Source: Yuukianura sp. NJ FZ-2021 (taxonomy: Eukaryota). From it: a DNA stretch of 64,000 nt. Below the pieces are notes generated by a model. The model worked only from the letters and a program-made list of their open reading frames with translations, did not search any database and was not told the origin of the DNA. The stretch lies in the NCBI GenBank assembly GCA_046563655.1, contig CM102285.1, forward strand, positions 992,001-1,056,000, given 5' to 3'. This document shows positions 1-64,000 of the stretch, in pieces. Position numbers and translations under genes: made by a program. Numbering within the stretch: the stretch's first letter is position 1; each line of letters starts with the position of its first letter.

Positions 1-521
1 AATAATAAAAAATAAAATTCACATGCTGAATTGAACGGGAAAAGCGACATTAAAAATCATTTTCAAATTGAAACAGACCAAAAACACTTTGGAACAAATT
101 ATACTTATTCGAAATTGAAAAAAAAATATATGCACCAAAGTTGCACTTGCCAAGTAAAAGCTCTTAAAAATTCCATGAGAAATGATATTTTCGAAACGAA
201 CCGGAAAATTTTAACGGGGTTTGGCAGAATTTGAATAGCACACTTCATGTTTTGAAAAAAATTAAATTTTAAATTCTAAAAAACGTTTGAATTTTAAAAC
301 TTGCGCAGCAGTAAGATAACACGACAGCACCCGGCAGTCGCATTGCAAGTACAAATCGTAAACTTGAAAAAGGGCAGTGTGATGATTAATGCTTGTTTTG
401 TGTAACGATTGATAGATCACGACATTAGACACATGTTTTGGACAAGGGAAATACTTGACAGCATCCTTCGACGTCTTCTGCGAGGTTTGAAAACGCTGGC
501 GTAGTGTTGATCGATTGAGTA

Positions 522-1492
522 CTAGGAGAAACGACGTTCCTCGTCACCCGGTTCCTTGTTAAGGTCAACGATGTTCAAATCAGGCTCTTTATCCAGTAAC
601 TCAACTACACCGGAGTCTGTACTTTCCTTACGACTTGTGGAATTGTAGCCAGAGGCATTGTCACCACCATCCGGAACACCCAACGTCTGATTGGCTATTG
701 ACAAGTTCCAGCGCTGATTTTGACTTGTCGTCTGATCCATCACTAAGAAAAGCTCCTTCTCCTTTGATTGCAACTCTTCTCGAAAAAATGTGAGCAGGTC
801 TGAGGCCTACGATCAGAAACGAAAACGAATCGTTTTTAGTCAATCGTAAACTTTACAATTTAAACTTCCAATCTACCAAACCTACCTTTCCGATTAAGAC
901 GGGTGACTCGAGCTTTGAGTCCAAATTGAAGTAATCTTCTCCGAATGCTCGAACGGCGTACCAGTGTTTCCGTTTTAGTGGAAGCGATATCCACCCTACT
1001 TTGCAATCTGTAGGTATGTTAAAGATGAATCCGTAAATGGCGGGAAGATTCAGTGTATCTGGGTCCCTGAAGAATAGAGCAAACGTTTTTATTACGTTTT
1101 TATTATACTGCTCTCATATCCAAATGCTAACTTTCGTTTTAAAAACTACGTCAAGGGCCTACTTTCTCTTGTCAAACCAAACTGCGTCGTAATTCTTCCC
1201 TTGCAGCGCTGTCATGATCACATTGATGTCGTAGTTCCCGAGTCCGAGCACAGACTTATGTGGGTTCACCCAAGAATCGGGGGCCAAGTTATCACAAATA
1301 CTGTCCAACTCGTTTTTCCTAAAATGCGGACCTTGGAACAAATTGTTCAAGGCGTGAAGGGCACACAAAGCTCGTACCTACAACAAATAACAGAGAGTTG
1401 ATTCAATTAATTCATGAAACAATGAGCATGAACAACGGAGCTTAACGTTCAGTTACCTGCTTCTCGTGATAAATCTCAGGAGTTGCTGACAT
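522..1492 (-). CDS. Josephin-domain deubiquitinase (JOSD1/2-like), 4 exons
   Basis: Spliced reading [27 protein letters not shown]...[13 protein letters not shown]...|...[12 protein letters not shown]...YFNLDSKL...|...KEKELFLV. Josephin catalytic Cys (LCALHALNN), His (KHW) and Asp (NLDS) are present. Exons approx. 1457-1492, 1163-1377, 885-1068, 522-815 with GT/AG borders. Confidence 0.92.
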
Positions 1493-2127
1493 TGTATTCT
1501 GCAGTTCAGTTGCTCTCTCTGTTTATTATAGGCATTTATAAGTCCTTGACTTCATACTTTTTAAAAACAATTCCGTTTCAATTTGACTATGGAGTGAAGT
1601 GGAAGTTAACGTGTTAATGCGTTCGCGTTGCGTAGGCACTTGATGGCAATGTCACCGCTTCAAAGTCGCTCCGTAGGAGAATTGCGATTAACTTGAATTT
1701 ACTCAAACTCTCACAGTAAGTTGACTTCAGTAAATTTAATTTGGAACTGGAAGTACGTCAAAAACAATTTTTTATTTTTTATTTGAACTTTTCAATAAGT
1801 AGAAATCAGAATTGACCATTTAAATTTGGTGAAATATGTTTCGACAAATCAGACTAATACACTGATTCGCGTATTCCGCTGATTTAAGCTACTACGATGT
1901 TGGAGTAAGGAATACGTTTGCACATGTAACCACCGTCGCCAAATTTATAGCCATCCATTTAGTTTACAGGTAACAGTTTACAGACGTAGTTACAGATATC
2001 CAACCACGATTACTTTTTTGTATTTAGAACCTATTTTTCATTAAATGTAGGAAATCAGACGTTAAAATGGCGAATTTTTATTATCGGTAACTTTATTGAA
2101 AAGTTGAAATTTTGTGCGTTCTACGAG

Positions 2128-2712
2128 TCATTTCCGTACTTCAAATGAGGGAAGCGTATACATGGAGATTTGTTTTTCATTTTGGAAAACCGTTTGAGTA
2201 ATTCTTGATTTCGGACTTCCTTCCGTTTGGAGCCAAACTTTCCTGTGCAAATGAGTAACATCCACTGTTTAAAAATTTTCAAAAAAATATCTATTTTTTT
2301 TTGTAAGATTTTAGTTTTTGACTTCTTTACATTTTTTGGATGTTCTGTGCAGGTCCTTCAACAGTTCCAATGACAGTTCCTCTACTAGTGTTTTGACACC
2401 ATCCGCGCAGCCCCAGTTCCTTTCCTTTGGCTACCGTGTACTTAAAATTAAAAATACGTTTTTTATATTAATGAAATTTGCCAAAGATCGGTTCAAAACC
2501 GGGCCAGATTTCAAAATCCAAGACGTGTCTAACTTACTTTTCGAAAGAAAACTCCTAAAATCACAAAAAAAGGTTCTAAAACGTTATTCCTTTTTTTAAT
2601 TTTTTATAGGAAAGAGAGACATTTTTTCGTTTCGCTTCTCACCTTGTACTTTTCCGTGAACTTCAAAATCCAACGAATGAAGAGACAGAGGCGACGTTAC
2701 TGCATCAGCCAT
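2128..2712 (-). CDS. Acylphosphatase, copy 1 (4 exons including a 17-nt micro-exon 2538-2554); not assembled by the ORF track
   Basis: Spliced protein MADAVTSPLSLHSLDFEVHGKVQG|VFFRK|YTVAKGKELGLRGWCQNTSRGTVIGTVEGPAQNIQKM|KVWLQTEGSPKSRITQTVFQNEKQISMYTLPSFEVRK*. Acylphosphatase motifs GKVQGVFFR, GWxxNT and GSPxS are intact. Confidence 0.92.
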
Positions 2713-3021
2713 TTTGGAACAAATTCAAAATTCCCGCCATAAAACAATAATGTTATGTGTTCTTTTTAAATTCTTGGTTACTGGAAAATTAGAATTGAAA
2801 ATTCGAAATTCGCGGAATACGTTTTTATAGATTGAGGAGGGGACGATTATTCCGCTGATTCGCTTTACAGAATTCAACACACGATTCGATAAATGCTTGA
2901 ATGAAAACAATTAACGCGAATTGAGCAAGATAACAACAGTGCAAGTGAACCTTACAGGAGTGTAAGGTTATGTTTTTTAAACGAGTGTGTTATGGTTTAT
3001 GGTTTATTGGTAATGTAGATT

Positions 3022-3597
3022 CAGTGTTGCCAACTTGTGGAATTCGCGCTTATTGTTTTCGCACTAATGACCTGAAACCGAAGCAGTTACATTTTGAAAC
3101 GTTCATTGTAATTCACACAGAAAACTTTTGTTATAATATAACAAAATTCTTCTAATTCTTCAAAATTCTTCAAACTAGACAATGCGCTGTAACCGGCATA
3201 ATTTGTTTGAGAATGGCCTAGATAGAAAAATTGCAAGTTTTAATTTTTAGGAACTTTATTAATTTTTCAAAGTGACTTATGACAATTCCCTCTATTTGAA
3301 TAATTCTTTTTTTTTATTAATTATAAATTTTATTTTTATGTTATTATTATATTGTTTATTTTTATAATATTTTTATTTTGCACTTTGCTGAGGATTATAG
3401 TAGTATATAGTATTTAGTTTATTTAGGCATGTCAATAAATCAAAACTCCACCTCCAAGTTAGGCACGAAAAGCGGAAAAGCTTCCTAAAATTAGGCAGAA
3501 AAACTTACATTAGGGAATTTGCATTATAAGCATTTTATAGAATTTATAAAAAGTATGGAATTTAAAAATTTAGGAATTCCAGTCTAGTGGCAACACT
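3022..3597. mobile_element. Possible non-autonomous DNA transposon (MITE) with CAGTGTTGCCA / TGGCAACACT ends
   Basis: Short inverted termini around an AT-rich core; no TSD confirmed. Confidence 0.35.
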
Positions 3598-3905
3598 TGC
3601 TAGTTCCAAACGTTCGGCTGAATATACCATAAGCGCAGAGATTTTTGAAACTTTACTCTAATTTTACAACTAATTTCTAAATCTAGTTTTAACTACACAA
3701 TATTTCCAGTTTATGTTCATCTCCGCTGGTATAGCACATATGAATCTGAAATTTAAAAATTCAGTTTAAGTCGTTTTGGTTATATGTTAAAATTTTTATA
3801 TACAAAATTTCGAAGTTTTTCTTGTCCTCTTTTGTTTGTAATTCGTTTTAATGTTAGTTTCTAACCTTCTACACAAGTTGTTCCGCTTCAACTAGTCCCA
3901 TTTCA

Positions 3906-6724
3906 CTAATCCACCACTTGATTCCGAAAAACTCCCGAAGTTGAGTTACATTCTGTAGATCCAGTTCCTATGCAGAGTTCATTTTCATAGGTTTTATTTC
4001 TATTATTATATATTAGTAATAATATAGCATAATATTTACATATTTTGTGATATAAGTTTCAATATATTGTACGTTGTTTTTAAATTGTATAATTGGATAT
4101 ACTCACTTTTAAGGCTTCGCCATACTGTCGAGTAGTTGTACCTAAATTCCAAAAAGAATAGAAAAACATAAAAAAAACTCTCAAAAAATGACGAATTAAT
4201 GGACGGAGAAAAACAACATGGATAGGTTGGTTGACGGCTAACGGCAATTGACTTACCGCTCAACTTCTCACGTGGAATGACGTACCATAGGTACACAGAC
4301 TTCAACTGCGGCAGCGCAGAAGCCCTTGCACTCCTGAGCAATCTTGGCATAACCTCCTCACTTCCGTCCAAATACCTGAATTCCAGTCGCTCTAAGTCTG
4401 AAAATTATTAGAAACAAATGTACTCAATGCTACCTTACTGCATTTAGTAATGTAGCACACAAACACAAATTCATACATTCGACAATTAGAATCACGTAAA
4501 AATGCATGAATACTGCCAACATACACACAAATAGAAATTCTTAACTGTTACTAACAAACATGCACAAATATTTTCATCCACGAATACATGCATGTACTCG
4601 CACGTATATATAATATGTATTATAATATATACAGTGCTGTTCGGCGAAAAGTAGCCACCAACACTCAAAAGTTTGGTTATTTTCAAAATTGTGGTGGGTC
4701 TTCATTACCATATTAAAAAAATCTGCTTAAATTGTATAAATTCAAACCTCAGCGCATGCTTTTTGGTCTAAATCTTTCTCAGAAATCGAAAATTTAAAAA
4801 AAATGACATGAAAACGATTTAGAGGTGTCTACTTTTTGCTGAACAACACTATATTTAATGCATACAATGCATAACGTGTTTGCCATGTTTTTCGTAGTTA
4901 CAAACAAGAGAGCTGCTAGATACAGTTAGTGATTTACAACATGTACAGCCTTGCATTACGCTACCCAACTTCGATAACAATTCCAAAATGTACCGTAGAA
5001 TTTCAAATAGTTCATTTCGCGTATGAATGTTTTTTGAGTGTTCGAGGCATAAGTGCACAATTTTGAACAAAGCGTAGTTTGGAATTTAACAGTCGTAGTT
5101 ACACTATTTCGCTTTACATATTAGGTACATATTACAATTAGAACTTACGCTTAAATGACACAACGTCAGGTTTTGCTCCACACTCCAGATCAAAGTCATG
5201 GTCCTCCTGGCTTCGATTGTTTGCTCCAAAACAAGAATAGCCATACTGAATTATAAGGTGACTAACTTTTGCAAAATGGTTAAGCAAACCAGTCAGATTC
5301 CTCGTAACTTGACGATCCAGCCTGAGCGTAGTTACGTTAGGGAAGAGTTTGTAGTAAGGCAAAGGTGCGTATGTCTCCCCTTGTTCAGCACTCATGTACA
5401 TAAACAATTCTACGACATTTGGATAAATGTAGGAAAGTTCCGCCGGGAAATCAAGTGTAGAGAGGTTACTGGCATTTCCACTCAGAATCACGCGCCTCAG
5501 CCGCGGAAGTTTAGTTGGGTTGAAAACACTCAAGGGATTCTCCAACCACGTACGTGGTGAAGTCGAAAGTGTTTGAACGCGCGGGAAAACATGAGTCGCC
5601 TCTACGTCAAATTCGACTAGTGCTTCAAAATTTCGGATTTGGGCATTCCACAAACGCTGGAATGTTTCCGTTTTACATTCCCTTCCTCCAACAAAGGGAC
5701 TTATTACACGTTGGTACCTTCGTGCGTTTGCTAAAAACCACTTGTCAGAGTAGATTTGGTCATCTTTTTCTGGATCATGTTCAAGTTCTATCAAATTTGG
5801 TCCGAGGTCAGCCAACTTGTAGTGGGAGTCAAATGGAAAAATAATGTTTCTTCGTGTAATAAATTCCAATACAGGAGCTTTTCTCACTAAGGCTTCAATC
5901 CATTTGTGGATGCTGAAAAGCACAGAAAATATATATCATGAATTACATTAAACCCTATCAGTTGTACGCTTTTTTTTACTTAAAAAGTACAAAACACTCG
6001 TTAGATTATATTTTAGTTATCCTGTTGTTATTATATTGTTATATGTTTACAATATGCAAATACTACCTAACACAAAGATTAGATTGACGAACCTGGCACA
6101 TCGTATGTCCAAAATCGTTAGTCTTGGGAGTACTGGAACTGGGATATCCTCTACCGACATTTTGTTCCACCAGCAGTACTCGAAAATAATCCCCAGCATT
6201 TCCAATGTGCTGCCCACTAAGTGCAGAAAAGTGCTCACTCGCTTGAGCGATTCCTTCTGACTCAATGGTTCAAACAGTTCATAGTCTGCTCTGTCCGCAT
6301 AAATGTCGATGCTACGGTGAACAGTAATGCTTAGTTCCACGATGGTAGAGGCATAGAGAGTTCCAAGGTCATTGACCTCAGCATCCGATCCAACGTACAC
6401 ATTCCATAGAAATCGGGGAAACGGAATTGGTACTTCCGCTTGAGAGAATGTGGACAGGAAAAGACGCAGTTTTTCATTCGATTCCAGTTGGACGTAGTGG
6501 AGGGAATTTATGAAATTGGGATTTCGAAATTGGAGGAATATTTGGTTGAATGTGGAGCAAACGAGTCGCATGGAACACGAGTCTTGTACATTCAGAAAGC
6601 TGAAAACACGCTCCAAAACCTATTAAAAAGCAATCAATTAGTTGAACAAAAGAACAAATAGAGTTAAACCTTCCTTTTTTAGTCAATAGTTCATAGTTTT
6701 TACCAAATCTGGCAAGTTGTTCAT
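3906..6724 (-). CDS. F-box protein with divergent LRR-like C-terminal region (multi-exon; 3' end approximate)
   Basis: Exon 1 MNNLPDL (6704-6724) splices to VLERVFSFLNVQDSCSMRLVCSTFNQ, a canonical F-box LP..L..VFSFL...D...RLVC motif. Later exons (ORFs 6047-6616, 5138-5923, about 4256-4397) carry LPRLTILDI, LPRLRRVIL, YPNVVELFM, FPNVTTLRL and LPQLKSVYL repeats. Confidence 0.8.
4632..4851. mobile_element. Tc1/mariner-type MITE in an F-box gene intron
   Basis: TA-flanked imperfect TIRs CAGTGCTGTTCGGCGAAAAGTAGCCACC ... GGTGTCTACTTTTTGCTGAACAACACT; about 220 bp, non-coding. Confidence 0.7.
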
Positions 6725-7672
6725 TTTGGAACGTTATCTAGAAATTTCAAAATCCTTTGGAATAGCTCTGCTGTGAGTTGTAAACGGCTCCAAACTTTTG
6801 TCAACTAGCAACTGAATATGTTTCTTTTCAGAGTAGCACTTTAGTGACTTTAGGGTGAAATGTACCTTGTGAAAGGTACATTGTATTTTCTATTTTGAGA
6901 AAGAGTAAACGGTTTTGTTAACGCAAAAGACAAATTTATGCTGTGATTTAATCGTTGCAAAATAATGATGGTGCCGATGTAAACTCACTTCAACAATATT
7001 TCTTTGTCTTTTGTTATGACAAGACATGAACTCTTTTCAACAAATTGTGTAGATTAACCTTATAATCGTTAAATAAGCTAGTCTAAAGTGTAATCACAAA
7101 GTATACTTGAATAGAAATTTGAGACAACAAAATTTTTATCGTTTAAAAATTAGTGTGAAATGTGAAAAATGAGAGCAATGAAACCTACAAAGTATAATGA
7201 TTAACGCAATTGTAAAAATTAACGGAGTATTAACGAAATATCAAAGTTCAATAAGTTTTTGGATTTGTATAAATTTAAATAAATTCCTTCATAATACTTC
7301 ATAATCTTGCAAATGCTTTGCATTTGCCATGTGTTCAAAATAGAACTGCTACCTGTACTCCAAAAACGATAGATTTTGTTCAATTTTTGCTGATTTTGTC
7401 ATTTGAAACTAAAAATTCTAAATGTGAGTTTTGCGAAATGAGATTTTTTTAATTGGAAAAGGTGCGACTATTCGCGGAATTGTTTTTCTCGAATCATCAT
7501 GAGATCAGTACACAATAAAGTCAAAACTTTCTACAAAATTTCGATATGCGTGTCGATAAATGACTTGAAATCAATGCAGTGTCCAATCAACATTTTGAGT
7601 TAGTCATTTAACTATGAAAAAGTAGTGCGATGTTTTGCACAGCTAAAGTTTTCTAAAAAAAAACTCGGTTTC

Positions 7673-7808
7673 CTTTTTGGAAAAGTCATTCGTAGAATTC
7701 TCTAAAAACTTATCCTTTGTAAAAACAAAGGATAAGACTTTTTTTTTGTATTAAATTCTAAAAATTTGAAAAAATGTTTGAAATTCTACGAATGACTTTT
7801 TCAAAAAG
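7673..7808. repeat. Nested inverted repeat upstream of the laccase gene
   Basis: Outer arms AAAAGTCATTCGTAGAATT / AATTCTACGAATGACTTTT; inner hairpin CTTATCCTTTGT-AAAA-ACAAAGGATAAG. Confidence 0.7.
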
Positions 7809-8135
7809 TAAGAAAAAACTTTTTGTTAAGGATTAAGACCAGCACCAAATCTATTGTTCTTGACCGAACGCAAAAGATTATCTTATTTCTTGTAACTTGA
7901 AAAATTGAACAAAAAAAAAGTTCTACAAATATCTTTTTCAAAAATGAAGAAAAAAGCGTCTTTTCGTAAGACTTCACCTGTGTAAGCTAGAACAAAATTT
8001 TCTTGTGTTCACCTACCATTGACTTCAAGTCATTTCTAAAACTGACGCCGACTGACCGGAGTTCAACCTTGAACCGCACCGTGAAAAACTGCCACAAGCT
8101 TTTCAAATTTCAATTTTTTTTTGTTCGTTGGACTA

Positions 8136-11100
8136 ATGTTCAGCGACATGAAGCGTCTTTTATTGTTAGTATTTTCTGCACTGCTCTTCGCTACTGCCCA
8201 AGGTCACCACTTTTCACATTTGGGCGTAGAAGTTTTGGACAACCTTGGTTTGGACGCCGTGACAACAGGAACTTCTGCTTTCTGGAAAAGTTGGTTTGAC
8301 GAATTCACTGAAAAGGCAGAAGATGGTCACGCTTGCAGAAGAGACGGGTTCTTCCCCAGTCCAGGGTCATGTCAAGCATTCTTCCGATGCTTCTGGGACA
8401 ACGCCACCTTGACCTTCAAGAAATACGACTTCACTTGCGCTCCAGGAACCTTGTTTGACCTCCATCTTGGAAAATGCGTACATGCGCAGAAGGCAAGGAC
8501 ACTACTGGCGACATGTCCCACCTCGGAAACCGAACACCGCGATAGGAAACCCGGGAATCATGGACAAAGAGAAGACTATTCTGCTGGATTTGGTAACAAA
8601 GTTTATAAAACCCTTGATTTTGAAATGTGGTATCAAAATTCTGAAATTTTGTACTCTTTTTTTTAAGAAACGGAACACTTTTGTATCTATGATCTGCGCA
8701 TGAGCTACATCAACGGCTCACCGGATGGAGTTCTAAAGAGAATCATTGGATTCAACGGCCAATTTCCTGGACCAGTTCTGCGATGTACCAGAAACAAGTG
8801 GATGATCATTCGTGTCAAAAACTGTATCCAAGACAACGACGAACCGACATCAATCCATTGGCACGGAATTGAACAAAACCTGTCGCCATTTTATGATGGA
8901 CCGGAGTCAATCACACAGTGTCCAATCATACGCAACACATCCATGATCTACAGATTTCAACTTTTCCAGTCTGGCACTTACTGGTAAATAACATTTCAAA
9001 AAATTATACAGTAAAACCTCTCATTGGGAAACCATTTTTCGGATTTCGGTAGTATTTTGAAAACATGACTATTGAGTACCGTAAAAGTTCACTTTTTGAG
9101 AGGATGCCAACTTTATATAAATTAGCTTGCAATGTACCTTGAAAGTTTACTGTAAACGCCTAAAACTTTTGAACCAAGAAAGCAACAAGAGGCAGTTCCC
9201 AAATGAGAAGTTTTACTGTAATCGAATATTTTTTTTTTATTTTAAATATTTGAGTTATAACTTGTACTACTCGGAAAGTTTAAAGTTGAGATGAAAAAAA
9301 CAACCAATCAGTGAGAGTTTTAAATTGAGAGGTTTTACTGTAATCTGATTTTTTAAACGAATCTTTTCCAAATTAACTTGCGGTGTACTCTGAATATTTA
9401 CGTTAGGTGCGAATAACTTTGAACCGGAACGAATCAGATCGTGTTTCCAAATGAGAGGTTGTACTGTAATCTGATTTTCTTTTAATTTTAGGTACCACTC
9501 ACATCATTCCTACCAGTACGTAGATGGCGCTTGGGGATTCCTGATAGTCAAAAACACTCCGAGAGAAGTATACCAAAACTCATACGACGATGAACGGCTC
9601 ATTTCTGTCAACGATTGGAATCATCTACCGGCTAAAAACCTCAGTATCACTTACTTAACTCAAGGAATCTTTCCCGCCACTGACTCATCTCTGATCAATG
9701 CCCGAGGAAGTTTCAACTGCTCCAACATTATTCAAGGTCAAGTATGTAACACCTCCCTCCAGGCTCCAGCAGTCATCAAGGTCACTCGAGGAAAAACATA
9801 CCGAATTCGGATTCTGAACGCTTCGGGAGCCCGAACTTACAATTTTTCAATCGACGGTCACAAAATGATTGCCATTGAAACAGACGGAGTCGACACCGTT
9901 CCGAGTCCGGCTTTTGATATCGTTTCGTGTCTGCCGGCACAACGGTACTCTCTTCTTGTGACGATGAACCAACCTGAATGTGAGTACTGGATTAGGATCA
10001 GCGGAGAAGGTCCGCCAGCCCCAGGACTTTTGGGCCTGGCTGTACTTCAGTACGAAAATTGTACTCCGGCAACCACTGGAACCGGAACGTCGACGATTGG
10101 TGTAGAAGATGTCGGTGCAGCAGCCAATCCGGATCTGCCTAAGCCGTCACCGGACTCTGGAGCTGCCCAAGGTCGGCCGCACGTCCAAGACATTCCGTGG
10201 ACAGACATTGCCAGTCAAGGCGGAATTCAACCAGCGACACCAGCACAGCTCCGGGCTTTTTTTCCGGACGAATTGCCCTGCAGTGATGAGATTGAAGCTG
10301 GACAGAGCGACAAGGTCGAACAAGTTCGCACTCCAACGACGTCTCCAGTTGACCCCAACACTGCCGTTGTTCTGGATCAGATGGATTGTCCACCTTATGA
10401 CATTGTCCCAGGAGAAGGAGATGCTCCGACGAATGTTGACCAAGAAGTTGTGATTCTGGCTGAGGACTGTCCCATTCCAGGAAGTCCATCTCGACAATGC
10501 ATGAATGGTCAACCATTTACTCCGGGGTCAACCAATAGTTTGCCACTTTTGTTCCAAGTCATTCGGGGACTGCCCATTAATGACTCGTATAGACCCATCT
10601 ATGCCCCGGTATTGGGCAAAGTCATCCGCATCATCGTCAACAACCACCACCAATTTCCTCACCCGGTAAATTTTGAAATTTTAGTTTTGAAATTTTGGAA
10701 TTTTATGAAAAATGTTTCTGACAGTGGCATTTGCATGGTCACACCTTCTGGGTGCTTGGTACTGGAGCTGCGTTGGCTGGAGACTTTGTTCCGGCTCGTG
10801 ACCTTCCGACCTTGAACTTTCACGGTGTCCGCCGTGACACGACTTTCACTTTCGGCAATTCCTGGGCCGTCATGACATTCATTACCGACAATCCTGGAAC
10901 TTGGTATGCCTAAATTACACAAAAACTGAATTTATCCATAAATTTTAATCGATTAATTACATACATATATTTATAATTTTCTACTTCTTTTTACTTCAGG
11001 TTCTTCCACTGTCACATCAACTGGGTATGTCAAATTTTTGAGTTGCGAATTCTAAGTTAAACTACAGTAAAACCTCGCATTCGGAAACTTTTGTTTTTGC

Positions 11101-11457
11101 TCTTTCACGAAACTAAAGAATAGTATAAAAGTTAAATTTTTTTGTCGAGGATTTACACAGATGAACTTGGCTTTACGCGCCTAAGGTGTGAAAAACTTTT
11201 GAACCGGTAAACCATCCAGAGCGAGTTTCCTAATGAGAGGTTTTACTGTAACCAACTAGTTGTATTTACTTTGATCAAATCTAAAAAAGTAGCTTAAATT
11301 CATATTTATTCAAATCTTTAAAATTCTTTCTTTTTAGCACTTGGAAGCTGGACTTGGCGCCACCTTCATTGAAGCTACCAATGTTTCGCAGGTAGTTTAT
11401 GCACGACCGCCACTTCAATCTTACCAAACTTGTCGTGCTGTGGGTGTCAACATCTAA
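8136..11457 (+). CDS. Secreted multicopper oxidase (laccase-like) with N-terminal chitin-binding peritrophin-A/CBM14 domain; 6 exons (8136 or 8148-8592, 8668-8983, 9492-10665, 10725-10903, 11000-11024, 11338-11457)
   Basis: Signal peptide MKRLLLLVFSALLFATAQG. Six-Cys CBM14 CRRDGFFPSPGSCQAFFRC...FTCAPGTLFDLHLGKCV...C. All four copper motifs appear after phase-consistent splicing: IHWHG, [28 protein letters not shown]. Confidence 0.93.
9009..9218. mobile_element. TA-flanked MITE (TIR CAGTAAAACCTCTCATT) in laccase intron 2, followed by two extra right-end units ending near 9340 and 9466
   Basis: TA|CAGTAAAACCTCTCATTGGGAAAC ... GTTCCCAAATGAGAAGTTTTACTG|TA; the TGAGAGGTT(T/G)TACTGTA end recurs at about 125-bp spacing. 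Confidence 0.75.
11065..11248. mobile_element. Second copy of the CAGTAAAACCTC MITE family, in laccase intron 5
   Basis: TA|CAGTAAAACCTCGCATTCGGAAACT ... AGTTTCCTAATGAGAGGTTTTACTG|TA; shares internal AAAACTTTTGAACC with 9009-9218. Confidence 0.78.
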
Positions 11458-11775
11458 ATAGTTTTTGAACGCAATTTTTTGAACTCGCGACGTGAATTAT
11501 TTCTGTACGCGAGAATGAAATTTAACTTCGTTTTGTATTTAATTTTCGGAATTTGTAATTTTGTTGAAGCTGAAGTTGGTCTTAATTCCGAGTTTTTAAT
11601 TTTAACTGTATTTTGTTTTATTCCAATTTTTAACATTTTTTAAACTACTGAGACACTTTAAGAAAATCAAATGCAATAAAAGAGCATTGTTGAATACGAA
11701 AAATTTGCGTTTCTGACTCATTAGATGTTTTTTGTTGCAAAAATTGAAGAAGTGTTTGAGATTTGCATTTGGGGG

Positions 11776-12350
11776 TCATTTCCGTACTTCGAAGGAGGGA
11801 AATGTAAACGCGGAGATTTGCTTTTCATTTTGAAAAACTGCGTTAGTGATTTTTGATTTTGGACTTCCTTCCGTCCGAAGCCAAAGTTTCCTGCGGAACC
11901 AATATGAAAGAGTTACAAACTCTATTTCAAAATTTAAAAAAAAAATTCAAAACGTAAGAAAGGAGTACATTTTGCTGATGTTCTGTGCAGGTCCCTCTGC
12001 AGTTCCAATGACAGTTCCTCTGTCCGTATTTTGACACCAACCGCGCAGTCGCAGTTCTTTTCCTTTGGCTACCGTGTGCTTGCAAAATTAGAAGAAAAAA
12101 AGTTTTTAACCGTGGTCTCAAGTCGAAATTTTAGAAGAGTTTCAAAATTGAACAAAATGTGGTTGACTTACTTTTCGAAAGAAAACTCCTGAAATTTCAA
12201 AGAACAAGCATTTTTTGAAAGTTCATTTTTGATTTTCTACAAAAAAAAAAGTAATCAGATTTTTTTTTGCTTCTTACCTTGTACTTTTCCGTGAACTTCA
12301 AAATCGAATGATGCGAGAGACTGAGATGATGACGGTGCTGCAAAAGCCAT
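11776..12350 (-). CDS. Acylphosphatase, copy 2 (same 4-exon structure; micro-exon 12172-12188)
   Basis: MAFAAPSSSQSLASFDFEVHGKVQG|VFFRK|HTVAKGKELRLRGWCQNTDRGTVIGTAEGPAQNISKM|KLWLRTEGSPKSKITNAVFQNEKQISAFTFPSFEVRK*; intact paralog of 2128-2712. Confidence 0.92.
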
Positions 12351-12911
12351 TTTGGAACTCGACAAATTCAAAATTCCCGCCGTCTCTTGACTGAAAATTT
12401 TTGGTTCGACGCAGTGGTGTTTTGATTGTGGAAAAAGGATTCCAAGAAACACGAAAACGCTGGAAATGGCTGGACAGGAGTCGGAGGGAATTGGAATTCG
12501 TGCTGAAAACACTTCCATTTTTGGGTGACGTGTTGCAAAGTAAACCTACGTTGTTATGTCAATAACTTTACAACGGGAGGGTTACTATTGGTTACCTTAG
12601 TAACCACAAAATATCCACTTTCGAACAAATAGGGTTACATTATCACTGGGTTACCACCTCTTCTGAAATTAATTAAACTCTGATTGACCTCTAAACAAGT
12701 GTTTTGTTGAGTTTTCATGAATTTCCCTTTCCAAAAAATGCACTACTTTTCAAGTATACAAAATTTAAAAAAAAAATCATTTGTTCTCAATAATAGGCGC
12801 GAGAAATAAATCTGATTGCGACATGTAAAGTAATTTCTTATTCCGAATTTCAATTTTAACTTAAAAAAAAACACAATTTTGAACAAAAAAAATACATGTT
12901 TTTCCATCCAT

Positions 12912-14053
12912 TTACACCTGAGTTTGTTTTTGGCGTTTGGGTTTGCTAGCATATAAATCGCGACGAAACTCTTCTTCTATTTCAAGCGTTTCATACCGCA
13001 CTGGATCAGCCATTTGAATTTCTTTGACCTCTTCCGAATTTTCTACATAAAGTGAACTGTTTCCAAAATTTTGTTTACAGTAGTCGTGGATGTCGTAGTA
13101 GCCATTTTCTAAACAGAGATAACCAAAGATACGAGTAATTCCTGCTTCGCATATCCAGTCAATCCGGTCGTCGCATTGGAGAAAATATACTGGATCACAG
13201 TAGTGACTGTCACATCCAACACGTATCGTGTTCTCATTCCCTCTCAAGAATTCGCCGAATTTCTCCTCCGGAAGATGCGTAATACCCGGGTTTCGCTCCA
13301 GGTTCAGGTAGTTTCCTCTTCTGGAGAAAACAAATGCCGCATCGGATATGTTCGCCAAGGTCAAGCTGTTATTGTCAAGATAAACTGCCATCTCGTTCCT
13401 AAGCTCAACAAATGGGAGGTCGCCAATGGACTGTAGGCCAACCTGTCGAAGGACGATAGTGCGCAAGTTTTGGAGGTCGTTGTGAAACGCACGGGCAGGA
13501 AGATGGGACAGAGTATTACCATCCAAGTACAGTGTAGTAAGTGCTGTGAAGTTGCTGATTAGGTCAAAGATTTCTTCTGCATCTTGAAAGTCCATTTCAT
13601 TGATATCAAGCATGGTAGTGGTAGAGTAGGTGCCAGAGAAGGCGTCTGGGTGGATTTTGGTATACCTGTGATCCGCATAGAAATACAGACTCTGAATTTT
13701 CAGAGTAGAAACGGAATGGGCGGGAACCTTTGTAAAAATTTATGAAATTGAAATTAAAAATTCAAAATATTTGATTTTTTTAATTCAACCTTGTCGCCTG
13801 GGGAAATCACCATTGCGGGGTCTATAGAAACCATTTGCATGACTGCGGCTGTGTTGTTAAAAGCGTCTGAAATGGCATCGAATGTTGTCTGGATGTTCCA
13901 TGTGTTTAAGGCTACAGAGACACAGGAGATGGAAGGACCATAGCTACCGTTAGAACACCTACATTCCTCTGGGAATGTACCAGGACATTGCAGGACTTGC
14001 GCAGAACCTTGTAAGGTCAGAAGCAGTAGGCCGATCAAAGTTATTTGAAGCAT
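12912..14053 (-). CDS. Secreted LRR protein, tandem copy 1 (2 exons)
   Basis: Signal peptide MLQITLIGLLLLTLQGSAQ, Cys cap CPGTFPEECRC, intron before VPAHSVSTLK, about 6 LRRs, Cys-rich cap (CDDRIDWIC...YLC...DYC) and a charged helical tail. Confidence 0.88.
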
Positions 14054-14493
14054 GATGCTATTACGAGTTTGGAAAATTTCTTGTACGGTTGAACTGACAA
14101 TTTTGTAAGTTTTCGAGCTTTGTCTAGCAGTTTTCACTTCAATGTTTACACAAATGTAAAACGAACGTTAAAATGAATAGGACATCAAAGTGTTTGATAC
14201 GGTAAACTGTTCTCATATTGTGAACTGTTCTGACATTGTAAACTGATATTGATATTGTGAATCTTGTTGTTTCAGAGTGTTGATAAAAGTAAAAAAAAAC
14301 ATTACGATGCATTTTAATTTTAAAGTTTTATCGGATACTGCGTATAAAATTTGAGAACTATTATGATTAAGGATTCTCAAAACTTCGTTCTATTTTGGCG
14401 AAGGCTAAATCAATGAAAGTTCAAAGTTTAAATTCAAAATCAAAAACACGCACTGCATGCCTTTTTCAAGGAAAAAATTTGAGCAAAAATTTC

Positions 14494-14640
14494 CCTTGCA
14501 CTTTTCCATTAACTTTGAAATCAGCTTCAAATCAACTTCCAACGAAATCAACTTCGGTCGAAATCAAATCGAGAGAATGCGGCGATGGCGGTGCTGCAAA
14601 AGAAATTTTGGAACTTGTCAAATTCTAAACTCCCGTCGTC
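14494..14640 (-). pseudogene. Degenerate acylphosphatase exon-1 relic
   Basis: CCTTGCACTTTTCCATTAACTTTGAAATC and GGTGCTGCAAAAGAAATTTTGGAACT...AAATTC match 12278-12380; start codon lost and an internal insertion present. Confidence 0.6.
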
Positions 14641-14885
14641 CTTCCAATGCCAATCTCCGATTTTATGAAACACAAAAACGCTGAAAACGGCTGGACACGA
14701 TTATTCAAAGTGAGTTGGTTATAAAAATATGGGAAAATTTATTTCCTTGACAAAAATAATTTTTAAAAAAGTAGTAAAATCAATGCACATCTTTTTCGTC
14801 TTCATTCGGACATTTTTATTTCAACTTTGAATTTTGACAAGGCAAAAATCGAAATTTGAAAACAAAATTTGTTTTTTCGTTCCAT

Positions 14886-16032
14886 TTACGCGGGAATTTT
14901 ATTTTGGCGCCTGGATTTGCTAATAGTATCAAAAGAGCGGCGTTGAAACTCGTCTTCCACTCTGAGCGATTTATACTGCACATGATCAGCCATTTGAATT
15001 TTCTTGACATCCTCCATTGTCTCCCTATAGAGTGGACTGTTTCCAAACTTTTGTTCGCAGTAATCATAGATGTCGACGTAAGCAGGATCTGTGCAGAGGT
15101 AACCATTGATACGCTTGACTCCTGCTTCGCAGATCCAGTCAATCTTTTCGTCACATTCGAGAAGGTGTTTTGGAAAACAGAAGTCACATCCAACTCCAAG
15201 CGTGTTCCGGTTTCCTCTCAAGTAGTTCCCGAACTTCTCTTCCGGAAGATACGTAATACCCGGGTTTCGGTACAGATACATGAAGACTCCTGTTCTGGCG
15301 AAGGTAAATGCCGTATCGGATATGTTGGCCAAGGTCAAGTCGTTACCGTCCAGTGCAATGCTCTGTACATTTGGAAGTTGAGCAAATGCGAGGTCGCCGA
15401 TGGACTGTAAACCGGCGTCGCTAATGGTAATATATTCCAAGCTTTGAAGGTTAGCTCCAAAAGCATGCGCAGGAATTTGTGACAGAGTGATACCGGTTTC
15501 CAGCTTGAGTTGATACAGTACTTGGAAGTTGTTGAACAGCTGAAAGGCTTCTTCGCTGTCCTCAAAGTGCATATTGTAAATGGTGAGTATGTCCGTGGTA
15601 GAGTGTGAGCCAGAGAAAGCGTCTGGGTCAATCCGGGTATACTTGTTATACGCCAAAATAGTCAGACGCTGCGTTTTTAGAGTAGAAATTGAATGGGCGG
15701 GAACCTTTGAAACAAATTTAAAAGTTTAAAATTTAAAGATTGTGAATTTTTAAATTTTTTGGTTGAACCTTTTGTCCCGAAGTAATGACTCGTGCAAAGT
15801 CCATAGTTACAGAGGAGACGGCTTCGTCTGTGTTGTTAAAAGCGTCTGAAATTGCATCGAACGTTGCTTGGATATCCCATGTGCGCATGGGAATCGTGAC
15901 GCAGGAGATGACAGGGCCGTTGCTGTAGCTTAGGCATTCACATTCTGCTGGAAATGTGTCTGGACACAGTAGAACCTGCGCAGAAACTCCTAAAATCAGA
16001 AGCAGTAAACCAACAAAAATTCTCCAGAACAT
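14886..16032 (-). CDS. Secreted LRR protein, tandem copy 2
   Basis: ORFs 15733-16032 (signal peptide plus CPDTFPAECEC) and 14886-15656 join through VPAHSISTLK; same architecture as copy 1. Confidence 0.88.
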
Positions 16033-16310
16033 GGCGTTTTAACTTTTTAGCAGTTTTGTACGTCAGCTTTTCAGTTTTATTTTATTTTTTAGTATTTGTC
16101 TCACTCTCTTTTGTACCAATTTCAGGAATCCATTCAAATCTAATAGTGATTAGAAGTTAGAAGTGGTCAGTATCGTCAACTGTTTGAAAAACAACGTGAT
16201 TTCCGTTATTGTTAGAAATGACGTTGCAATAAAGATTACGAAATGTAGATAAAGTTTAGAAACCCAGTCTTTATAATAATCATCATTTTTAATAATTTAA
16301 AATAATCGAA

Positions 16311-16412
16311 ATGTTTTCTGTGAACTTCAAAATCGAATAAAACGAGAGACTGAGATGATGACGGTGCTGAAAATGCCATTTTGGAACCCGGCAAATTCAA
16401 AATTCCCACCGT
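16311..16412 (-). pseudogene. Acylphosphatase exon-1 relic (MAFSAPSSSQSLVLFDFEVHRK, then similarity stops)
   Basis: Close nucleotide match to 12285-12382 including the 5' flank; no donor site or downstream exons. Confidence 0.78.
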
Positions 16413-16478
16413 TTTTCACATTGAATTTTTACAAGCCAAAAATTAAACTGTGCACAACTTTTTGGTTCCAAATTTCAT

Positions 16479-17629
16479 TTACACGTAAATTTGGTTTTGG
16501 AGCTTGGCGTTGCTAATTGCAACAGAACGGCGACGAAACTCTTCTTCTATCTTAAGCGTATCATAACGCACACGATCAGCAATTTGAATTTTCTTGTCCT
16601 CTTCCAACTTTTCCCTACTAAGCGGACTGCGTCCAAACTTTTTCTGGCAATAGTCGTAGATATCGTCGTAACCCGTTTCACGGCAGCGGTATCCATAGAT
16701 ACGCGTAACGCCTGCGTTACAAATCCAGTCAATCCGGTCGTCACACTGGAGAAAGTAAGTTGGATCGCATTCGTTTTGATAGCCTGAACCAACATAGATC
16801 ATGTTCTCATTCCCTCTCACGAACTCCCCGAACTTCTCCTCCGGAAGATACGTAATACCCGGGTTTCGCTCCAGATTCAGATAAACTCCAGTTCTGGGAA
16901 AGACAAATGCCGTGTCGGAAATGTTCGTCAAAGTCAAATTGTTACCGTCAAGCATAACGTTCACAAGGTTTGGAAGTAGAGCAAACGGGAGACTGCCGAT
17001 GGACTGTAAGTCAGCGTCTCGAATGGAAATATACTCCAAGCTTTGGACGTCAAACGCATGCGCAGGAATTTCTGCCAAAGTGTGACCGTACAAGTACAGT
17101 CCACGCAGTACTTTGAAGTTGTTGAACAGCTCAAAGGCTTCTGTGGTGTTCTGGAAGTCCATATCGAAAATGTGGAGATGTTCCGTGGTAGAGTGAGTAC
17201 CAGAGAAGGCGTTTGGATCAATCCGTGTATATGTATAAGCCGCATAGAGATACAGATTCTGAGTTTTTAGAGTACGAACGGAATGGGCTGGAACCTTTGA
17301 AAAATTTTGAAATACCGATTAAAGATTTTTAAGTTTAATATTTTTTATATTTTTTTTTATTAAACCTCTTGGGCCGGGCTTGTGACGAGTCTAGGGTTTA
17401 TAGTTGCAAAATAGACGGCTTCGTCTGTGTTGTTAAAAGCATCTGAAACTGCGTCGAACGTTGCCTGAATGTCCCATGTCTCCATGGAGATCGTGATGCA
17501 TGTGATATCAGCGCCCATGCTGGACTCATCACAAGAACATTCTTCTGGAAATGTGTCTGGACACTGCAGGATCTGCGCAGAAACTCCAAGAACAACGAGC
17601 AGTAGACCAAGTAGAATTGTGCGGAGCAT
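16479..17629 (-). CDS. Secreted LRR protein, tandem copy 3
   Basis: MLRTILLGLLLVVLGVSAQILQCPDTFPEECSC...; exon 2 runs from VPAHSVRTLK to QNQIYV*. Confidence 0.88.
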
Positions 17630-18493
17630 GACGTTTTTCAAAATTAAGGATTACAGTAGGCCACAGAATTTTACTGTATTTTGTAACAGCGTTTCAGTTT
17701 GTTCTCTATTTTCCAGGCTTTTCTTCCACACTTTTTGTGCCGATTTTTACGCAGAACTGCACTTAAATCTAAAAGTGATTACAAGTTAGAAGCGTTTAGT
17801 ATTGTCAACCTTTCGGGAAAAAAACGTTTGTTTTCAGTTATTAGTAGAGATAAAGTTGTACGTAAGATTACCGATATAGATAAAGTTCAAAAAGCAGTTT
17901 TTTCCAGTAACACATTTAATTATTCATCAAAATCAATTTTTCTCCAAACTCTTCATGTGGAATATACAAAAAAAAACACAATTTTAAAGTAGCTTTTTAA
18001 AGTAGCACAATTTCTAATTACCAAATGGATCAAACCGGAAGAGATTAATATAAAATGTGATTTCAAAGTGAGAGACTGGGCCAATGTTACACTTCAAACG
18101 AAAGAAGATAAACGTTAAAGTGTCAAATTACTCAAATGTTGATTTCCTGAATTTAGAAAATATCAAGGCTAAGACTATGGAGTTTTCCAACTTTTGTTCT
18201 AGATTGGCGAAGTCTAAGTCAGCAAAAATCACTATGAGAAATCCGAATTGTAGGAAATGAAAATCGTTAGCTGGATTTTTATTTTCATTTCTGCATTTCC
18301 TTCCAAAAATTCACTACTTTTCTGGTAAACGGAATTCTGAATTTTCACTTTGTTGTTGTTGATAAAAACAGGCCCGAGAAAATCAAGTTGCGACGTGACG
18401 TGAATGGAAATTCATGTTGAGATGATATTTTTATTTTGAATTTTGACAACCGAAAAGTTAAAGTTTTGAACAAATTTTGATTTTCCTTAACAT

Positions 18494-19638
18494 TCATGCC
18501 CTAACTTGATTCTGGGGCTTGGCTTTGTTAATAGCATAAGAGCGGCGACGAAACTCATCTTCTATCTTACGCTCTTCGTACCGCAGACGATCCGCCTTTT
18601 GAATTTTCTTGATCTCTTCCACATTCTCCCTATAGAGTGGACTGTTGCCAAACTTTTGTTCGCAGTAGTCGTAGATGTCGGTGTGCCCAATTTCTACACA
18701 GCGGTAACCATAGATACGGGTAATACCTGCTTCGCAGATCCAGTCAATCCGCTCGTCGCATTGGAGAAAATACTTTAGATCGCAACTGTCTTCCCGTCCA
18801 TGTCCTACAAAGATGGAGTTTTCATTCCCTTTCAAGAAGTTCCCGAATTTCCTCTCCGGAAGATGCGTAATACCCGGGTTTGCCTCAAGATTCAGAGAAA
18901 TTCCTGTACTGGAGAAGGTAAATGCTTTATCGGATATATTGGCCAACGACAAGTTGTTGCCGTCAAGTTGAATGTTCGAAAGGTTTCGCAGTTCAACAAA
19001 TGGGAGATAGCCGATGGAATATAAGCCAGAATAACGAATGCTGATACTTGTCAAGTTTTGGAGGTCATTGGTAAACGCATGTGCAGGAATTTGGGACAGA
19101 GTACCAGTGTACAAGGACAGGTCACGCAGTACTTTGAAGTTGTTGAACAGGTCAAATGCATCTTCGACATCTTGGAAGTCCATGTTATAAATAGCAAGGT
19201 CGGTAGTGGTAGAGTGGGTGCCAGAGAATGCATCTGGGTCAATCCGGGTATACTTGTGAGCCGTAAAGAAGCTCAGTATCTGAGTTTTTAGAGTAGAAAT
19301 GGAATGGGCGGGAACCTTTAAAAGAAATTTTTAAGTACCAATTTAATATTTCAAAATTTTATTTTTTGTTAAACCTCTTGGGCCGAGGATGCGACGCTGA
19401 AAGTTTCTATTCGAACATGGTAGACGAGTTCGTTTGTAGTGTTGAAGGCGTCTGAAATTGCATCGAACGTCGCCTGCATGTCCCATGTGTCCATGGGGAT
19501 ATAAACGCAGGCGATTTGTGGGCCATCACCGGTGTCAGAGCAATAACATTCTTCTGGAAAGGGGTATGGACACTGTAGGACCTGCGCTGAAACTCCTAGG
19601 ATCCCAAGCAGTGCACCAACAAAAGTGGTCCAGAGCAT
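18494..19638 (-). CDS. Secreted LRR protein, tandem copy 4
   Basis: MLWTTFVGALLGILGVSAQVLQCPYPFPEECYC...; exon 2 runs from VPAHSISTLK to QNQVRA*. Confidence 0.88.
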
Positions 19639-20675
19639 GACGTTTTTCGAAGTTCGGGATTACAGTTTGCCAAAAAATTCGACACTGTTTTTTTGAGAGT
19701 TTTTTCGTAACAAGCTTGTCACTTTTTTCTCCACGTTTCAATCTTTTTTTCCACTCTGTGGCAATTTCTACTCCGAACTCGACTTAAAAGTAAGAGTGTT
19801 TTAGATTATCAACTTTTCGAAAAATAACGAATTTTCAGTTAGCAGTGATAAGGTTGCAATAAACATCACAAAAATATGATAAAGTTTTAAAAAAAAAACA
19901 GGTTTTCCAGTTAACACTTTTAACAACTCAAATTTAAATTCGATTGTTCAGCAAATCCCGCATCCGGAAGATAAAAAAGCACAAAGCCAAGTACACAACA
20001 TAGATCGAATTTGAAACGATTAATCTAAAATACGACTTAAAGTGACGAACTTCACAATTCAAAGTAAAAGGAGAAATTCGTTTCAAATTATTCAAGTTTT
20101 GATTTCCGTTAGAAAATATCAAGATTAGAACTTTCGCTGTAAATTGATGAAATCCGATTTAGCTAAACTCAAATGAGAGAAACCCAAATCTGAGAAAATG
20201 AAAGAAAATTATTTGCACACTTGAAAACTTAATTAATCATATAACGAAACATTCAATTCGGAAATTTTTAAAGTGTTTTTTTAATACCTTTGTTTAATTT
20301 GAGAAGGTGATTTTTTTGAGGAAATGGACGGAGGAAGTAACTATTTGGATTTGTGCACACGGAGTTAGTCTTCAAGCGGATGTTGGATAGCTTCAGTCGA
20401 GCTTTGGTAGTGAGAGGGATCACACGAAAAAAATTGTTCTTCATATTGTTTCAAAAACCGAGTAAACCTTTCTGACAGTTCATGAATACAAAATAACATA
20501 TTATTTTAGTAAAACTAATATTATATTACTCATATTATATTAAGTTTAAAGTGAAATAGTCCAGTGAACACATTACCACAAAAGTTCATTTTCGAAAGTG
20601 AAATTTTGGAAGATTTTCTGGGTTTTCTCAAAAATTTTCAATTTCCGGAACGAGTTTTATAGCTCAACAAAAAAA

Positions 20676-23600
20676 ATGAAGTGCTACGCACTATTTTTCC
20701 TTCCCATTGGACTTCTACTACAAGGTAATGCGGTTTACATATAAGTATATAAAAATTGTGGTGTTCAAAAATTCAGAAAAAACTTCAATTTTTTTTAACA
20801 ATTTGAGATTTTTAGTTTGTCGTAACCAAAATCCTTCCATATTTTTCGATCCATTTTGTACTAACAGTTATATTTTTTTGTTCAACAATGAAATCAGTTT
20901 GGAAAGTGTTAATTTGAAGAACTCGCCCGAGGCTTTTCTGCTCATTTCCGTGGCAGTTTCAACCTAGATTGTTAGATCAAAAAGTGTACTTCTGCGCATG
21001 AGTTTTTAACTCACTTTAATGTACATACAGTGAACGTTGAATGTAACAGTGTAACAATTTTTACATTTTGTGCTTTGTCACAAGAAAAGAAAATTGTCAC
21101 AGTCATGATCGTTAGTGGTGGCAGGTAGTGACGTTAGGCTACTGGCACAGATTTTTTTTCAATTTAGAAAAAATTGTTGAGTCAACTGTGGCAGCACACA
21201 ATTTCAAAATTTCTTTAAAAAAAACTTCTTTTTTTGTCAATTTTCTTTAATTGACTTCCTTTTCAACGCCACCCCGTGAGTTCACTTGGACAAAAAAAGA
21301 AGGGTCAGCGGGGAGCGCCAAAATTTGAACAAAAATTTCAAAACATAAAAACTGTTCGAAACCAAAATTTTTCACTTATTGTTTAAGTTATTGCTGTTAT
21401 GCTCAATACGCGGTTCAAAACGGGGCATGCGCAGTGTGAAATTGTGCTGACAGACCAGAATGAAAAATTGACTCATGCGCAGAATAAAAATTTGTATCCA
21501 ACTGTACTCATGTCGGATGAGTTCAGTGACCCAGTTTTCCACTGTGTAAGTAACGAAGCACGGTACACCGTGGGAACAATGGCAGATTATTTTCTGGAAC
21601 CAATTCAACTCACTGTCCTCACGATTTTCGAAAAAAAAAACACAACTTGAAAAAATAAAAATTGAAAAGTTAACGTACGTGTCTGCACAACAATGCAGAG
21701 AGCGTGAGGACCGTGCAGTTTTTAAGATTAAAATTAAATACCAGGGTTCGGCAAACACAACTTAGAAAACTCATTCCCCACTCAAAGTGCTCGACGCGAA
21801 AAAAAATTCAAAATTTCACGTTCAAACATTTTGGTTTTCACAAAATTCAACATTTTTCATAGAACAAAAATTTCTGTTACTCAATTTCGGTTTTAAACTT
21901 TAAACCCAGTTTTGAAAAATTTACTGTGAACTTCAACCCAAATTAACCTCTACATTAATCTGCACTTTTTTATTCAAATTTGGACAAAAATTCTAATTAC
22001 CGCCAAAAATCAAACGGAATGTTCGACTTCAAAAATTTGAAATACGCTGAAATATTGTTAGTTTGACATTTGGATTAGAAATTCGGGGAATTCGAATTTT
22101 CAAAAAATTTGAAAATCAAAATTTTTCGTGGGTTTTGCCCATGTTCTCCCCAGTTGGTACCCATTGCCCAGTGGGGAAGCAGTGAACCCTGGCCTGAGTT
22201 GAAAGGTGTTGATGAAGATGCGTGAATGAGATACGAAGGAAGTCAGTGGAGCTTGGGATGTCAAAGGTCTTTGGTCCATGACAGCATAAGAGATGCTGCT
22301 GATGCTGAACTGATGCTGGGATGAATTGGGGTGGAAAATGAGACACACTGCACGACTTAAGGTGGAGCTGTCACTTATGCTCTCCATTGTTCAAAATACT
22401 TTCTGGATGGTGTTTAGAACAGAATCAGAATCTTTGTGCTTTGGTCCATTGTGCTTCTGAGCAGAATGCAAGGATGAAGGAGACAATGGGTTCATTACGC
22501 TCCAAATCTGGACAATTTTCAAAAGATCCTCCCTCACATCCATCTCCACTTTGTTCAAAAACTTCCAACTTAAGCTTCCTTACTGTCTACTTTAGGTCAC
22601 AGGTCACCTACACTTTTTTTATCACCGGATTGAAAAACTAATGCTCCATTTTAGTCAACTTTTGATTCTAATCGATTAACATCATCAAACCTTGATTAAA
22701 ATCAAACTCCCAAAACTACTGACTCTTTTACAAGCAATACCAAAAATCCTAACCTCAAACAACTTAGTAAGTTTGAGAACACTTTTAAATAATTCATGAA
22801 TGCATGATTTACTAAAAATTAAAAAAAAAATTTACTTTATGTATGTCACTTTAGGCTAGGTTGTTAGAATTGGATTTTACGTTTTGTACGTAGGAGTTGA
22901 TTTTAATCGAGTTTTAGTTGCTGTTAAAAATTCGAGTGAACTTGATCCCTGTTAGGAATTTAGTTTGTGGCAGAGAGGAATCTTTTCCTGTGAAGATTTA
23001 TTTTTGTTCGTGTGTCTCCGTGCCTGTGCGAATGAAGATGTCAAGTGTTTGGGTGGGGATTAATTCTCTTTTCCCGCTTCTTCGTTTAATCCCTCACAAG
23101 AATGTACAGTGCGGTCCAAAAGTAAAACCGAAAACTCAAATTTCAATGATTCACCTGTACTAGCTTCAAATTTAACAAAACTCACAATCAGTGAAACATA
23201 GAAGGCAAGAAAGAAACTCAGGAGCAAGCACAGTTGAAATCAAAATTTAAAAAAATGAACTGTATGAAATTTTTGTTTTTTCATTTTGCTAATTTGGAAT
23301 CTTCCGACATTTTTTTTACATGATGGAAGATCTTAAATTCTCTTTTTTTTTAGAAAAAAAAAGTTTTTTTTTGTGTCCAATTTCATTTGGACCACACTGT
23401 ACATTTACGTGGGGACTTTTCAATTGAAGCTCCAGTGAGTACGAAGCACTTTTGTTGGACACAAAAGACTTGGAACGCAGGGTGATTCCTTTTGGAAGTG
23501 ATATATAAGGATTAGGTTAGGTTTTAGGTTTTAAGTTAGGTTTTAGGTTGGGCTCTAAGTGGGCCTAAATGGAAGAAGATCTTCATCTGCTCTTTAGTTG

Positions 23601-26600
23601 AAGGTTCAAGGGGAACCGGGCATGAAAAGCAAAGAAAATTCAGATTCGACACGGGACTCATTCCTTTGCATCTTCATTTATGCTTCAATCTGTTCCTTCA
23701 TAGGCGCAATTCCTACAATTTTAAATTTCAAAAATTGCCGCCTTTGAATTTTAAAATTACCTTTGCTCTGTATTCCTTTTCTCAAATTTTTAAAGAAAAA
23801 CCAAATTGTGATTTAAACAGCATAACCCAAATTGAATTTGCTACGGTTTCCAACCTCAGCCAAAGAAGGGCACAATTTCGTGATCCGTAAAAAGTAGGTT
23901 TGTGGTTGACCTTCAAATTTTCAAAAAACTAAATTTTTTTTAACTTTGGCGGGTGACTTTTTGTGTGACTTTAATGGGGTGGCGTCCCGTCGCTCTAAAT
24001 GACTTTTTTTCTCGAAATTTTGTAGAATGGAACTTTTTTGAGCAAGTTCCAAGTACCTAAACAACCTTAACGTGTCTTCCCTTGTACCCATCACGGTTGT
24101 AGTACGGCAGAACAACTGTTGTGTAACCACCATCGTTGAAATCAAAAAGTAACATCGGTTGAAGTAAGCCAGAACGGTTGTGTAACCTTTTACATTTAAA
24201 TTTTAACGTAAACCCGGTTGAAGTAAGGCAGAACAACCGAGGTGTAAACCATCACAGTTAAATCGGAGAAAAAGCGGTTGAATTAAGGCGGAACAGTTTT
24301 GTGTCACCAATGTTGAAAAACGTAAAACCGGTTGAAGTAAGGCATAAGAAAAGCAAAAGCCGTTGTACTAGGGCGGGAAAAGATGGTTGAAGTAGACAAG
24401 AATGCGCAGGGCGTTTCCACCTCAAATAATGACTCACCCAGATGAAGATGTCACCCTTCGTATCACCCTGTCTCATCAGTTGGACTTTTGTATGGCCCAA
24501 GATGAAATCATTTCAATCTCTCTTCACTTCTTTTCAACGTCAACCCTAATGGAAATTGTCATCTTTCAAAAACTTTTTTTTTTCAAAGCTGAATTTTTTG
24601 TGCAGTGCAGTGGAGTTCAAAAAGTTATTTTTTAAAGGTGTGTACCCTGAACCGTGAATACACGGTCACCTTAGGACAGATGACTACCCCAAATCTTTAG
24701 CCTTAACACGATTCATACTTTCTTTTGTTCCAGACAAAAAATGTCACTTTTTAAAAAAAGGATTTTTGAAAAGGGAGGGAGGATTTTGAAAAGTCAAAAT
24801 GAGATTATGGTGGAGATTAGTTTTCAAGTTTTTCAAAACGAGAAAATATGACATATTTTTTTTGTAGTACATGCGCATGATTCAAGTTTTTTTTGAATGC
24901 GCATGTGCAGGATTTAGTCAAGAGCAAATGCAATTAAAGTGACAGGTTTTGTTCAAACAAGGAACAACAAATGGAACAATCGAAAGGAAAATTATGGAAA
25001 TGAGCTTGGCGTTTAGAGATCGGCACGATTATAACTCATCTCTGACATGAATTTTTTCATTTGTTTTTGTGTTTCATAAAACTACATTAACATAAACTTA
25101 TTACATTATACATGATTATGCAAATGTGCTACATGTAACATCAAAAACATAAAATCTTGACATTTTGCAAAATATAGCATGTGTTGCCTTGCCTTTGACG
25201 TGTAGTCAAAATGCAATAAAATTTGTACTAAATAAATTTGGTGTTTTTTTTTAACTAAATTTTTTTTTTTTTTTTTTTGCATTTTTTCAAAACTGACAAA
25301 ATTGTTGCTACGTTTGACGGTTTTCATAATGTAACAAAATTTGTGTTGTTCGTTTGACGTCTACCATAGTGTTTCATGTTTGACGTTTTTCATAATGTGA
25401 CAAACGCGTTGTACATTTGACATGCGTCGAAATGTGATAGAATTTGTTACTGTGTTTGACGTACGTCAAAATGTAACAAAATTTGTAACTGGATTTGACG
25501 TGCGTCAAAAATCACGTTTGTTGTTGAACTCGAAATTTTGTGACAGTGAAATTTCTCAAGTACTTGTTTATTTTCCAAGTTGTTTCCAAGCATATTTCTC
25601 ATTTACACTTACAATTTATACCACCAACTTCAAAATTTCAAATTGAAATTGTCCACTTGAAAAAACATAAAATTTGTTAAGGTTCAAAAGTTCTTCATTT
25701 TCATTTTCATTTCTCATCTTTTGGTGGGTCGTAAAACGTTACGTCTTTTGTTCCCTCTGCACTTGAATTATTCAAATCTCGTCTGCTCGTCCTTAAGTCT
25801 TCTCAAAAGTGTTTTTGTTCAACTCTGCTTTTGTTCATGTTAGCTTCACTTTTCTCAGTTTTTCCAGTTGAATTGAGTTGTTTTGTTGGTTTCATTTTTT
25901 CTTCTACTCGTTTTTTATGTTTTGATGTTCTGTAGGCTCTGAATGACTCTGTTGATTGCATAAAAATGGATTGAGAAAAGGGAGGGTTGATTGAGATCTT
26001 CTCCTTGGGCAGAGCAGCACCACAAGAACATGTCTTTCCCAAAATAAGTTCATCTTCATCATCCTCCCCCGCCCCCATTTATCCCCCCCCCTCACCCCAC
26101 CCACCCCCTACCTTAGTTAACATTAGGTTTCAAGGATCCCCCACGACGAAAAGAAACGGAGGATGAGAAAGGTGCCCACCAAAGAAGAGACTTCCCACGT
26201 GGATCTCTGGAAGCGATTCCCCCTTGTGTTAACGCAGCTTTTTCAAATTTAAACTTCAAAAAACCCACCCACATTTCAATGTTCAAGGAAAAACTGAACA
26301 AAAATTACCGTAAAGTACCGTAAATCTCCGATTACGGCCCCGGATTTCATTTTCTCGGATTCCATTTTCTCTTAAATTTGAGTCCGGTAAACACATATTC
26401 ACTCAAAACTTGCGACAAAGTTTCTTTAAAAAAGTGAGTTTTAGTGTTTGCAGCATTTCTGGAATAAGCGCCTCGGTCTAAGATTCGGAGCTTTACGGTA
26501 CTCCACAACGCTATGGAACTTGAGGCAAAGGAAATTTCTGAAAGTGATTTGTGGTTTAAGGATTGTAGCTTTTTCTTATATTAAACGCGATTTTTATTTT

Positions 26601-29600
26601 CAAAAGAAGCCCCTCTGCGTACTTGGAGCTTTACGGTACTCGGCTTGAGCTTTACGGAAATTCAAAAACAGTTCAACTCTTACGTTTCAGAAATGGTTGT
26701 TATTTAGCGGTTAGCTTTCCTAAAGTTATGTTTTGATTGTTTTTAAATAAGCGCCCGGGAAGTGCATGGGTCGGAGTTTTACGGTACTGCTCGACCAGGT
26801 AATTCCTGACCATGCTCATGTTGAATCCACAGGAAAGTTGATTAAAATAGGCGGGTAGGAGGGTAGTCATTAGGCAAGAGATGATTAGTACCTTGGCGCT
26901 GGATTTTAAAATTCAAAAAGAAAACACGTACAGAGGAAGGGAGGGCCCTTGAAGTTTTCTTCCGTTTTGTTTTGTGTGTGGGGGACAGGAGAAGTGGGCC
27001 CTTCAAGTGCCCTCCAACATCTCTCTTCCCTTATAACTACTGTTCATGTTTTCAAGTGAAAAACACAAATAATGACTCTATCACGGGAACAACTTTTCTA
27101 AACAAAAAACATACAAAAACGAATCCTCCAAAATGCGGGTGTTTTGTTCCTTTGTTTGTGTAAACATGGTGGGTTTTAGGGCGGGTATGTTCCATCTGTC
27201 CACTTTGGAAACTCATTTTTAATAAAATATAATATAAAATATTAATATGAAATAATATAAAACTGTGTGCTACTGGTGTTTGAATTCAATGAACTCTGGG
27301 CATTGAATAACATTTTGAAAGGGATTTCGTGCGGGCAGAGATGCGATTCACTGTGAGTGAAGAATCTTGTAAACGGAAGCACTTTTCAAGTGCAGATGCG
27401 CAGAAGCAGGACATGCGGAACGGGCACACAAAAAAATATACTTTTTAAAACTTTTGTGTGCTTTATGTGTGCACAGTGTGCAGAATTATGGTCACACTAT
27501 GTGTGCAAAGCACGACTACAAAAACGGAACAATGAAGTGTAGATTCATGACTTGGTTTGAGGATTACAGTAGTAGAAAAGTAGACCAACTTTTTTTTCCT
27601 GAAAAGAATTTTGCAACACTTCTTAATTACAAGTTCTGCACAAAAAAATTAATTCTGTAGAAGAAAGATTTTTTTAACAAAACATTTTTCACACTTTCCC
27701 ATTTTTTCGTTTTCGTAAAAAAATTAGATTTGGATTAGTTTCTTCTACTTTTGTTTTTTGTAAATCAAGAATTCGATTCTTTTTTCGTCCGTTGTTGGAA
27801 ATCAAAGATTTCGATTTTTTTGTTCGTTTTGTAACAAATCAAAGATTTCGATTTTTTTTGCTCGTTTTTTTTTCTACGTTTTTGGTGCGTGCTATGCTAA
27901 AGTTTACCTTTGTACTTTTTTGTGTAATTTTTGAACGGAAGTTTAGAAAAAAAGCAGAATTTTATTTCAAATATAAAAAACCGTGGAATTGTTTTGAATT
28001 GCATGATTGAGCGCGCATGCGTCAGCAAGAGTTGGCGTTTTTTAATAGAAAAAGAGTGACTGTATAGATTTTCGTTGTTGAAGTAGAAGTGAATCATTTT
28101 CATTACTTTTTGTTCGATTGACTGCGCACGCGTTCAATACAGTTTGCCAACTGCAAATTTTGCAAAAACTTGCCTTTTGTTGGTTTTGCACAGATTGCAA
28201 TTTTTGCCAACTGAAAAAAACTTGAAAGAAAAGCGAATTCAACTGGTCAAGAGAAAAAGTCGAGCGAATTTCTCAGCCGGCCGTGATCGTCTAGTGGTTA
28301 GGACTCCACGTTGTGGCCGTGGCAACGGAGGTTCGACTCCTCCTCACGGCAGTTAATTTTTTTTTCTTGAACTTTTCAAAAAATTTGACATTTCGAAAAA
28401 AAATTGTTAACGAAAAAAATGTTTTTCAAACGAGAAAGTTTAAGTTTGCAATGGAGTCAGGCGGCAGAATTTGAAATTGAAATTTTACTTTCTAGACTAT
28501 AATGAGTTGTACTTTTTAATTTATTTAAATTGTAGGTGTTCATTTCTAAGTGGCTAAAATTAACTCTGAACTTTTGAAAATAAGTTGTTTCAAATTTTTA
28601 GAAAGTTGAAAGTATGAAATCATAATTTCCAAAAGTCATTTTCCTAAATTAAATGAAGTTCTAAGTTCTAAAGTGGATTTTCTAATCTGGATTTACCATC
28701 ATCACAGTAATTTTTGGGAACGGAGTTCATTACAGAGTAATCTCTGTAGTTACAAACATTAAAACCTCAGTTTCTGACTGATTTTCATCTTCTCTGTGCC
28801 ACAATTTGAAATTTGAATAATTTGAATTTTGCCGCTCTCATGCAGAACCCATTCCAAGCTGCCCCACCTTCTCGCTCCAACTTCTCTTTGTTCAAGTTCG
28901 TTCAGGTTGGGTGGAACTAAAGTTCTTCCGGTGCCCTCACAGAGTTCATGTTCAACCAAAAATTTAAACTTTATTGTCCACTGCAAATAGGGACAATAAC
29001 CTAACATTTGAACTATACATTAGTTATATGACCTAATCTGAACATAACCAACCTAATCTGAGCCTAACTAACCTAACATTTCAGTTAGACATTAGTCATG
29101 TGACCTAATCTGAGTCTTGCTAAAACCTAATGTGAATATGCACAACTTTTCCAGGCAAAAATAATTGTTACCGTAAAACTTCTAATAAACGCCCAGTGTT
29201 AGACCTAAAATCTCATATCACACTCCATGTATTTATTCGCGTGTAGTTCTCGCTTATTATTCAGCGACCGTTTATATCAAGGTTGGTAAACAAACAAATC
29301 TACACCAGGTTGTCCAATAACTCGACGTTTTTAATTCTTTCAAATAATTCGCAAAACATGAGTCGCCCTACCATTCTATAGTAATGATTTGGATGTAATT
29401 TAATAGGAATTCCAGGAAATTTGTGGTAAAAAACAGTTTACAGGAAGATTTTTTGCAAAGCCCGAATTATTGGACAACCTTTTTTAGGAAATACAATTTG
29501 TTGTATTTCGCTTGTCAAAGCACCTTAGTTTATGTGAAGTTTTACGGTAACGGAAAAAATCTAAAAACAAAAATTTTTGCACAAATTTGAGTTGACAAAA

Positions 29601-32600
29601 TTTTCTTTTTTCTTTTTTTTTTGTAGGCGTGTCTGGGGCGCAACAATTTGAAAAGCAGCCAGAATACAACGAAGTGAATCCAGGACAGGAAAGTCGTCTC
29701 ACATGCAAAATCCTCAATAAGAAAGGTCAATGTTCCTGGCAGAAGGACAACAAGGTCAGTGACCTCTTGCAAAATTTTGAAGAAAAACTCCAAATTTTGT
29801 AAAAAAAAAAAACTGAAAATTTTACTTTTTTTAAAAAATTTTCAGCCCGTTGGTATTTACCTGGGTAAGTATGAGTGGGCAGGTAACCCTGACGTAGGCG
29901 ACTGCAGTCTGCGCATACTCAGTTCCACTCTGGAGTATGATGATGGCGAATGGGAATGTCAAGTGACAGCGTCCGACTTTGCAGCTCAAGATGCCTTGAC
30001 CTCACGACCTGTCAAGTTGGTCGTCAGAGGTAAGAAACTTCACTTGCGCAATCATTTTTCAAAAAACTTTGTATTTTACCGTAAAATTTCCAATGTCAGG
30101 CCGGGCTTCTATTGGTTTTTGTGCAGTCTAGAACTAACGGCTTTTGGTAGAAGTTTTACACTAATTCAAAGACTTTTGAACATTTTTTTTAAATCTTGAA
30201 CTTTAATCTCGGAATGAGGTGAACCAAAAACTCAAAAGTTTACAGAAAAATCGAATCGAATTTTTTCCCGCCTTAGGGAAATTAAAAGATGAGAGGAGAT
30301 CATCTTTTTTTCTTTCTATTTCAATTTACTATGAAGAAAAGTTTTTTAGCATTAAAATTTCAAAATGAGATTTTTTATGTTGAAATCTATAAAATTTTGA
30401 TTTCTTTTTACAGTTCCACCAAATGCTCCACAAATTGAGTTTAATGGAACGCAGATTTCGATGGGAAAGAATTTAACGATTGAAAGTGGAATTCGCACTT
30501 CAGTAAAATGCATATCACGATACGGCAATCCACCGCCATTTTTAAAATGGTTTGTTGGTAAGAGACAAAAATTATATAAATTATATATTAATTAATTAAA
30601 ATATATTAATTAAAAATGTTGATGTTAGGTGACGATGAGGTGGTCGGTGTGAATCAGACCAATAAGACTGAAGACGACAACTCCAAGAAATGGTCTGCGA
30701 CGTCCGTGCTGGACTACAGTTTTGCCAAATCGCAGAACGGAAAAGGTCTGCGTTGCGTTGCAGTGCATGAAGCTTATCCGACGAAATCCAGACACACGCA
30801 AGTCACTCTTGACGTACAATGTAAATTTACGCAATTTAAAACTTCCGCCTTTTCTGCGACAAAAAGTGTTGACGTAATGCGTATTTTTCTAACGCAGATG
30901 GACCAGACGTAAAAGTGATTGGAGAACCGGAGGGAGATTTGGAAGAAAACAAAACGCCACTGAGTCTGCGTTGTGCCGTAGACGCTAATCCAGCGGCGCA
31001 AGTCAGTTGGAGACGCGTCGGTGGTTCACAAACTTACAGTTTTCAAGTACGCGAAGAAATTTTGAAATTGACGTGTATCATATGTTGATTTTACTGTAAC
31101 TGTGTAAGTTCTATTGAAATTGTACAGGAAACGCTTGAATTCCGACCGCTGCTAAGAAAACATGCAGGAACGTACGTCTGCGACGCAAAAAATTTTCTTG
31201 GAACTGCACAGTCCACACAGATTGTCATCGACGTAAAATGTAAGTTAAAAAAACGCCTTAAGCCTGGTTCACACTGTTTAAAAAAAACTAAGCCTGGTTC
31301 ACACTACAAAAGAACTTAACCCAGCTTCACACTGTTAAGAAAATAATTTAAGCTCGGTTCACACACTTGAAAATTAAAGGCTGGTTCACACTTTAAAAAA
31401 AATTAAAGCGTAGTTCATACTTAAAAAAGCTTAAGTCCCTGTTTACACCCGAGCAGCTTTTTAAGCATAGTTCACACGAAATTTTCAAATTCTCGATTCT
31501 GATTGGTCGATTTCTTTTTTTTTCTTGACCGTGATTGGTTCAGATCCTCCAAAAGTGACAGGAGTGCGTCCTGATGGCCAAGTGAGTGCGAATCTGTACA
31601 ATCGCACAGTTTTGCAATGTCAAGCAGATGGAAACCCCCCTCCGACGTACGAGTGGATCCAGAAAATGGGGGCTTCTGGGGAAGATGCGACCTACATTCG
31701 AGGGAGTGACCCAATGCTCGTCATACACAATGTCACGTACGACTATCAAGGGAAATACTTCTGCAGAGCTTCCAACGTCATAGCAGCTACACAGAGAACC
31801 ACACTATCCAACCCAATTCAACTAAGTGTCTACGGTAAGCACAAAATAAACTAAAAAAGTAGAAAAGTAGAAAATTTTATGTTTTCTTCCACTTTCTCCA
31901 TTACGGGAAACTCCACTCAAAAACTAAAAGAAAGAAAGAGAAAGTTTGTCGGGAGAAAGTAAACCCAAATGCTGTTTTATTACCCTCGATGCCCAACGCT
32001 TACGTCAAAAATTAAACTTCTTACTTTTCGCGCCTAAAATTTTCACGGTTCGTGTCAATGCCATTACTCGTCGTTTTCGCAGAAATTTTGAACTTTAGTT
32101 TAAGTGCATATGCTTTTTTCCAGTATTGAAACGCGTAGGAAAATAACTGAAAATGCAAAGTGAAATGTAAAGTGTAAACTTAGCTTAACTGAAATTGTTT
32201 CCAATTTTTATTGAAAAGATCAAAGACAAAACTTTGTGAGTTTTCTTAAGCTGTAAAAACCGAATATTTTTTTTTCGAAACAGCAAAGTTTTTTTTTGGT
32301 TTTAGCGAAAAAGGAAGGAAGTTTTGAAGTGTTTCCAGGAAATGCTTTTTTCTGGAAGGAACTTCTTCATTTATTCAGTTTACGTAAGAGTCCGTTACTC
32401 CGTTACGTAAAACCTTTATGTCACACGAGGGAACTTCAAACGTAAAAACTTTCTTGGATACGCTTTTTCCAGCCTTAATTCCATTTTAACCCTGTTCACA
32501 TATTACGTACACCACTCAAGTGGGTTGAGGGGGGGGAGGGTGGAAAATTGAGATACTTTCGACTGGAAATACTTGTGGGAGTTAAAAATTATATAAATTT

Positions 32601-34067
32601 AGAACATATTCTAATATAATTATATATTTTGATATATTTAATACATTAATTTTAATATATTATAACATATTTTTGGACAGGGGCGCCCCAAATATTACGC
32701 TACGCAGTTGAACGTGAAGTGGGGGTGGAGAAGGGTGGAATGGCCTTGATGAACATTGCATTTTGCTCAAACCCCGCCCCCTCCAAGGCCGTATGGGAGT
32801 GGGGGTCAGTGCAACTGGAGGCGGGAGTTCTGCAAGGTCGGTTCAAGGCAGACAAAATTCAAAAAGTAAGTTTTCGAAAAAAAAAAAACTTAACTATTTT
32901 TTTGAAGACTAAACTTTAACTAAAATTTTGTTCTGAACTTTTTGTTTTCAATTTTAGACAAACAGAGACGATTGTTATGAAGCAAGAATTCGAATCAGCG
33001 ACGCGGATAACTCTGATTCGCGCCACTACTATCTTAACGTCGAAAACGACCGAGGAATTGACAAGTACTCGACGAATCTGCAAGTGAGAGGTGAGTCTGA
33101 CGCGTCTTCGGCGCATATTCAAATATTTTCAGCGCATGCTTGCAAAAACTGTTGTAGATTTTGTTGTGGCTCTTTCAGATCCAGTGCTGATGTCCACCGT
33201 AATTGGAGTAATCGCTGGATTACTCATACTCCTAGTCTCTGTAGTTTTGATTATACTCTATGCCTTCAAGGCTGACAAGTGGTGCTTTTCACGTACGTCA
33301 CACATTTCAAAAAAAAAAAAAAACTTTTTCTGGAAAATTTCTCATCAAAATGAAATTTCGAAATTGGTTTTTAGAACGTGGAGATTTCAAACCCACTGAC
33401 TTGGAAAGGTAACCAGAAATTTTCCTACGATAAGAAACTGACCAAACGTTTTGTAAGTGTATTCGAGTGTTTTTTTAACGTTGTATCTGCGTAGTGAGAA
33501 GAGTGACCTGGACGGAAGCATCAGAGATGAGCATGCGCAGATCAGAAAAAGCAGTTTCGAGAGCATTCCTCAGGCGGATCTCCATTTTTCACATCCACAT
33601 CACCATCATCTCCATGGCAACACGGCAGTTCCGCACCTTCCAAGAAAGTGCCGAACGCCGCAGCCAATCTTAACTCCGGAGATGCATATTGCAAAAGTAA
33701 AGTAAAAATTTTTGAAAATTTTGAAAATTATGGTTTCTTTGTTGAAAAATTCGAACATAAGAATTTATGCCTAACGTAGGACCAGAAAAGTGAACGCGGA
33801 TTTCGCGGAAGAGCGTATCCAACGGAACCGAAAAAAGACATCAACTACGCAGATCTCCAGTTACCCAAAAGTAGTAACAATGGATCTATGAAAAAGTCAA
33901 GAAATCAACAGTTTTTACATCAACAGCAATATCATCAACACCTACAGCAGCAACAACAGCAACAATATCAACAACAATTTCCTACACAATCTTCGACTAC
34001 AGCTAGACCGCGACAACATGGAGAAGTACAGTTCAAACCAAAAGCAAATGAGCAGGCGGAGGTGTAG
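20676..34067 (+). CDS. Type I membrane protein with five Ig domains (Kirre/Neph-like architecture); first coding exon 20676-20724, next exon at 29627
   Basis: MKCYALFFLPIGLLLQG|VSGAQQFEKQPEYNEVNPGQESRLTC joins in phase 1. Ig motifs DDGEWECQV, GNPPPFLKW, LRCAVDANPAA, CQADGNPPPTYEW and FCSNPAPSKAVWEW; TM VIGVIAGLLILLVSVVLIILYAF; tail with INYADL, a Q-rich run and C-terminal EQAEV*. Confidence 0.85.
23107..23399. mobile_element. TA-flanked Tc1/mariner-type MITE
   Basis: TA|CAGTGCGGTCCAAA ... TTTGGACCACACTG|TA. Confidence 0.68.
24090..24400. repeat. Degenerate ~60-bp tandem repeat (core CGGTTGAAGTAAGGCAGAAC), about 6 units
   Basis: Core recurs near 24094, 24155, 24214, 24275, 24329 and 24385. 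Confidence 0.75.
25290..25515. repeat. Degenerate ~40-bp tandem repeat (TTTGACG...AATGTAACAAAATTTG)
   Basis: Repeated TTTGAC(G/A) and AATGT(A/G)A(C/T)A motifs. Confidence 0.6.
26307..26790. repeat. Cluster of TA-CCGTAAA / GAG(C/T)TTTACGG-TA transposon-like ends
   Basis: Left ends at about 26309 and 26318; right ends GAG(C/T)TTTACGG near 26498, 26636, 26657 and 26784; termini related to 29171-29547. Confidence 0.5.
28280..28351 (+). tRNA. tRNA-His (GTG), intronic in the Ig gene
   Basis: GCCGTGA acceptor stem pairs with TCACGGC-A; A box TAGTGGTTAGG; anticodon arm CCACG-TTGTGGC-CGTGG; T arm GGAGG-TTCGACT-CCTCC; a T-run Pol III terminator follows. Confidence 0.96.
29171..29547. mobile_element. 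TA-flanked MITE with CCGTAAAACTTC TIRs
   Basis: TA|CCGTAAAACTTC ... GAAGTTTTACGG|TA. Confidence 0.65.
31255..31480. repeat. ~30-bp minisatellite (AGCCTGGTTCACACT core) in an Ig gene intron
   Basis: About 7-8 degenerate units; a related CTGGTTCACA duplication occurs at 58467-58545. Confidence 0.7.
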
Positions 34068-35407
34068 CACATGAGTGTTGGTAAAACGTACTTTTAATAT
34101 AACATGATTTACTGTATCATATAATATAATCTAATATATTATTATAATATACGGTAATTAAGTTAAGTAATTACATCAATTTTACGTATTTTTACGTAAT
34201 TACGTAAATTACGTAAATTTACGTCAAAAATACACAAAAATTCTCCATGGATTTTCTAAACAGGAAATGATCTCAATATTGCATGATAGCAAATAAATTG
34301 TTGATGTAAAAAATGTGTATATGTAATGTTAGTGTATTTAGTGGAGCAAAGGACCAAAACCTGTACTACTCGAATGTTAATTTTTAATAATAAGTTTAAT
34401 TATAAAATAATATTATAAGTATGTGTTATTATAATTGCACCGATGACCAGTATTTGACTTGTATAAAACTAAAACAATGTGGTTTATAGCTAACATTGAA
34501 CTTTAAGCGGAGTATTTTTGAATTTTATTCAAACACGTTGTTTCTTACTATACTTATGAAAAATTACATAGCATTATTGATTATGCCACTAAACATAACT
34601 TATCGTTAGTAAATATTAGCCTGTAAATGTTGTTTAACATAATATTTCCGGTGACAAAGTTATCCAAATACCGTAATATTTCCAGAGTTAGCCGAGGGGT
34701 TGTATTTAGTTAACCAGTAAGGACATTAAATTTGCGTTCATCTTATAGAGTTACCAACCAATGTATAAACTACACAAACACGTTTTCATGTAAAAGTTCT
34801 AAAATTTTGAACATTTTTGTATTTTGAGGCAAACCTTCTTACCAAATGAACCTGGAGTTTTTATTCAACTTACCCTACTTTGTTATCACGCAATCTACAA
34901 TAAATCATCATTCTAACAAACATATAACCTGTGCTTGAACTCTGCCCAAGTGTTTGTTGTGTATTTTTTGGGACCTTTTGCAAAGAAAAACATCATAAGT
35001 AAACAAAAACTGAAATTTTTTCAAAAAAAAAACGAGTGAATTAAAATTTTTGCTGAAAACACTTCCATTTTGGCGTGACGTGTTTGAAAGTAGAAATAAG
35101 TTTTGTCACTAACTTTCCAGCACAGAGGTTACAAGTACCTTGGTAACCACAAAAAAACAACACTTTCGAATATAAGTTAATGCGAACAGTTGGTTACCAA
35201 CTTCTCGGAAATTAAACCTTTGAATGACTTCTACAACAATGTTTCCTCGCAAGGAAAAAAAAATCAATAAAGTTTTCGACAAAAAATCGGCCTAAAAAAG
35301 TAAGGAATCAAATATTTCGACTTATTACTTGGATAACTTTTATTTCAGCTTGGAATTTTGACACGACAAAAATTAAGATTTTGAACAATTTTGATTTCCT
35401 ATTACAT

Positions 35408-36558
35408 TTACAGGTGAATTTGGTTTTGGCGATTGGCTTTGCTAGTAGCATAAGAACGGCGACGAAACTTTTCAGTCTTAGCCGTTTCGTACCGCAGACG
35501 ATCAGCCATCTGAATTTTCTTGACCTCCTCCGAATTTTCTCCATAAAGTGGACTGTTCCCAAACTTTTGTTCGCAGTAGCCATAGATATCGCCGTAACCA
35601 ATTTCTAAGCAGTTGTAACCATAGATACGTGTCACTCCTGCGTTACAGATCCAGTCAATCCGGTCGTCACATTGGAGAAAGTAAGTTGGATCGCTGTCGT
35701 TTAGGTGGCCAGATCCAACAAAGATCAGGTTCTTATTCTCTCTGAGGAAGTTCCCGAACTTCTCCTCCGAAAGATGCGTAATACCCGGGTTTCGCTCCAG
35801 ATTCAGACGGATCTCGGTTCTGGAGAAGGTAAATGCAGTGTCGGATATGTTGGCCAACGTCAAGTTGTTACCGTCAAGAGTAACGTACGCAAGGTTTGGA
35901 AGTTTAACAAATGGGAGATAGCCGATGGAATGTAACCCGGCGTTCCGAATGTCCACATTGTTCACGCTTTGAGCGGTGTTGTCAAACGCATGCGCAGGAA
36001 TTTGGGGCAGAATGGTATCATACAAGTTCAGTCCACGCAGTACTTGGAAGTTGTTGAACAGGTCAAAGGCTTCTTCGGTGTCGCGGAATTTCATATAGTT
36101 AATAGTGAGATACTGCGTGGTAGAGTGAGTGCCAGAGAAGGCGGCTGGGTCAATCCGGGTATACGTGTCAGCCGCCCACAACTCCAGAAACTCAGTTTTT
36201 AGTGTCGAAACGGAATGGGCGGGAACCTTTGTAAGAAATTTGACATACAAATTAAAAATCTTAAAATTTTGAAATATTTTGCTCTGAATTAAACCTCTTC
36301 GCCAGGTGAAGTGACCCTGCTGGTAGTTATAAAAACACTAAACACGACTGCATCTGTGTTGTTGAAAGCTTCTGAAATTGCATCGAACGTTGTCTGAATG
36401 TCCCATGTGTCCATGGAGATGATAACGCATTGGATTACGGGACCCAAGTTATCGTCGCTACACATACACTCTGGTGGAAATGTACCAGGGCATCGCAGGA
36501 CCTGCGCAGAACCTGTTAAGATCAGGAGCAGTATACCGATCAAAGTTATTCTAGACAT
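35408..36558 (-). CDS. Secreted LRR protein, tandem copy 5
   Basis: MSRITLIGILLLILTGSAQVLRCPGTFPPECMC...; exon 2 (within ORF 35408-36250) runs from VPAHSVSTLK to QNQIHL*. Confidence 0.88.
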
Positions 36559-37199
36559 GACGCTTTTACGAGTTTGTATGCTCTACTTGTAGGATTGACC
36601 TGAAAACGTTTGTAAGCATTTCAACTGTCCCTAACAGTTTATGTTGTAATTTTTGCCCAAAAGTATAACGTACACAAAACTGATTAGAACATTAAAGTGT
36701 CTGATATTGTCAACTTTTCGAAAACACAAAAACGTTTAATGATTACAGCCTTGTCATTGCAAAGTGTTGATAAAAGTTTAAATAAAATCGCGATGCATTT
36801 TAATCTAAGGTAGATAACGTGAGTCATATTGGAGAAATCACATTCTACGAGTTTTTGCATGCGCAATATTAATAACTATTAATTAATACTAATTGATAAG
36901 TAAAAATTCAAAGTATCAGAGCGGAAGTTTTTTTTTCTTTAAATTTCTTGCTTGTCCCAAGCCTAGTTGTCAATTTTCAACTGTAGATTTCCCGATTTCA
37001 GAAAGTATCTAAATTAGTAAATGAAGTGGCGAACTCTAAATCAGCGGAGTTGAACGTAATATCAAAATAAAAAACGGTTTTGACTTATTATTCGAAACAA
37101 ACGACTTCGAAAAATTAATTAGTTCGGCTTCCTACGGAAACTTTTATTATGACAAGCCAGAAATAAAAAATTTGAGCACCTTTTGGTTTTCATTTATGC

Positions 37200-38369
37200 T
37201 TAAATTGTATTTTGGCGCTTGGCTTTGTGCGTATCATAAGAACGGCGACGAAACTCTTCTTCTATCTTCAGCTTTTGGAACCGCAGACGATCAGCAGTTT
37301 GAATTTTCTCGACCTCTTCCAAATTCTTTCCATAAAGTGGACTGTTTCCAAACTTTTGTTCGCAGTAGTCGTAGATGTCGTGGTAAGCTTTTTCGTGGCA
37401 GCGGTAATCATAGATACGTGTAATTCCTGCTTCGCAGATCCAGTCAACCCGGTCGTCGCAGTAGAGAAAGGAACCTGGATCACACTCGTGGTCTTCAGTT
37501 CCAACAAAGATCGGGTTTCGGTTTCCTCTCAAGAAGTTCCCGAACTTCTCCTCCGGAAGGTACGTAATACCACGGTTACGCTGCAGATTGAGGAGGACAT
37601 CTCTTCTTTTGGAGAAGGTAAATGCCGTATCGGAAATGTTGTCCAAGGTGAACTGGTTACCCTCAAGGTTAATGTCCGTAAGGTTTGAAAGTTCAGCAAA
37701 TGCTAGATCGCCGATGGACTGTACGCCAGCGTCTTGAATTATAATTTTTGTCAAGTTTGGGAGGTCTTTGTAGAACGCATGCGCAGGAATATGGGACAGA
37801 GTGACACCGCCATCCAAGCCCAGGAAACGCAGTACTTGGAAGTTGTTGATCATCTCAAATGCTTCTTCGGCGTCTTCGAAGTCCAATTCACTGATCTCAA
37901 GTACGGTAGTGGTAGAGTAAGTGCCAGAGAAGGCGTCTGGGTCAACCCGGGTATACGTGTGACTCACCCAGAGGCGCAGGTTCTGAATTTTTAGAGTCGA
38001 AATGGAATGGGCGGGAATCTTTGTAAGAAAATGTGAAATAAAAATTAAGAATTAAATTTTTTGAATTTGAATTTTAAATTTTGAATTTTTTTTTCTGATT
38101 TATACCTCTTCGCCAGGTGAAATGACCCTTTGCGGGTCAATCTGAACCTGATTCATGACTGCGTCTGAGTTGTTAAAAGCTTCTGAAATTGCATCGAACG
38201 TTGCTTGAATGTCCCATGTGTCGATGTTGCTGGTAACGCAGTAGATGTAAGGGAGGGTACTGTAAGAATCGCAAGAACATTCTTCTGGAAAGGTGTCTGG
38301 ACACTTCAGCTCTTGCGCAGAAACTCCTAGGATCAGAAGCAGTAGACCAAGGAAAATGGACCGGAACAT
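37200..38369 (-). CDS. Secreted LRR protein, tandem copy 6
   Basis: MFRSIFLGLLLLILGVSAQELKCPDTFPEECSC...; exon 2 runs from IPAHSISTLK to RQNTI*. Confidence 0.88.
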
Positions 38370-38517
38370 GACGATATTTGAACTTAGCAATTTTTCAGCT
38401 TTCTACCACTTTTTTCAGTTTTCCAAAACCTTTTAATAGGATTTTAGTTAGGGTTACGTAATTATTCGGATTTTTTCTCAAACCTATTTGTCGATTTCTA
38501 CTACTGGAAAGGCCGCC

Positions 38518-39497
38518 TGTAGCGACGATGTCCTCTTTTTTGATTTTCAGAAATTCCGAAAACCCTAAATTCCGAAATTCCGAAAATCCTAAAACCCTAA
38601 AATCCGAAAATCCTAAAATCCTAAAACGGAAAACCCTAAAACACTAAATTCCGAAACTCCCAAAACACTAAAATCCGAAAACACTAAAACCCTAAAACAC
38701 GAAACTCCTAAATTACTAAAAAACTCCTAAATTCCGAAATAGCAAAACAGGGTCCCAAAATCAGTCAGTGATCGTCTACCCTCCCCTTATGGACGTGCCC
38801 GTAGTTAGTTAACAGAGTATAGACTAAGATGATTCCTCTAGGTATTAGTTCTCTTCTAGCTGTAAGCAGTATAGGATAAGTTGGATTCCCCCTGTATACC
38901 CTTGATCCCTACAGAATACCTAGGATACGGTCTCCCCCTTGTCAGCCCTCCCCCTAGTTATACACATCAATTAGAGTAAGTCTTTCCTTTCAGTAGTTAA
39001 GGGATAGGAAGGAGTAAGATGTTACCCCCCGACGTCACGTTGGGAGGTAAATTCTTGCTCCTTCTGACTCCACCCCCTATCTCTATAAAAACCCTGTGCA
39101 GCTAAGTTTAGTAAGTGAGTTAACAGTAAGCAGTCAAGCAGTCAGGTCACGCTCTTCTGTACAGTTTATCATCAGTCAGTCTTCAATACACTCTCTTGGC
39201 CGAAGGCCCTCTTGGAAGTCGCTCTCATTCATTCTTGTTTTAGGTCAGAGGTCAAGGTTCTGGGGTCAAGCAAAAAACCCTAAAGTCCTAAAAGCCTAAA
39301 TCCCTAAAATCCTAAAGTCCTAAAACCCTAAAAAGTCATTTGGGATACTGTTTAGTGGTAGTGTTTAGCCGGCCTTACAACCCGATAGACACAGTTATAC
39401 CACAGTCCTCCTCATCCTAGTAGTTTTGGTTGCGTTGTTTCCGGAAGTTCAGTGTTGTTCTATTGTGCTAATTTTTTCTGGAGTTATCGAAACTACA
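38518..39497 (+). repeat. 5' LTR (980 bp)
   Basis: Direct repeat of 45389-46295; contains a CTATAAAA TATA-like box near 39084 and octamer repeat arrays. Confidence 0.95.
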
Positions 39498-39703
39498 TGG
39501 TCCTTCGAACCGGATCGACCCAGCCATCTGACGAGCAGTGAAGCCGAGGAAGACATCCCACTTGGACATCAGTCATCACCTTTTTACAAGGTCTATGTGA
39601 GCACCGAGCCAGCTCCAAAAAACCTACAGGGCTCTGGAAAAGGTGATATCGTCCCAAACATATCATTTCGTTTCAAATCTAATCTCAGTACCCGTTTTTA
39701 GCT

Positions 39704-42700
39704 ATGGCCGAACGCCAGACCCTACCGGATGAGACGACAGATCAGGAAGTAGATGCAGACGTCAGCCAGTCTTCAGGGACTTTGCCCTTTGTCGCCGGAG
39801 AGGAGGAAGACACCCGCAGCGTCTCTTCGCACATCAGCCACACGTCGGTGAAGTCAGTCATCAGGCGCAAAGAGCGAGAACTGAAGATGGCAGCACGAAT
39901 CAAGATCTTGGAAGAAGAAAGAAAGGCTATCCAAGCAGAAGCCGAACGAGAAAAGAAGATGAGAGAAGCAGAAGCCGAACAAGAAAGGAAACTCGCCGCA
40001 ATAGTTACCGAGCAAGAGAAGATGCTTATCGATATGAAACTTCAGAAGGAGCTAGAAGATCTGGCCGACGAACAGGAAGATTTGTTGGAGGAGATGGGGC
40101 TCCTAGAGCCCACCAAACCATTGATCAGCCGTCCAGTGATCCAGCAGAGGAACACTCAGGATTGGGTCAATGCCGTTCCAGCAGATCCCCCGTCACCAGT
40201 ACCTTCACGCCCCCCATCGAATCACTCAAACAAAGCCTTTTCGCCACCAGTATCAGTTCACCAGTCAGAAGTGAGATCCGAAATTGCCCAGGCCGGAGAA
40301 GCAATGGCCGCAGCCTTCAGTAAGGCTTTGGAACAGATGAAACCGGTAATCACTCCTCCAACAGTAGTCACTCCTCCACCGGTGGGCACTTCCTCTACTT
40401 CCGAAAAAGTGTTGGCAAGAAAGGCTTACGGGAGTGATCTCCCTCATTTTAGTGGTCGACCAGACGAATGGCGAGTCTTTCATGCAGCGTATACCCAATC
40501 TACCGAGAAATGTGAATTTTCCAACTACGAGAATCTTCATCGTCTCCGTCGATGTTTGAAGGGTGAAGCCTACAAAGAAGTTGAATACCTGCTTGAGAAT
40601 CCCGAGAACGTGCCGGAGATCATGAAGACATTAACGCTCAGGTTTGGACAACAACGACATATCATCAGACATCTCTTGTCAAAATTGCAGACAGTACCTA
40701 TTCTCAAAGAAAACGATTGGGAGTCCCTCATCGCCTTCGGAAGACACGTTCGGAACTTAATGCAGACACTCAGAGGATTTCAGTCAGAGAAAATTCTTGA
40801 CAATTTTCAGACGCTGGAAGACTTGACGAAGAAGTTGCCACCCAGCCTTCGAATGGAATGGGCAAAGGAATCAGGAAATAGTTTGGATTCATCTTTGGAG
40901 AAGTTTGAGCTGTGGATCAGGGAGAAAGTGGTACACGCGTACACTATCTCCACACCGAAGTTTAAGGAAGAGAAGTCAAGAAGTGACAAGCAGACCACCA
41001 GATCAGTACTCGCAACAGAGCATGGAACCGTTCCTCAGGCTACTCCAACCACGTCTCAGACTTCGCATCAGTCACAGCAGCAGCAATCCACTCCGACTAC
41101 GTCTCAAGCTTCGCCCCAGCAACAACCGCAGCAGTCTACCCCGAAAGTCACCCGTTGCCAACATTGCCAGACAGACGGACATCGCATCCAGGGTTGCGAA
41201 CAATTCAAGAAAGCCAGTTTGGAAGCACGACTCAAGACAGTCAAGGACAGGAAACTTTGCTATGGATGTCTCAATTTTGGTCACGGAACAAAGGACTGCC
41301 GCTCTAAAAAGAAGTGCACAGTCGGGGACTGTAGCTACTTCCACCATCAGCTTCTACATCGGGAAACAGCTCCTGCTACTAACCACGTCGCACCCCTACA
41401 GCTTCACGTCTCCAGTCAAATCACCTATCAGGTTCTTCCCGTCACTCTCAGGAGCCCAAAGGCAGAAGTCTCTACTTACGCTCTGTTAGATTTGGGATCC
41501 GGGTACACCCTACTGGATGAAGAACTTGCCGACCAACTCCAACTCCACGGAAAGAAACAATCGCTAGGTTACTCTACAATTAGCCACAGTCAGGGGTCAG
41601 AAATCCCTTCACGCTCAGTGTCTCTCAGTATCGTCAACCCCACCAATGGAGATTCATTCGATGTAACCAATGTACGTACCTTCCCATCTCTTAATCTTCG
41701 TGCCGGCACCGTGACTCCGTCTCAGCTAGCAGAATGGAAACATCTCGACAGATTGCCTCTTCCATTATACTCAGATGTCCGGCCGAAGATCCTGATTGGA
41801 ATTCCACACCGTAAACTAATTTCACCAATTAAGATCGTCAAAGGTAGTGAGGATGGTCCGGAGGCGTGGAAGACGCAACTCGGTTGGATGGTCTACGGGG
41901 AGATGGCCTTTCCGACAGAATGCAAGACAGCCAACTACATCAACGGAGTCTACAGTCTCACAGAAGCAGATCCACTACATCAGTTGGTTAAACAATACTT
42001 CAGCACCGAAGAGTTTGGCGTCAGACCCACCACCTCTTCTCCTTACACGAAGGATGAGCAGAAGGCTGAAGAGATTGCCAAGAAGACCCTACGCAGAGTT
42101 GGAGACAGATTCGAGATCGGGCTACTATGGAAGGACGAGACAGTAACGCTGCCTGAGAGCAAAACGATGGCCCTCCAGCGACTCTCTTCCATCGAGCGGA
42201 AACTCGACAAGGATCCAATCTACGCCAACAAGTACTGCGAGAATGTCCAGCACTACATTGACTCAGGATACCTACAGAAGATGTCGAAGGAAGAAGCAGA
42301 GACGGTGACTCCGCGGACTTGGTTCCTTCCTCACTTTGGAGTCAGCAAGGCTAGTAAGCCAGAAAAACTCAGACTAGTTTTTGATGCCGCAGCCACCAGC
42401 CACGGAGTTAGTCTTAATTCAGCATTGTACAGCGGACCAGACATTCTCAGACCCCTACCATCAGTTCTTTGCAAGTTCAGAGAGAGGAAGATTGCCATCA
42501 CAGCAGACATCAAGGAAATGTTTCACCAAGTCAGGATGCGTGAAGAAGATCAACTTAGTCAGAGAATCCTTTGGAGAGGAATGGATCGAATCAACCCCCC
42601 AGATCAGTACAAGATGGCAGTCATGACATTTGGAGCAACCTGTTCGCCTTACTGTGCACAACTTGTCAAAAGAGAAAACGCCATGCAGTTTGCCGAGAGA

Positions 42701-45337
42701 TTTCCAAGAGCAGTAGACGCAATCGTCGCTCGTCACTACGTGGACGATTTGTTGGATTCATGTGACACTACAGCAAAAGCCTTCATCCACTTCCAGGAAG
42801 TTTTCAAGATTCAGAAACATGGAGGCTTCCATCTCTGCAATTGGGCTTCTAACGATCCTACCTTCATCCATCAGATTCCCGAAGATCTTCGCTCCAAGTC
42901 TCAGAAGTCATTTGGAAGCAAAGACACCATTGCCAGTGAGCGGATTCTCGGACTCGAGTGGAACCCCGGAGAGGACTTCTTCACATTCTCTACCAGCTTC
43001 TTCAAAGTCAGGAAGGAGATCCTCAACGGACAGGAATCGCCGACGAAGAGAGAAGCCTTGTCTGTGGTAATGTCAGTTTTCGATCCACTGGGTTTCGCAG
43101 CAGTCCTCACAGTAAAGGCGAAGATCCTGTTGCAGTTAGCTTGGCGCGCCGGAATCGGATGGGACGACATCTTACCAGAATCACTGTGGACAAAATGGAG
43201 GGAATGGATTTCAGATCTTCAGAGAATTTCTTCATTCAAGGTACCCAGATGTTACTCCCTACATTTCTCCAGAGCAAAGGAAGTTCAACTTCACGTTTTC
43301 TGCGATGCCAGCGAGTTGGCCTACTCTTCAGTCGCCTACTTCAGATTGGAATCCGGTGAGACAGCCTTCGTAGCAGCCAAAACTAGAGTTACCCCCCTCA
43401 AAGCCATGACCATTCCTCGGTACGAGCTACAAGCAGCCTTAATGGGAGCCAGACTTTCTCATTCAGTGAAGGAGTGGCACAGCATCCAGCCTACGAAGTG
43501 CTTCTTCTGGACAGACAGTCGTACCGTCATGTGCTGGCTCTCCATGGATTCGTGTCGCCTAAAGCAGTTCGTTTCAAACAGAGTAGGTGAGATCCTGGAT
43601 TTAACTCAGAAGACAGACTGGAACTGGATATCTACACACGAGAACGTTGCCGATGAAGCTACCAGAGACCGAGATCCCTGCGATTTCTCTCCCAACAGTC
43701 GTTGGCTGAATGGACCAGCCTTCCTGAAGCTATCACAAGATCAGTGGCCCATCGGACAAACCCAAGAACTGAAGGAAGATCCAGAGATCTTAGAAATCAA
43801 GAAGGAGTTTTGTGGACATGTGGAAAACTTGAAAAAGACAGCGGGTGAGTGTCCTTTCGACATCTCAAGATTCTCCTCATGGACACGCCTCATCAGAAGC
43901 ACTGCCTACCTTCTACGTGCAGTCAGATATGGATTTCGTGGATGCAGTCACCCCTATCCGCCATTCGCAATTGCTGAGATCTTCGAGTCAGAGACCTTTT
44001 GGTGGAGATGGGCTCAAGCGGAATCCTACCCAGCAGTCGTCCTTGCCTTTCGTATGAAAGATTACTCCAGAGCAGCCAAATATCAGCTACAGACACCACT
44101 ACGAGGACTGTCAATTTACATGGATGACACCGGTGTACTTCGCCTCAAAGGACGTGTGCAAGCCGATGTCCCAATTGGAAACCTGGAGCGAAATCCAGTA
44201 ATACTCCACCCGAAACATCCGTATACCATCTTGATGATCAGACACTACCACGAGAAGGCGGGACACCAGAACAAAGACACAGTCGTCAACGACCTCAAAC
44301 AACGATTTTGCATCACAGGTCTACGAGAAGCAGTTAAGAAAGCCTGGTACAACTGTCAACGTTGCAAGAATGATCGTGCTCGTCCAATTCCTCCAGAGAT
44401 GGCTCCACTACCGTTGGCGAGACTTGACAGTTACCAGCGACCTTTCACACGAACAGGCGTTGACTACTTTGGACCTATGGAAGTGACTATTGGAAGAAGA
44501 CATGAGAAGCGGTACGGTGCGCTGTTCACTTGCTTGGTTACCCGTGCAGTTCACCTGGAATTAGCCGGATCTCTCTCCACCGACAGCTTCATCATGGCTC
44601 TCCGTCGCTTTATTGCTCGCAGAGGAAACCCAGCCCACATTTACTCAGACAACGGTACCAACTTTGTCGGCGCCAACAATGAACTTCAGAAAGCTATCAA
44701 AGAATTGGATCAGGAAAAGATTGGTGTCGAGATGAACGTCAGGTCAATTGAATGGCATTTCAACCCGCCTTACGCACCACACATGGGAGGAAGTTGGGAG
44801 AGGATGGTACAATCAGTGAAGAGAGCTCTCCATGCAGTACTAAAGGAAAGAACACCCCGGGAAGAGACTCTACTAACCCTCCTAACAGAAGCCGAGAATA
44901 CGGTCAATGGACACCCGCTAACCTATGTTAACTCAGACGTGGAATCAGAAGAGGTCCTGACGCCAAACCACTTCCTCATTGGCACTCCAAACGCATACCA
45001 ACCACCAGGAGCCTTTGACGACGGAGACCTCATTCCTGGGAAGCAGTGGAAACTTGCGATGAGACTAGCCGATCATTTCTGGGGACGCTGGATCCGTGAG
45101 TTCCTCCCCACCCTGACCAACCGCCAGAAGTGGATTGAGAAGGCTACCCCCATCAAGGTCGGAGACGTGGTTCTCATCGTGGACGATTCCCTTCCCCGCA
45201 ATTGCTGGCTGAAAGGCATCGTCGAGGAGGTCCCAGAAGCAAAGGATGGACAAGTACGTTGGGCCAACGTCAAAACAGCAGCTGGACACTACAAGAGACC
45301 AGCCACCAAGTTGTGCGTCCTCAAGGTTACACAGTAG
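39704..45337 (+). CDS. BEL/Pao Gag-Pol polyprotein (1877 aa, uninterrupted)
   Basis: Gag LPHFSGRPDEW; three Cys/His knuckles (CQHC...H...C, CYGC...H...C, C...C...HHQLLH); protease ALLDLGS; RT ADIKEMF...YVDD; RNase H FCDAS; integrase GVDYFGP, SDNGTNF, GGSWERMV; order PR-RT-RH-IN. Confidence 0.97.
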   Translation: MAERQTLPDETTDQEVDADVSQSSGTLPFVAGEEEDTRSVSSHISHTSVKSVIRRKERELKMAARIKILEEERKAIQAEAEREKKMREAEAEQERKLAAIVTEQEKMLIDMKLQKELEDLADEQEDLLEEMGLLEPTKPLISRPVIQQRNTQDWVNAVPADPPSPVPSRPPSNHSNKAFSPPVSVHQSEVRSEIAQAGEAMAAAFSKALEQMKPVITPPTVVTPPPVGTSSTSEKVLARKAYGSDLPHFSGRPDEWRVFHAAYTQSTEKCEFSNYENLHRLRRCLKGEAYKEVEYLLENPENVPEIMKTLTLRFGQQRHIIRHLLSKLQTVPILKENDWESLIAFGRHVRNLMQTLRGFQSEKILDNFQTLEDLTKKLPPSLRMEWAKESGNSLDSSLEKFELWIREKVVHAYTISTPKFKEEKSRSDKQTTRSVLATEHGTVPQATPTTSQTSHQSQQQQSTPTTSQASPQQQPQQSTPKVTRCQHCQTDGHRIQGCEQFKKASLEARLKTVKDRKLCYGCLNFGHGTKDCRSKKKCTVGDCSYFHHQLLHRETAPATNHVAPLQLHVSSQITYQVLPVTLRSPKAEVSTYALLDLGSGYTLLDEELADQLQLHGKKQSLGYSTISHSQGSEIPSRSVSLSIVNPTNGDSFDVTNVRTFPSLNLRAGTVTPSQLAEWKHLDRLPLPLYSDVRPKILIGIPHRKLISPIKIVKGSEDGPEAWKTQLGWMVYGEMAFPTECKTANYINGVYSLTEADPLHQLVKQYFSTEEFGVRPTTSSPYTKDEQKAEEIAKKTLRRVGDRFEIGLLWKDETVTLPESKTMALQRLSSIERKLDKDPIYANKYCENVQHYIDSGYLQKMSKEEAETVTPRTWFLPHFGVSKASKPEKLRLVFDAAATSHGVSLNSALYSGPDILRPLPSVLCKFRERKIAITADIKEMFHQVRMREEDQLSQRILWRGMDRINPPDQYKMAVMTFGATCSPYCAQLVKRENAMQFAERFPRAVDAIVARHYVDDLLDSCDTTAKAFIHFQEVFKIQKHGGFHLCNWASNDPTFIHQIPEDLRSKSQKSFGSKDTIASERILGLEWNPGEDFFTFSTSFFKVRKEILNGQESPTKREALSVVMSVFDPLGFAAVLTVKAKILLQLAWRAGIGWDDILPESLWTKWREWISDLQRISSFKVPRCYSLHFSRAKEVQLHVFCDASELAYSSVAYFRLESGETAFVAAKTRVTPLKAMTIPRYELQAALMGARLSHSVKEWHSIQPTKCFFWTDSRTVMCWLSMDSCRLKQFVSNRVGEILDLTQKTDWNWISTHENVADEATRDRDPCDFSPNSRWLNGPAFLKLSQDQWPIGQTQELKEDPEILEIKKEFCGHVENLKKTAGECPFDISRFSSWTRLIRSTAYLLRAVRYGFRGCSHPYPPFAIAEIFESETFWWRWAQAESYPAVVLAFRMKDYSRAAKYQLQTPLRGLSIYMDDTGVLRLKGRVQADVPIGNLERNPVILHPKHPYTILMIRHYHEKAGHQNKDTVVNDLKQRFCITGLREAVKKAWYNCQRCKNDRARPIPPEMAPLPLARLDSYQRPFTRTGVDYFGPMEVTIGRRHEKRYGALFTCLVTRAVHLELAGSLSTDSFIMALRRFIARRGNPAHIYSDNGTNFVGANNELQKAIKELDQEKIGVEMNVRSIEWHFNPPYAPHMGGSWERMVQSVKRALHAVLKERTPREETLLTLLTEAENTVNGHPLTYVNSDVESEEVLTPNHFLIGTPNAYQPPGAFDDGDLIPGKQWKLAMRLADHFWGRWIREFLPTLTNRQKWIEKATPIKVGDVVLIVDDSLPRNCWLKGIVEEVPEAKDGQVRWANVKTAAGHYKRPATKLCVLKVTQ

Positions 45338-45388
45338 AAGACATCGCTTACCTTTTAGTATGAACGTGCACGTTCATACGGGGGGGAG

Positions 45389-46295
45389 TGTAGCGACGAT
45401 GTCCTCTTTTTTGATTTTCAGAAATTCCGAAAACCCTAAATTCCGAAATTCCGAAAATCCTAAAACCCTAAAATCCTAAAAAGGAAAACCCTAAAACACC
45501 GAAACTCCTAAATTACTAAAAAACTCCTAAATTCCGAAATAGCAAAACAGGGTCCCAAAATCAGTCAGTGATCGTCTACCCTCCCCTTATGGACGTGCCC
45601 GTAGTTAGTTAACAGAGTATAGACTAAGATGATTCCTCTAGGTATTAGTTCTCTTCTAGCTGTAAGCAGTATAGGATAAGTTGGATTCCCCCTGTATACC
45701 CTTGATCCCTACAGAATACCTAGGATACGGTCTCCCTTGTCAGCCCTCCCCCTAGTTATACACATCAATTAGAGTAAGTCTTTCCTTTCAGTAGTTAAGG
45801 GATAGGAAGGAGTAAGATGTTACCCCCCGACGTCACGTTGGGAGGTAAATTCTTGCTCCTTCTGACTCCACCCCCTATCTCTATAAAAACCCTGTGCAGC
45901 TAAGTTTAGTAAGTGAGTTAACAGTAAGCAGTCAAGCAGTCAGGTCACGCTCTTCTGTACAGTTTATCATCAGTCAGTCTTCAATACACTCTCTTGGCCG
46001 AAGGCCCTCTTGGAAGTCGCTCTCATTCATTCTTGTTTTAGGTCAGAGGTCAAGGTTCTGGGGTCAAGCAAAAAACCCTAAAGTCCTAAAAGCCTAAATC
46101 CCTAAAATCCTAAAGTCCTAAAACCCTAAAAAGTCATTTGGGATACTGTTTAGTGGTAGTGTTTAGCCGGCCTTACAACCCGATAGACACAGTTATACCA
46201 CAGTCCTCCTCATCCTAGTAGTTTTGGTTGCGTTGTTTCCGGAAGTTCAGTGTTGTTCTATTGTGCTAATTTTTTCTGGAGTTATCGAAACTACA
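45389..46295 (+). repeat. 3' LTR (907 bp)
   Basis: Near-identical to the 5' LTR except for a shorter octamer array and a shorter C-run. Confidence 0.95.
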
Positions 46296-47574
46296 CCGCC
46301 CTTAATCTAAAAGTGATTAATGATTATAAGCTCTAAAGTGTTAAACTGTTAACAACAGATTTTCCATTATTGCTGAGATAAAATTGGCATAAGGTTATGA
46401 AGTGTTGATAAAGGTTTTAGAAACAGTTTCTCATTCATGTAACACTTAACGATGAATTTGGATGTAGTCATTCAATCTTTGATGTAGTCATCAAACACAA
46501 ATAAGAGTTGCAAATGACACAATGAACCTTGAAAAACTTTTGAACCAACAAACTATTCACGGCGGGTTTTCGTATAAAAGGTTTTACTGTACGCTGAATT
46601 TATTAAATTTTTAATATTTCACAAAGTAATTTGCACCTCGGACGGAAACTGTATAGCATGCACCAAAAACAACCAATCAATGCGAGTTTCCGAATGATAG
46701 GTTTTACTCAAGGTAAATAGAATACTTATAGGTACGGTTGTTGAAAATTGTTTTTTCAAAACTGAGTTGCTATGGGATTTCTTTGACTCCGAGTTCACTC
46801 ATTTACAGTGTTGTTCAAAATTTTCAGCATTTTAGTCTCAATACTTTCGCCGCAAACTTAAAAATAGCTTAAAAACTCGGATGAACCTGTATTTTCACTC
46901 GGAGTGACGTCACTGTGAGTGAAATTGTAAACAAATAAAGAATCGGTTTTGGTCGCTAAGGCATTTTTGCCGCCCCCTGGGTTTTACTGTACTCTGAATT
47001 TTTGGAAAACTCTTATGGAAAATCATATGTTAACGAATTTTTCGAACGCCTCATTATTCTAATTAATTTAATACTAAGTATAGTATTTAAATTTTTAATG
47101 CCAGTAATGTTAAGAATTTTAAATTCTAGTTATAATATACGAATTGCCAAAAAATTTGCTGCGTGTCTGAAATTTCTTAGGAATAGGGGGCATATGCTCA
47201 GAGTCCGCCATATCGCAGGAATAGGGAGATCTTACATCTACGTAAAACGTAACGTCCGACGTTTCGGATGAATAGTGAGCCGCCGTACCTCAACTATTCT
47301 TCGAAATTTTGAAGAAAAAAGATAGTATAAAAACAAAACCAAGCATTTACTGGCTTACACGCACATCAGTACTGCCTCTTAAATACACCCTAAACAGAAT
47401 CAGGTAACCGTAATTGATTCGTATAATTCAATTCAATTGATCATTGAGGTCATACGGCATACCCACTGACGGTCCTGTCGCTAATAACAAATCTATATCT
47501 TCTTGGTCAACAGGAACAGCCTGGAATAGGTGAACAAGTCAACGTGAGCGAATGGTTCCGTGCTAAATGTCGGA

Positions 47575-49915
47575 ATGCCGTGCGCCAATTGCAGGAAGGA
47601 TTTGACCGTGTCTTCGGACGATGTCTTCGAGGGTACTAATGACACTGGAAGTGACTGCCATGCTTTTCTACTCCCAAGTTCAGGAACAGATCCACTTGAA
47701 GGACAAGAAAATACTGTCGCTGACAAGATTCCCATATCTTCTGCAATATCAACTGTATTCGAAGCGAGTCTCAAATTACATAAAGTAAGAGATTTCTCAA
47801 GAAGGTTAGCCTCGATTGATTTAATCAATCCAATTTGATATTTAGAGACAAGTCTCCTCCAATTGTCGACTGTTGATGTGCTTCGACTGTTTGTCCAGTT
47901 TGAGTTCTTTGAATGAAGCATATTCAAAGTTTATGAAGTTGACCAAGGAGGGATCCTACATTCAACAGCTGATCGAGACTTCCATTCTTTGGCCAACATT
48001 TGCAGTTTCTCATCGTTTTAATCTTACTTACGACGATTACTCTCCGTTCGTTGAAGTCAAGTTGGAGCCTGGCGACCAATCAGATGAGATCAACTTAGCA
48101 GTTAAGCAAGAGGATACAGATTTTGATATTGAGGATGATCAAGTACATGATGTGGAAGATGATGACGATGTACCCCTCCGTCGTTTAATACGACCTGGAC
48201 GGGAGGTCAAACGTAAAGGTCCATGCCATAAGATTCTTTAATTTCTTACTAAACTTACTATTTGTGTTTGCTTTTAAAACTAATCGATTATTCAATTTAT
48301 AGGGAAAGGAATCAAGCGGAAAATAAGTTTTACAAGAAAGGGAGCAAGAAAAATTGCCACTAGCAGCAGAAAATCAAGCTCAAGCTTAACCTCACGGTCA
48401 AAAGCCAGACTAATTACAGTTCCGAAAAAACGAAAGTTGGAACGTAGTCCATCTTTACCCAAAGAAAAAGTTATCAAACGGTTTCCCTGCACGGAAGAGG
48501 GCTGTACAAAATCCTTCAACGACGAAAAACTGTTTCGTCGGCACATCAAATTCAAACATGGAAATGCAACACCCGAAGAAATGGCAGCCCGAACTTGCTA
48601 TGAATGTCCAACTCCCAAAATATTCGGCATTCCTTCACAACTTCGTCTTCATCAACGTGAAGTTCATGCCACGGAGACTCCATTTCCATGTTCAAAGTGC
48701 GACCGCCAATTTCCAACTTCCAATCGCCTCCGAATCCACACTGTTCTCAAACATCCTTCCGTTCGATCTGCCCAAAGTTCTTCTCAAACTGCTACAGCGA
48801 AGGAACCGCTACTTTGCCCCCACAACTGTGAAACACCGTTTCGGTCTAAAGTTAGTCTCAAACTGCATCTGAAGTCCGTTCACGGTGAGCAGTTGAGTTA
48901 TACATGTGAAATCTGCGGGAAAACGTTTAATAGGAGTACGAGATACCGGAGACACCTCAAGTATAAGCACGGTCAAGGACTAACAGCTGATGATCTGGAA
49001 GGTCGCTCATGTCCAGACTGTCCCAAGATTTTTGAAACGCGCGGTCAATTAAAAATGCACCAAGCATCGGTCCACTCTACCGAAAAACCGTTTCAATGCG
49101 AAGTGGCAGGTTGTGGGAAAAAGTTTCCCTCTAAAAACTATCTCAATATTCACTGGCACATGCGGCATAAAAAGGAACCTGTTCGGTATCCATGTGAACA
49201 CTGTGGAAAATCATACTGTTCCAAAACCGTGCTCCAGGAACATGTGGACACGGTGCACCGTGGAGTAAAAAACGTCATTTGCGAAGTTTGTGGAAAAGCT
49301 TGTACGAGACAAAGTGCGCTGAACAGACACATGGAAACACATGACACGACGAGACAAAAACAGTTCCAGTGTAACATCTGTAATCAGCGATTCATCAGCG
49401 AAAAGACACTAAAAACGCATGCTATCACACACTCTGGAGTGAGGGATCAGCAGTGTACCCAATGTGGCGACACTTTCCTGCATGTCGCTTCCCTTCGGAG
49501 ACATTTGCATGCTAAACATGGAATCAGACCGACGAAGGGTCCCGATTCAAAGGAAGGTCACGAATGTAAGCAGTGTGGAAAAGTTTTTAAGTTGAAGGAG
49601 TACTTGAGCCAGCATTTGAGGTCAAGGACGCACGGGGGCAAAGGTCACACGGCTCAAAGGAGAAGGGAAGCAGCTGAAACAGTTCAGGAAGAACACGATC
49701 AAGATCAAGAGCCTTTGGATGGACGCAGATTCAAAGGATTAGTGAGCCCACAAAAGGGAGACGCTGTTGGAGGAGGGGATAATCGCCGGAATGACAGAAA
49801 ACCGTTGGATCCCACTGGATTTGTTGAACTTGCGGCACCTCCACTACCGCAACAAATTTTCTGGACGCATGAATCTCTGATACCTCCTGGAAGTTCGCAG
49901 TATTTTAGACAGTAA
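47575..49915 (+). CDS. C2H2 zinc-finger protein with ZAD-like N-terminus (3 coding exons; start approximate)
   Basis: N-terminal CANC ... MCFDCLSSL Cys pairs, acidic VKLEP/VKQED linker, then about 13 C2H2 fingers in ORF 48437-49915. Confidence 0.85.
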
Positions 49916-50698
49916 AACAAGTTTACAACAAATCAAGAGAAAAATCTACATTGTACAGTGCATGCGATTAATTAATTGAATAGTTATGCAATTAATTTTT
50001 GTTATATTAATTAAATTAGTTGGATTTTATTTAAATGTAAAAAGAAATAGTGTTAATTAATAACAATGAACAAACTGTAAATATGACTCATTAAATGCAG
50101 TTGTTTTAAAGGTGAGCTGAGCATTATCGAGTTAGTGGTTTCTGGATTTCGTATTTTTCCGATGTTTCCGATATGTCTGAGGAGTAGTGGGGTGCATCTC
50201 CCTTTGTACTGGGTTGAATTAAGGCTTAACGAGAGAAATGTCGACTCACGGTGTAGCCACTCAGACGATCTTGTGTGGCTACACCTCTGTGGCAACATTT
50301 GTAGCTGCTCTAATCTGACAAAAGCTAACGTGCTAACACAAGTTAGGTACATAGTAGCCACCCATTGGCCCATTGCAATGGCAAAGTGGCTACACTTTGG
50401 GGCATAGGTTTATACTCGTTAAACCTTACTCCAACCCAAACCTACACAAAAGGATTAACTGCTTCGCTCGGGCAACTTGATTTTCAGTTGAAATCGAAAT
50501 TTGGACGTCAGTTCTCACCAAATTTTTTTTCGGTTTGCGATATTTTTTCGGTAAATGAGTTTTACTTTTTTGAGACCTCTAGAACAGTGTAGGTCTTTTG
50601 TATTACGTAATCAAATCAGCTGGTCAAACATCGTCGATTGTTCGTTCAAGAGGAACTTTTACTGTATTCTAAGTCGTTCGTTGTCTACAACTGTCGCT

Positions 50699-53177
50699 AT
50701 GGGTGTTGAAGTCGATACTACTGATACTTCGTCCAGTGGATCAACTGGTGGTGGTGGACATAACCCTTCCTCACCTGCTCCACCTCTTGCAAACGTTTTA
50801 CCAACTGGTTAGTTAACTTAGTATAAAGCAGTTAAACGTCACAAGGTCACGACCTTAAATTGCATTTTTCTTGTCTTAGGTCAATGGAAGCCACAGGGCT
50901 TTAACGAACTGGCATCTCTCCGAGAGTCGTTCTACGCCGACAAGAAGAATGTCTTGTCTCTTCATGCCTGTTCACGAATGGATCCACTGGATGTCTGTCT
51001 GTCTAGATCTGGACTGGAGGATGCTTCGCATGCCTTTGCTCATAAGGTCAAAATCAAGGGGAAGGGGGATTTAACACAGTGGATATCTGTTACCGAAACC
51101 TCAGTAATGGGGGGAGGGGGTCTACCCGCTATTCCAAAAAGTGTTGTACCCCGAACAAAAAAATTGGTTCCCCCAAGAAAACGAACAGATTGTGATTCCT
51201 GTTTTTATCGCAAAACCAGAGAGGTAAAGAATGGCTATCGTAATGGAAAATTCGCCTGAACAACGCAAAATTCACAAAAAAACAGACGTTCGCGAGATTT
51301 GCCGATAAATTGATTGGTTTAATTTTACTATATTTTATGCCGGGCCCGCCTGGAGGAGGGGGGGTCTGACTTGGGTGGGTATTAAATACATTAAGACCAT
51401 AGCGGGTTTCGGTGACTGGTGGAAGTTAACAAAAAACCTTTTAATACTTTAATTCTTTAATTCAGTTGGAGGAGGTCAAGCCAATGACGAACCAAAAATC
51501 ATCTGGACGATGCTGGATCTTTGCTTTTCTGAACACCATAAGAATTCCGTTTATGAAACATCACAACTTGGAAAGCTTTGAGTTTAGCCAGTCGTTTCTC
51601 TTCTTCTACGACAAAGTGGAACGATGCAACTACTTTCTCAACACGATCGTCGAAACGGCTAAGAGAGGAGAACCAGTTGGTAATGTCACTTATACAGCAA
51701 CTAAAAAAATCTTTATAAGCTAACTGCTTCGAATCAATTAACAACTAATAAATTCATGTTTCTTTTTAGGCGGTCAGCTGATGTCGTTCTTACTTGGAGT
51801 AAGGAATAATCTTAGCTAAAATCCTACCTAAAGGTTATATATAAAAAGTGAACTTTTTACAGAGTCCGATTTCTGATGGAGGTCAATGGGACATGGCTGT
51901 CAATCTTGTACGGAAGTACGGTTTGATGCCAAAACAGAACTTTCCTGAGTCTTTCAGCTCCGAGTCCAGTCATCGGTTGAATGCCATTCTCAAGAGCAAG
52001 GTACATCACAACATCTCAAGAAATATTTGGTTAGAAACATGATTAATCATGACATTTGTGCTGTCTTTTGTAGCTACGAGAATATACGAAGCAGATTCGA
52101 GACTCCGTGGCCAAAGGTGACAGTGATGCAGCTATTCAGGCTCTTCTGAAGTTGCAAATGAGTGAAATCTTTCGTGTTGTGTCCATTTGTCTTGGAATTC
52201 CAAAAGACACTTTCACTTGGGAGTTTTATGATAAATCAAAGGCCTATAAAAAGATTGGCCCGATTACTCCGGTCCAGTTTTATGAAGAGCAAGTGAAGCC
52301 AGTCTTCAACCTCGACAATAAGGTAAGGCAATCAGCCGATAGCTAGAGATATCTATATCGAAGCTATCGTAAATAAAAACTATGGAAAGGTATCTTCTAA
52401 CATTGCATTATCTTTTGTTACAGGTATGCCTCGTGCATGACCCTCGCCCCAATCACTCCTATTCACGAGCCTACTCTGTAGAGTTCTTGGGCAATGTCGT
52501 TGGAGGTCAACCGACCATTTACAATAACCAACCAATTGATCTTCTCCTTCGCCTGACTGCCCAGTCCATCAAGGCCGGAGATCCAGTGTGGTTTGGGTGT
52601 GAAGTGGCCAAACGGTTTGCAGCTAAACAAGGTCTCGAAGACATTCGGATGTAAGTTAATAACTATTTTAATTAAACTGCAGTTAACTAATTGTAGCTAA
52701 TTAATTTCTGTTGGTAGTCACGATTTCCACTCGGTCTTTGGAGTGGACGTGGGTGTCGGACTCAACAAGGCGGATCGACTCAATTACGGTGATTCTGCCA
52801 TGACACACGCAATGATCTTCACCGCAGTATCCTTCGAGGTGAGCACATAACCTTAAGTTTAACGTTAAGCTTCATCTTGACCTTGACATTTTTGTCGTCG
52901 ATTAACCTTAACCTTGTTCTCACGAATTAACTATAATCTTATGTTGATTCAGGATGACAAGGAAGAAGTGACGAAACTCCGAGTGGAGAACTCGTGGGGC
53001 GAGGACCGGGGAGAGAAAGGATTTCTGTTGATGACAGCCGAGTGGTTTCGTGAATTCGTTTTTGAAGTGGTGGTGGATCGTTCGTTGGTTTCCGATGAAG
53101 TATTGAGTGTCTTCAAGCAAGAACCAGTTCTACTTCCAGCCTGGGATCCGCTCGGAGCTCTTGCCCAATGTCAATGA
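50699..53177 (+). CDS. BLMH: Bleomycin hydrolase (peptidase C1B), multi-exon
   Basis: NQKSSGRCWIFA (catalytic Cys), FEFSQS, DGGQWDM, PVWFGC, MTHAM (His), RVENSWG (Asn), C-terminal LPAWDPLGALA. Confidence 0.96.
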
Positions 53178-53769
53178 AAAATGAACATGTCATGTTGGAA
53201 CGACTGGGAAACGTTTTGGATCGTAACGATTAACATTATACTTTGAAAATTATTAGGTCCTCGTCCTGAATTCACTGGATTTAATATGTCGGTCAAAATT
53301 ATTTTGGATTTCCAAATGTTGCTTTAGTAAATAGTCTGCGTTCCATTTTGTTTAATTGTAATTACGCAGTAATTAACCCAATTATTACTGAAGTAATTGT
53401 CCTTTTGATGTTATTTTGGAAAGTGGAAGTGGACTTTGTACCTTATTCGGATGAGAAAGGGATCAAAGTCCAGAATCCACTTTCTCTTATCTATTTTAGC
53501 ACTTTGGCAAAGTGGATGTGTCTTGTGACTTGAGAATTTGTGTAGCAAGTGGACACGTCGAAGGCGGGGGTTGGCTAGGCTCAAACCAACAAAATACCAA
53601 AACAGAAACAACTTTGACAGACTTGGATTAGGTTAAGAAAGACTGCCGATTACTCAAGTCACAATTAAATTAACTCAAGCCTATTATCAAGTTAGATTGC
53701 TCTCTTGTCTTTCCATTACACTTCTTCTTCCCTCCATCAATCGTTTTCCAGACGTTGAACTGAAAAATC

Positions 53770-55945
53770 ATGGCGGCCTTCCGATCCATCCAAGTAAGAA
53801 TGTTTTTAAATTTTTTCTAGATGAATTGTCCTTACGAATTTTCATAAATCGTTTGCTGTGTCCAGGTATTGGGAACATGTCAACAACTGTTGCATCAACA
53901 GCTGTCCAGATCCGGACCAAGGTTACTGTCCACTTCCTCAGCAGTTTTGAGCGACAAAGGATATCATTTTGGTGAGTGACCTTGAGGCCAATGCATGAAC
54001 CACGATACTACCAATGTGTCTGTCCGTTATCCGGCTACCGAAACCAATGACTGTAAACTATGATTTTTGTTCTTTTTAGAGTTGACTGACACTCAAAAGG
54101 AGCTTCAGCAGTTGGCTCGGAAATTTGCCAAGGACGAAATCATTCCGAAGGCAGCCGAGTTGGATAAAACTGGAGCTTATCCATGGGACATCATGAAAAA
54201 AGCCTGGGAACTTGGTTTGCTTAATCTTTTCGTCCCAGAAAAATTCGGTACACACTTTACTTTATTTTCATTTTGTAAAGTCGATTACTCTGATTACTAA
54301 GATGTTTTACTTAGTACTTGGACAATGTATTCAATAGGTGGTCCTGGAATGAGCTGTTTGGATGGTGTCATTACTGGGGAAGAAATTGCTTACGGTTGCA
54401 CTGGAGTCCTAACCGCCATCACTACTTCTGCACTTGCCGCCGGTCCGTTACTGATCGGAGGAAGCGATGAGCAGAAGAAGCAATACTTGGGTAGACTAAT
54501 CGCTGAGCCAATCATTGCTGTAAGTTCATCTATGCTAAACGTTCTTTACCGATTACCGATTCGTTTTTAACTAGAGAAATCCAACTGGATTACGATTAGT
54601 AATCAAGGTAACTTTCTTGTTTTTAGTCTTACTGTGTGACGGAGCCTGGTGCTGGTTCGGATGTGGCTGGACTCAAAACAACTGCTGTGAAGAAGGGTGA
54701 CGAATACGTCATCAATGGACAGGTAAATCATAATAATATTTTATGCAATTAAACATTTTTATTTTTATTATAATAGTAATAATAATAATAAAGATTTACT
54801 TTTCCTTAGAAAATGTGGATCACGAGTGCTGGTGTGGCTAGTTGGTTCGTGGTTTTAGGTAACTTATGTTGGATTATCTCAATCTAATTTCAGCCAATCA
54901 AAATTTAGTTATAAAACGTCGATTACTTTTCGTTTCTAGCCAGGACAGATCCAGATCCAAAAGCAAACACCAACAAGGCTTTCACATTTTTCATTTTGGA
55001 TGCGAAAACACCCGGAATTACCCTCGGAAGGAAGGTAAATTACTATTAGTGGCGTCATTTAATGTTAAATTCGATTTCAATCTGAAGTAATTGATTCAAC
55101 TAGTAATTGAATTGATGCTGTTGTAGGAAATCAACATGGGACAGCGATGTTCAGATACGAGAGGAATAACGTTTGAAGATGTCGTGGTCAAGAAGGAAAA
55201 CATCCTGGCTGGAGTTGGTCAAGGTTTCAAGTTGGCCATGGGTGCTTTTGACTTCACAAGGCCAGGGGTACGGGTCAACAATTTTTGTTAATTGACAATC
55301 TTAATTAACTAAAAATTAGCAATTAACTTTTGCACTTTCATGGTAAAGGTAGCAGCAGGGGCGGTTGGATTGGCTCGCAGAGCTCTGGAGGAAGCTACTA
55401 AGTACGCAATGGAACGAAAAACATTTGGAACGCCAATTATTAATCACCAGGTCAGTTTCATTTGCCTCAAATAAAGTAATTTAAATACATCAATTAATAC
55501 ATTAATATATAAATTGTGAATAACTTTTTGAAATGTGTTTTAGGCTGTGTCCCACATGTTGGCAGAAGCTTGTGTCGGAGTAGAAGTGTCTCGGTTGATC
55601 ACGTACCGTTCTGCATGGGAGTTGGACAATGGACGACGAAATACTTATTATGCTTCCATTGCCAAAGCAATTGCTGGAGAATCTGCTAATAAAATTGCTT
55701 CAGATGCTGTTCAGGTGAAAACCAAATACTGAAATCCGGTTTTTCAGAATTGTCAAAATCTGAAACTAAAAAATGTCTTTTTCATTTTTCAGATTTTTGG
55801 TGGAAATGGATTCAACACGGAGTATCCCGTTGAGAAGTTGATGCGAGACGCCAAAATCTTCCAAATCTACGAAGGAACGACACAGATTCAGAAGATGGTG
55901 ATCACACGTGAATTCGTTGGACGATTCAAGGAGATGATGGTCTAA
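53770..55945 (+). CDS. ACADM: Medium-chain acyl-CoA dehydrogenase, mitochondrial, multi-exon
   Basis: [98 protein letters not shown] (MCAD-position catalytic Glu). Confidence 0.95.
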
Positions 55946-56677
55946 CATCACATCTTGAGTAGACTAAATTCATTACCTAAAAAGTTACATTATTTTACTG
56001 AACCGAAGTTAACACTCATCTTGAAAAAAAAAAACATTTCTGAGGAAAGGTTGTATGTTCATTATTTTTTACAAGTTGCAAAATTTTCCAAATTTCGCAA
56101 CTAATACTGCACATGCTGCGTCAGCATCAGATTAGCTGTGACAATGACACCATTTCTCAAAATAACTCCAAGAACTTAATCCTTCCAGGGCCAATTGCAG
56201 ACTTTCTTAAGAACAAAATCCTCAAACATAAGCAGATTAGTATTGTCATACTTCGCGGTTGAAGTGAACAGAACTGTACTATTGTAACCACTCAAATATT
56301 CAATGGATACACATGAACGTGATTGTTGTAATCATTTCACCAATACATAACAATTGTTGTAAACAAGCAGGTCACCGATACACTATTGTTGAGAAGAGTT
56401 TTACGATACACTACAATTGAATTGCAACTAACACCCTATAAACATTTAGGCACTTTATGCATTGGTTACAATGATTGTAGTTTTGCCTTACTTCAACCAC
56501 TTATGCAACCATGTTTTTCTTGGGTTTTCTGGAAAAGAGGCGCACTAACAGGGATTAGTTGAGAGGCTTAATTTGGGTGTCTTGAATTCAATTGATTGAA
56601 TCCTGAAGCGGAATGTTAAAATCCAAGTGGAAACTGCAGAATTCCGTTAGTTGTGAAGTTGCTACACTGCGAAAATC

Positions 56678-57714
56678 ATGAAATATTGCTTTGTGTTTTT
56701 GTTGTTTGCGTTGACCTTTGGTCAGTCCAAGGTCACAGGTCATCCGTCTCCCGTGGACAAAGTGCAACAGGGGTTACGTGATGTAGTCACCTCTGACGAT
56801 CAATTCGAAAGCAGTAACATTATCAACATTTCAAATACTAGTTAAAAAAGCATTCATTTTACTCTTACTTTAAAAAAAAACTTGTTGATCTTTGTTGCAG
56901 TGCGGACAAAGCGTGCGGTGGATCCAAAATTGAAGGGTAATGCGTAAAAGCTAAAATATTTGATTCTGTGTTTGAATAGATTTTTTTTAAACCTTATAGT
57001 TTTAAAATGCTGTTAAAAATTTCCACAAACTTATTAAAATTTTTGTACATTTCAGCTTACCGTGATCAACTGTTTCATAATCTGGACACCCATCGGGCAC
57101 AGAAAGACTTGACAGAATTTGTAGTAGATCCAACGGTAACCAACTTTAAAAAAAAACTTATAACTTTTATATATAAGAAAATGTAATAGAATAAAATTAC
57201 AAATTCATTCTTGGTAGTTGGAGCGTGGTGCGCAAGCTTGGGCACTCGAGTTGGCTTCTGAATTTAACATGTCAACGAGCTGCATTCAGTGTAACGATTA
57301 CTCCGAAATCATCGGTAAGTTAAGCTACAAATTACTTCGGCATACTGAATTGACGTATGTACATCCTTAATTGTAACAAGCATGCTTATCACGCTTGCTG
57401 TGGCCTCGCCCAGGGCCAGTCCATTCTTCCTAATTTTTTTTACACAGTTTGAATATACTTATTTAAAATGTATGAAATATTTAATATAAGGTTCACGATG
57501 GTCTTCTCATGCCATTGCTGATGGAGCTGAGGCTGGAGATTGGGTGTTTGAGAAGCTGTTTACTGAGGACGAGGAAAACACTTACGACGTGATCATCAGT
57601 GACCCAGACAACCATGCAGTTGGATTTGGAATTTCATTTGCGCAGAATCCAGAAGACTGGACCTACCACGCATACGCAGTGCTCAGATTCGCAAAAGCAC
57701 CACACCTCCGCTAA
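56678..57714 (+). CDS. Small secreted CAP/SCP-like protein (5 exons; absent from ORF track)
   Basis: Phase-consistent splicing gives MKYCFVFLLFALTFGQSKVTG...MRTKRAVDPKLKAYRDQLFHNLDTHRAQKDLTEFVVDPTLERGAQAWALELASEF...SEIIG...DVIISDPDNHAVGFGISFAQNPEDWTYHAYAVLRFAKAPHLR*. HR..(K)L...D..L...AQ.WA and VG.G patterns fit a CAP fold. Confidence 0.65.
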
Positions 57715-57849
57715 AAAGTACTCCATTTATTGCTCCATTTAATCAGTTGCACTTACTATACAAGATTTAAAAGTTTAAGCAAAATGTAAACGTTTAGAAC
57801 ATTAGTTTTAATAAAAATTTGTTAAGTATTCTATTTGATTAGACACGTT

Positions 57850-60090
57850 TTATTTACAACATTTACTCTTGCCAATAAATTTACCGAGGTCGTACAGATT
57901 TATTGCTCCGTTTTGCGTGCGAAATTTGTTGCATGGCAGAGGCAATCCAGTCCAGAGAGCCGCGAATGTTCGAAAAAGTTGCAGAATTGACACATTTGTC
58001 AATTTGGTCAGTGAGCACACCCTGGAAAGTGTTACAGAATTTACATATATTATCATTATGGTATAAGTAAAATCGTATTCATGTAGTAATTCATAATATG
58101 TATCAAGCAATAAAATGTATTGATTAGTTAAGTGAAACTTACTTGTAAAAAGTATGTTTCACTATTGAAGGCAATTTTGTCATTGATGAGCGGAAATGCA
58201 AGCCCGCCTCCAACATCCAGTGGGCAGAATCTGTTCGACTCTTTGTCTCCGTACATGACAAAGGCCGTCAAGTTTTCGCTTTCTTCCTTTAACTCTGCAT
58301 CAGAATTATACAGGGTGTACCACCAGAAAGGAAACGCCAAAAATTCGTTGCTATGAGCAACTTAACAAAAACATGTAAACATGGAGGGGAAAACGTACTC
58401 AATAATAACGAGCTTTAAAAAATTCTTTTTTTCTTAATTTCTGCAAGACCCGTTGATCGTTCGATCGGACTTAGCAAGGTCTGGTTCACAGTAAAAAAAT
58501 TTCTACTCAAGGGACTTAGCACGGTCTGGTTCACAGTAAAAAATGTTTAGGTTTTCTTCCTAATATTTGCTACAGTTTCCCCCTCATATTCGATCAAATA
58601 AAGAAATTAGTTTTCGAGCGTTTCCTTGCTGGTGGTACACACTGTACAATGTATAGCGTAAACATGCAAGATTATATTATATTATATTAGAATATAGTCT
58701 AATAATAATATAGATGTAGCTGACCGTTGTCAAATCCAGCAGAAAACTTGTGCCCATGTGCAGAATCGTTAGAGTTGTGCACCTTTAGGCCTCTTTTTGT
58801 GCTCGGATGAGTGGTAAATTTACGACAGCAAAAAGTGTCTGGAAAAGCCTCGCATAAGTATTCCAGGTTTAAATGTTTGGCACACAAATCCTTTATATCA
58901 CTGAACCCTACGAGCTGTAAAATAGATAAATTCAAAATTAACCTAGTCCCAACCTAATACTTAGCCTAATAGACTTGCAGTTAATGTTTACGTACTTCTA
59001 CATATGAGTTTTTCACTGAAGTTGTACTGTTTGAGTTCAAATCAAAACAAATCGGGTGTAGGTAGATTTTTGGATTAACTTTTTCATTTAGCTCCAAAAC
59101 CGCCAAATCTGAATGCCGGTCCACAACAATGGAACCAATCTACATTTAAAAAAATATAGATTTAAATTTTCGAAAAATTAAATGTCAAATTTAAGTAAAC
59201 GCAATTAATTGCTTTTTCTGGTACCGTGAAATGTTGAGCTTCATGGAATTTGTGGATTTCTTCTTTCGAATCTGAATCGATTACAATGAAGCCCATTGCG
59301 ACCTTGAGTGCTGTGGGGGGAATGACCTTCCCCTGGGCGTCAACTACGCATGACCTCGCAGTGACCACCAAGTGACCTCCAGAGGAGTCCTTGATCAGGG
59401 TACCTCCACATGCAAGTTTGAAGGGCCCCTGCGCAGAAGTATTGCGTTTGAATGACTCCTGCGCAGATGAATCCTGCCTCAGGATGGTTGCATGCCACGG
59501 TCTGCTCGTCATTCTAGGATGGGGGACTCCACAAATGTCATTTCCTACCGTCGTGTCCAAGTTTCCAAAAACATTGCATTTGAATGTCTCAAAAGATTCA
59601 AAATCGGTCCACTTTCCAGTTTGGTCGCATTGGATTTTTAGAATTTCATCATCGAGTCTATATCCATTGATTTAAAAAAATTTCAGTGAATTGAAAAATA
59701 AGTGTTAAAATGTGTTTTACAGTTTTGCTGTTTACACAATTACTGTTTACAGTATTGTATGTTTACGCAATTGCTGCCTATAGTATTGCATGTTTAACTT
59801 ACGTTGGAGTGTCGCAAGAGAATTTGGCGGTTGTTCCTACTAGAGCTCTTTTGTTGCAATTGACAGAAGAGTTGCTTGCGGGATGGAAACATTCCAGTTG
59901 CATATGCTTTTGCGACAAAAATTGAACAAAAAAAAAATCTAAATTTCGGAAAAAAAATGCTTCTTGTAAAATTTTAAATGTGTGTTACATCTGGTTTGAA
60001 GAGTGGCTCACATGTTAAAGTTGTTGTAGCTTTTGAGTATACAACAGTCACAACAAAAAGGAAAATTATTCCGGAAAACGTTTTGTCCAT
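57850..60090 (-). CDS. Non-catalytic serine protease homolog with N-terminal Sushi/CCP-like domain
   Basis: Signal MDKTFSGIIFLFVVTVVYS; Cys module ...GTTAKFSC...GYRL...IQCDQTGKW; trypsin-fold motifs ICG...PWHATI, LACGGTLI, VVTARSCV (His lost), DLAVLEL...PICF, FCPLDVGGGLAF (Ser lost). Confidence 0.8.
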
Positions 60091-60313
60091 TTTGGCGCTC
60101 TTTTTTTTGAAATTTTTTCAACCTTGTTTACCCGAAGAAGGTAAAACAATTCAAATTTTACTAAACACGAAGCTTTATTTAAACACTTTTTGGAAATGAC
60201 GTTACATAATTCCTTTGAATCGACGCAAACCAAACAGGTTTTTAATAAAATCAAAACAAATTCCACGTAAACAAACCTGTTGAAATGAATTTGAAATTGA
60301 AGTTTTGTGTTAC

Positions 60314-61512
60314 GTTTAGCGGCGTGTCGAGTCCGTTGACGTCCACTTTGCAATCGGCGGCCAATTTGTACATGAAATCCTTCAGTGTTTGATACAAATT
60401 TTTCTTGATTTGGAGTCCCACTTGCATGTCTAATGTATAAAATATTTTTTAACCATTTCAAAATTTTCAAAATTTCAAAAAATTCAATCTTTTTGAAAAA
60501 CATACTGGACATGTCCAACTCAAAAGTGATTTGTGATCCTGCCAAGTTTTCAGGTCCAGTATAAACTCCAAATAAAAGTCGTTCTTTGAGGTGAAGTGTA
60601 AAATTATCCGCAAATTTCATCAGTCCCCAAATTTTAGTCTGTCTAACATCCTCTAAAGCTTGAGCTTCATGATCATACGGAACCTGCATTTTCAAAATTT
60701 CGAAAACTCAAAATTTTAAAAACTCAACACTTTCAAAAAAGTTAAAATTTCTCCCAAGTTAACTCACCAAAGTGAAAACATTTCGATTCAATTCTTCAAT
60801 GAATTGACAACTGGCATAGCCCGAGTATTTTGCAGCGGAGCCCATGATGCATCCCTGTTTTGGCGCCATTTTTAAACATTCTGATTGGTCCACTTCGTTG
60901 TTCAAAACTCCAAGTTTGATGTCATGCGGGTCTATGCCAATAGCTAAGCATACGAGCACAATTTGTAACGCGGGAAGTCCAATTATAAACAGCACAAATC
61001 TAATTTTTTTCAAAAAAAAAGTTCGAAATTTTGAATTAAAAAAAATTCTGAAAAGCTTACACGATGTTTCTGATAAGAACCAAAACATTTTTGTTCAACA
61101 AAGCATAAATCCGGTTCAATTTTTCCCGCATTTGAATTTTCAAACTGTAGTTTTTCGCGGTCGGTTGATCAGCTGATGCTCTGTGCAGAATTTGACCAAT
61201 GCTTAGCTTTTTCTTGACGGGTGACGTTTTGACGTCACCGTCAACGTCAGGAGCTGACGTCATGTCAGGTCCATCCAAAAGATCCAGTGATGGACCAATC
61301 AGGCGATTGGATTCGACGCTGACAATGGTCACTGATGATCGCAAACTTGCGTCTGCGCTGACCGGTTCACCGTGTTCTGCGTGTTCGTCATTTGAATTGT
61401 CCCGTAAGCAGAGTTGCACAACAATTTCCTCCAAAATGTAAGTGTTGAAGCGATTCATCAAATTTGTTGGCGAGTCCTCTGCCAACAACTTTCCATTTCG
61501 CATTAAACCAAT
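60314..61512 (-). pseudogene. Internal four-exon fragment of an ABCH-type (ABCG23-like) half transporter
   Basis: IGLMRNGKLLAEDSP...LEEIVVQLC, ALLNKNVLVLIRN, LPALQIVLVCLAIGIDP...LGVLNNE, WGLMKFADNFT, LDMSNMQVG. No Walker-motif exons and no C-terminal multi-TM exons are visible in the window. Confidence 0.72.
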
Positions 61513-61860
61513 CTTATGCTTATATATATATATAGTATGCTTTTGATCCTAATGGAGAACGCTCGTACATTTTTTCCGAGGGCGTTACTGATATTGATTG
61601 TATCATTGTTTGGAATTTACAGACTAATACGTACGACACATTCCACGTCAAGCATAAAAAATTTGTACCCCCGAAAACAAGTATCTGTACAGTTCTCCTC
61701 AAAGCAAAGATCATTCAAGGCTACTACAAGAAAGACTATTTTTACATAACGCAATCATGTGAATACAGCGAGTTGAACCCACAACTTCTTGTTCATGTTT
61801 CATCAAGTTCAGTATTAGGTTGGATAGTAGCTCAGTTTGTCACTGGCGATTTAGTTATTT

Positions 61861-63159
61861 ATTTTTTTTTTTTTTTTATTTGTAGAATACTCTCCCTGCG
61901 GGCCCGCAGCCCATGGAGAGGGAGTTCGATTCATTGGAATGAAGCTAATAACAAATGTTTAACGTGTGGGGCTGTACAAACTGATAACATTTTGTGGAGA
62001 ATGATTGATTACATAGTAGGGGTTAAGTCGAAAGAATTTAAATTTAATAGAACTTATTTCCGTTTCCGTCGTTCTTTGAATTTTGCTTTCATTTCGTCAA
62101 GTTTCGCTTGTAGAAGGGATTTGTTGAGATGATCCAATGATTCATGATTAAGTTCTCCATAGTGTTCAGCAACTGCTTTTTTGAAGGCGTCTCGGCCCTG
62201 CATTGCTGCTAATTTGAAGGAATGTAATTTGTTGAGTTCTGTATAACCTCCTTTGTGTGCAAGATGGTCGGGCTGCTTGTGACTTGAGTCTGTGACTGGA
62301 ATTTGCTGATGTTTGGTGGTGAGGGTGTTATGTTTCGTGGGAGCAGAATTTGGAAGATGAGAATCTGCGTGGGAAGCGAAAAACGTCTTCGATGACTTTC
62401 TTGCTTCTTGTGGAGATGTGGAGTTTTGCTGAATGGCATCTTGATGTAAAATTTCGGATGTTGGAGACTTTGAAGGAGCGCCTGGGTTGGGGTCAAAGGT
62501 TTCATGAAGGATTTGTGACTGGATGACCTGCTGCGGTTTGTCCACGAGAGAGGTGAGCTCTCCCTCTCCCGCTGGGGGAAACTCGGGTGGAGTACTTTTT
62601 GTGGACATAGAATTTGTAGGTGAAACTGATACTTTCTCCACGTGCTTGGCATCTGAGTGGTCATTCTGGGACTTACTTTTCGTTCTCTGATGAGGTGGTA
62701 AGTCATCGCTGATTCCGATTGTTGATCCCTTAAGCAAATGACATCGACTGAATAACTTTGCTTTTTCTGCATTTGACCTTAGTGACACGGAAATTGTTCT
62801 CTTTTTCCCGAAGACACGGACGGAGTGAACTTGAATTTGGAGTTTTAAGTGTCCAAAAATCCATTCTGAAATGGTTGAAACAGAAACTCGCTCAATTTGT
62901 AATCCGTGGATGATCACAGTGGGGTTGTCACAGGGTTTTTGTAATGACACTGTTTCCGAGAGTCGTTGGGCAAATTGGTCTTTTAACCGATTCAGGAGCA
63001 ATAAATCCGAATTTGAAAACTGGTTGCTTTGGAGCAAGGACGTTAGTGAATTGAAGCAAAACTTCGCAATTTCCATAGTGCGAGGCTGGACTGTATAAGT
63101 TAGGAATCGAATGGAATTTGTTAGTTATTTTAGATTTTTAAGATTTAGTTATTCTATCG
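61861..63159 (-). mobile_element. ORF1-only non-LTR retroelement with poly(A) tail and 13-bp TSD
   Basis: TSD GATTTAGTTATTT at 61848-61860 and 63160-63172; T-run 61862-61877 is the poly(A) on the minus strand; 3' stem-loop near 61890-61925; single ORF; no endonuclease or RT sequence. Confidence 0.85.
62054..63076 (-). CDS. LINE ORF1p-like protein (340 aa)
   Basis: TVIIHGL...VRVFGKKRTISVSLRSNAEKAKLFSRCHLLKGSTIGISDDLPPHQR fits the RRM/CTD pattern of LINE ORF1 proteins (ii.G....R.G..r.i.v.......k..l......LKg..i.I..DL....R); low-complexity linker and basic tail. Confidence 0.7.
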   Translation of the reverse strand: MEIAKFCFNSLTSLLQSNQFSNSDLLLLNRLKDQFAQRLSETVSLQKPCDNPTVIIHGLQIERVSVSTISEWIFGHLKLQIQVHSVRVFGKKRTISVSLRSNAEKAKLFSRCHLLKGSTIGISDDLPPHQRTKSKSQNDHSDAKHVEKVSVSPTNSMSTKSTPPEFPPAGEGELTSLVDKPQQVIQSQILHETFDPNPGAPSKSPTSEILHQDAIQQNSTSPQEARKSSKTFFASHADSHLPNSAPTKHNTLTTKHQQIPVTDSSHKQPDHLAHKGGYTELNKLHSFKLAAMQGRDAFKKAVAEHYGELNHESLDHLNKSLLQAKLDEMKAKFKERRKRK

Positions 63160-64000
63160 GATTTAGTTATTTTAGAATCAAGAAAGTTAGAAACATTGCT
63201 TGAATTTAGCGGATCCCAACCTGGGTATAAATTTCAAATAACATATAAGCCTCAGGAGCAAGTTCGTATTGCGCTTGTGGAAGGTAATGCTGCGAATGTA
63301 GTATGGCTGAGTATAAATGCTAAATCTCTACGAGAATTTTATGAGGCAAAAAAAATAAAAGACTTCAAAGACTGGAAAGTGGATAAAAGTGGAGCTCCAT
63401 GTTCTAGTCTTTCGTTGAGGGAAGTAGACATATCCTGCTCAAGATCTATGGACCAGCAATTTCGGTCACTGTTTGAATTTCATGGTTCACTTGGTTCTCC
63501 GTCAGGGCGAGACGCATATGTACCATTTTGCAATTTGTTTCTACCGGTAACTGACGAAAAATATTCCATTCTAAAAACTGACAACGGACCTGACAATTGC
63601 CAACAGGGTGACTTGACTGAAAACTGGACAGTGACAGTTATTGCTAAAAAGAGTTTAAAAAACCAGCACGCAGCATTAATTATTGAAGGAATTTTACATG
63701 CGGGCCACTTTGTCATTAGGGCGGAACTGATACTAGAAGACGAAGTAGTAAAAATCAAATGTGAATCATATAGAGGAAAATCACTGTATCAAGAAATTAT
63801 TGAGAAATATTACGGAAAGCAAATTCAGGTAAATCCCGAAATGGGAATGAAACTGTTGAAAAATATTTGGGTAGATACGTATAACCCACCACGGGATTAC
63901 AAGCGGCTCCACTACAATTGTAATACCTGGTGCAAGGAAAAACTAAAGGTATTGAATATTGCAAACAAATTTAAGAGTAAATTATATAACCTTTACGCTG

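Follow-up and report, generated by a model that had tools for sequence, protein, structure and literature searches.

The gene at positions 8136 to 11457 on the forward strand of the window (the whole 64-kb stretch of DNA analyzed) probably encodes a secreted, chitin-anchored, laccase-like oxidase of a fungus-derived family also present in the springtails Orchesella and Folsomia, with later gain or retention of a CBM14 domain; we put the probability of this reading at about 0.68. The locus is an intact gene in the nuclear genome of a soil arthropod, most likely, as judged by the nearest homologs, a springtail or a close relative. Fungal-type oxidases are already known from springtails, and we did not find a CBM14 anchor on such an oxidase described before. 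Springtail fungal-type "laccases" have already been listed as probable transfers.

Exon structure and domain content

By reading the DNA and splicing by coordinates, we reconstructed a six-exon gene with a coding sequence of 2271 nt that specifies 756 amino acids and ends in a TAA stop at 11455-11457. Its five introns are 75, 508, 59, 96, and 313 nt long, all are bounded by GT..AG, and the model is predicted to be spliced this way in vivo. Exon 1 (8136..8592; 457 nt) is an open frame that contains the start codon, signal peptide, an N-terminal extension, the CBM14 domain, and a linker, and it ends in phase 1 at a GTAACA donor. The signal peptide (amino acids 1-23, MFSDMKRLLLLVFSALLFATAQG; 8136..8204) was called by eye from the translation, without a predictor, based on a basic n-region, a hydrophobic core, and small residues before the cut. 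The N termini of two metagenome homologs (L003 and L004) and of an Orchesella cincta protein (P0009) begin like it.

The CBM14 domain (peritrophin-A, ChtBD2; Pfam PF01607) spans amino acids 67-127 (8334..8516). The Pfam match has an E value of 3.2e-10 and a score of 40.4 bits, where the cut-off is 22.1, and it aligns residues 67-119 with positions 1-49 of the 53-position profile. The six Cys residues, at positions 67, 79, 85, 101, 114, and 127 (spacing 11-5-15-12-12), are kept in all three CBM14-bearing genes, namely this gene, L003, and L004. The gaps between the third and fourth and between the fifth and sixth Cys (15 and 12 residues) are longer than in the consensus. The structure model of the domain has a pLDDT of 46, too poor for assignment of disulfide pairs. 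At the boundary between CBM14 plus linker and the oxidase lies the phase 1, GT..AG intron 1 (8593..8667; 75 nt), which cannot be read through because of an in-frame TAA at 8664-8666. The in-phase joining of a six-Cys CBM14 to a multicopper oxidase across this intron, proposed in the first-pass annotation of the DNA, is borne out by the phase and the Pfam match, and the oxidase strings quoted there are all present in the spliced protein.

The oxidase is encoded by the remaining five exons, and its three Pfam domains occur in the expected order in the exon translations, each above its gathering score. Exon 2 (8668..8983) encodes domain 1 (Cu-oxidase_3, 6.7e-25) with HWHG and the first part of WYHSH, and its phase 2 donor splits a Trp codon, as it does in L002 (a third close metagenome relative), L003, and L004. 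In L003, a Tyr replaces the Cys of QCPI. Exon 3 (9492..10665) completes domain 1 (YHSH), continues through domain 2 (Cu-oxidase, 8.5e-28) and an insert specific to the family, and closes with the first half of domain 3; it is 39 to 60% identical to eight exon-sized metagenome fragments, and the AlphaFold model has a pLDDT of 85-95 across domain 2. Exon 4 (10725..10903), delimited by its splice sites, carries the WHLHGH copper motif and most of domain 3 (Cu-oxidase_2, 1.3e-10). The fifth exon is a 25-nt microexon (11000..11024) with canonical AG/GT flanks that completes a Trp codon and encodes FFHCHINW, including T1 Cys and T3 His ligands. Read-through of the preceding intron is prevented by a stop at 10911-10913, and in L002 and L004 the residues of the microexon run on from the preceding exon. 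The phase 0 intron after HCHINW is common to the window gene, L002, and L004. Exon 6 (11338..11457), placed by reading and splicing of the DNA, encodes HLEAGL, with the T1 ligand His718 and the axial residue Leu723, followed by a C-terminal tail that ends in CRAVGVNI and the stop.

In the spliced protein, the copper motifs HWHG (216), WYHSH (258), HPWHLHGH (648), and HCHINWH (712) supply a complete set of ligands (10 His and 1 Cys). The T1 axial residue is Leu723, as had been read from the DNA at first pass; it is of the fungal, noncoordinating type, and laccase function is a prediction from the sequence. The insert of ∼90-100 amino acids was located by alignment at the boundary of domains 2 and 3 (exon 3 residues ∼190-280; 10060..10332). 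Pro, Thr, Ser, and acidic residues are abundant in it, it contains the conserved blocks QGRP..DIPW and TPTTSPVDP, and it is modeled with low confidence (AlphaFold pLDDT of 44-62). It is missing from the fungal rows of the alignment and found in the window clade, and two Orchesella proteins carry it in another form. This insert of ∼100 amino acids, the HCHINW microexon, and the missing Fet3 iron-binding residues (see below) are additions to what was claimed at first pass.

Relationship to fungal oxidases

The nearest annotated proteins are the O. cincta "Laccase-2" (P0009; 681 amino acids) and its O. dallaii ortholog (P0018; 694 amino acids), which are 39% and 36% identical to the window protein over the whole oxidase. 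Like it, they are secreted three-domain multicopper oxidases in which a long insert separates domains 2 and 3, the axial residues are noncoordinating (Phe and Leu), and the Fet3 triad is missing. Unlike it, they have neither CBM14 nor the N-terminal extension, the oxidase following directly after the leader, and their insert differs in sequence. The "Laccase-2" name of P0009 is an automatic label and is no evidence of orthology to insect Lac2.

Outside springtails, the affinities are fungal, in keeping with the first-pass description of a fungal-looking enzyme. Exon 3 alone has its best named matches in Orchesella and then in fungi. A full HMMER search of 1.84 billion representatives returned 1761 matches at an E value of ≤1e-3; 25 among the best 150 were looked up, and the 16 with organism names comprised 12 fungi, 3 springtails, and 1 bdelloid rotifer. 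One profile search was built with 3 fungal rows and for this reason leans toward fungi. The best-scoring named matches outside springtails were early-diverging fungal members of the Fet3/LAC-FOX group. Among PDB sequences, exon 3 matched fungal laccases at 1e-24, Fet3 at 3.5e-10, and a termite laccase at 8e-9, and the same order was obtained with exon 2 and with Foldseek. The best matches with solved structures are basidiomycete laccases (PDB 6H5Y, 3T6V, 2QT6, and 1GYC; 1e-24 for exon 3 and 1e-17 in Foldseek), which share with the window protein a Leu or Phe axial residue and the lack of an iron-binding triad and for these two reasons are probably its closest functional analogs. However, they are only 21 to 25% identical to it in the Foldseek alignments and lack both a chitin-binding module and the domain 2-3 insert.

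Insect laccases are likewise secreted multicopper oxidases of arthropods. Insect MCO1 and Lac2 have an axial Met and a Cys-rich N terminus. The one insect laccase whose structure has been solved, termite BP76 (8R7I), scored 38 bits versus 91 bits for fungal laccases with exon 3 and 32 versus 62 bits with exon 2. It ranked 49th in Foldseek and fell below fungal, plant, and Fet3 chains. With this ranking and the axial Leu, we did not assign the protein to the insect or hexapod MCO1/Lac2 group.

We placed the protein in a tree of 68 rows and 538 columns, computed by a "quick" search with SH-aLRT as the only support measure and no bootstrap; canonical hexapod Lac2 and MCO1 were not among its rows, so that the comparison with arthropod laccases is that with the one termite protein in the PDB searches. 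The window protein and all springtail rows (Orchesella and Folsomia) form one 18-row clade (SH-aLRT 99), in which the window clade is sister to P0009 plus P0018 (SH-aLRT 98). The springtail clade lies within a 48-row clade (SH-aLRT 97) made up otherwise of fungal and unnamed rows; two basidiomycete rows stand at its base, not beside the window protein. The nearest named sister of the springtails is the Fet3 clade (SH-aLRT 82). Fet3p of Saccharomyces cerevisiae (PDB 1ZPU) as well as LAC-FOX enzymes, the nearest named clade outside springtails, share the three-cupredoxin fold and the axial Leu with the window protein. The first-pass claim of a likeness to "fungal laccases and Fet3-like" oxidases needs division: the oxidase is nearer the Fet3/laccase-ferroxidase group than strict-sense laccases, yet it lacks the ferroxidase residues.

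These placements make horizontal transfer the likely origin of the oxidase, which was probably taken from a fungus before the Orchesella and Folsomia lineages split. Because the family is common to both genera, an acquisition, if there was one, must be old and not specific to this gene. The Folsomia genome paper lists three laccases that scored as foreign among the transfers, with a mycorrhizal fungus as their source (PMC5490193). The main competing explanation, which we consider credible but unlikely, is that springtails retained an ancient opisthokont oxidase gene that other animals lost, with no fungal transfer. Approximately unbiased (AU) tests leave room for such retention, with the qualification that both tested groupings were chosen after the tree was known. 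Holding 30 fungal and unnamed rows together to the exclusion of the springtail clade gave a log likelihood 0.86 higher than that of the free tree (p-AU 0.496), and grouping the springtail clade with a cluster of the echinoderm Antedon and unnamed ENA rows gave one 23.2 lower, which was not rejected at 0.05 (p-AU 0.089). The host-type introns and composition also mean that the gene bears no trace of recent arrival. Against retention, the free tree has the springtail clade inside the fungal group, the only animals among the 16 named matches looked up were springtails and the bdelloid rotifer, the rotifer falls outside the 48-row clade, and many independent losses in animals would be required. 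The first-pass wording, "horizontally acquired or anciently divergent," fits both outcomes.

Iron-site residues and predicted chemistry

We mapped Fet3p numbering onto the alignment via the 1ZPU alignment of P0036 (offset of 21), checked against H413 and H489 in PMC9880977. In the window protein, F, P, and H stand in place of the iron-binding residues E185, D283, and D409 of Fet3, the D283 column lying in a poorly aligning loop. The 11 collembolan-clade rows inspected all lack each of the three, whereas all three are kept in 4 of 4 Fet3-clade rows. As set out in PMC9880977, LAC-FOX enzymes are defined by retention of at least one of the E185 and D409 equivalents, and in most cases at least D409 is kept. 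With F and H at these positions, the window protein was not assigned to the LAC-FOX group. It also differs from Fet3p and the LAC-FOX enzymes by the addition of CBM14 and the ∼100-amino-acid insert. A Fet3-type C-terminal membrane anchor was sought and rejected: the chain ends 33 amino acids past the T1 motif with no hydrophobic stretch, and there is no transmembrane segment in the part encoded by exon 6.

With other residues at all three iron-binding positions of Fet3, the enzyme is less likely to act as a ferroxidase than as a laccase, and we predict laccase-like chemistry. In work reported in PMC9880977, a fungal enzyme without the triad oxidized laccase substrates and did not oxidize Fe(II) until all three residues were restored. 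A Fet3-type ferroxidase for iron handling would be suggested by the NCBI names of two Folsomia candida proteins (P0156 and P0283) and of O. cincta P0219 ("iron transport multicopper oxidase FET3/fetC"), by the Fet3 clade as nearest named sister, and by the C-terminal C..GVNI motif, which resembles that of Fet3-like fungal rows. Set against the replaced triad, the missing anchor, the behavior of the triad-less fungal enzyme, and the absence of an iron permease family among the 17 frames scanned (a search of the window, not of the whole genome), this role is very doubtful. Since the triad is lost throughout the springtail family, the automatic FET3/fetC names are probably misleading.

The predicted chitin anchor in its host setting

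We found the CBM14-oxidase architecture in two metagenome relatives that are 57 to 59% identical to the window protein, L003 and L004, with CBM14 matches in Pfam of 1.5e-10 (41.5 bits) and 1.6e-8 (35.0 bits), respectively. L004 is a complete protein of 752 amino acids (59% identity) with signal peptide, CBM14, and oxidase in the same order, and its first two introns are placed as in the window gene, in phases 1 and 2. L003 is a partial contig whose first two introns also match in place and phase. Both contain homologs of exon 1 with an identical phase 1 donor. The remaining close relative, L002, has no CBM14, so the domain is present in two of the three and the anchor is dispensable in some copies. 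No CBM14 was found in the Orchesella sister proteins or in 22 further proteins scanned (21 N-terminally extended matches and the two-unit O. dallaii protein P0017). This distribution agrees with the earlier suggestion that the oxidase gained a host chitin anchor.

The same relatives bear on whether the fusion is an artifact of the gene model, such that the CBM14 exon would be part of an independent, small gene of peritrophin-like type and the oxidase would start elsewhere. L002 demonstrates that oxidases of this clade exist without CBM14, and neither a CBM14-oxidase fusion in the literature and protein libraries searched nor a full-length fusion protein in those libraries was found. However, exon 1 is free of stops up to its GT donor, and its phase 1 end fits exon 2 exactly. 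Exon 2 has no start codon or leader of its own, its first Met lying within DLRMSY. The position and phase of intron 1 are identical in L002, L003, and L004, and the flanking residues recur in all three (..G-F/Y before the junction and E-T/G-..-F-C-I/V-Y-D-L-R after it). Even the exon of L002 that lacks CBM14 provides the conserved flanks and is spliced at the same point. We therefore regard an artifact as highly improbable. Fungal contamination or misassembly, for which the fungal best matches outside springtails could be cited, has next to no probability given the five short, AT-rich introns (29% GC) and the microexon, the arthropod-type CBM14 that shares one open exon with the leader, animal-type neighbors on both sides in one contiguous window (F-box, LRR, C2H2 zinc-finger, and BEL/Pao retroelement frames), a GC3 of 0.48 within the 0.40-0.53 range of neighboring frames and alike in the CBM14 and oxidase parts, and orthologous families in three published springtail genomes.

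Under the preferred reading of a secreted, chitin-anchored oxidase of fungal derivation, the signal peptide would direct export from the cell, and the N-terminal CBM14 may tether the protein to a chitin matrix, be it the cuticle or peritrophic matrix of the animal itself or the wall of an ingested fungus. The T1 copper, with its noncoordinating axial Leu, would take single electrons from phenolic, catechol, or arylamine substrates and pass them by the Cys-His path to the trinuclear cluster for the reduction of O2 to water. After acquisition, the gene would have taken on host-type introns and codon composition and lost the Fet3 iron-binding residues, and the window branch would have gained (or kept) the CBM14 anchor. 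That at least three diverged genes have kept an arthropod-style chitin anchor suggests a chitin matrix as the site of action. Insect Lac2 is described in PMC13449613 as acting on catechols within a chitin-protein matrix.

A comparable arrangement is seen in F. candida, in proteins named "iron transport multicopper oxidase FET3" or "fetC" (OXA44997.1, which is P0156, and XP_021961465.1, which is P0283). These also belong to the springtail clade of fungal-type multicopper oxidases, lack the Fet3 triad, and bear an animal glycan-binding module at the N terminus. In place of CBM14, they have a C-type lectin (Pfam Lectin_C, 1.4e-8 and 1.2e-10), and the Folsomia protein, which is 32% identical to the window protein and has Met as its axial residue (HCHIDWHNLSGM), falls in the other springtail subclade. 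Taken with this lectin-bearing relative, the window gene suggests that fusion to host binding domains adapted an enzyme of probably foreign origin to host structures, and it offers a concrete case in which the integration of transferred genes can be tested. More tentatively, springtails may have domesticated a fungus-derived oxidase family by repeated fusion with host glycan-binding modules, CBM14 here and a C-type lectin in Folsomia. The CBM14 form would then be a matrix-bound laccase, arising after loss of the iron site, that tans cuticle or peritrophic matrix or oxidizes phenolics or melanin on ingested fungal walls; we see this reading as a whole as a possibility with the odds against it. 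If tanning of cuticle or peritrophic matrix were its role, the enzyme would represent an independent, non-insect route to laccase-mediated hardening of chitin matrices and would bear on how chitin structures harden in non-insect hexapods.

The introns of the gene also contain a repeat. A repeat search recovered four copies of a 20-nt core (AATGAGAGGTTTTACTGTAA-like), one of them inverted, in intron 2 (9006..9469) and two more, both inverted, in intron 5 (11062..11251). Allowing ≤3 mismatches, the 64-kb window has 6 matches to this core versus 0 expected from shuffles, and all six fall within these two introns of the oxidase gene.

Gene structure and encoded protein

Sequence reading and stop-to-stop frames yielded one plus-strand gene in the interval 7600-12000 of the window. 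Splicing its six plus-strand exons by coordinates (8136-8592, 8668-8983, 9492-10665, 10725-10903, a 25-nt microexon at 11000-11024, and 11338-11457) gave a CDS of 2271 nt and a protein of 756 aa. All five introns (75, 508, 59, 96, and 313 nt) start with GT and end with AG, and their GC content is 29%, compared with 49% for the CDS. The first-pass annotation had placed a 75-nt intron at 8593-8667, and the splicing matched it to the nucleotide: with exon 1 ending in phase 1, a Glu codon is assembled across the intron from G at 8592 and AA at 8668-8669. Read-through of this intron is ruled out by an in-frame TAA at 8664-8666. The microexon supplies the rest of a Trp codon and codes for FFHCHINW; the intron preceding it is obligatory because a stop occurs at 10911-10913.

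Pfam searches with single-exon translations identified a CBM_14 domain at residues 67-119 (E = 3.2e-10; 40.4 bits, above the cut-off of 22.1), as well as Cu-oxidase_3 (6.7e-25), Cu-oxidase (8.5e-28), and Cu-oxidase_2 (1.3e-10). The N-terminus, MFSDMKRLLLLVFSALLFATAQG, reads as a predicted signal peptide, and the six CBM14 cysteines are at positions 67, 79, 85, 101, 114, and 127. All four copper motifs, including HWHG, are intact, the axial residue is Leu723, and the protein ends 33 residues past the T1 motif without a hydrophobic anchor. The AlphaFold model of exon 3 (pLDDT 70) confirmed oxidase domain 2; the insert separating domains 2 and 3 contains conserved blocks and was not reliably modelled (pLDDT 44-62). 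The exon 1 model, built from a 4-row alignment, was unusable (mean pLDDT 46).

Six copies of a 20-nt core (AATGAGAGGTTTTACTGTAA-like) are present in the 64-kb window, compared with none expected from shuffles. Since all six copies, on both strands, lie in introns 2 and 5 (9006-9469 and 11062-11251), they suggest that small MITE-like insertions enlarged these two introns.

Relatives and origin of the oxidase

Exon 3 alone as the query returned 16 matches: eight exon-sized metagenome fragments (39-60% identity), an Orchesella cincta protein annotated "Laccase-2" (P0009; E = 1.4e-43), one Orchesella dallaii protein, a 552-aa JGI metagenome protein labelled "iron transport multicopper oxidase" (P0010), and five fungal proteins (Savitreella, Zychaea, and Mucor). 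A search for longer homologues, of 686-2000 aa, gave zero matches at E <= 0.001 among 7135 candidates, which is weak evidence. HMMER against 1.84 billion representatives found 1761 matches at E <= 1e-3, including 11 at E <= 1e-30. We looked up 25 of the 150 matches listed, hand-picked as the best full-length and N-terminally extended proteins plus a few others. Sixteen carried organism names, comprising 12 fungi (Homolaphlyctis, Zopfochytrium, Geranomyces, Chytriomyces, Entophlyctis, Dentiscutata, Cetraspora, Jimgerdemannia, Orbilia, Blastobotrys, Myxozyma, and Chiua), three springtails (O. dallaii, O. cincta, and Folsomia candida), and the bdelloid rotifer Didymodactylos.

The sole arthropod laccase with a solved structure, termite BP76 (8R7I), scored 38 bits with exon 3, versus 91 bits from basidiomycete laccases and 43 from Fet3, and 32 bits with exon 2, versus 62 for the best fungal laccase; it ranked 49th in Foldseek. 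A profile search ranked Orchesella first, followed by fungal Fet3-like proteins, plants, an echinoderm, and bacteria, an order that leans fungal because the profile took in three fungal rows. As a lead only, Ascomycota clusters were nearest to the oxidase part in five of the six Atlas matches listed (0.92-0.96), and arthropod clusters in none.

We placed the oxidase in a tree of 68 hand-picked rows and 538 retained columns, using IQ-TREE in "quick" mode under LG+C20+F+G4 by PMSF with SH-aLRT as the sole support measure. The rows included the window oxidase minus its N-terminal 150 aa, gene models from three close metagenome loci (L002-L004), eight of the nine named full-length springtail proteins whole (among them the O. 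dallaii orthologue P0018), and both halves of a two-unit O. dallaii protein (P0017). Folsomia P0283 was left out as a near-duplicate of P0156. Also included were 27 named fungal proteins, five plant laccases, Antedon, one rotifer, three bacterial proteins, and 16 metagenome or ENA proteins; plant SKU5-like proteins, most bacterial CopA, and all short fragments were left out, and the rows contain no Lac2/MCO1 sequence. The window oxidase grouped with L003 and L004 (SH-aLRT 96), then with L002 (100), and then with two Orchesella "Laccase-2"-type proteins (98). All springtail rows and three unnamed proteins formed an 18-row clade (99), which was enclosed in a 48-row clade (97) whose remaining members are fungal or unnamed. 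The nearest sister of the springtail clade was the Fet3 clade, at an SH-aLRT of only 82.

AU tests were run on groups chosen post hoc, with the tree already seen. Constraining the 30 rows that are fungal or unnamed to group to the exclusion of the springtails gave a lnL 0.86 better than that of the free tree (p = 0.496), and a constraint uniting the springtail clade, Antedon, and three unnamed ENA proteins gave a lnL 23.2 worse (p = 0.089). Based on these results, we conclude that the springtail family is nested in, or sister to, a fungal Fet3/laccase-ferroxidase (LAC-FOX)-type group; placement with another cluster of animal MCOs appears disfavoured. Four ENA proteins with HCHIEVHQLEGM (P0057, P0059, P0067, and P0083) were suspected invertebrate MCOs, and looking them up gave no support for this; Antedon is the only known animal in the ENA cluster to which they belong.

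Springtail fungal-type laccases have already been read as transfers in print, and the portion of PMC5490193 consulted attributes three laccases of Folsomia to transfer from a mycorrhizal fungus. Given this published assignment and the narrow animal distribution of the family, horizontal transfer is the better explanation for the springtail oxidases (probability roughly 0.65 to 0.7). Ancient retention would have the family persist in springtails from an early ancestor, a reading that the same narrow distribution and published assignment make less likely.

The top matches also included a "Laccase" with HCHIDWHLEAGL from the rotifer Didymodactylos carnosus (P0170/P0321). It falls outside the springtail-fungal clade and may be an independent acquisition; bdelloid rotifers are a group known for gene transfer. 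The O. dallaii protein P0017 (1152 aa) contains two complete oxidase units in tandem, each of the three Pfam domains matching twice, and in the tree each half has the other as its closest relative. Either the tandem fusion is genuine, or annotation has merged two neighbouring genes.

The predicted chitin anchor and its junction

No leader is encoded by exon 2 itself, in which the first Met sits within DLRMSY; every oxidase relative has a signal peptide directly before the equivalent residues (e.g., O. cincta P0009). Scanning metagenome contigs with exon 3 identified 39 loci, four of which (L001-L004) show 56-60% identity, and three of these four include sequence upstream of the oxidase. The L004 model is complete (752 aa; 59% identity to the window protein) and has the same order of signal peptide, CBM14, and oxidase. 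Its introns 1 and 2 (phases 1 and 2) and a phase-0 intron after HCHINW match the window gene in position, and the 12-residue copper motif with HCHINWH is identical in both. On the 2.4-kb contig of L003, the first three exons match those of the window gene. The first exons of both loci pass Pfam CBM_14 (L003, 1.5e-10; L004, 1.6e-8), and all six cysteines align. At L002 the CBM14 is missing, and the flanks (EYWKNF...; ...NTFGY) and the identical splice point are kept; the anchor was either lost there or inserted in the sister lineage. Thus, the fusion is kept in two of the three informative relatives and the junction in all three. That the fusion is a gene-model artefact, with the CBM14 exon wrongly attached to an independent oxidase, is very improbable given this shared junction, the shared fusion, and the leaderless exon 2.

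L002 (2985-5412; 51% identity to the window protein) has extra introns upstream of the CBM14-equivalent exon and within the exon-3-equivalent region. At L003 (681-996), the conserved QCPI in the first oxidase domain has Tyr in place of Cys (QYPI), and neighbouring residues differ too; the copy may be decaying, or the short contig may be misassembled.

By Pfam, the sister proteins from Orchesella lack CBM14. Among 22 proteins scanned (21 N-terminally extended HMMER matches and the two-unit P0017), CBM_14 was found in none and Lectin_C in one. In the Atlas, arthropod CBM_14 clusters were nearest to the CBM14 part (0.87; language-model features, a lead only). Folsomia candida OXA44997.1 (P0156; RefSeq XP_021961465.1, P0283) has a C-type lectin N-terminal to its oxidase (Pfam, 1.4e-8 and 1.2e-10) and is annotated only as "FET3/fetC." Together with the CBM14 described here, this makes two animal glycan-binding modules on the oxidase family, in two springtail lineages.

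The full-length CBM14-MCO architecture was not found in the protein libraries searched, including the 1.84 billion HMMER representatives, and the closest annotated protein (39% identity to the window protein) lacks CBM14. Full-text literature searches, judged by titles and abstract starts, recovered no description of a CBM14-MCO protein; the matches were CAZyme inventories and peritrophin papers, none on such a protein. The portions of PMC11543626, PMC13449613, and PMC4987106 consulted said nothing relevant about fungal-type MCOs of springtails, and a literature search for Lac2 in Collembola gave no usable result.

Iron site, probable activity, and genomic surroundings

According to excerpts of PMC9880977 (see also PMC7345259), a fungal laccase-ferroxidase without E185, D283, and D409, the acidic Fe(II)-binding residues of Fet3p, oxidises phenols and arylamines, and Fe(II) only once all three residues are restored. 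We mapped these Fet3p positions through an alignment of Sporothrix Fet3 (P0036) with 1ZPU (chain index offset of 21, checked against H413 and H489) and read the columns in the tree alignment. Fet3-clade rows have E/D/D in four of four cases, and the chytrid, Glomeromycota, and Mucoromycota rows shown keep E185 and D409 (4/4). The window protein has F/P/H, and none of the 11 collembolan-clade rows shown has an equivalent acidic residue; the D283 column is the weakest of the three because its loop aligns poorly. Given its axial Leu, its complete copper ligands, and its lack of both a membrane anchor and the iron triad, the window enzyme is most likely a soluble laccase-like oxidase. The FET3/fetC labels carried by its relatives in springtails probably mislead. 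The CBM14 would anchor this oxidase to chitin, with cuticle, peritrophic matrix, egg envelope, and ingested fungal wall as candidate sites.

Among 17 long frames of the window scanned for domains, those recognised comprise one F-box and one C2H2 zinc-finger frame, a run of LRR frames, a BEL/Pao frame, and one with a weak V-set match. The six LRR frames (~275-310 aa; LRR_8/LRR_5 matches) lie on the minus strand at 12912-19330 and 35408-38051, four of them consecutively just downstream of the oxidase gene, and constitute a tandem family of leucine-rich-repeat genes. GC3 of the window gene is 0.48, equal in the CBM14 and oxidase parts and within the range of neighbouring frames (0.40-0.53). Fungal contamination of the locus is therefore not credible, given the animal-type neighbours and matching GC3. 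The closest homologues suggest that the host is a springtail or something near to one. A tblastn comparison of the window's flanking frames with the 39 metagenome loci (E <= 1e-4) gave no match, and no obvious gene was seen among frames of >=90 aa upstream of L004.

The BEL/Pao-type LTR retroelement (39683-45337, plus strand) looks like a young copy, with an uninterrupted 1884-aa frame encoding DUF1759, RVT_1, Peptidase_A17, an integrase zinc domain, and DUF5641. About 400 nt 5' of the oxidase start codon, at 7709-7736, is a hairpin with a perfect 12-bp stem (CTTATCCTTTGT AAAA ACAAAGGATAAG) in AT-rich surroundings with related direct repeats.

Follow-up and report, generated by a model that had tools for sequence, protein, structure and literature searches.

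Six LRR paralogs with a diversified concave face: a candidate secreted recognition family in Yuukianura sp.

Tandem LRR families with a positively selected concave face recur as a way to recognise variable ligands: plant R genes, PGIPs, TLRs, VLRs and LRIM/APL1 are all examples, and the literature includes papers on LRR receptors from plants, fungi and vertebrates. A group of six related LRR genes in Yuukianura sp. NJ FZ-2021 raises the question of whether the same has happened here, and what the resulting proteins might bind. Variability by itself is no proof, because the exposed residues of the strands are variable in any LRR family. The window is the whole stretch of DNA that was analysed, 64,000 nucleotides of contig CM102285.1 (positions 992,001 to 1,056,000), and all coordinates below are relative to it.

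A preliminary description of this DNA reported six paralogous LRR genes. These are indeed six intact gene models, each with a signal peptide and without a membrane anchor. All have two exons, are on the minus strand, and encode products of 359-361 aa when their ORF pairs are joined:

12912..14053, minus strand: g1, secreted LRR protein, 359 aa (exon 1 14053-13790, intron 62 nt, exon 2 13727-12912)
14886..16032, minus strand: g2, 360 aa (exon 1 16032-15769, intron 64 nt, exon 2 15704-14886)
16479..17629, minus strand: g3, 359 aa (exon 1 17629-17366, intron 71 nt, exon 2 17294-16479)
18494..19638, minus strand: g4, 361 aa (exon 1 19638-19375, intron 59 nt, exon 2 19315-18494)
35408..36558, minus strand: g5, 360 aa (exon 1 36558-36295, intron 68 nt, exon 2 36226-35408)
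37200..38369, minus strand: g6, 360 aa (exon 1 38369-38106, intron 87 nt, exon 2 38018-37200)

The span 12912-38369 thus begins at the g1 stop codon (12912) and ends at the g6 ATG (38369). Between g4 and g5 there is a gap of 15.7 kb, in which an Ig-domain gene is found on the plus strand. The intron is GT..AG, phase-0 and 59-87 nt long, and sits at the identical codon position in all six genes; exon 1 of g1 encodes the signal peptide, the N-cap and LRR1. For g3, contigs of run X3 join 17294 to 17366, which skips the 71 nt of the intron (CT..AC on the plus strand). One run X3 contig similarly joins 19315 to 19375 in g4, skipping 59 nt. A tblastn search of the window with g2 delivers 11 HSPs, all within the six loci, and reveals no further copy or fragment. 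No 8-10-mer is common to at least five of the six upstream regions of 400 nt, and therefore no promoter motif is claimed. The LTR of a retrotransposon begins ~150 nt upstream of the g6 ATG, and a multicopper oxidase gene neighbours the LRR genes in the window. A protein search with this oxidase gave a single hit, unnamed and at 31% identity.

The proteins share one layout, which consists of a signal peptide, a four-Cys N-cap, ~8 LRRs, a Cys-rich C-cap and a charged helical tail. Judged from the sequence, the signal peptide at the N-terminus is the sole hydrophobic stretch. No transmembrane segment or GPI-like end is found in any of the six, where the maximum 19-residue hydropathy after residue 25 is 0.80-1.22. 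The last 48 residues are charged in every paralog (8-14 K+R and 6-11 D+E). All six share two invariant sequons and an invariant set of eight Cys, four in the N-cap and four in the C-cap. Towards the C-terminus, the Cys columns of the paralog alignment are 262, 268, 276, 284, 296 and 308; g1 has 10 Cys, including an extra loop pair, and g5 is without the loop Cys at column 268.

Pfam recognizes the repeats, with LRR_8 (cutoff 27 bits) passed by four of the six exon 2 products: g1 (37.6 bits), g2 (37.6), g6 (39.3) and g4. The products of g3 (23.9) and g5 (25.8) score just below it. LRR_5 is above cutoff in three of six, for example with 42.8 bits in g2 and 36.8 in g6. LRRNT and LRRCT have no match at E<=1, in exon 1 of g1 and g2 and in exon 2 of all six.

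An AF2 model of g2 exon 2 (pLDDT 86.0, pTM 0.81) has DSSP strands at repeat positions 3-7 of LRR2-8, or at 3-5 or 3-6 in two repeats. Its C-terminal tail is modelled as one ~38-residue helix (exon 2 residues 230-267) at a pLDDT of 51-68. The model of a relative, P0011 (pLDDT 86.4), also shows the N-cap hairpin, and it is with this model only that Foldseek was run. The best matches are Nogo receptor chains (E 2e-6), and GPIb-alpha, LGR4 and the Toll N-terminus are other close folds. Over 313-330 columns, the target-normalised TM scores for Nogo receptor, GPIb-alpha, LGR4/5, Toll N-terminus and 5T4 are 0.52-0.65. These LRRNT-LRR-LRRCT ectodomains have just 13-19% sequence identity to the P0011 model, and unlike them the window proteins are without a membrane anchor or a Pfam LRRNT/LRRCT match. 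By sequence, the PDB provides only generic LRR matches over two to three repeats, VLR chains among them. From sequence and model, the six paralogs are predicted to be germline-encoded, soluble, secreted LRR-only proteins that form a capped solenoid with a Nogo-receptor-like fold.

The description of these genes as a possibly undescribed family was too strong, since full-length relatives at ~33% identity exist; none of them carries a name or an assigned function. They are P0011, P0084, P0104, P0108, P0136 and P0034, from JGI/ENA contigs of ~1-4 kb. An oribatid mite protein is also a relative (Medioppia subpectinata CAG2103744.1, P0151), but it holds the module in two tandem copies where the window paralogs have a single one. 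P0011 and the paralogs are colinear from the signal peptide through the four-Cys N-cap and the LRRs to the C-cap. The match to exon 2 is at E 7e-42, with 249 aa aligned at 33% identity, and that to exon 1 is at E 7e-13; P0011 has the charged C-terminal helix of all six paralogs only in part. Relatives and paralogs have the motifs DAF-G/A-T, NP/R-GIT-LP..KF, CD...DWIC and Y.D...YC in common, at an overall identity of only 26-34%. A word-indexed protein search with g2 exon 2 had none of 298 candidates at E<=0.001, and with a 12-sequence profile this search found only P0011, P0136 and generic LRR proteins. A metagenome scan gave two loci: L002 is a chance short-motif match in a non-LRR ORF, and L001 carries the same weak match.

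One lead to a named protein comes from the ESM Atlas. Queried with P0011, it returns an 'Oplophorus luciferase 35-kDa non-catalytic subunit-like' cluster at 0.93, with 167 of 256 features in common; for a window protein, the score to this cluster is 0.91. The cluster has 5 hits and its taxon is 100% Arthropoda. Going by Atlas cluster names alone, the paralogs may be related to these 35-kDa-like proteins, and both are secreted, LRR-only and ~360 aa long. The prototype, the 35-kDa subunit, belongs to the luciferase of Oplophorus gracilirostris; nothing in the window paralogs points to luminescence. The available text of PMC9491549 describes this subunit as an LRR protein that is secreted and in complex with a 19-kDa catalytic subunit, and calls its function unknown. 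Shrimp carry several such paralogs, of which the accessible part of PMC11532942 lists six as differentially expressed after Vibrio or salinity treatment. Excerpts of the crustacean literature that use the 'oplophorus-luciferin' label give the LRR protein no function.

Where the six paralogs vary is easily seen. The framework motifs described before (VPAHS..TLK, DAFSGT.STT, LTLANISD.AF.F, RNPGIT.LPEEKFG and CDDRIDWIC) are all found as quoted, and so are the variants of five strands and of one loop, given here in the order in which they were quoted:

Strand 1: IQSLYFY/TQRLTIL/TQNLYLY/TQILSFF/TEFLELW/IQNLRLW
Strand 2: TTMLDIN/TDILTIY/TEHLHIF/TTDLAIY/TQYLTIN/TTVLEIS
Strand 3: LTTLYLD/LYQLKLE/LRGLYLY/LRDLSLY/LRGLNLY/LRFLGLD
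Strand 4: LRTIVLR/LEYITIS/LEYISIR/LTSISIR/VNNVDIR/LTKIIIQ
Strand 5: EMAVYLD/VQSIALD/LVNVMLD/LSNIQLD/LAYVTLD/LTDINLE
Loop before the C-cap: CDSHYC/CDFC/SGYQNEC/HGREDSC/SGHLNDS/TEDHEC

The five strands are real and correspond to LRR2-LRR6 of ~8, but the very variable strand of LRR1 had been missed, as had the conserved strands of LRR7 and LRR8. The variation follows the period of the repeat. Pooled by repeat position, pN is 0.67 at position 3 and 0.63 at position 5. At core positions 4, 6 and 11 it is 0.09-0.13, and on the convex side 0.15 (99 codons).

Selection was measured with codon models in our own GY94/F3x4 code, not PAML or HyPhy, on six sequences and with naive empirical Bayes posteriors. 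Pairwise dS is 0.39-0.75 in all 15 pairs, and synonymous sites are therefore unsaturated. In a fixed partition, the 40 concave-strand codons have an omega of 2.03 versus 0.47 for the other 305 mature codons. The concave value differs from 1 (LRT 35.0, p 3e-9) and from the framework (LRT 22.4, p 2e-6). The site models agree with the diversifying selection that had been proposed: ~10% of sites are in a class with omega 6-7. M1a/M2a has an LRT of 89.0 and puts 9.8% of sites in a class with omega 7.0, and M8a/M8 has an LRT of 88.2. The M7 versus M8 comparison, earlier suggested as a check, gives 105.6.

The M8 posterior exceeds 0.9 at 21 sites, 11 of which are within the 40 concave codons. Within the LRR domain, selected codons make up 11/40 of concave and 1/152 of other positions (Fisher 1e-7). 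Further selected sites are in the N-cap hairpin and the C-cap loop, and none are among the 99 convex codons. As the preliminary description had it, the selected class is concentrated at predicted concave-strand positions and in the loop ahead of the C-cap rather than scattered. These results support that the predicted ligand-binding face has changed faster than neutral since duplication.

It is possible to doubt this. If exposed strand residues are simply unconstrained (omega ~1), then recombination, multi-nucleotide changes and local rate variation could inflate the tests, and there would be no adaptive diversification at all. The PHI test does signal recombination (0 of 1000 permutations are as low as observed), and because recombination can have this effect, the site-model LRTs may be inflated. 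A GENECONV-like run test had no conversion tract that passed globally, the smallest global p being 0.25. When the concave class has a rate multiplier of its own, its omega drops to 1.47, which does not significantly exceed 1 (LRT 2.96, p 0.085), and NG86 with local pS arrives at 1.06 for the 40 concave codons. Gamma rate variation cuts the M1a/M2a LRT from 89 to 18.9, but this is still significant at p 8e-5. The site-model LRT also survives a change of tree, at 101 with a star tree and 100 with the protein tree, and a split into three segments with a tree each (67.7, 19.9 and 20.3). In simulations under M1a, 14 of 14 stay at an LRT of at most 3.2. In addition, the gene-wide pS is 0.39, which is below pN at repeat positions 3 and 5. 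Absence of adaptation is improbable.

Given selection, the ligands could still be of the animal's own making. With the Oplophorus 35-kDa subunit as the model, each paralog might hold or stabilise a separate secreted protein of endogenous origin, with a concave face that co-evolves with its partner and without any non-self recognition. The Atlas matches at 0.93 and 0.91 fit this, as do the similar lengths (364 aa for the cluster representative against 359-361 aa) and the complex in which the prototype occurs (available text of PMC9491549). For the Oplophorus family, the 19-kDa catalytic partner is FABP-like. By eye, there is no obvious small secreted partner gene among the window ORFs of at least 130 aa. 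An omega of 6-7 at ~10% of sites is also more typical of antagonistic than of cooperative co-evolution, and overall this explanation is unlikely. Antagonism does not have to involve pathogen sensing though, and a positively selected binding face suits any arms race. Seminal or egg-surface proteins are candidates, as are LRR proteins that inhibit foreign enzymes, for instance phospholipase A2 inhibitor beta and plant PGIPs; digestive proteins would be another fast-evolving class. Arthropod 'phospholipase A2 inhibitor beta-like' clusters are near in the Atlas at 0.91, but such scores are leads only. In the part of PMC11155064 that is available, a sex-associated SNP maps to a shrimp gene that bears the label oplophorus-luciferin 2-monooxygenase, and the authors call the function of the gene unclear. 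A reproductive, digestive or inhibitor role is highly improbable.

The best explanation is that the tandem genes form a family of LRR-only binding proteins that are soluble and secreted, each a capped solenoid of ~8 LRRs. After duplication, positive selection would have driven apart one surface, in which the hairpin of the N-cap and the loop ahead of the C-cap join the concave strands of LRR1-LRR6. Because this surface diverged, the family would present six different candidate binding surfaces, and this much is probably true. The constant part would be the convex side together with LRR7-8, the C-cap and the charged helix at the C-terminus. It could serve a function common to all paralogs, such as folding, a common partner or oligomerisation. 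Each paralog would then bind a different extracellular ligand. Such ligands would be non-self or otherwise antagonistic molecules, which amounts to humoral recognition. An immune role for the paralogs is conjecture, possible if on the doubtful side.

Mosquito LRIM/APL1 proteins and the VLRs of lamprey and hagfish had both been brought up as comparisons. As predicted for the paralogs, LRIM/APL1 combine a signal peptide, a Cys-capped LRR domain and a helical C-terminal extension, in tandem copies. The paralogs have the signal peptide (a hydrophobic N-terminus) and, with ~8, are in the LRIM range of 6-14 LRRs. In the sections available from PMC3020904, APL1A-C are in tandem, the proteins have a soluble immune role, and LRIMs have a C-CC double-cysteine motif after the LRRs. 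No adjacent Cys pair exists in any of the six paralogs. Where LRIMs have a long coiled-coil domain, the tail here is modelled as one low-confidence helix. The Atlas cluster 'Leucine rich immune protein (Coil-less)' is at 0.89 only, and LRIM membership is rejected on the missing C-CC motif.

A VLR is an incomplete germline gene that is completed somatically from flanking LRR cassettes, and it has a stalk with a GPI or hydrophobic C-terminus. VLRs and paralogs are both capped LRR solenoids that vary on the concave strands and in a C-cap loop. Unlike VLRs, all six paralogs are complete in the germline, each with a single intron; the window shows no sign of LRR cassettes, and the proteins have no stalk or GPI-like hydrophobic end. 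VLR diversity arises through somatic assembly, that of the paralogs through duplication and substitution. On these grounds VLR membership is rejected too. Both comparisons stand as analogies.

The family extends a known recognition-protein pattern to a secreted LRR-only family in an under-sampled, arthropod-like lineage. If the Oplophorus link holds, there is a concrete hypothesis for a family known in crustacean studies merely as an annotation label: these would be ligand binders that have diversified, with specificity set by the N-terminal two thirds of the concave face. A further reading is that the locus is part of a highly polymorphic germline humoral recognition repertoire in a poorly sampled arthropod lineage, which is doubtful. 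So is the idea that this repertoire would be functionally analogous to LRIM/APL1 or VLRs. Its hypervariable surface (N-cap hairpin, LRR1-6 and C-cap loop) would sit on a constant module of LRR7-8, C-cap and tail helix, an arrangement that is equally tentative. If true, this repertoire would be the first hint at what the 'Oplophorus 35-kDa-like' LRR family does.

The same sample contains many contigs that are just 90-99% identical to the six genes, which fits strong allelic or copy-number diversity. One contig of 2.3 kb is colinear over g1, the spacer and g2, with 148 differences. Among the 40 of 473 variant rows that were listed, 17 are in g1 coding sequence. They affect 13 g1 codons, of which 10 change non-synonymously and 3 synonymously.

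From 12912 to 38369, the minus strand has six ORF pairs. Each pair is joined by a GT..AG intron of 59-87 nt, in phase 0 and at one codon position shared by all, which gives the secreted LRR paralogs g1 to g6, with products of 359-361 aa. A tblastn search with g2 found no LRR copies or fragments beyond these six in the 64-kb window.

Gene models of the six paralogs
14053-12912, minus strand, g1 CDS
16032-14886, minus strand, g2 CDS
17629-16479, minus strand, g3 CDS
19638-18494, minus strand, g4 CDS
36558-35408, minus strand, g5 CDS
38369-37200, minus strand, g6 CDS

Contigs from X3, one of four sequencing runs of the sample (X1-X4), bridge 17294->17366 and 19315->19375, which are precisely the introns predicted for g3 and g4. 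Six of this run's 30 bins have no depth; five are wholly intergenic, and the sixth covers the final 122 nt of g1 and sequence downstream of it. Because the kind of run X3 is only guessed, as 'DNA?', it is read as cDNA-like backing of the splice model, and nothing more.

The products all start with a hydrophobic N-terminus ending in ..SAQ. This is followed by an N-cap with four Cys (CP..C.C..C), about eight LRRs of 24-27 residues each, a C-cap with four invariant Cys, and a charged tail of roughly 45 residues. The loop preceding the C-cap is variable and holds zero to two further Cys. Two N-glycosylation sequons are invariant across the six, and none has a second hydrophobic stretch. Pfam detects only LRR_8 and LRR_5 in these proteins.

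The Cys total differs between paralogs. It is 10 in g1 and g2, which have an extra loop pair, 8 in g5, which has no loop Cys, and an odd 9 in g3, g4 and g6, with a single loop Cys. The differing residues are at alignment columns 262 and 268, or around window position 13250-13270 in g1. By analogy with LRIM1/APL1C, where there is an intermolecular disulfide, the lone loop Cys of g3, g4 and g6 could form such a bond too.

The strand strings, loop strings and framework motifs quoted in the preliminary description are all found in the six sequences. The five variable strands it picked out are real and correspond to LRR2-6; it overlooked an equally variable LRR1, and the conserved LRR7 and LRR8. 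Any LRR family varies at exposed strand residues, which makes the rates of change the point to test. Pairwise dS is moderate at 0.39-0.75 in all 15 pairs, and pairwise dN/dS over these pairs is 0.38-0.70. By repeat position, the comparator is the gene-wide pS of 0.39.

pN by repeat position, pooled over repeats
Position 3: 0.67
Position 5: 0.63
Positions 2 and 8: 0.46
Core positions 4, 6 and 11: 0.09-0.13
Convex side, 99 codons: 0.15

Codon models were fitted with our own GY94/F3x4 maximum-likelihood code on 345 mature codons of six sequences, which is a small sample. The concave class, the predicted ligand-binding strand side of the solenoid, was set beforehand to positions 2, 3, 5, 7 and 8 of the eight LRRs, or 40 codons, an assignment based on the LRR motif and on DSSP strands. 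With a fixed partition, omega is 2.03 for concave codons versus 0.47 for the rest, with an LRT against omega=1 of 35.0. Given its own rate, the concave class has an omega of 1.47, which is not significantly above 1 (p 0.085). Its difference from the framework, on which the earlier proposal of diversification hinged, persists with that rate (LRT 22.4, p 2e-6).

The M7/M8 site-model check has an LRT of 105.6, with omega 6.2 at 10.7% of sites, in keeping with the selection that had been supposed. Other comparisons are listed below.

Further site-model comparisons
M1a/M2a: LRT 89.0, 9.8% of sites at omega 7.0
M8a/M8: LRT 88.2
M1a/M2a with gamma rate variation: LRT 18.9, p 8e-5
Star tree: LRT 101
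Protein tree: LRT 100
Three segments, each with its own tree: LRT 67.7, 19.9, 20.3

In data sets simulated under M1a, the LRT was at most 3.2 in 14 out of 14. The PHI test does signal recombination among the six paralogs: none of 1000 permutations reached so low a value. A run-length test on these paralogs found no conversion tract with a global p below 0.25.

Site posteriors are naive empirical Bayes, and 21 sites have an M8 posterior above 0.9. Eleven of these 21 sites belong to the concave class. Inside the LRR domain, 11/40 concave codons are selected versus 1/152 others (Fisher 1e-7). The N-cap has six selected sites, at alignment columns 32, 34, 36, 38, 41 and 43. Their two-residue periodicity suggests that they line one face of the hairpin that the predicted model of the environmental relative P0011 shows. 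Two more are in the loop preceding the C-cap (columns 264 and 271) and one is in the C-cap itself (column 297). LRR7-8 are conserved, as are the convex side and most of the C-cap.

These results support tandem duplication within a secreted, germline-encoded LRR family, followed by positive selection that diversified the binding face. The preliminary description had proposed such a family under diversifying selection, and both the site models and the concentration of selected sites on the concave face support this. Systems of this kind are familiar, and g1-g6 are a new case.

A word search with a single paralog sequence found no protein relatives. With an E limit of 0.001, an exhaustive profile search returned 11513 proteins; most are giant multi-repeat LRR proteins, aligned repeat by repeat. 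Six environmental relatives of 235-337 aa (P0011, P0034, P0084, P0104, P0108 and P0136) align as a single stretch with most of the profile. A two-module protein from the mite Medioppia subpectinata, CAG2103744.1, is likewise matched. P0011 is colinear with the paralogs from signal peptide through C-cap (exon 2 E 7e-42 at 33% identity, exon 1 E 7e-13). None of these relatives, the mite protein included, carries a name or function.

AlphaFold2 models are confident for full-length P0011 (pLDDT 86.4) and for g2 exon 2 (86.0). In the g2 model, the DSSP strands are positions 3-7 of LRR2-8, and the tail forms a single long helix, predicted with low confidence (pLDDT 51-68). The P0011 model is nearest to Nogo-receptor ectodomains (Foldseek E 2e-6, TM 0.52-0.65), followed by GPIb-alpha, LGR4/5, the Toll N-terminus and 5T4.

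Two known systems were considered as identities for g1-g6. LRIM, whose defining features are set out in PMC3020904, and VLR were both rejected, each on defining features.

The ESM Atlas language-model search places the paralogs near clusters named Oplophorus luciferase 35-kDa subunit-like, which is a lead and not a test. PMC9491549 states that the function of this LRR subunit is unknown. In shrimp, six genes with the Oplophorus label are described in PMC11532942 as differentially expressed after Vibrio or salinity treatment. One such gene is under a sex-linked SNP, its function being called unclear in PMC11155064. Among the 20 matches listed, out of 92, for literature on positive selection at LRR concave faces in arthropods, there are plant, fungal and vertebrate cases, and no paper on this LRR family. 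The paralogs may act in immunity, hold a partner in an Oplophorus-like manner, or have another antagonistic role.

Neighbouring ORFs have peritrophin-A chitin-binding, multicopper oxidase, Ig, F-box and C2H2 zinc-finger domains. These domains, the mite relative and the arthropod clusters of the Atlas jointly suggest that the source is an arthropod-like animal.

Neighbouring features
6047-6619, minus strand, F-box ORF, ordinary-looking
8085-8666, plus strand, peritrophin-A chitin-binding domain ORF, just upstream of the array
9475-10815, plus strand, multicopper-oxidase exon, just upstream of the array
29678-33399, plus strand, Ig-superfamily gene
38518-46030, LTR retrotransposon
48284-49915, plus strand, multi-finger C2H2 zinc-finger ORF of 543 aa, ordinary-looking

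The best database relative of the multicopper oxidase is only 31% identical, so the lineage is poorly sampled. The Ig-superfamily gene has at least two Ig-domain exons (Ig_3 E 4e-13, V-set weak) and a further exon with a hydrophobic TM-like stretch. It sits between g4 and g5, dividing the array into four plus two.

The retrotransposon has an uninterrupted 1884-aa gag-pol-like frame (39683-45337, plus strand). Its flanking direct repeats are near-identical, agreeing at 100% and 94% over 300-nt blocks and at 99% over one of 93 nt. The left LTR is observed to start about 150 nt upstream of the g6 ATG, which therefore places the element within the g6 promoter region.

Over 12800-19800, runs X1-X4 contain many contigs that are merely 90-99% identical to the array. 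In X1 there are 104 contigs at 99% or more, 91 at 95-99% and 85 at 90-95%. One 2309-nt contig, which shows 148 differences, is colinear across g1, the spacer and g2. Some contigs link paralog to paralog: they skip 1977, 2073 or 2088 nt, or join backwards over about 1514-1520 nt. The divergent and the paralog-joining contigs could stem from divergent haplotypes, further copies or assembly-graph effects. Thirteen g1 codons show 10 non-synonymous and 3 synonymous changes (17 g1-coding rows, from 40 of 473 variant rows).
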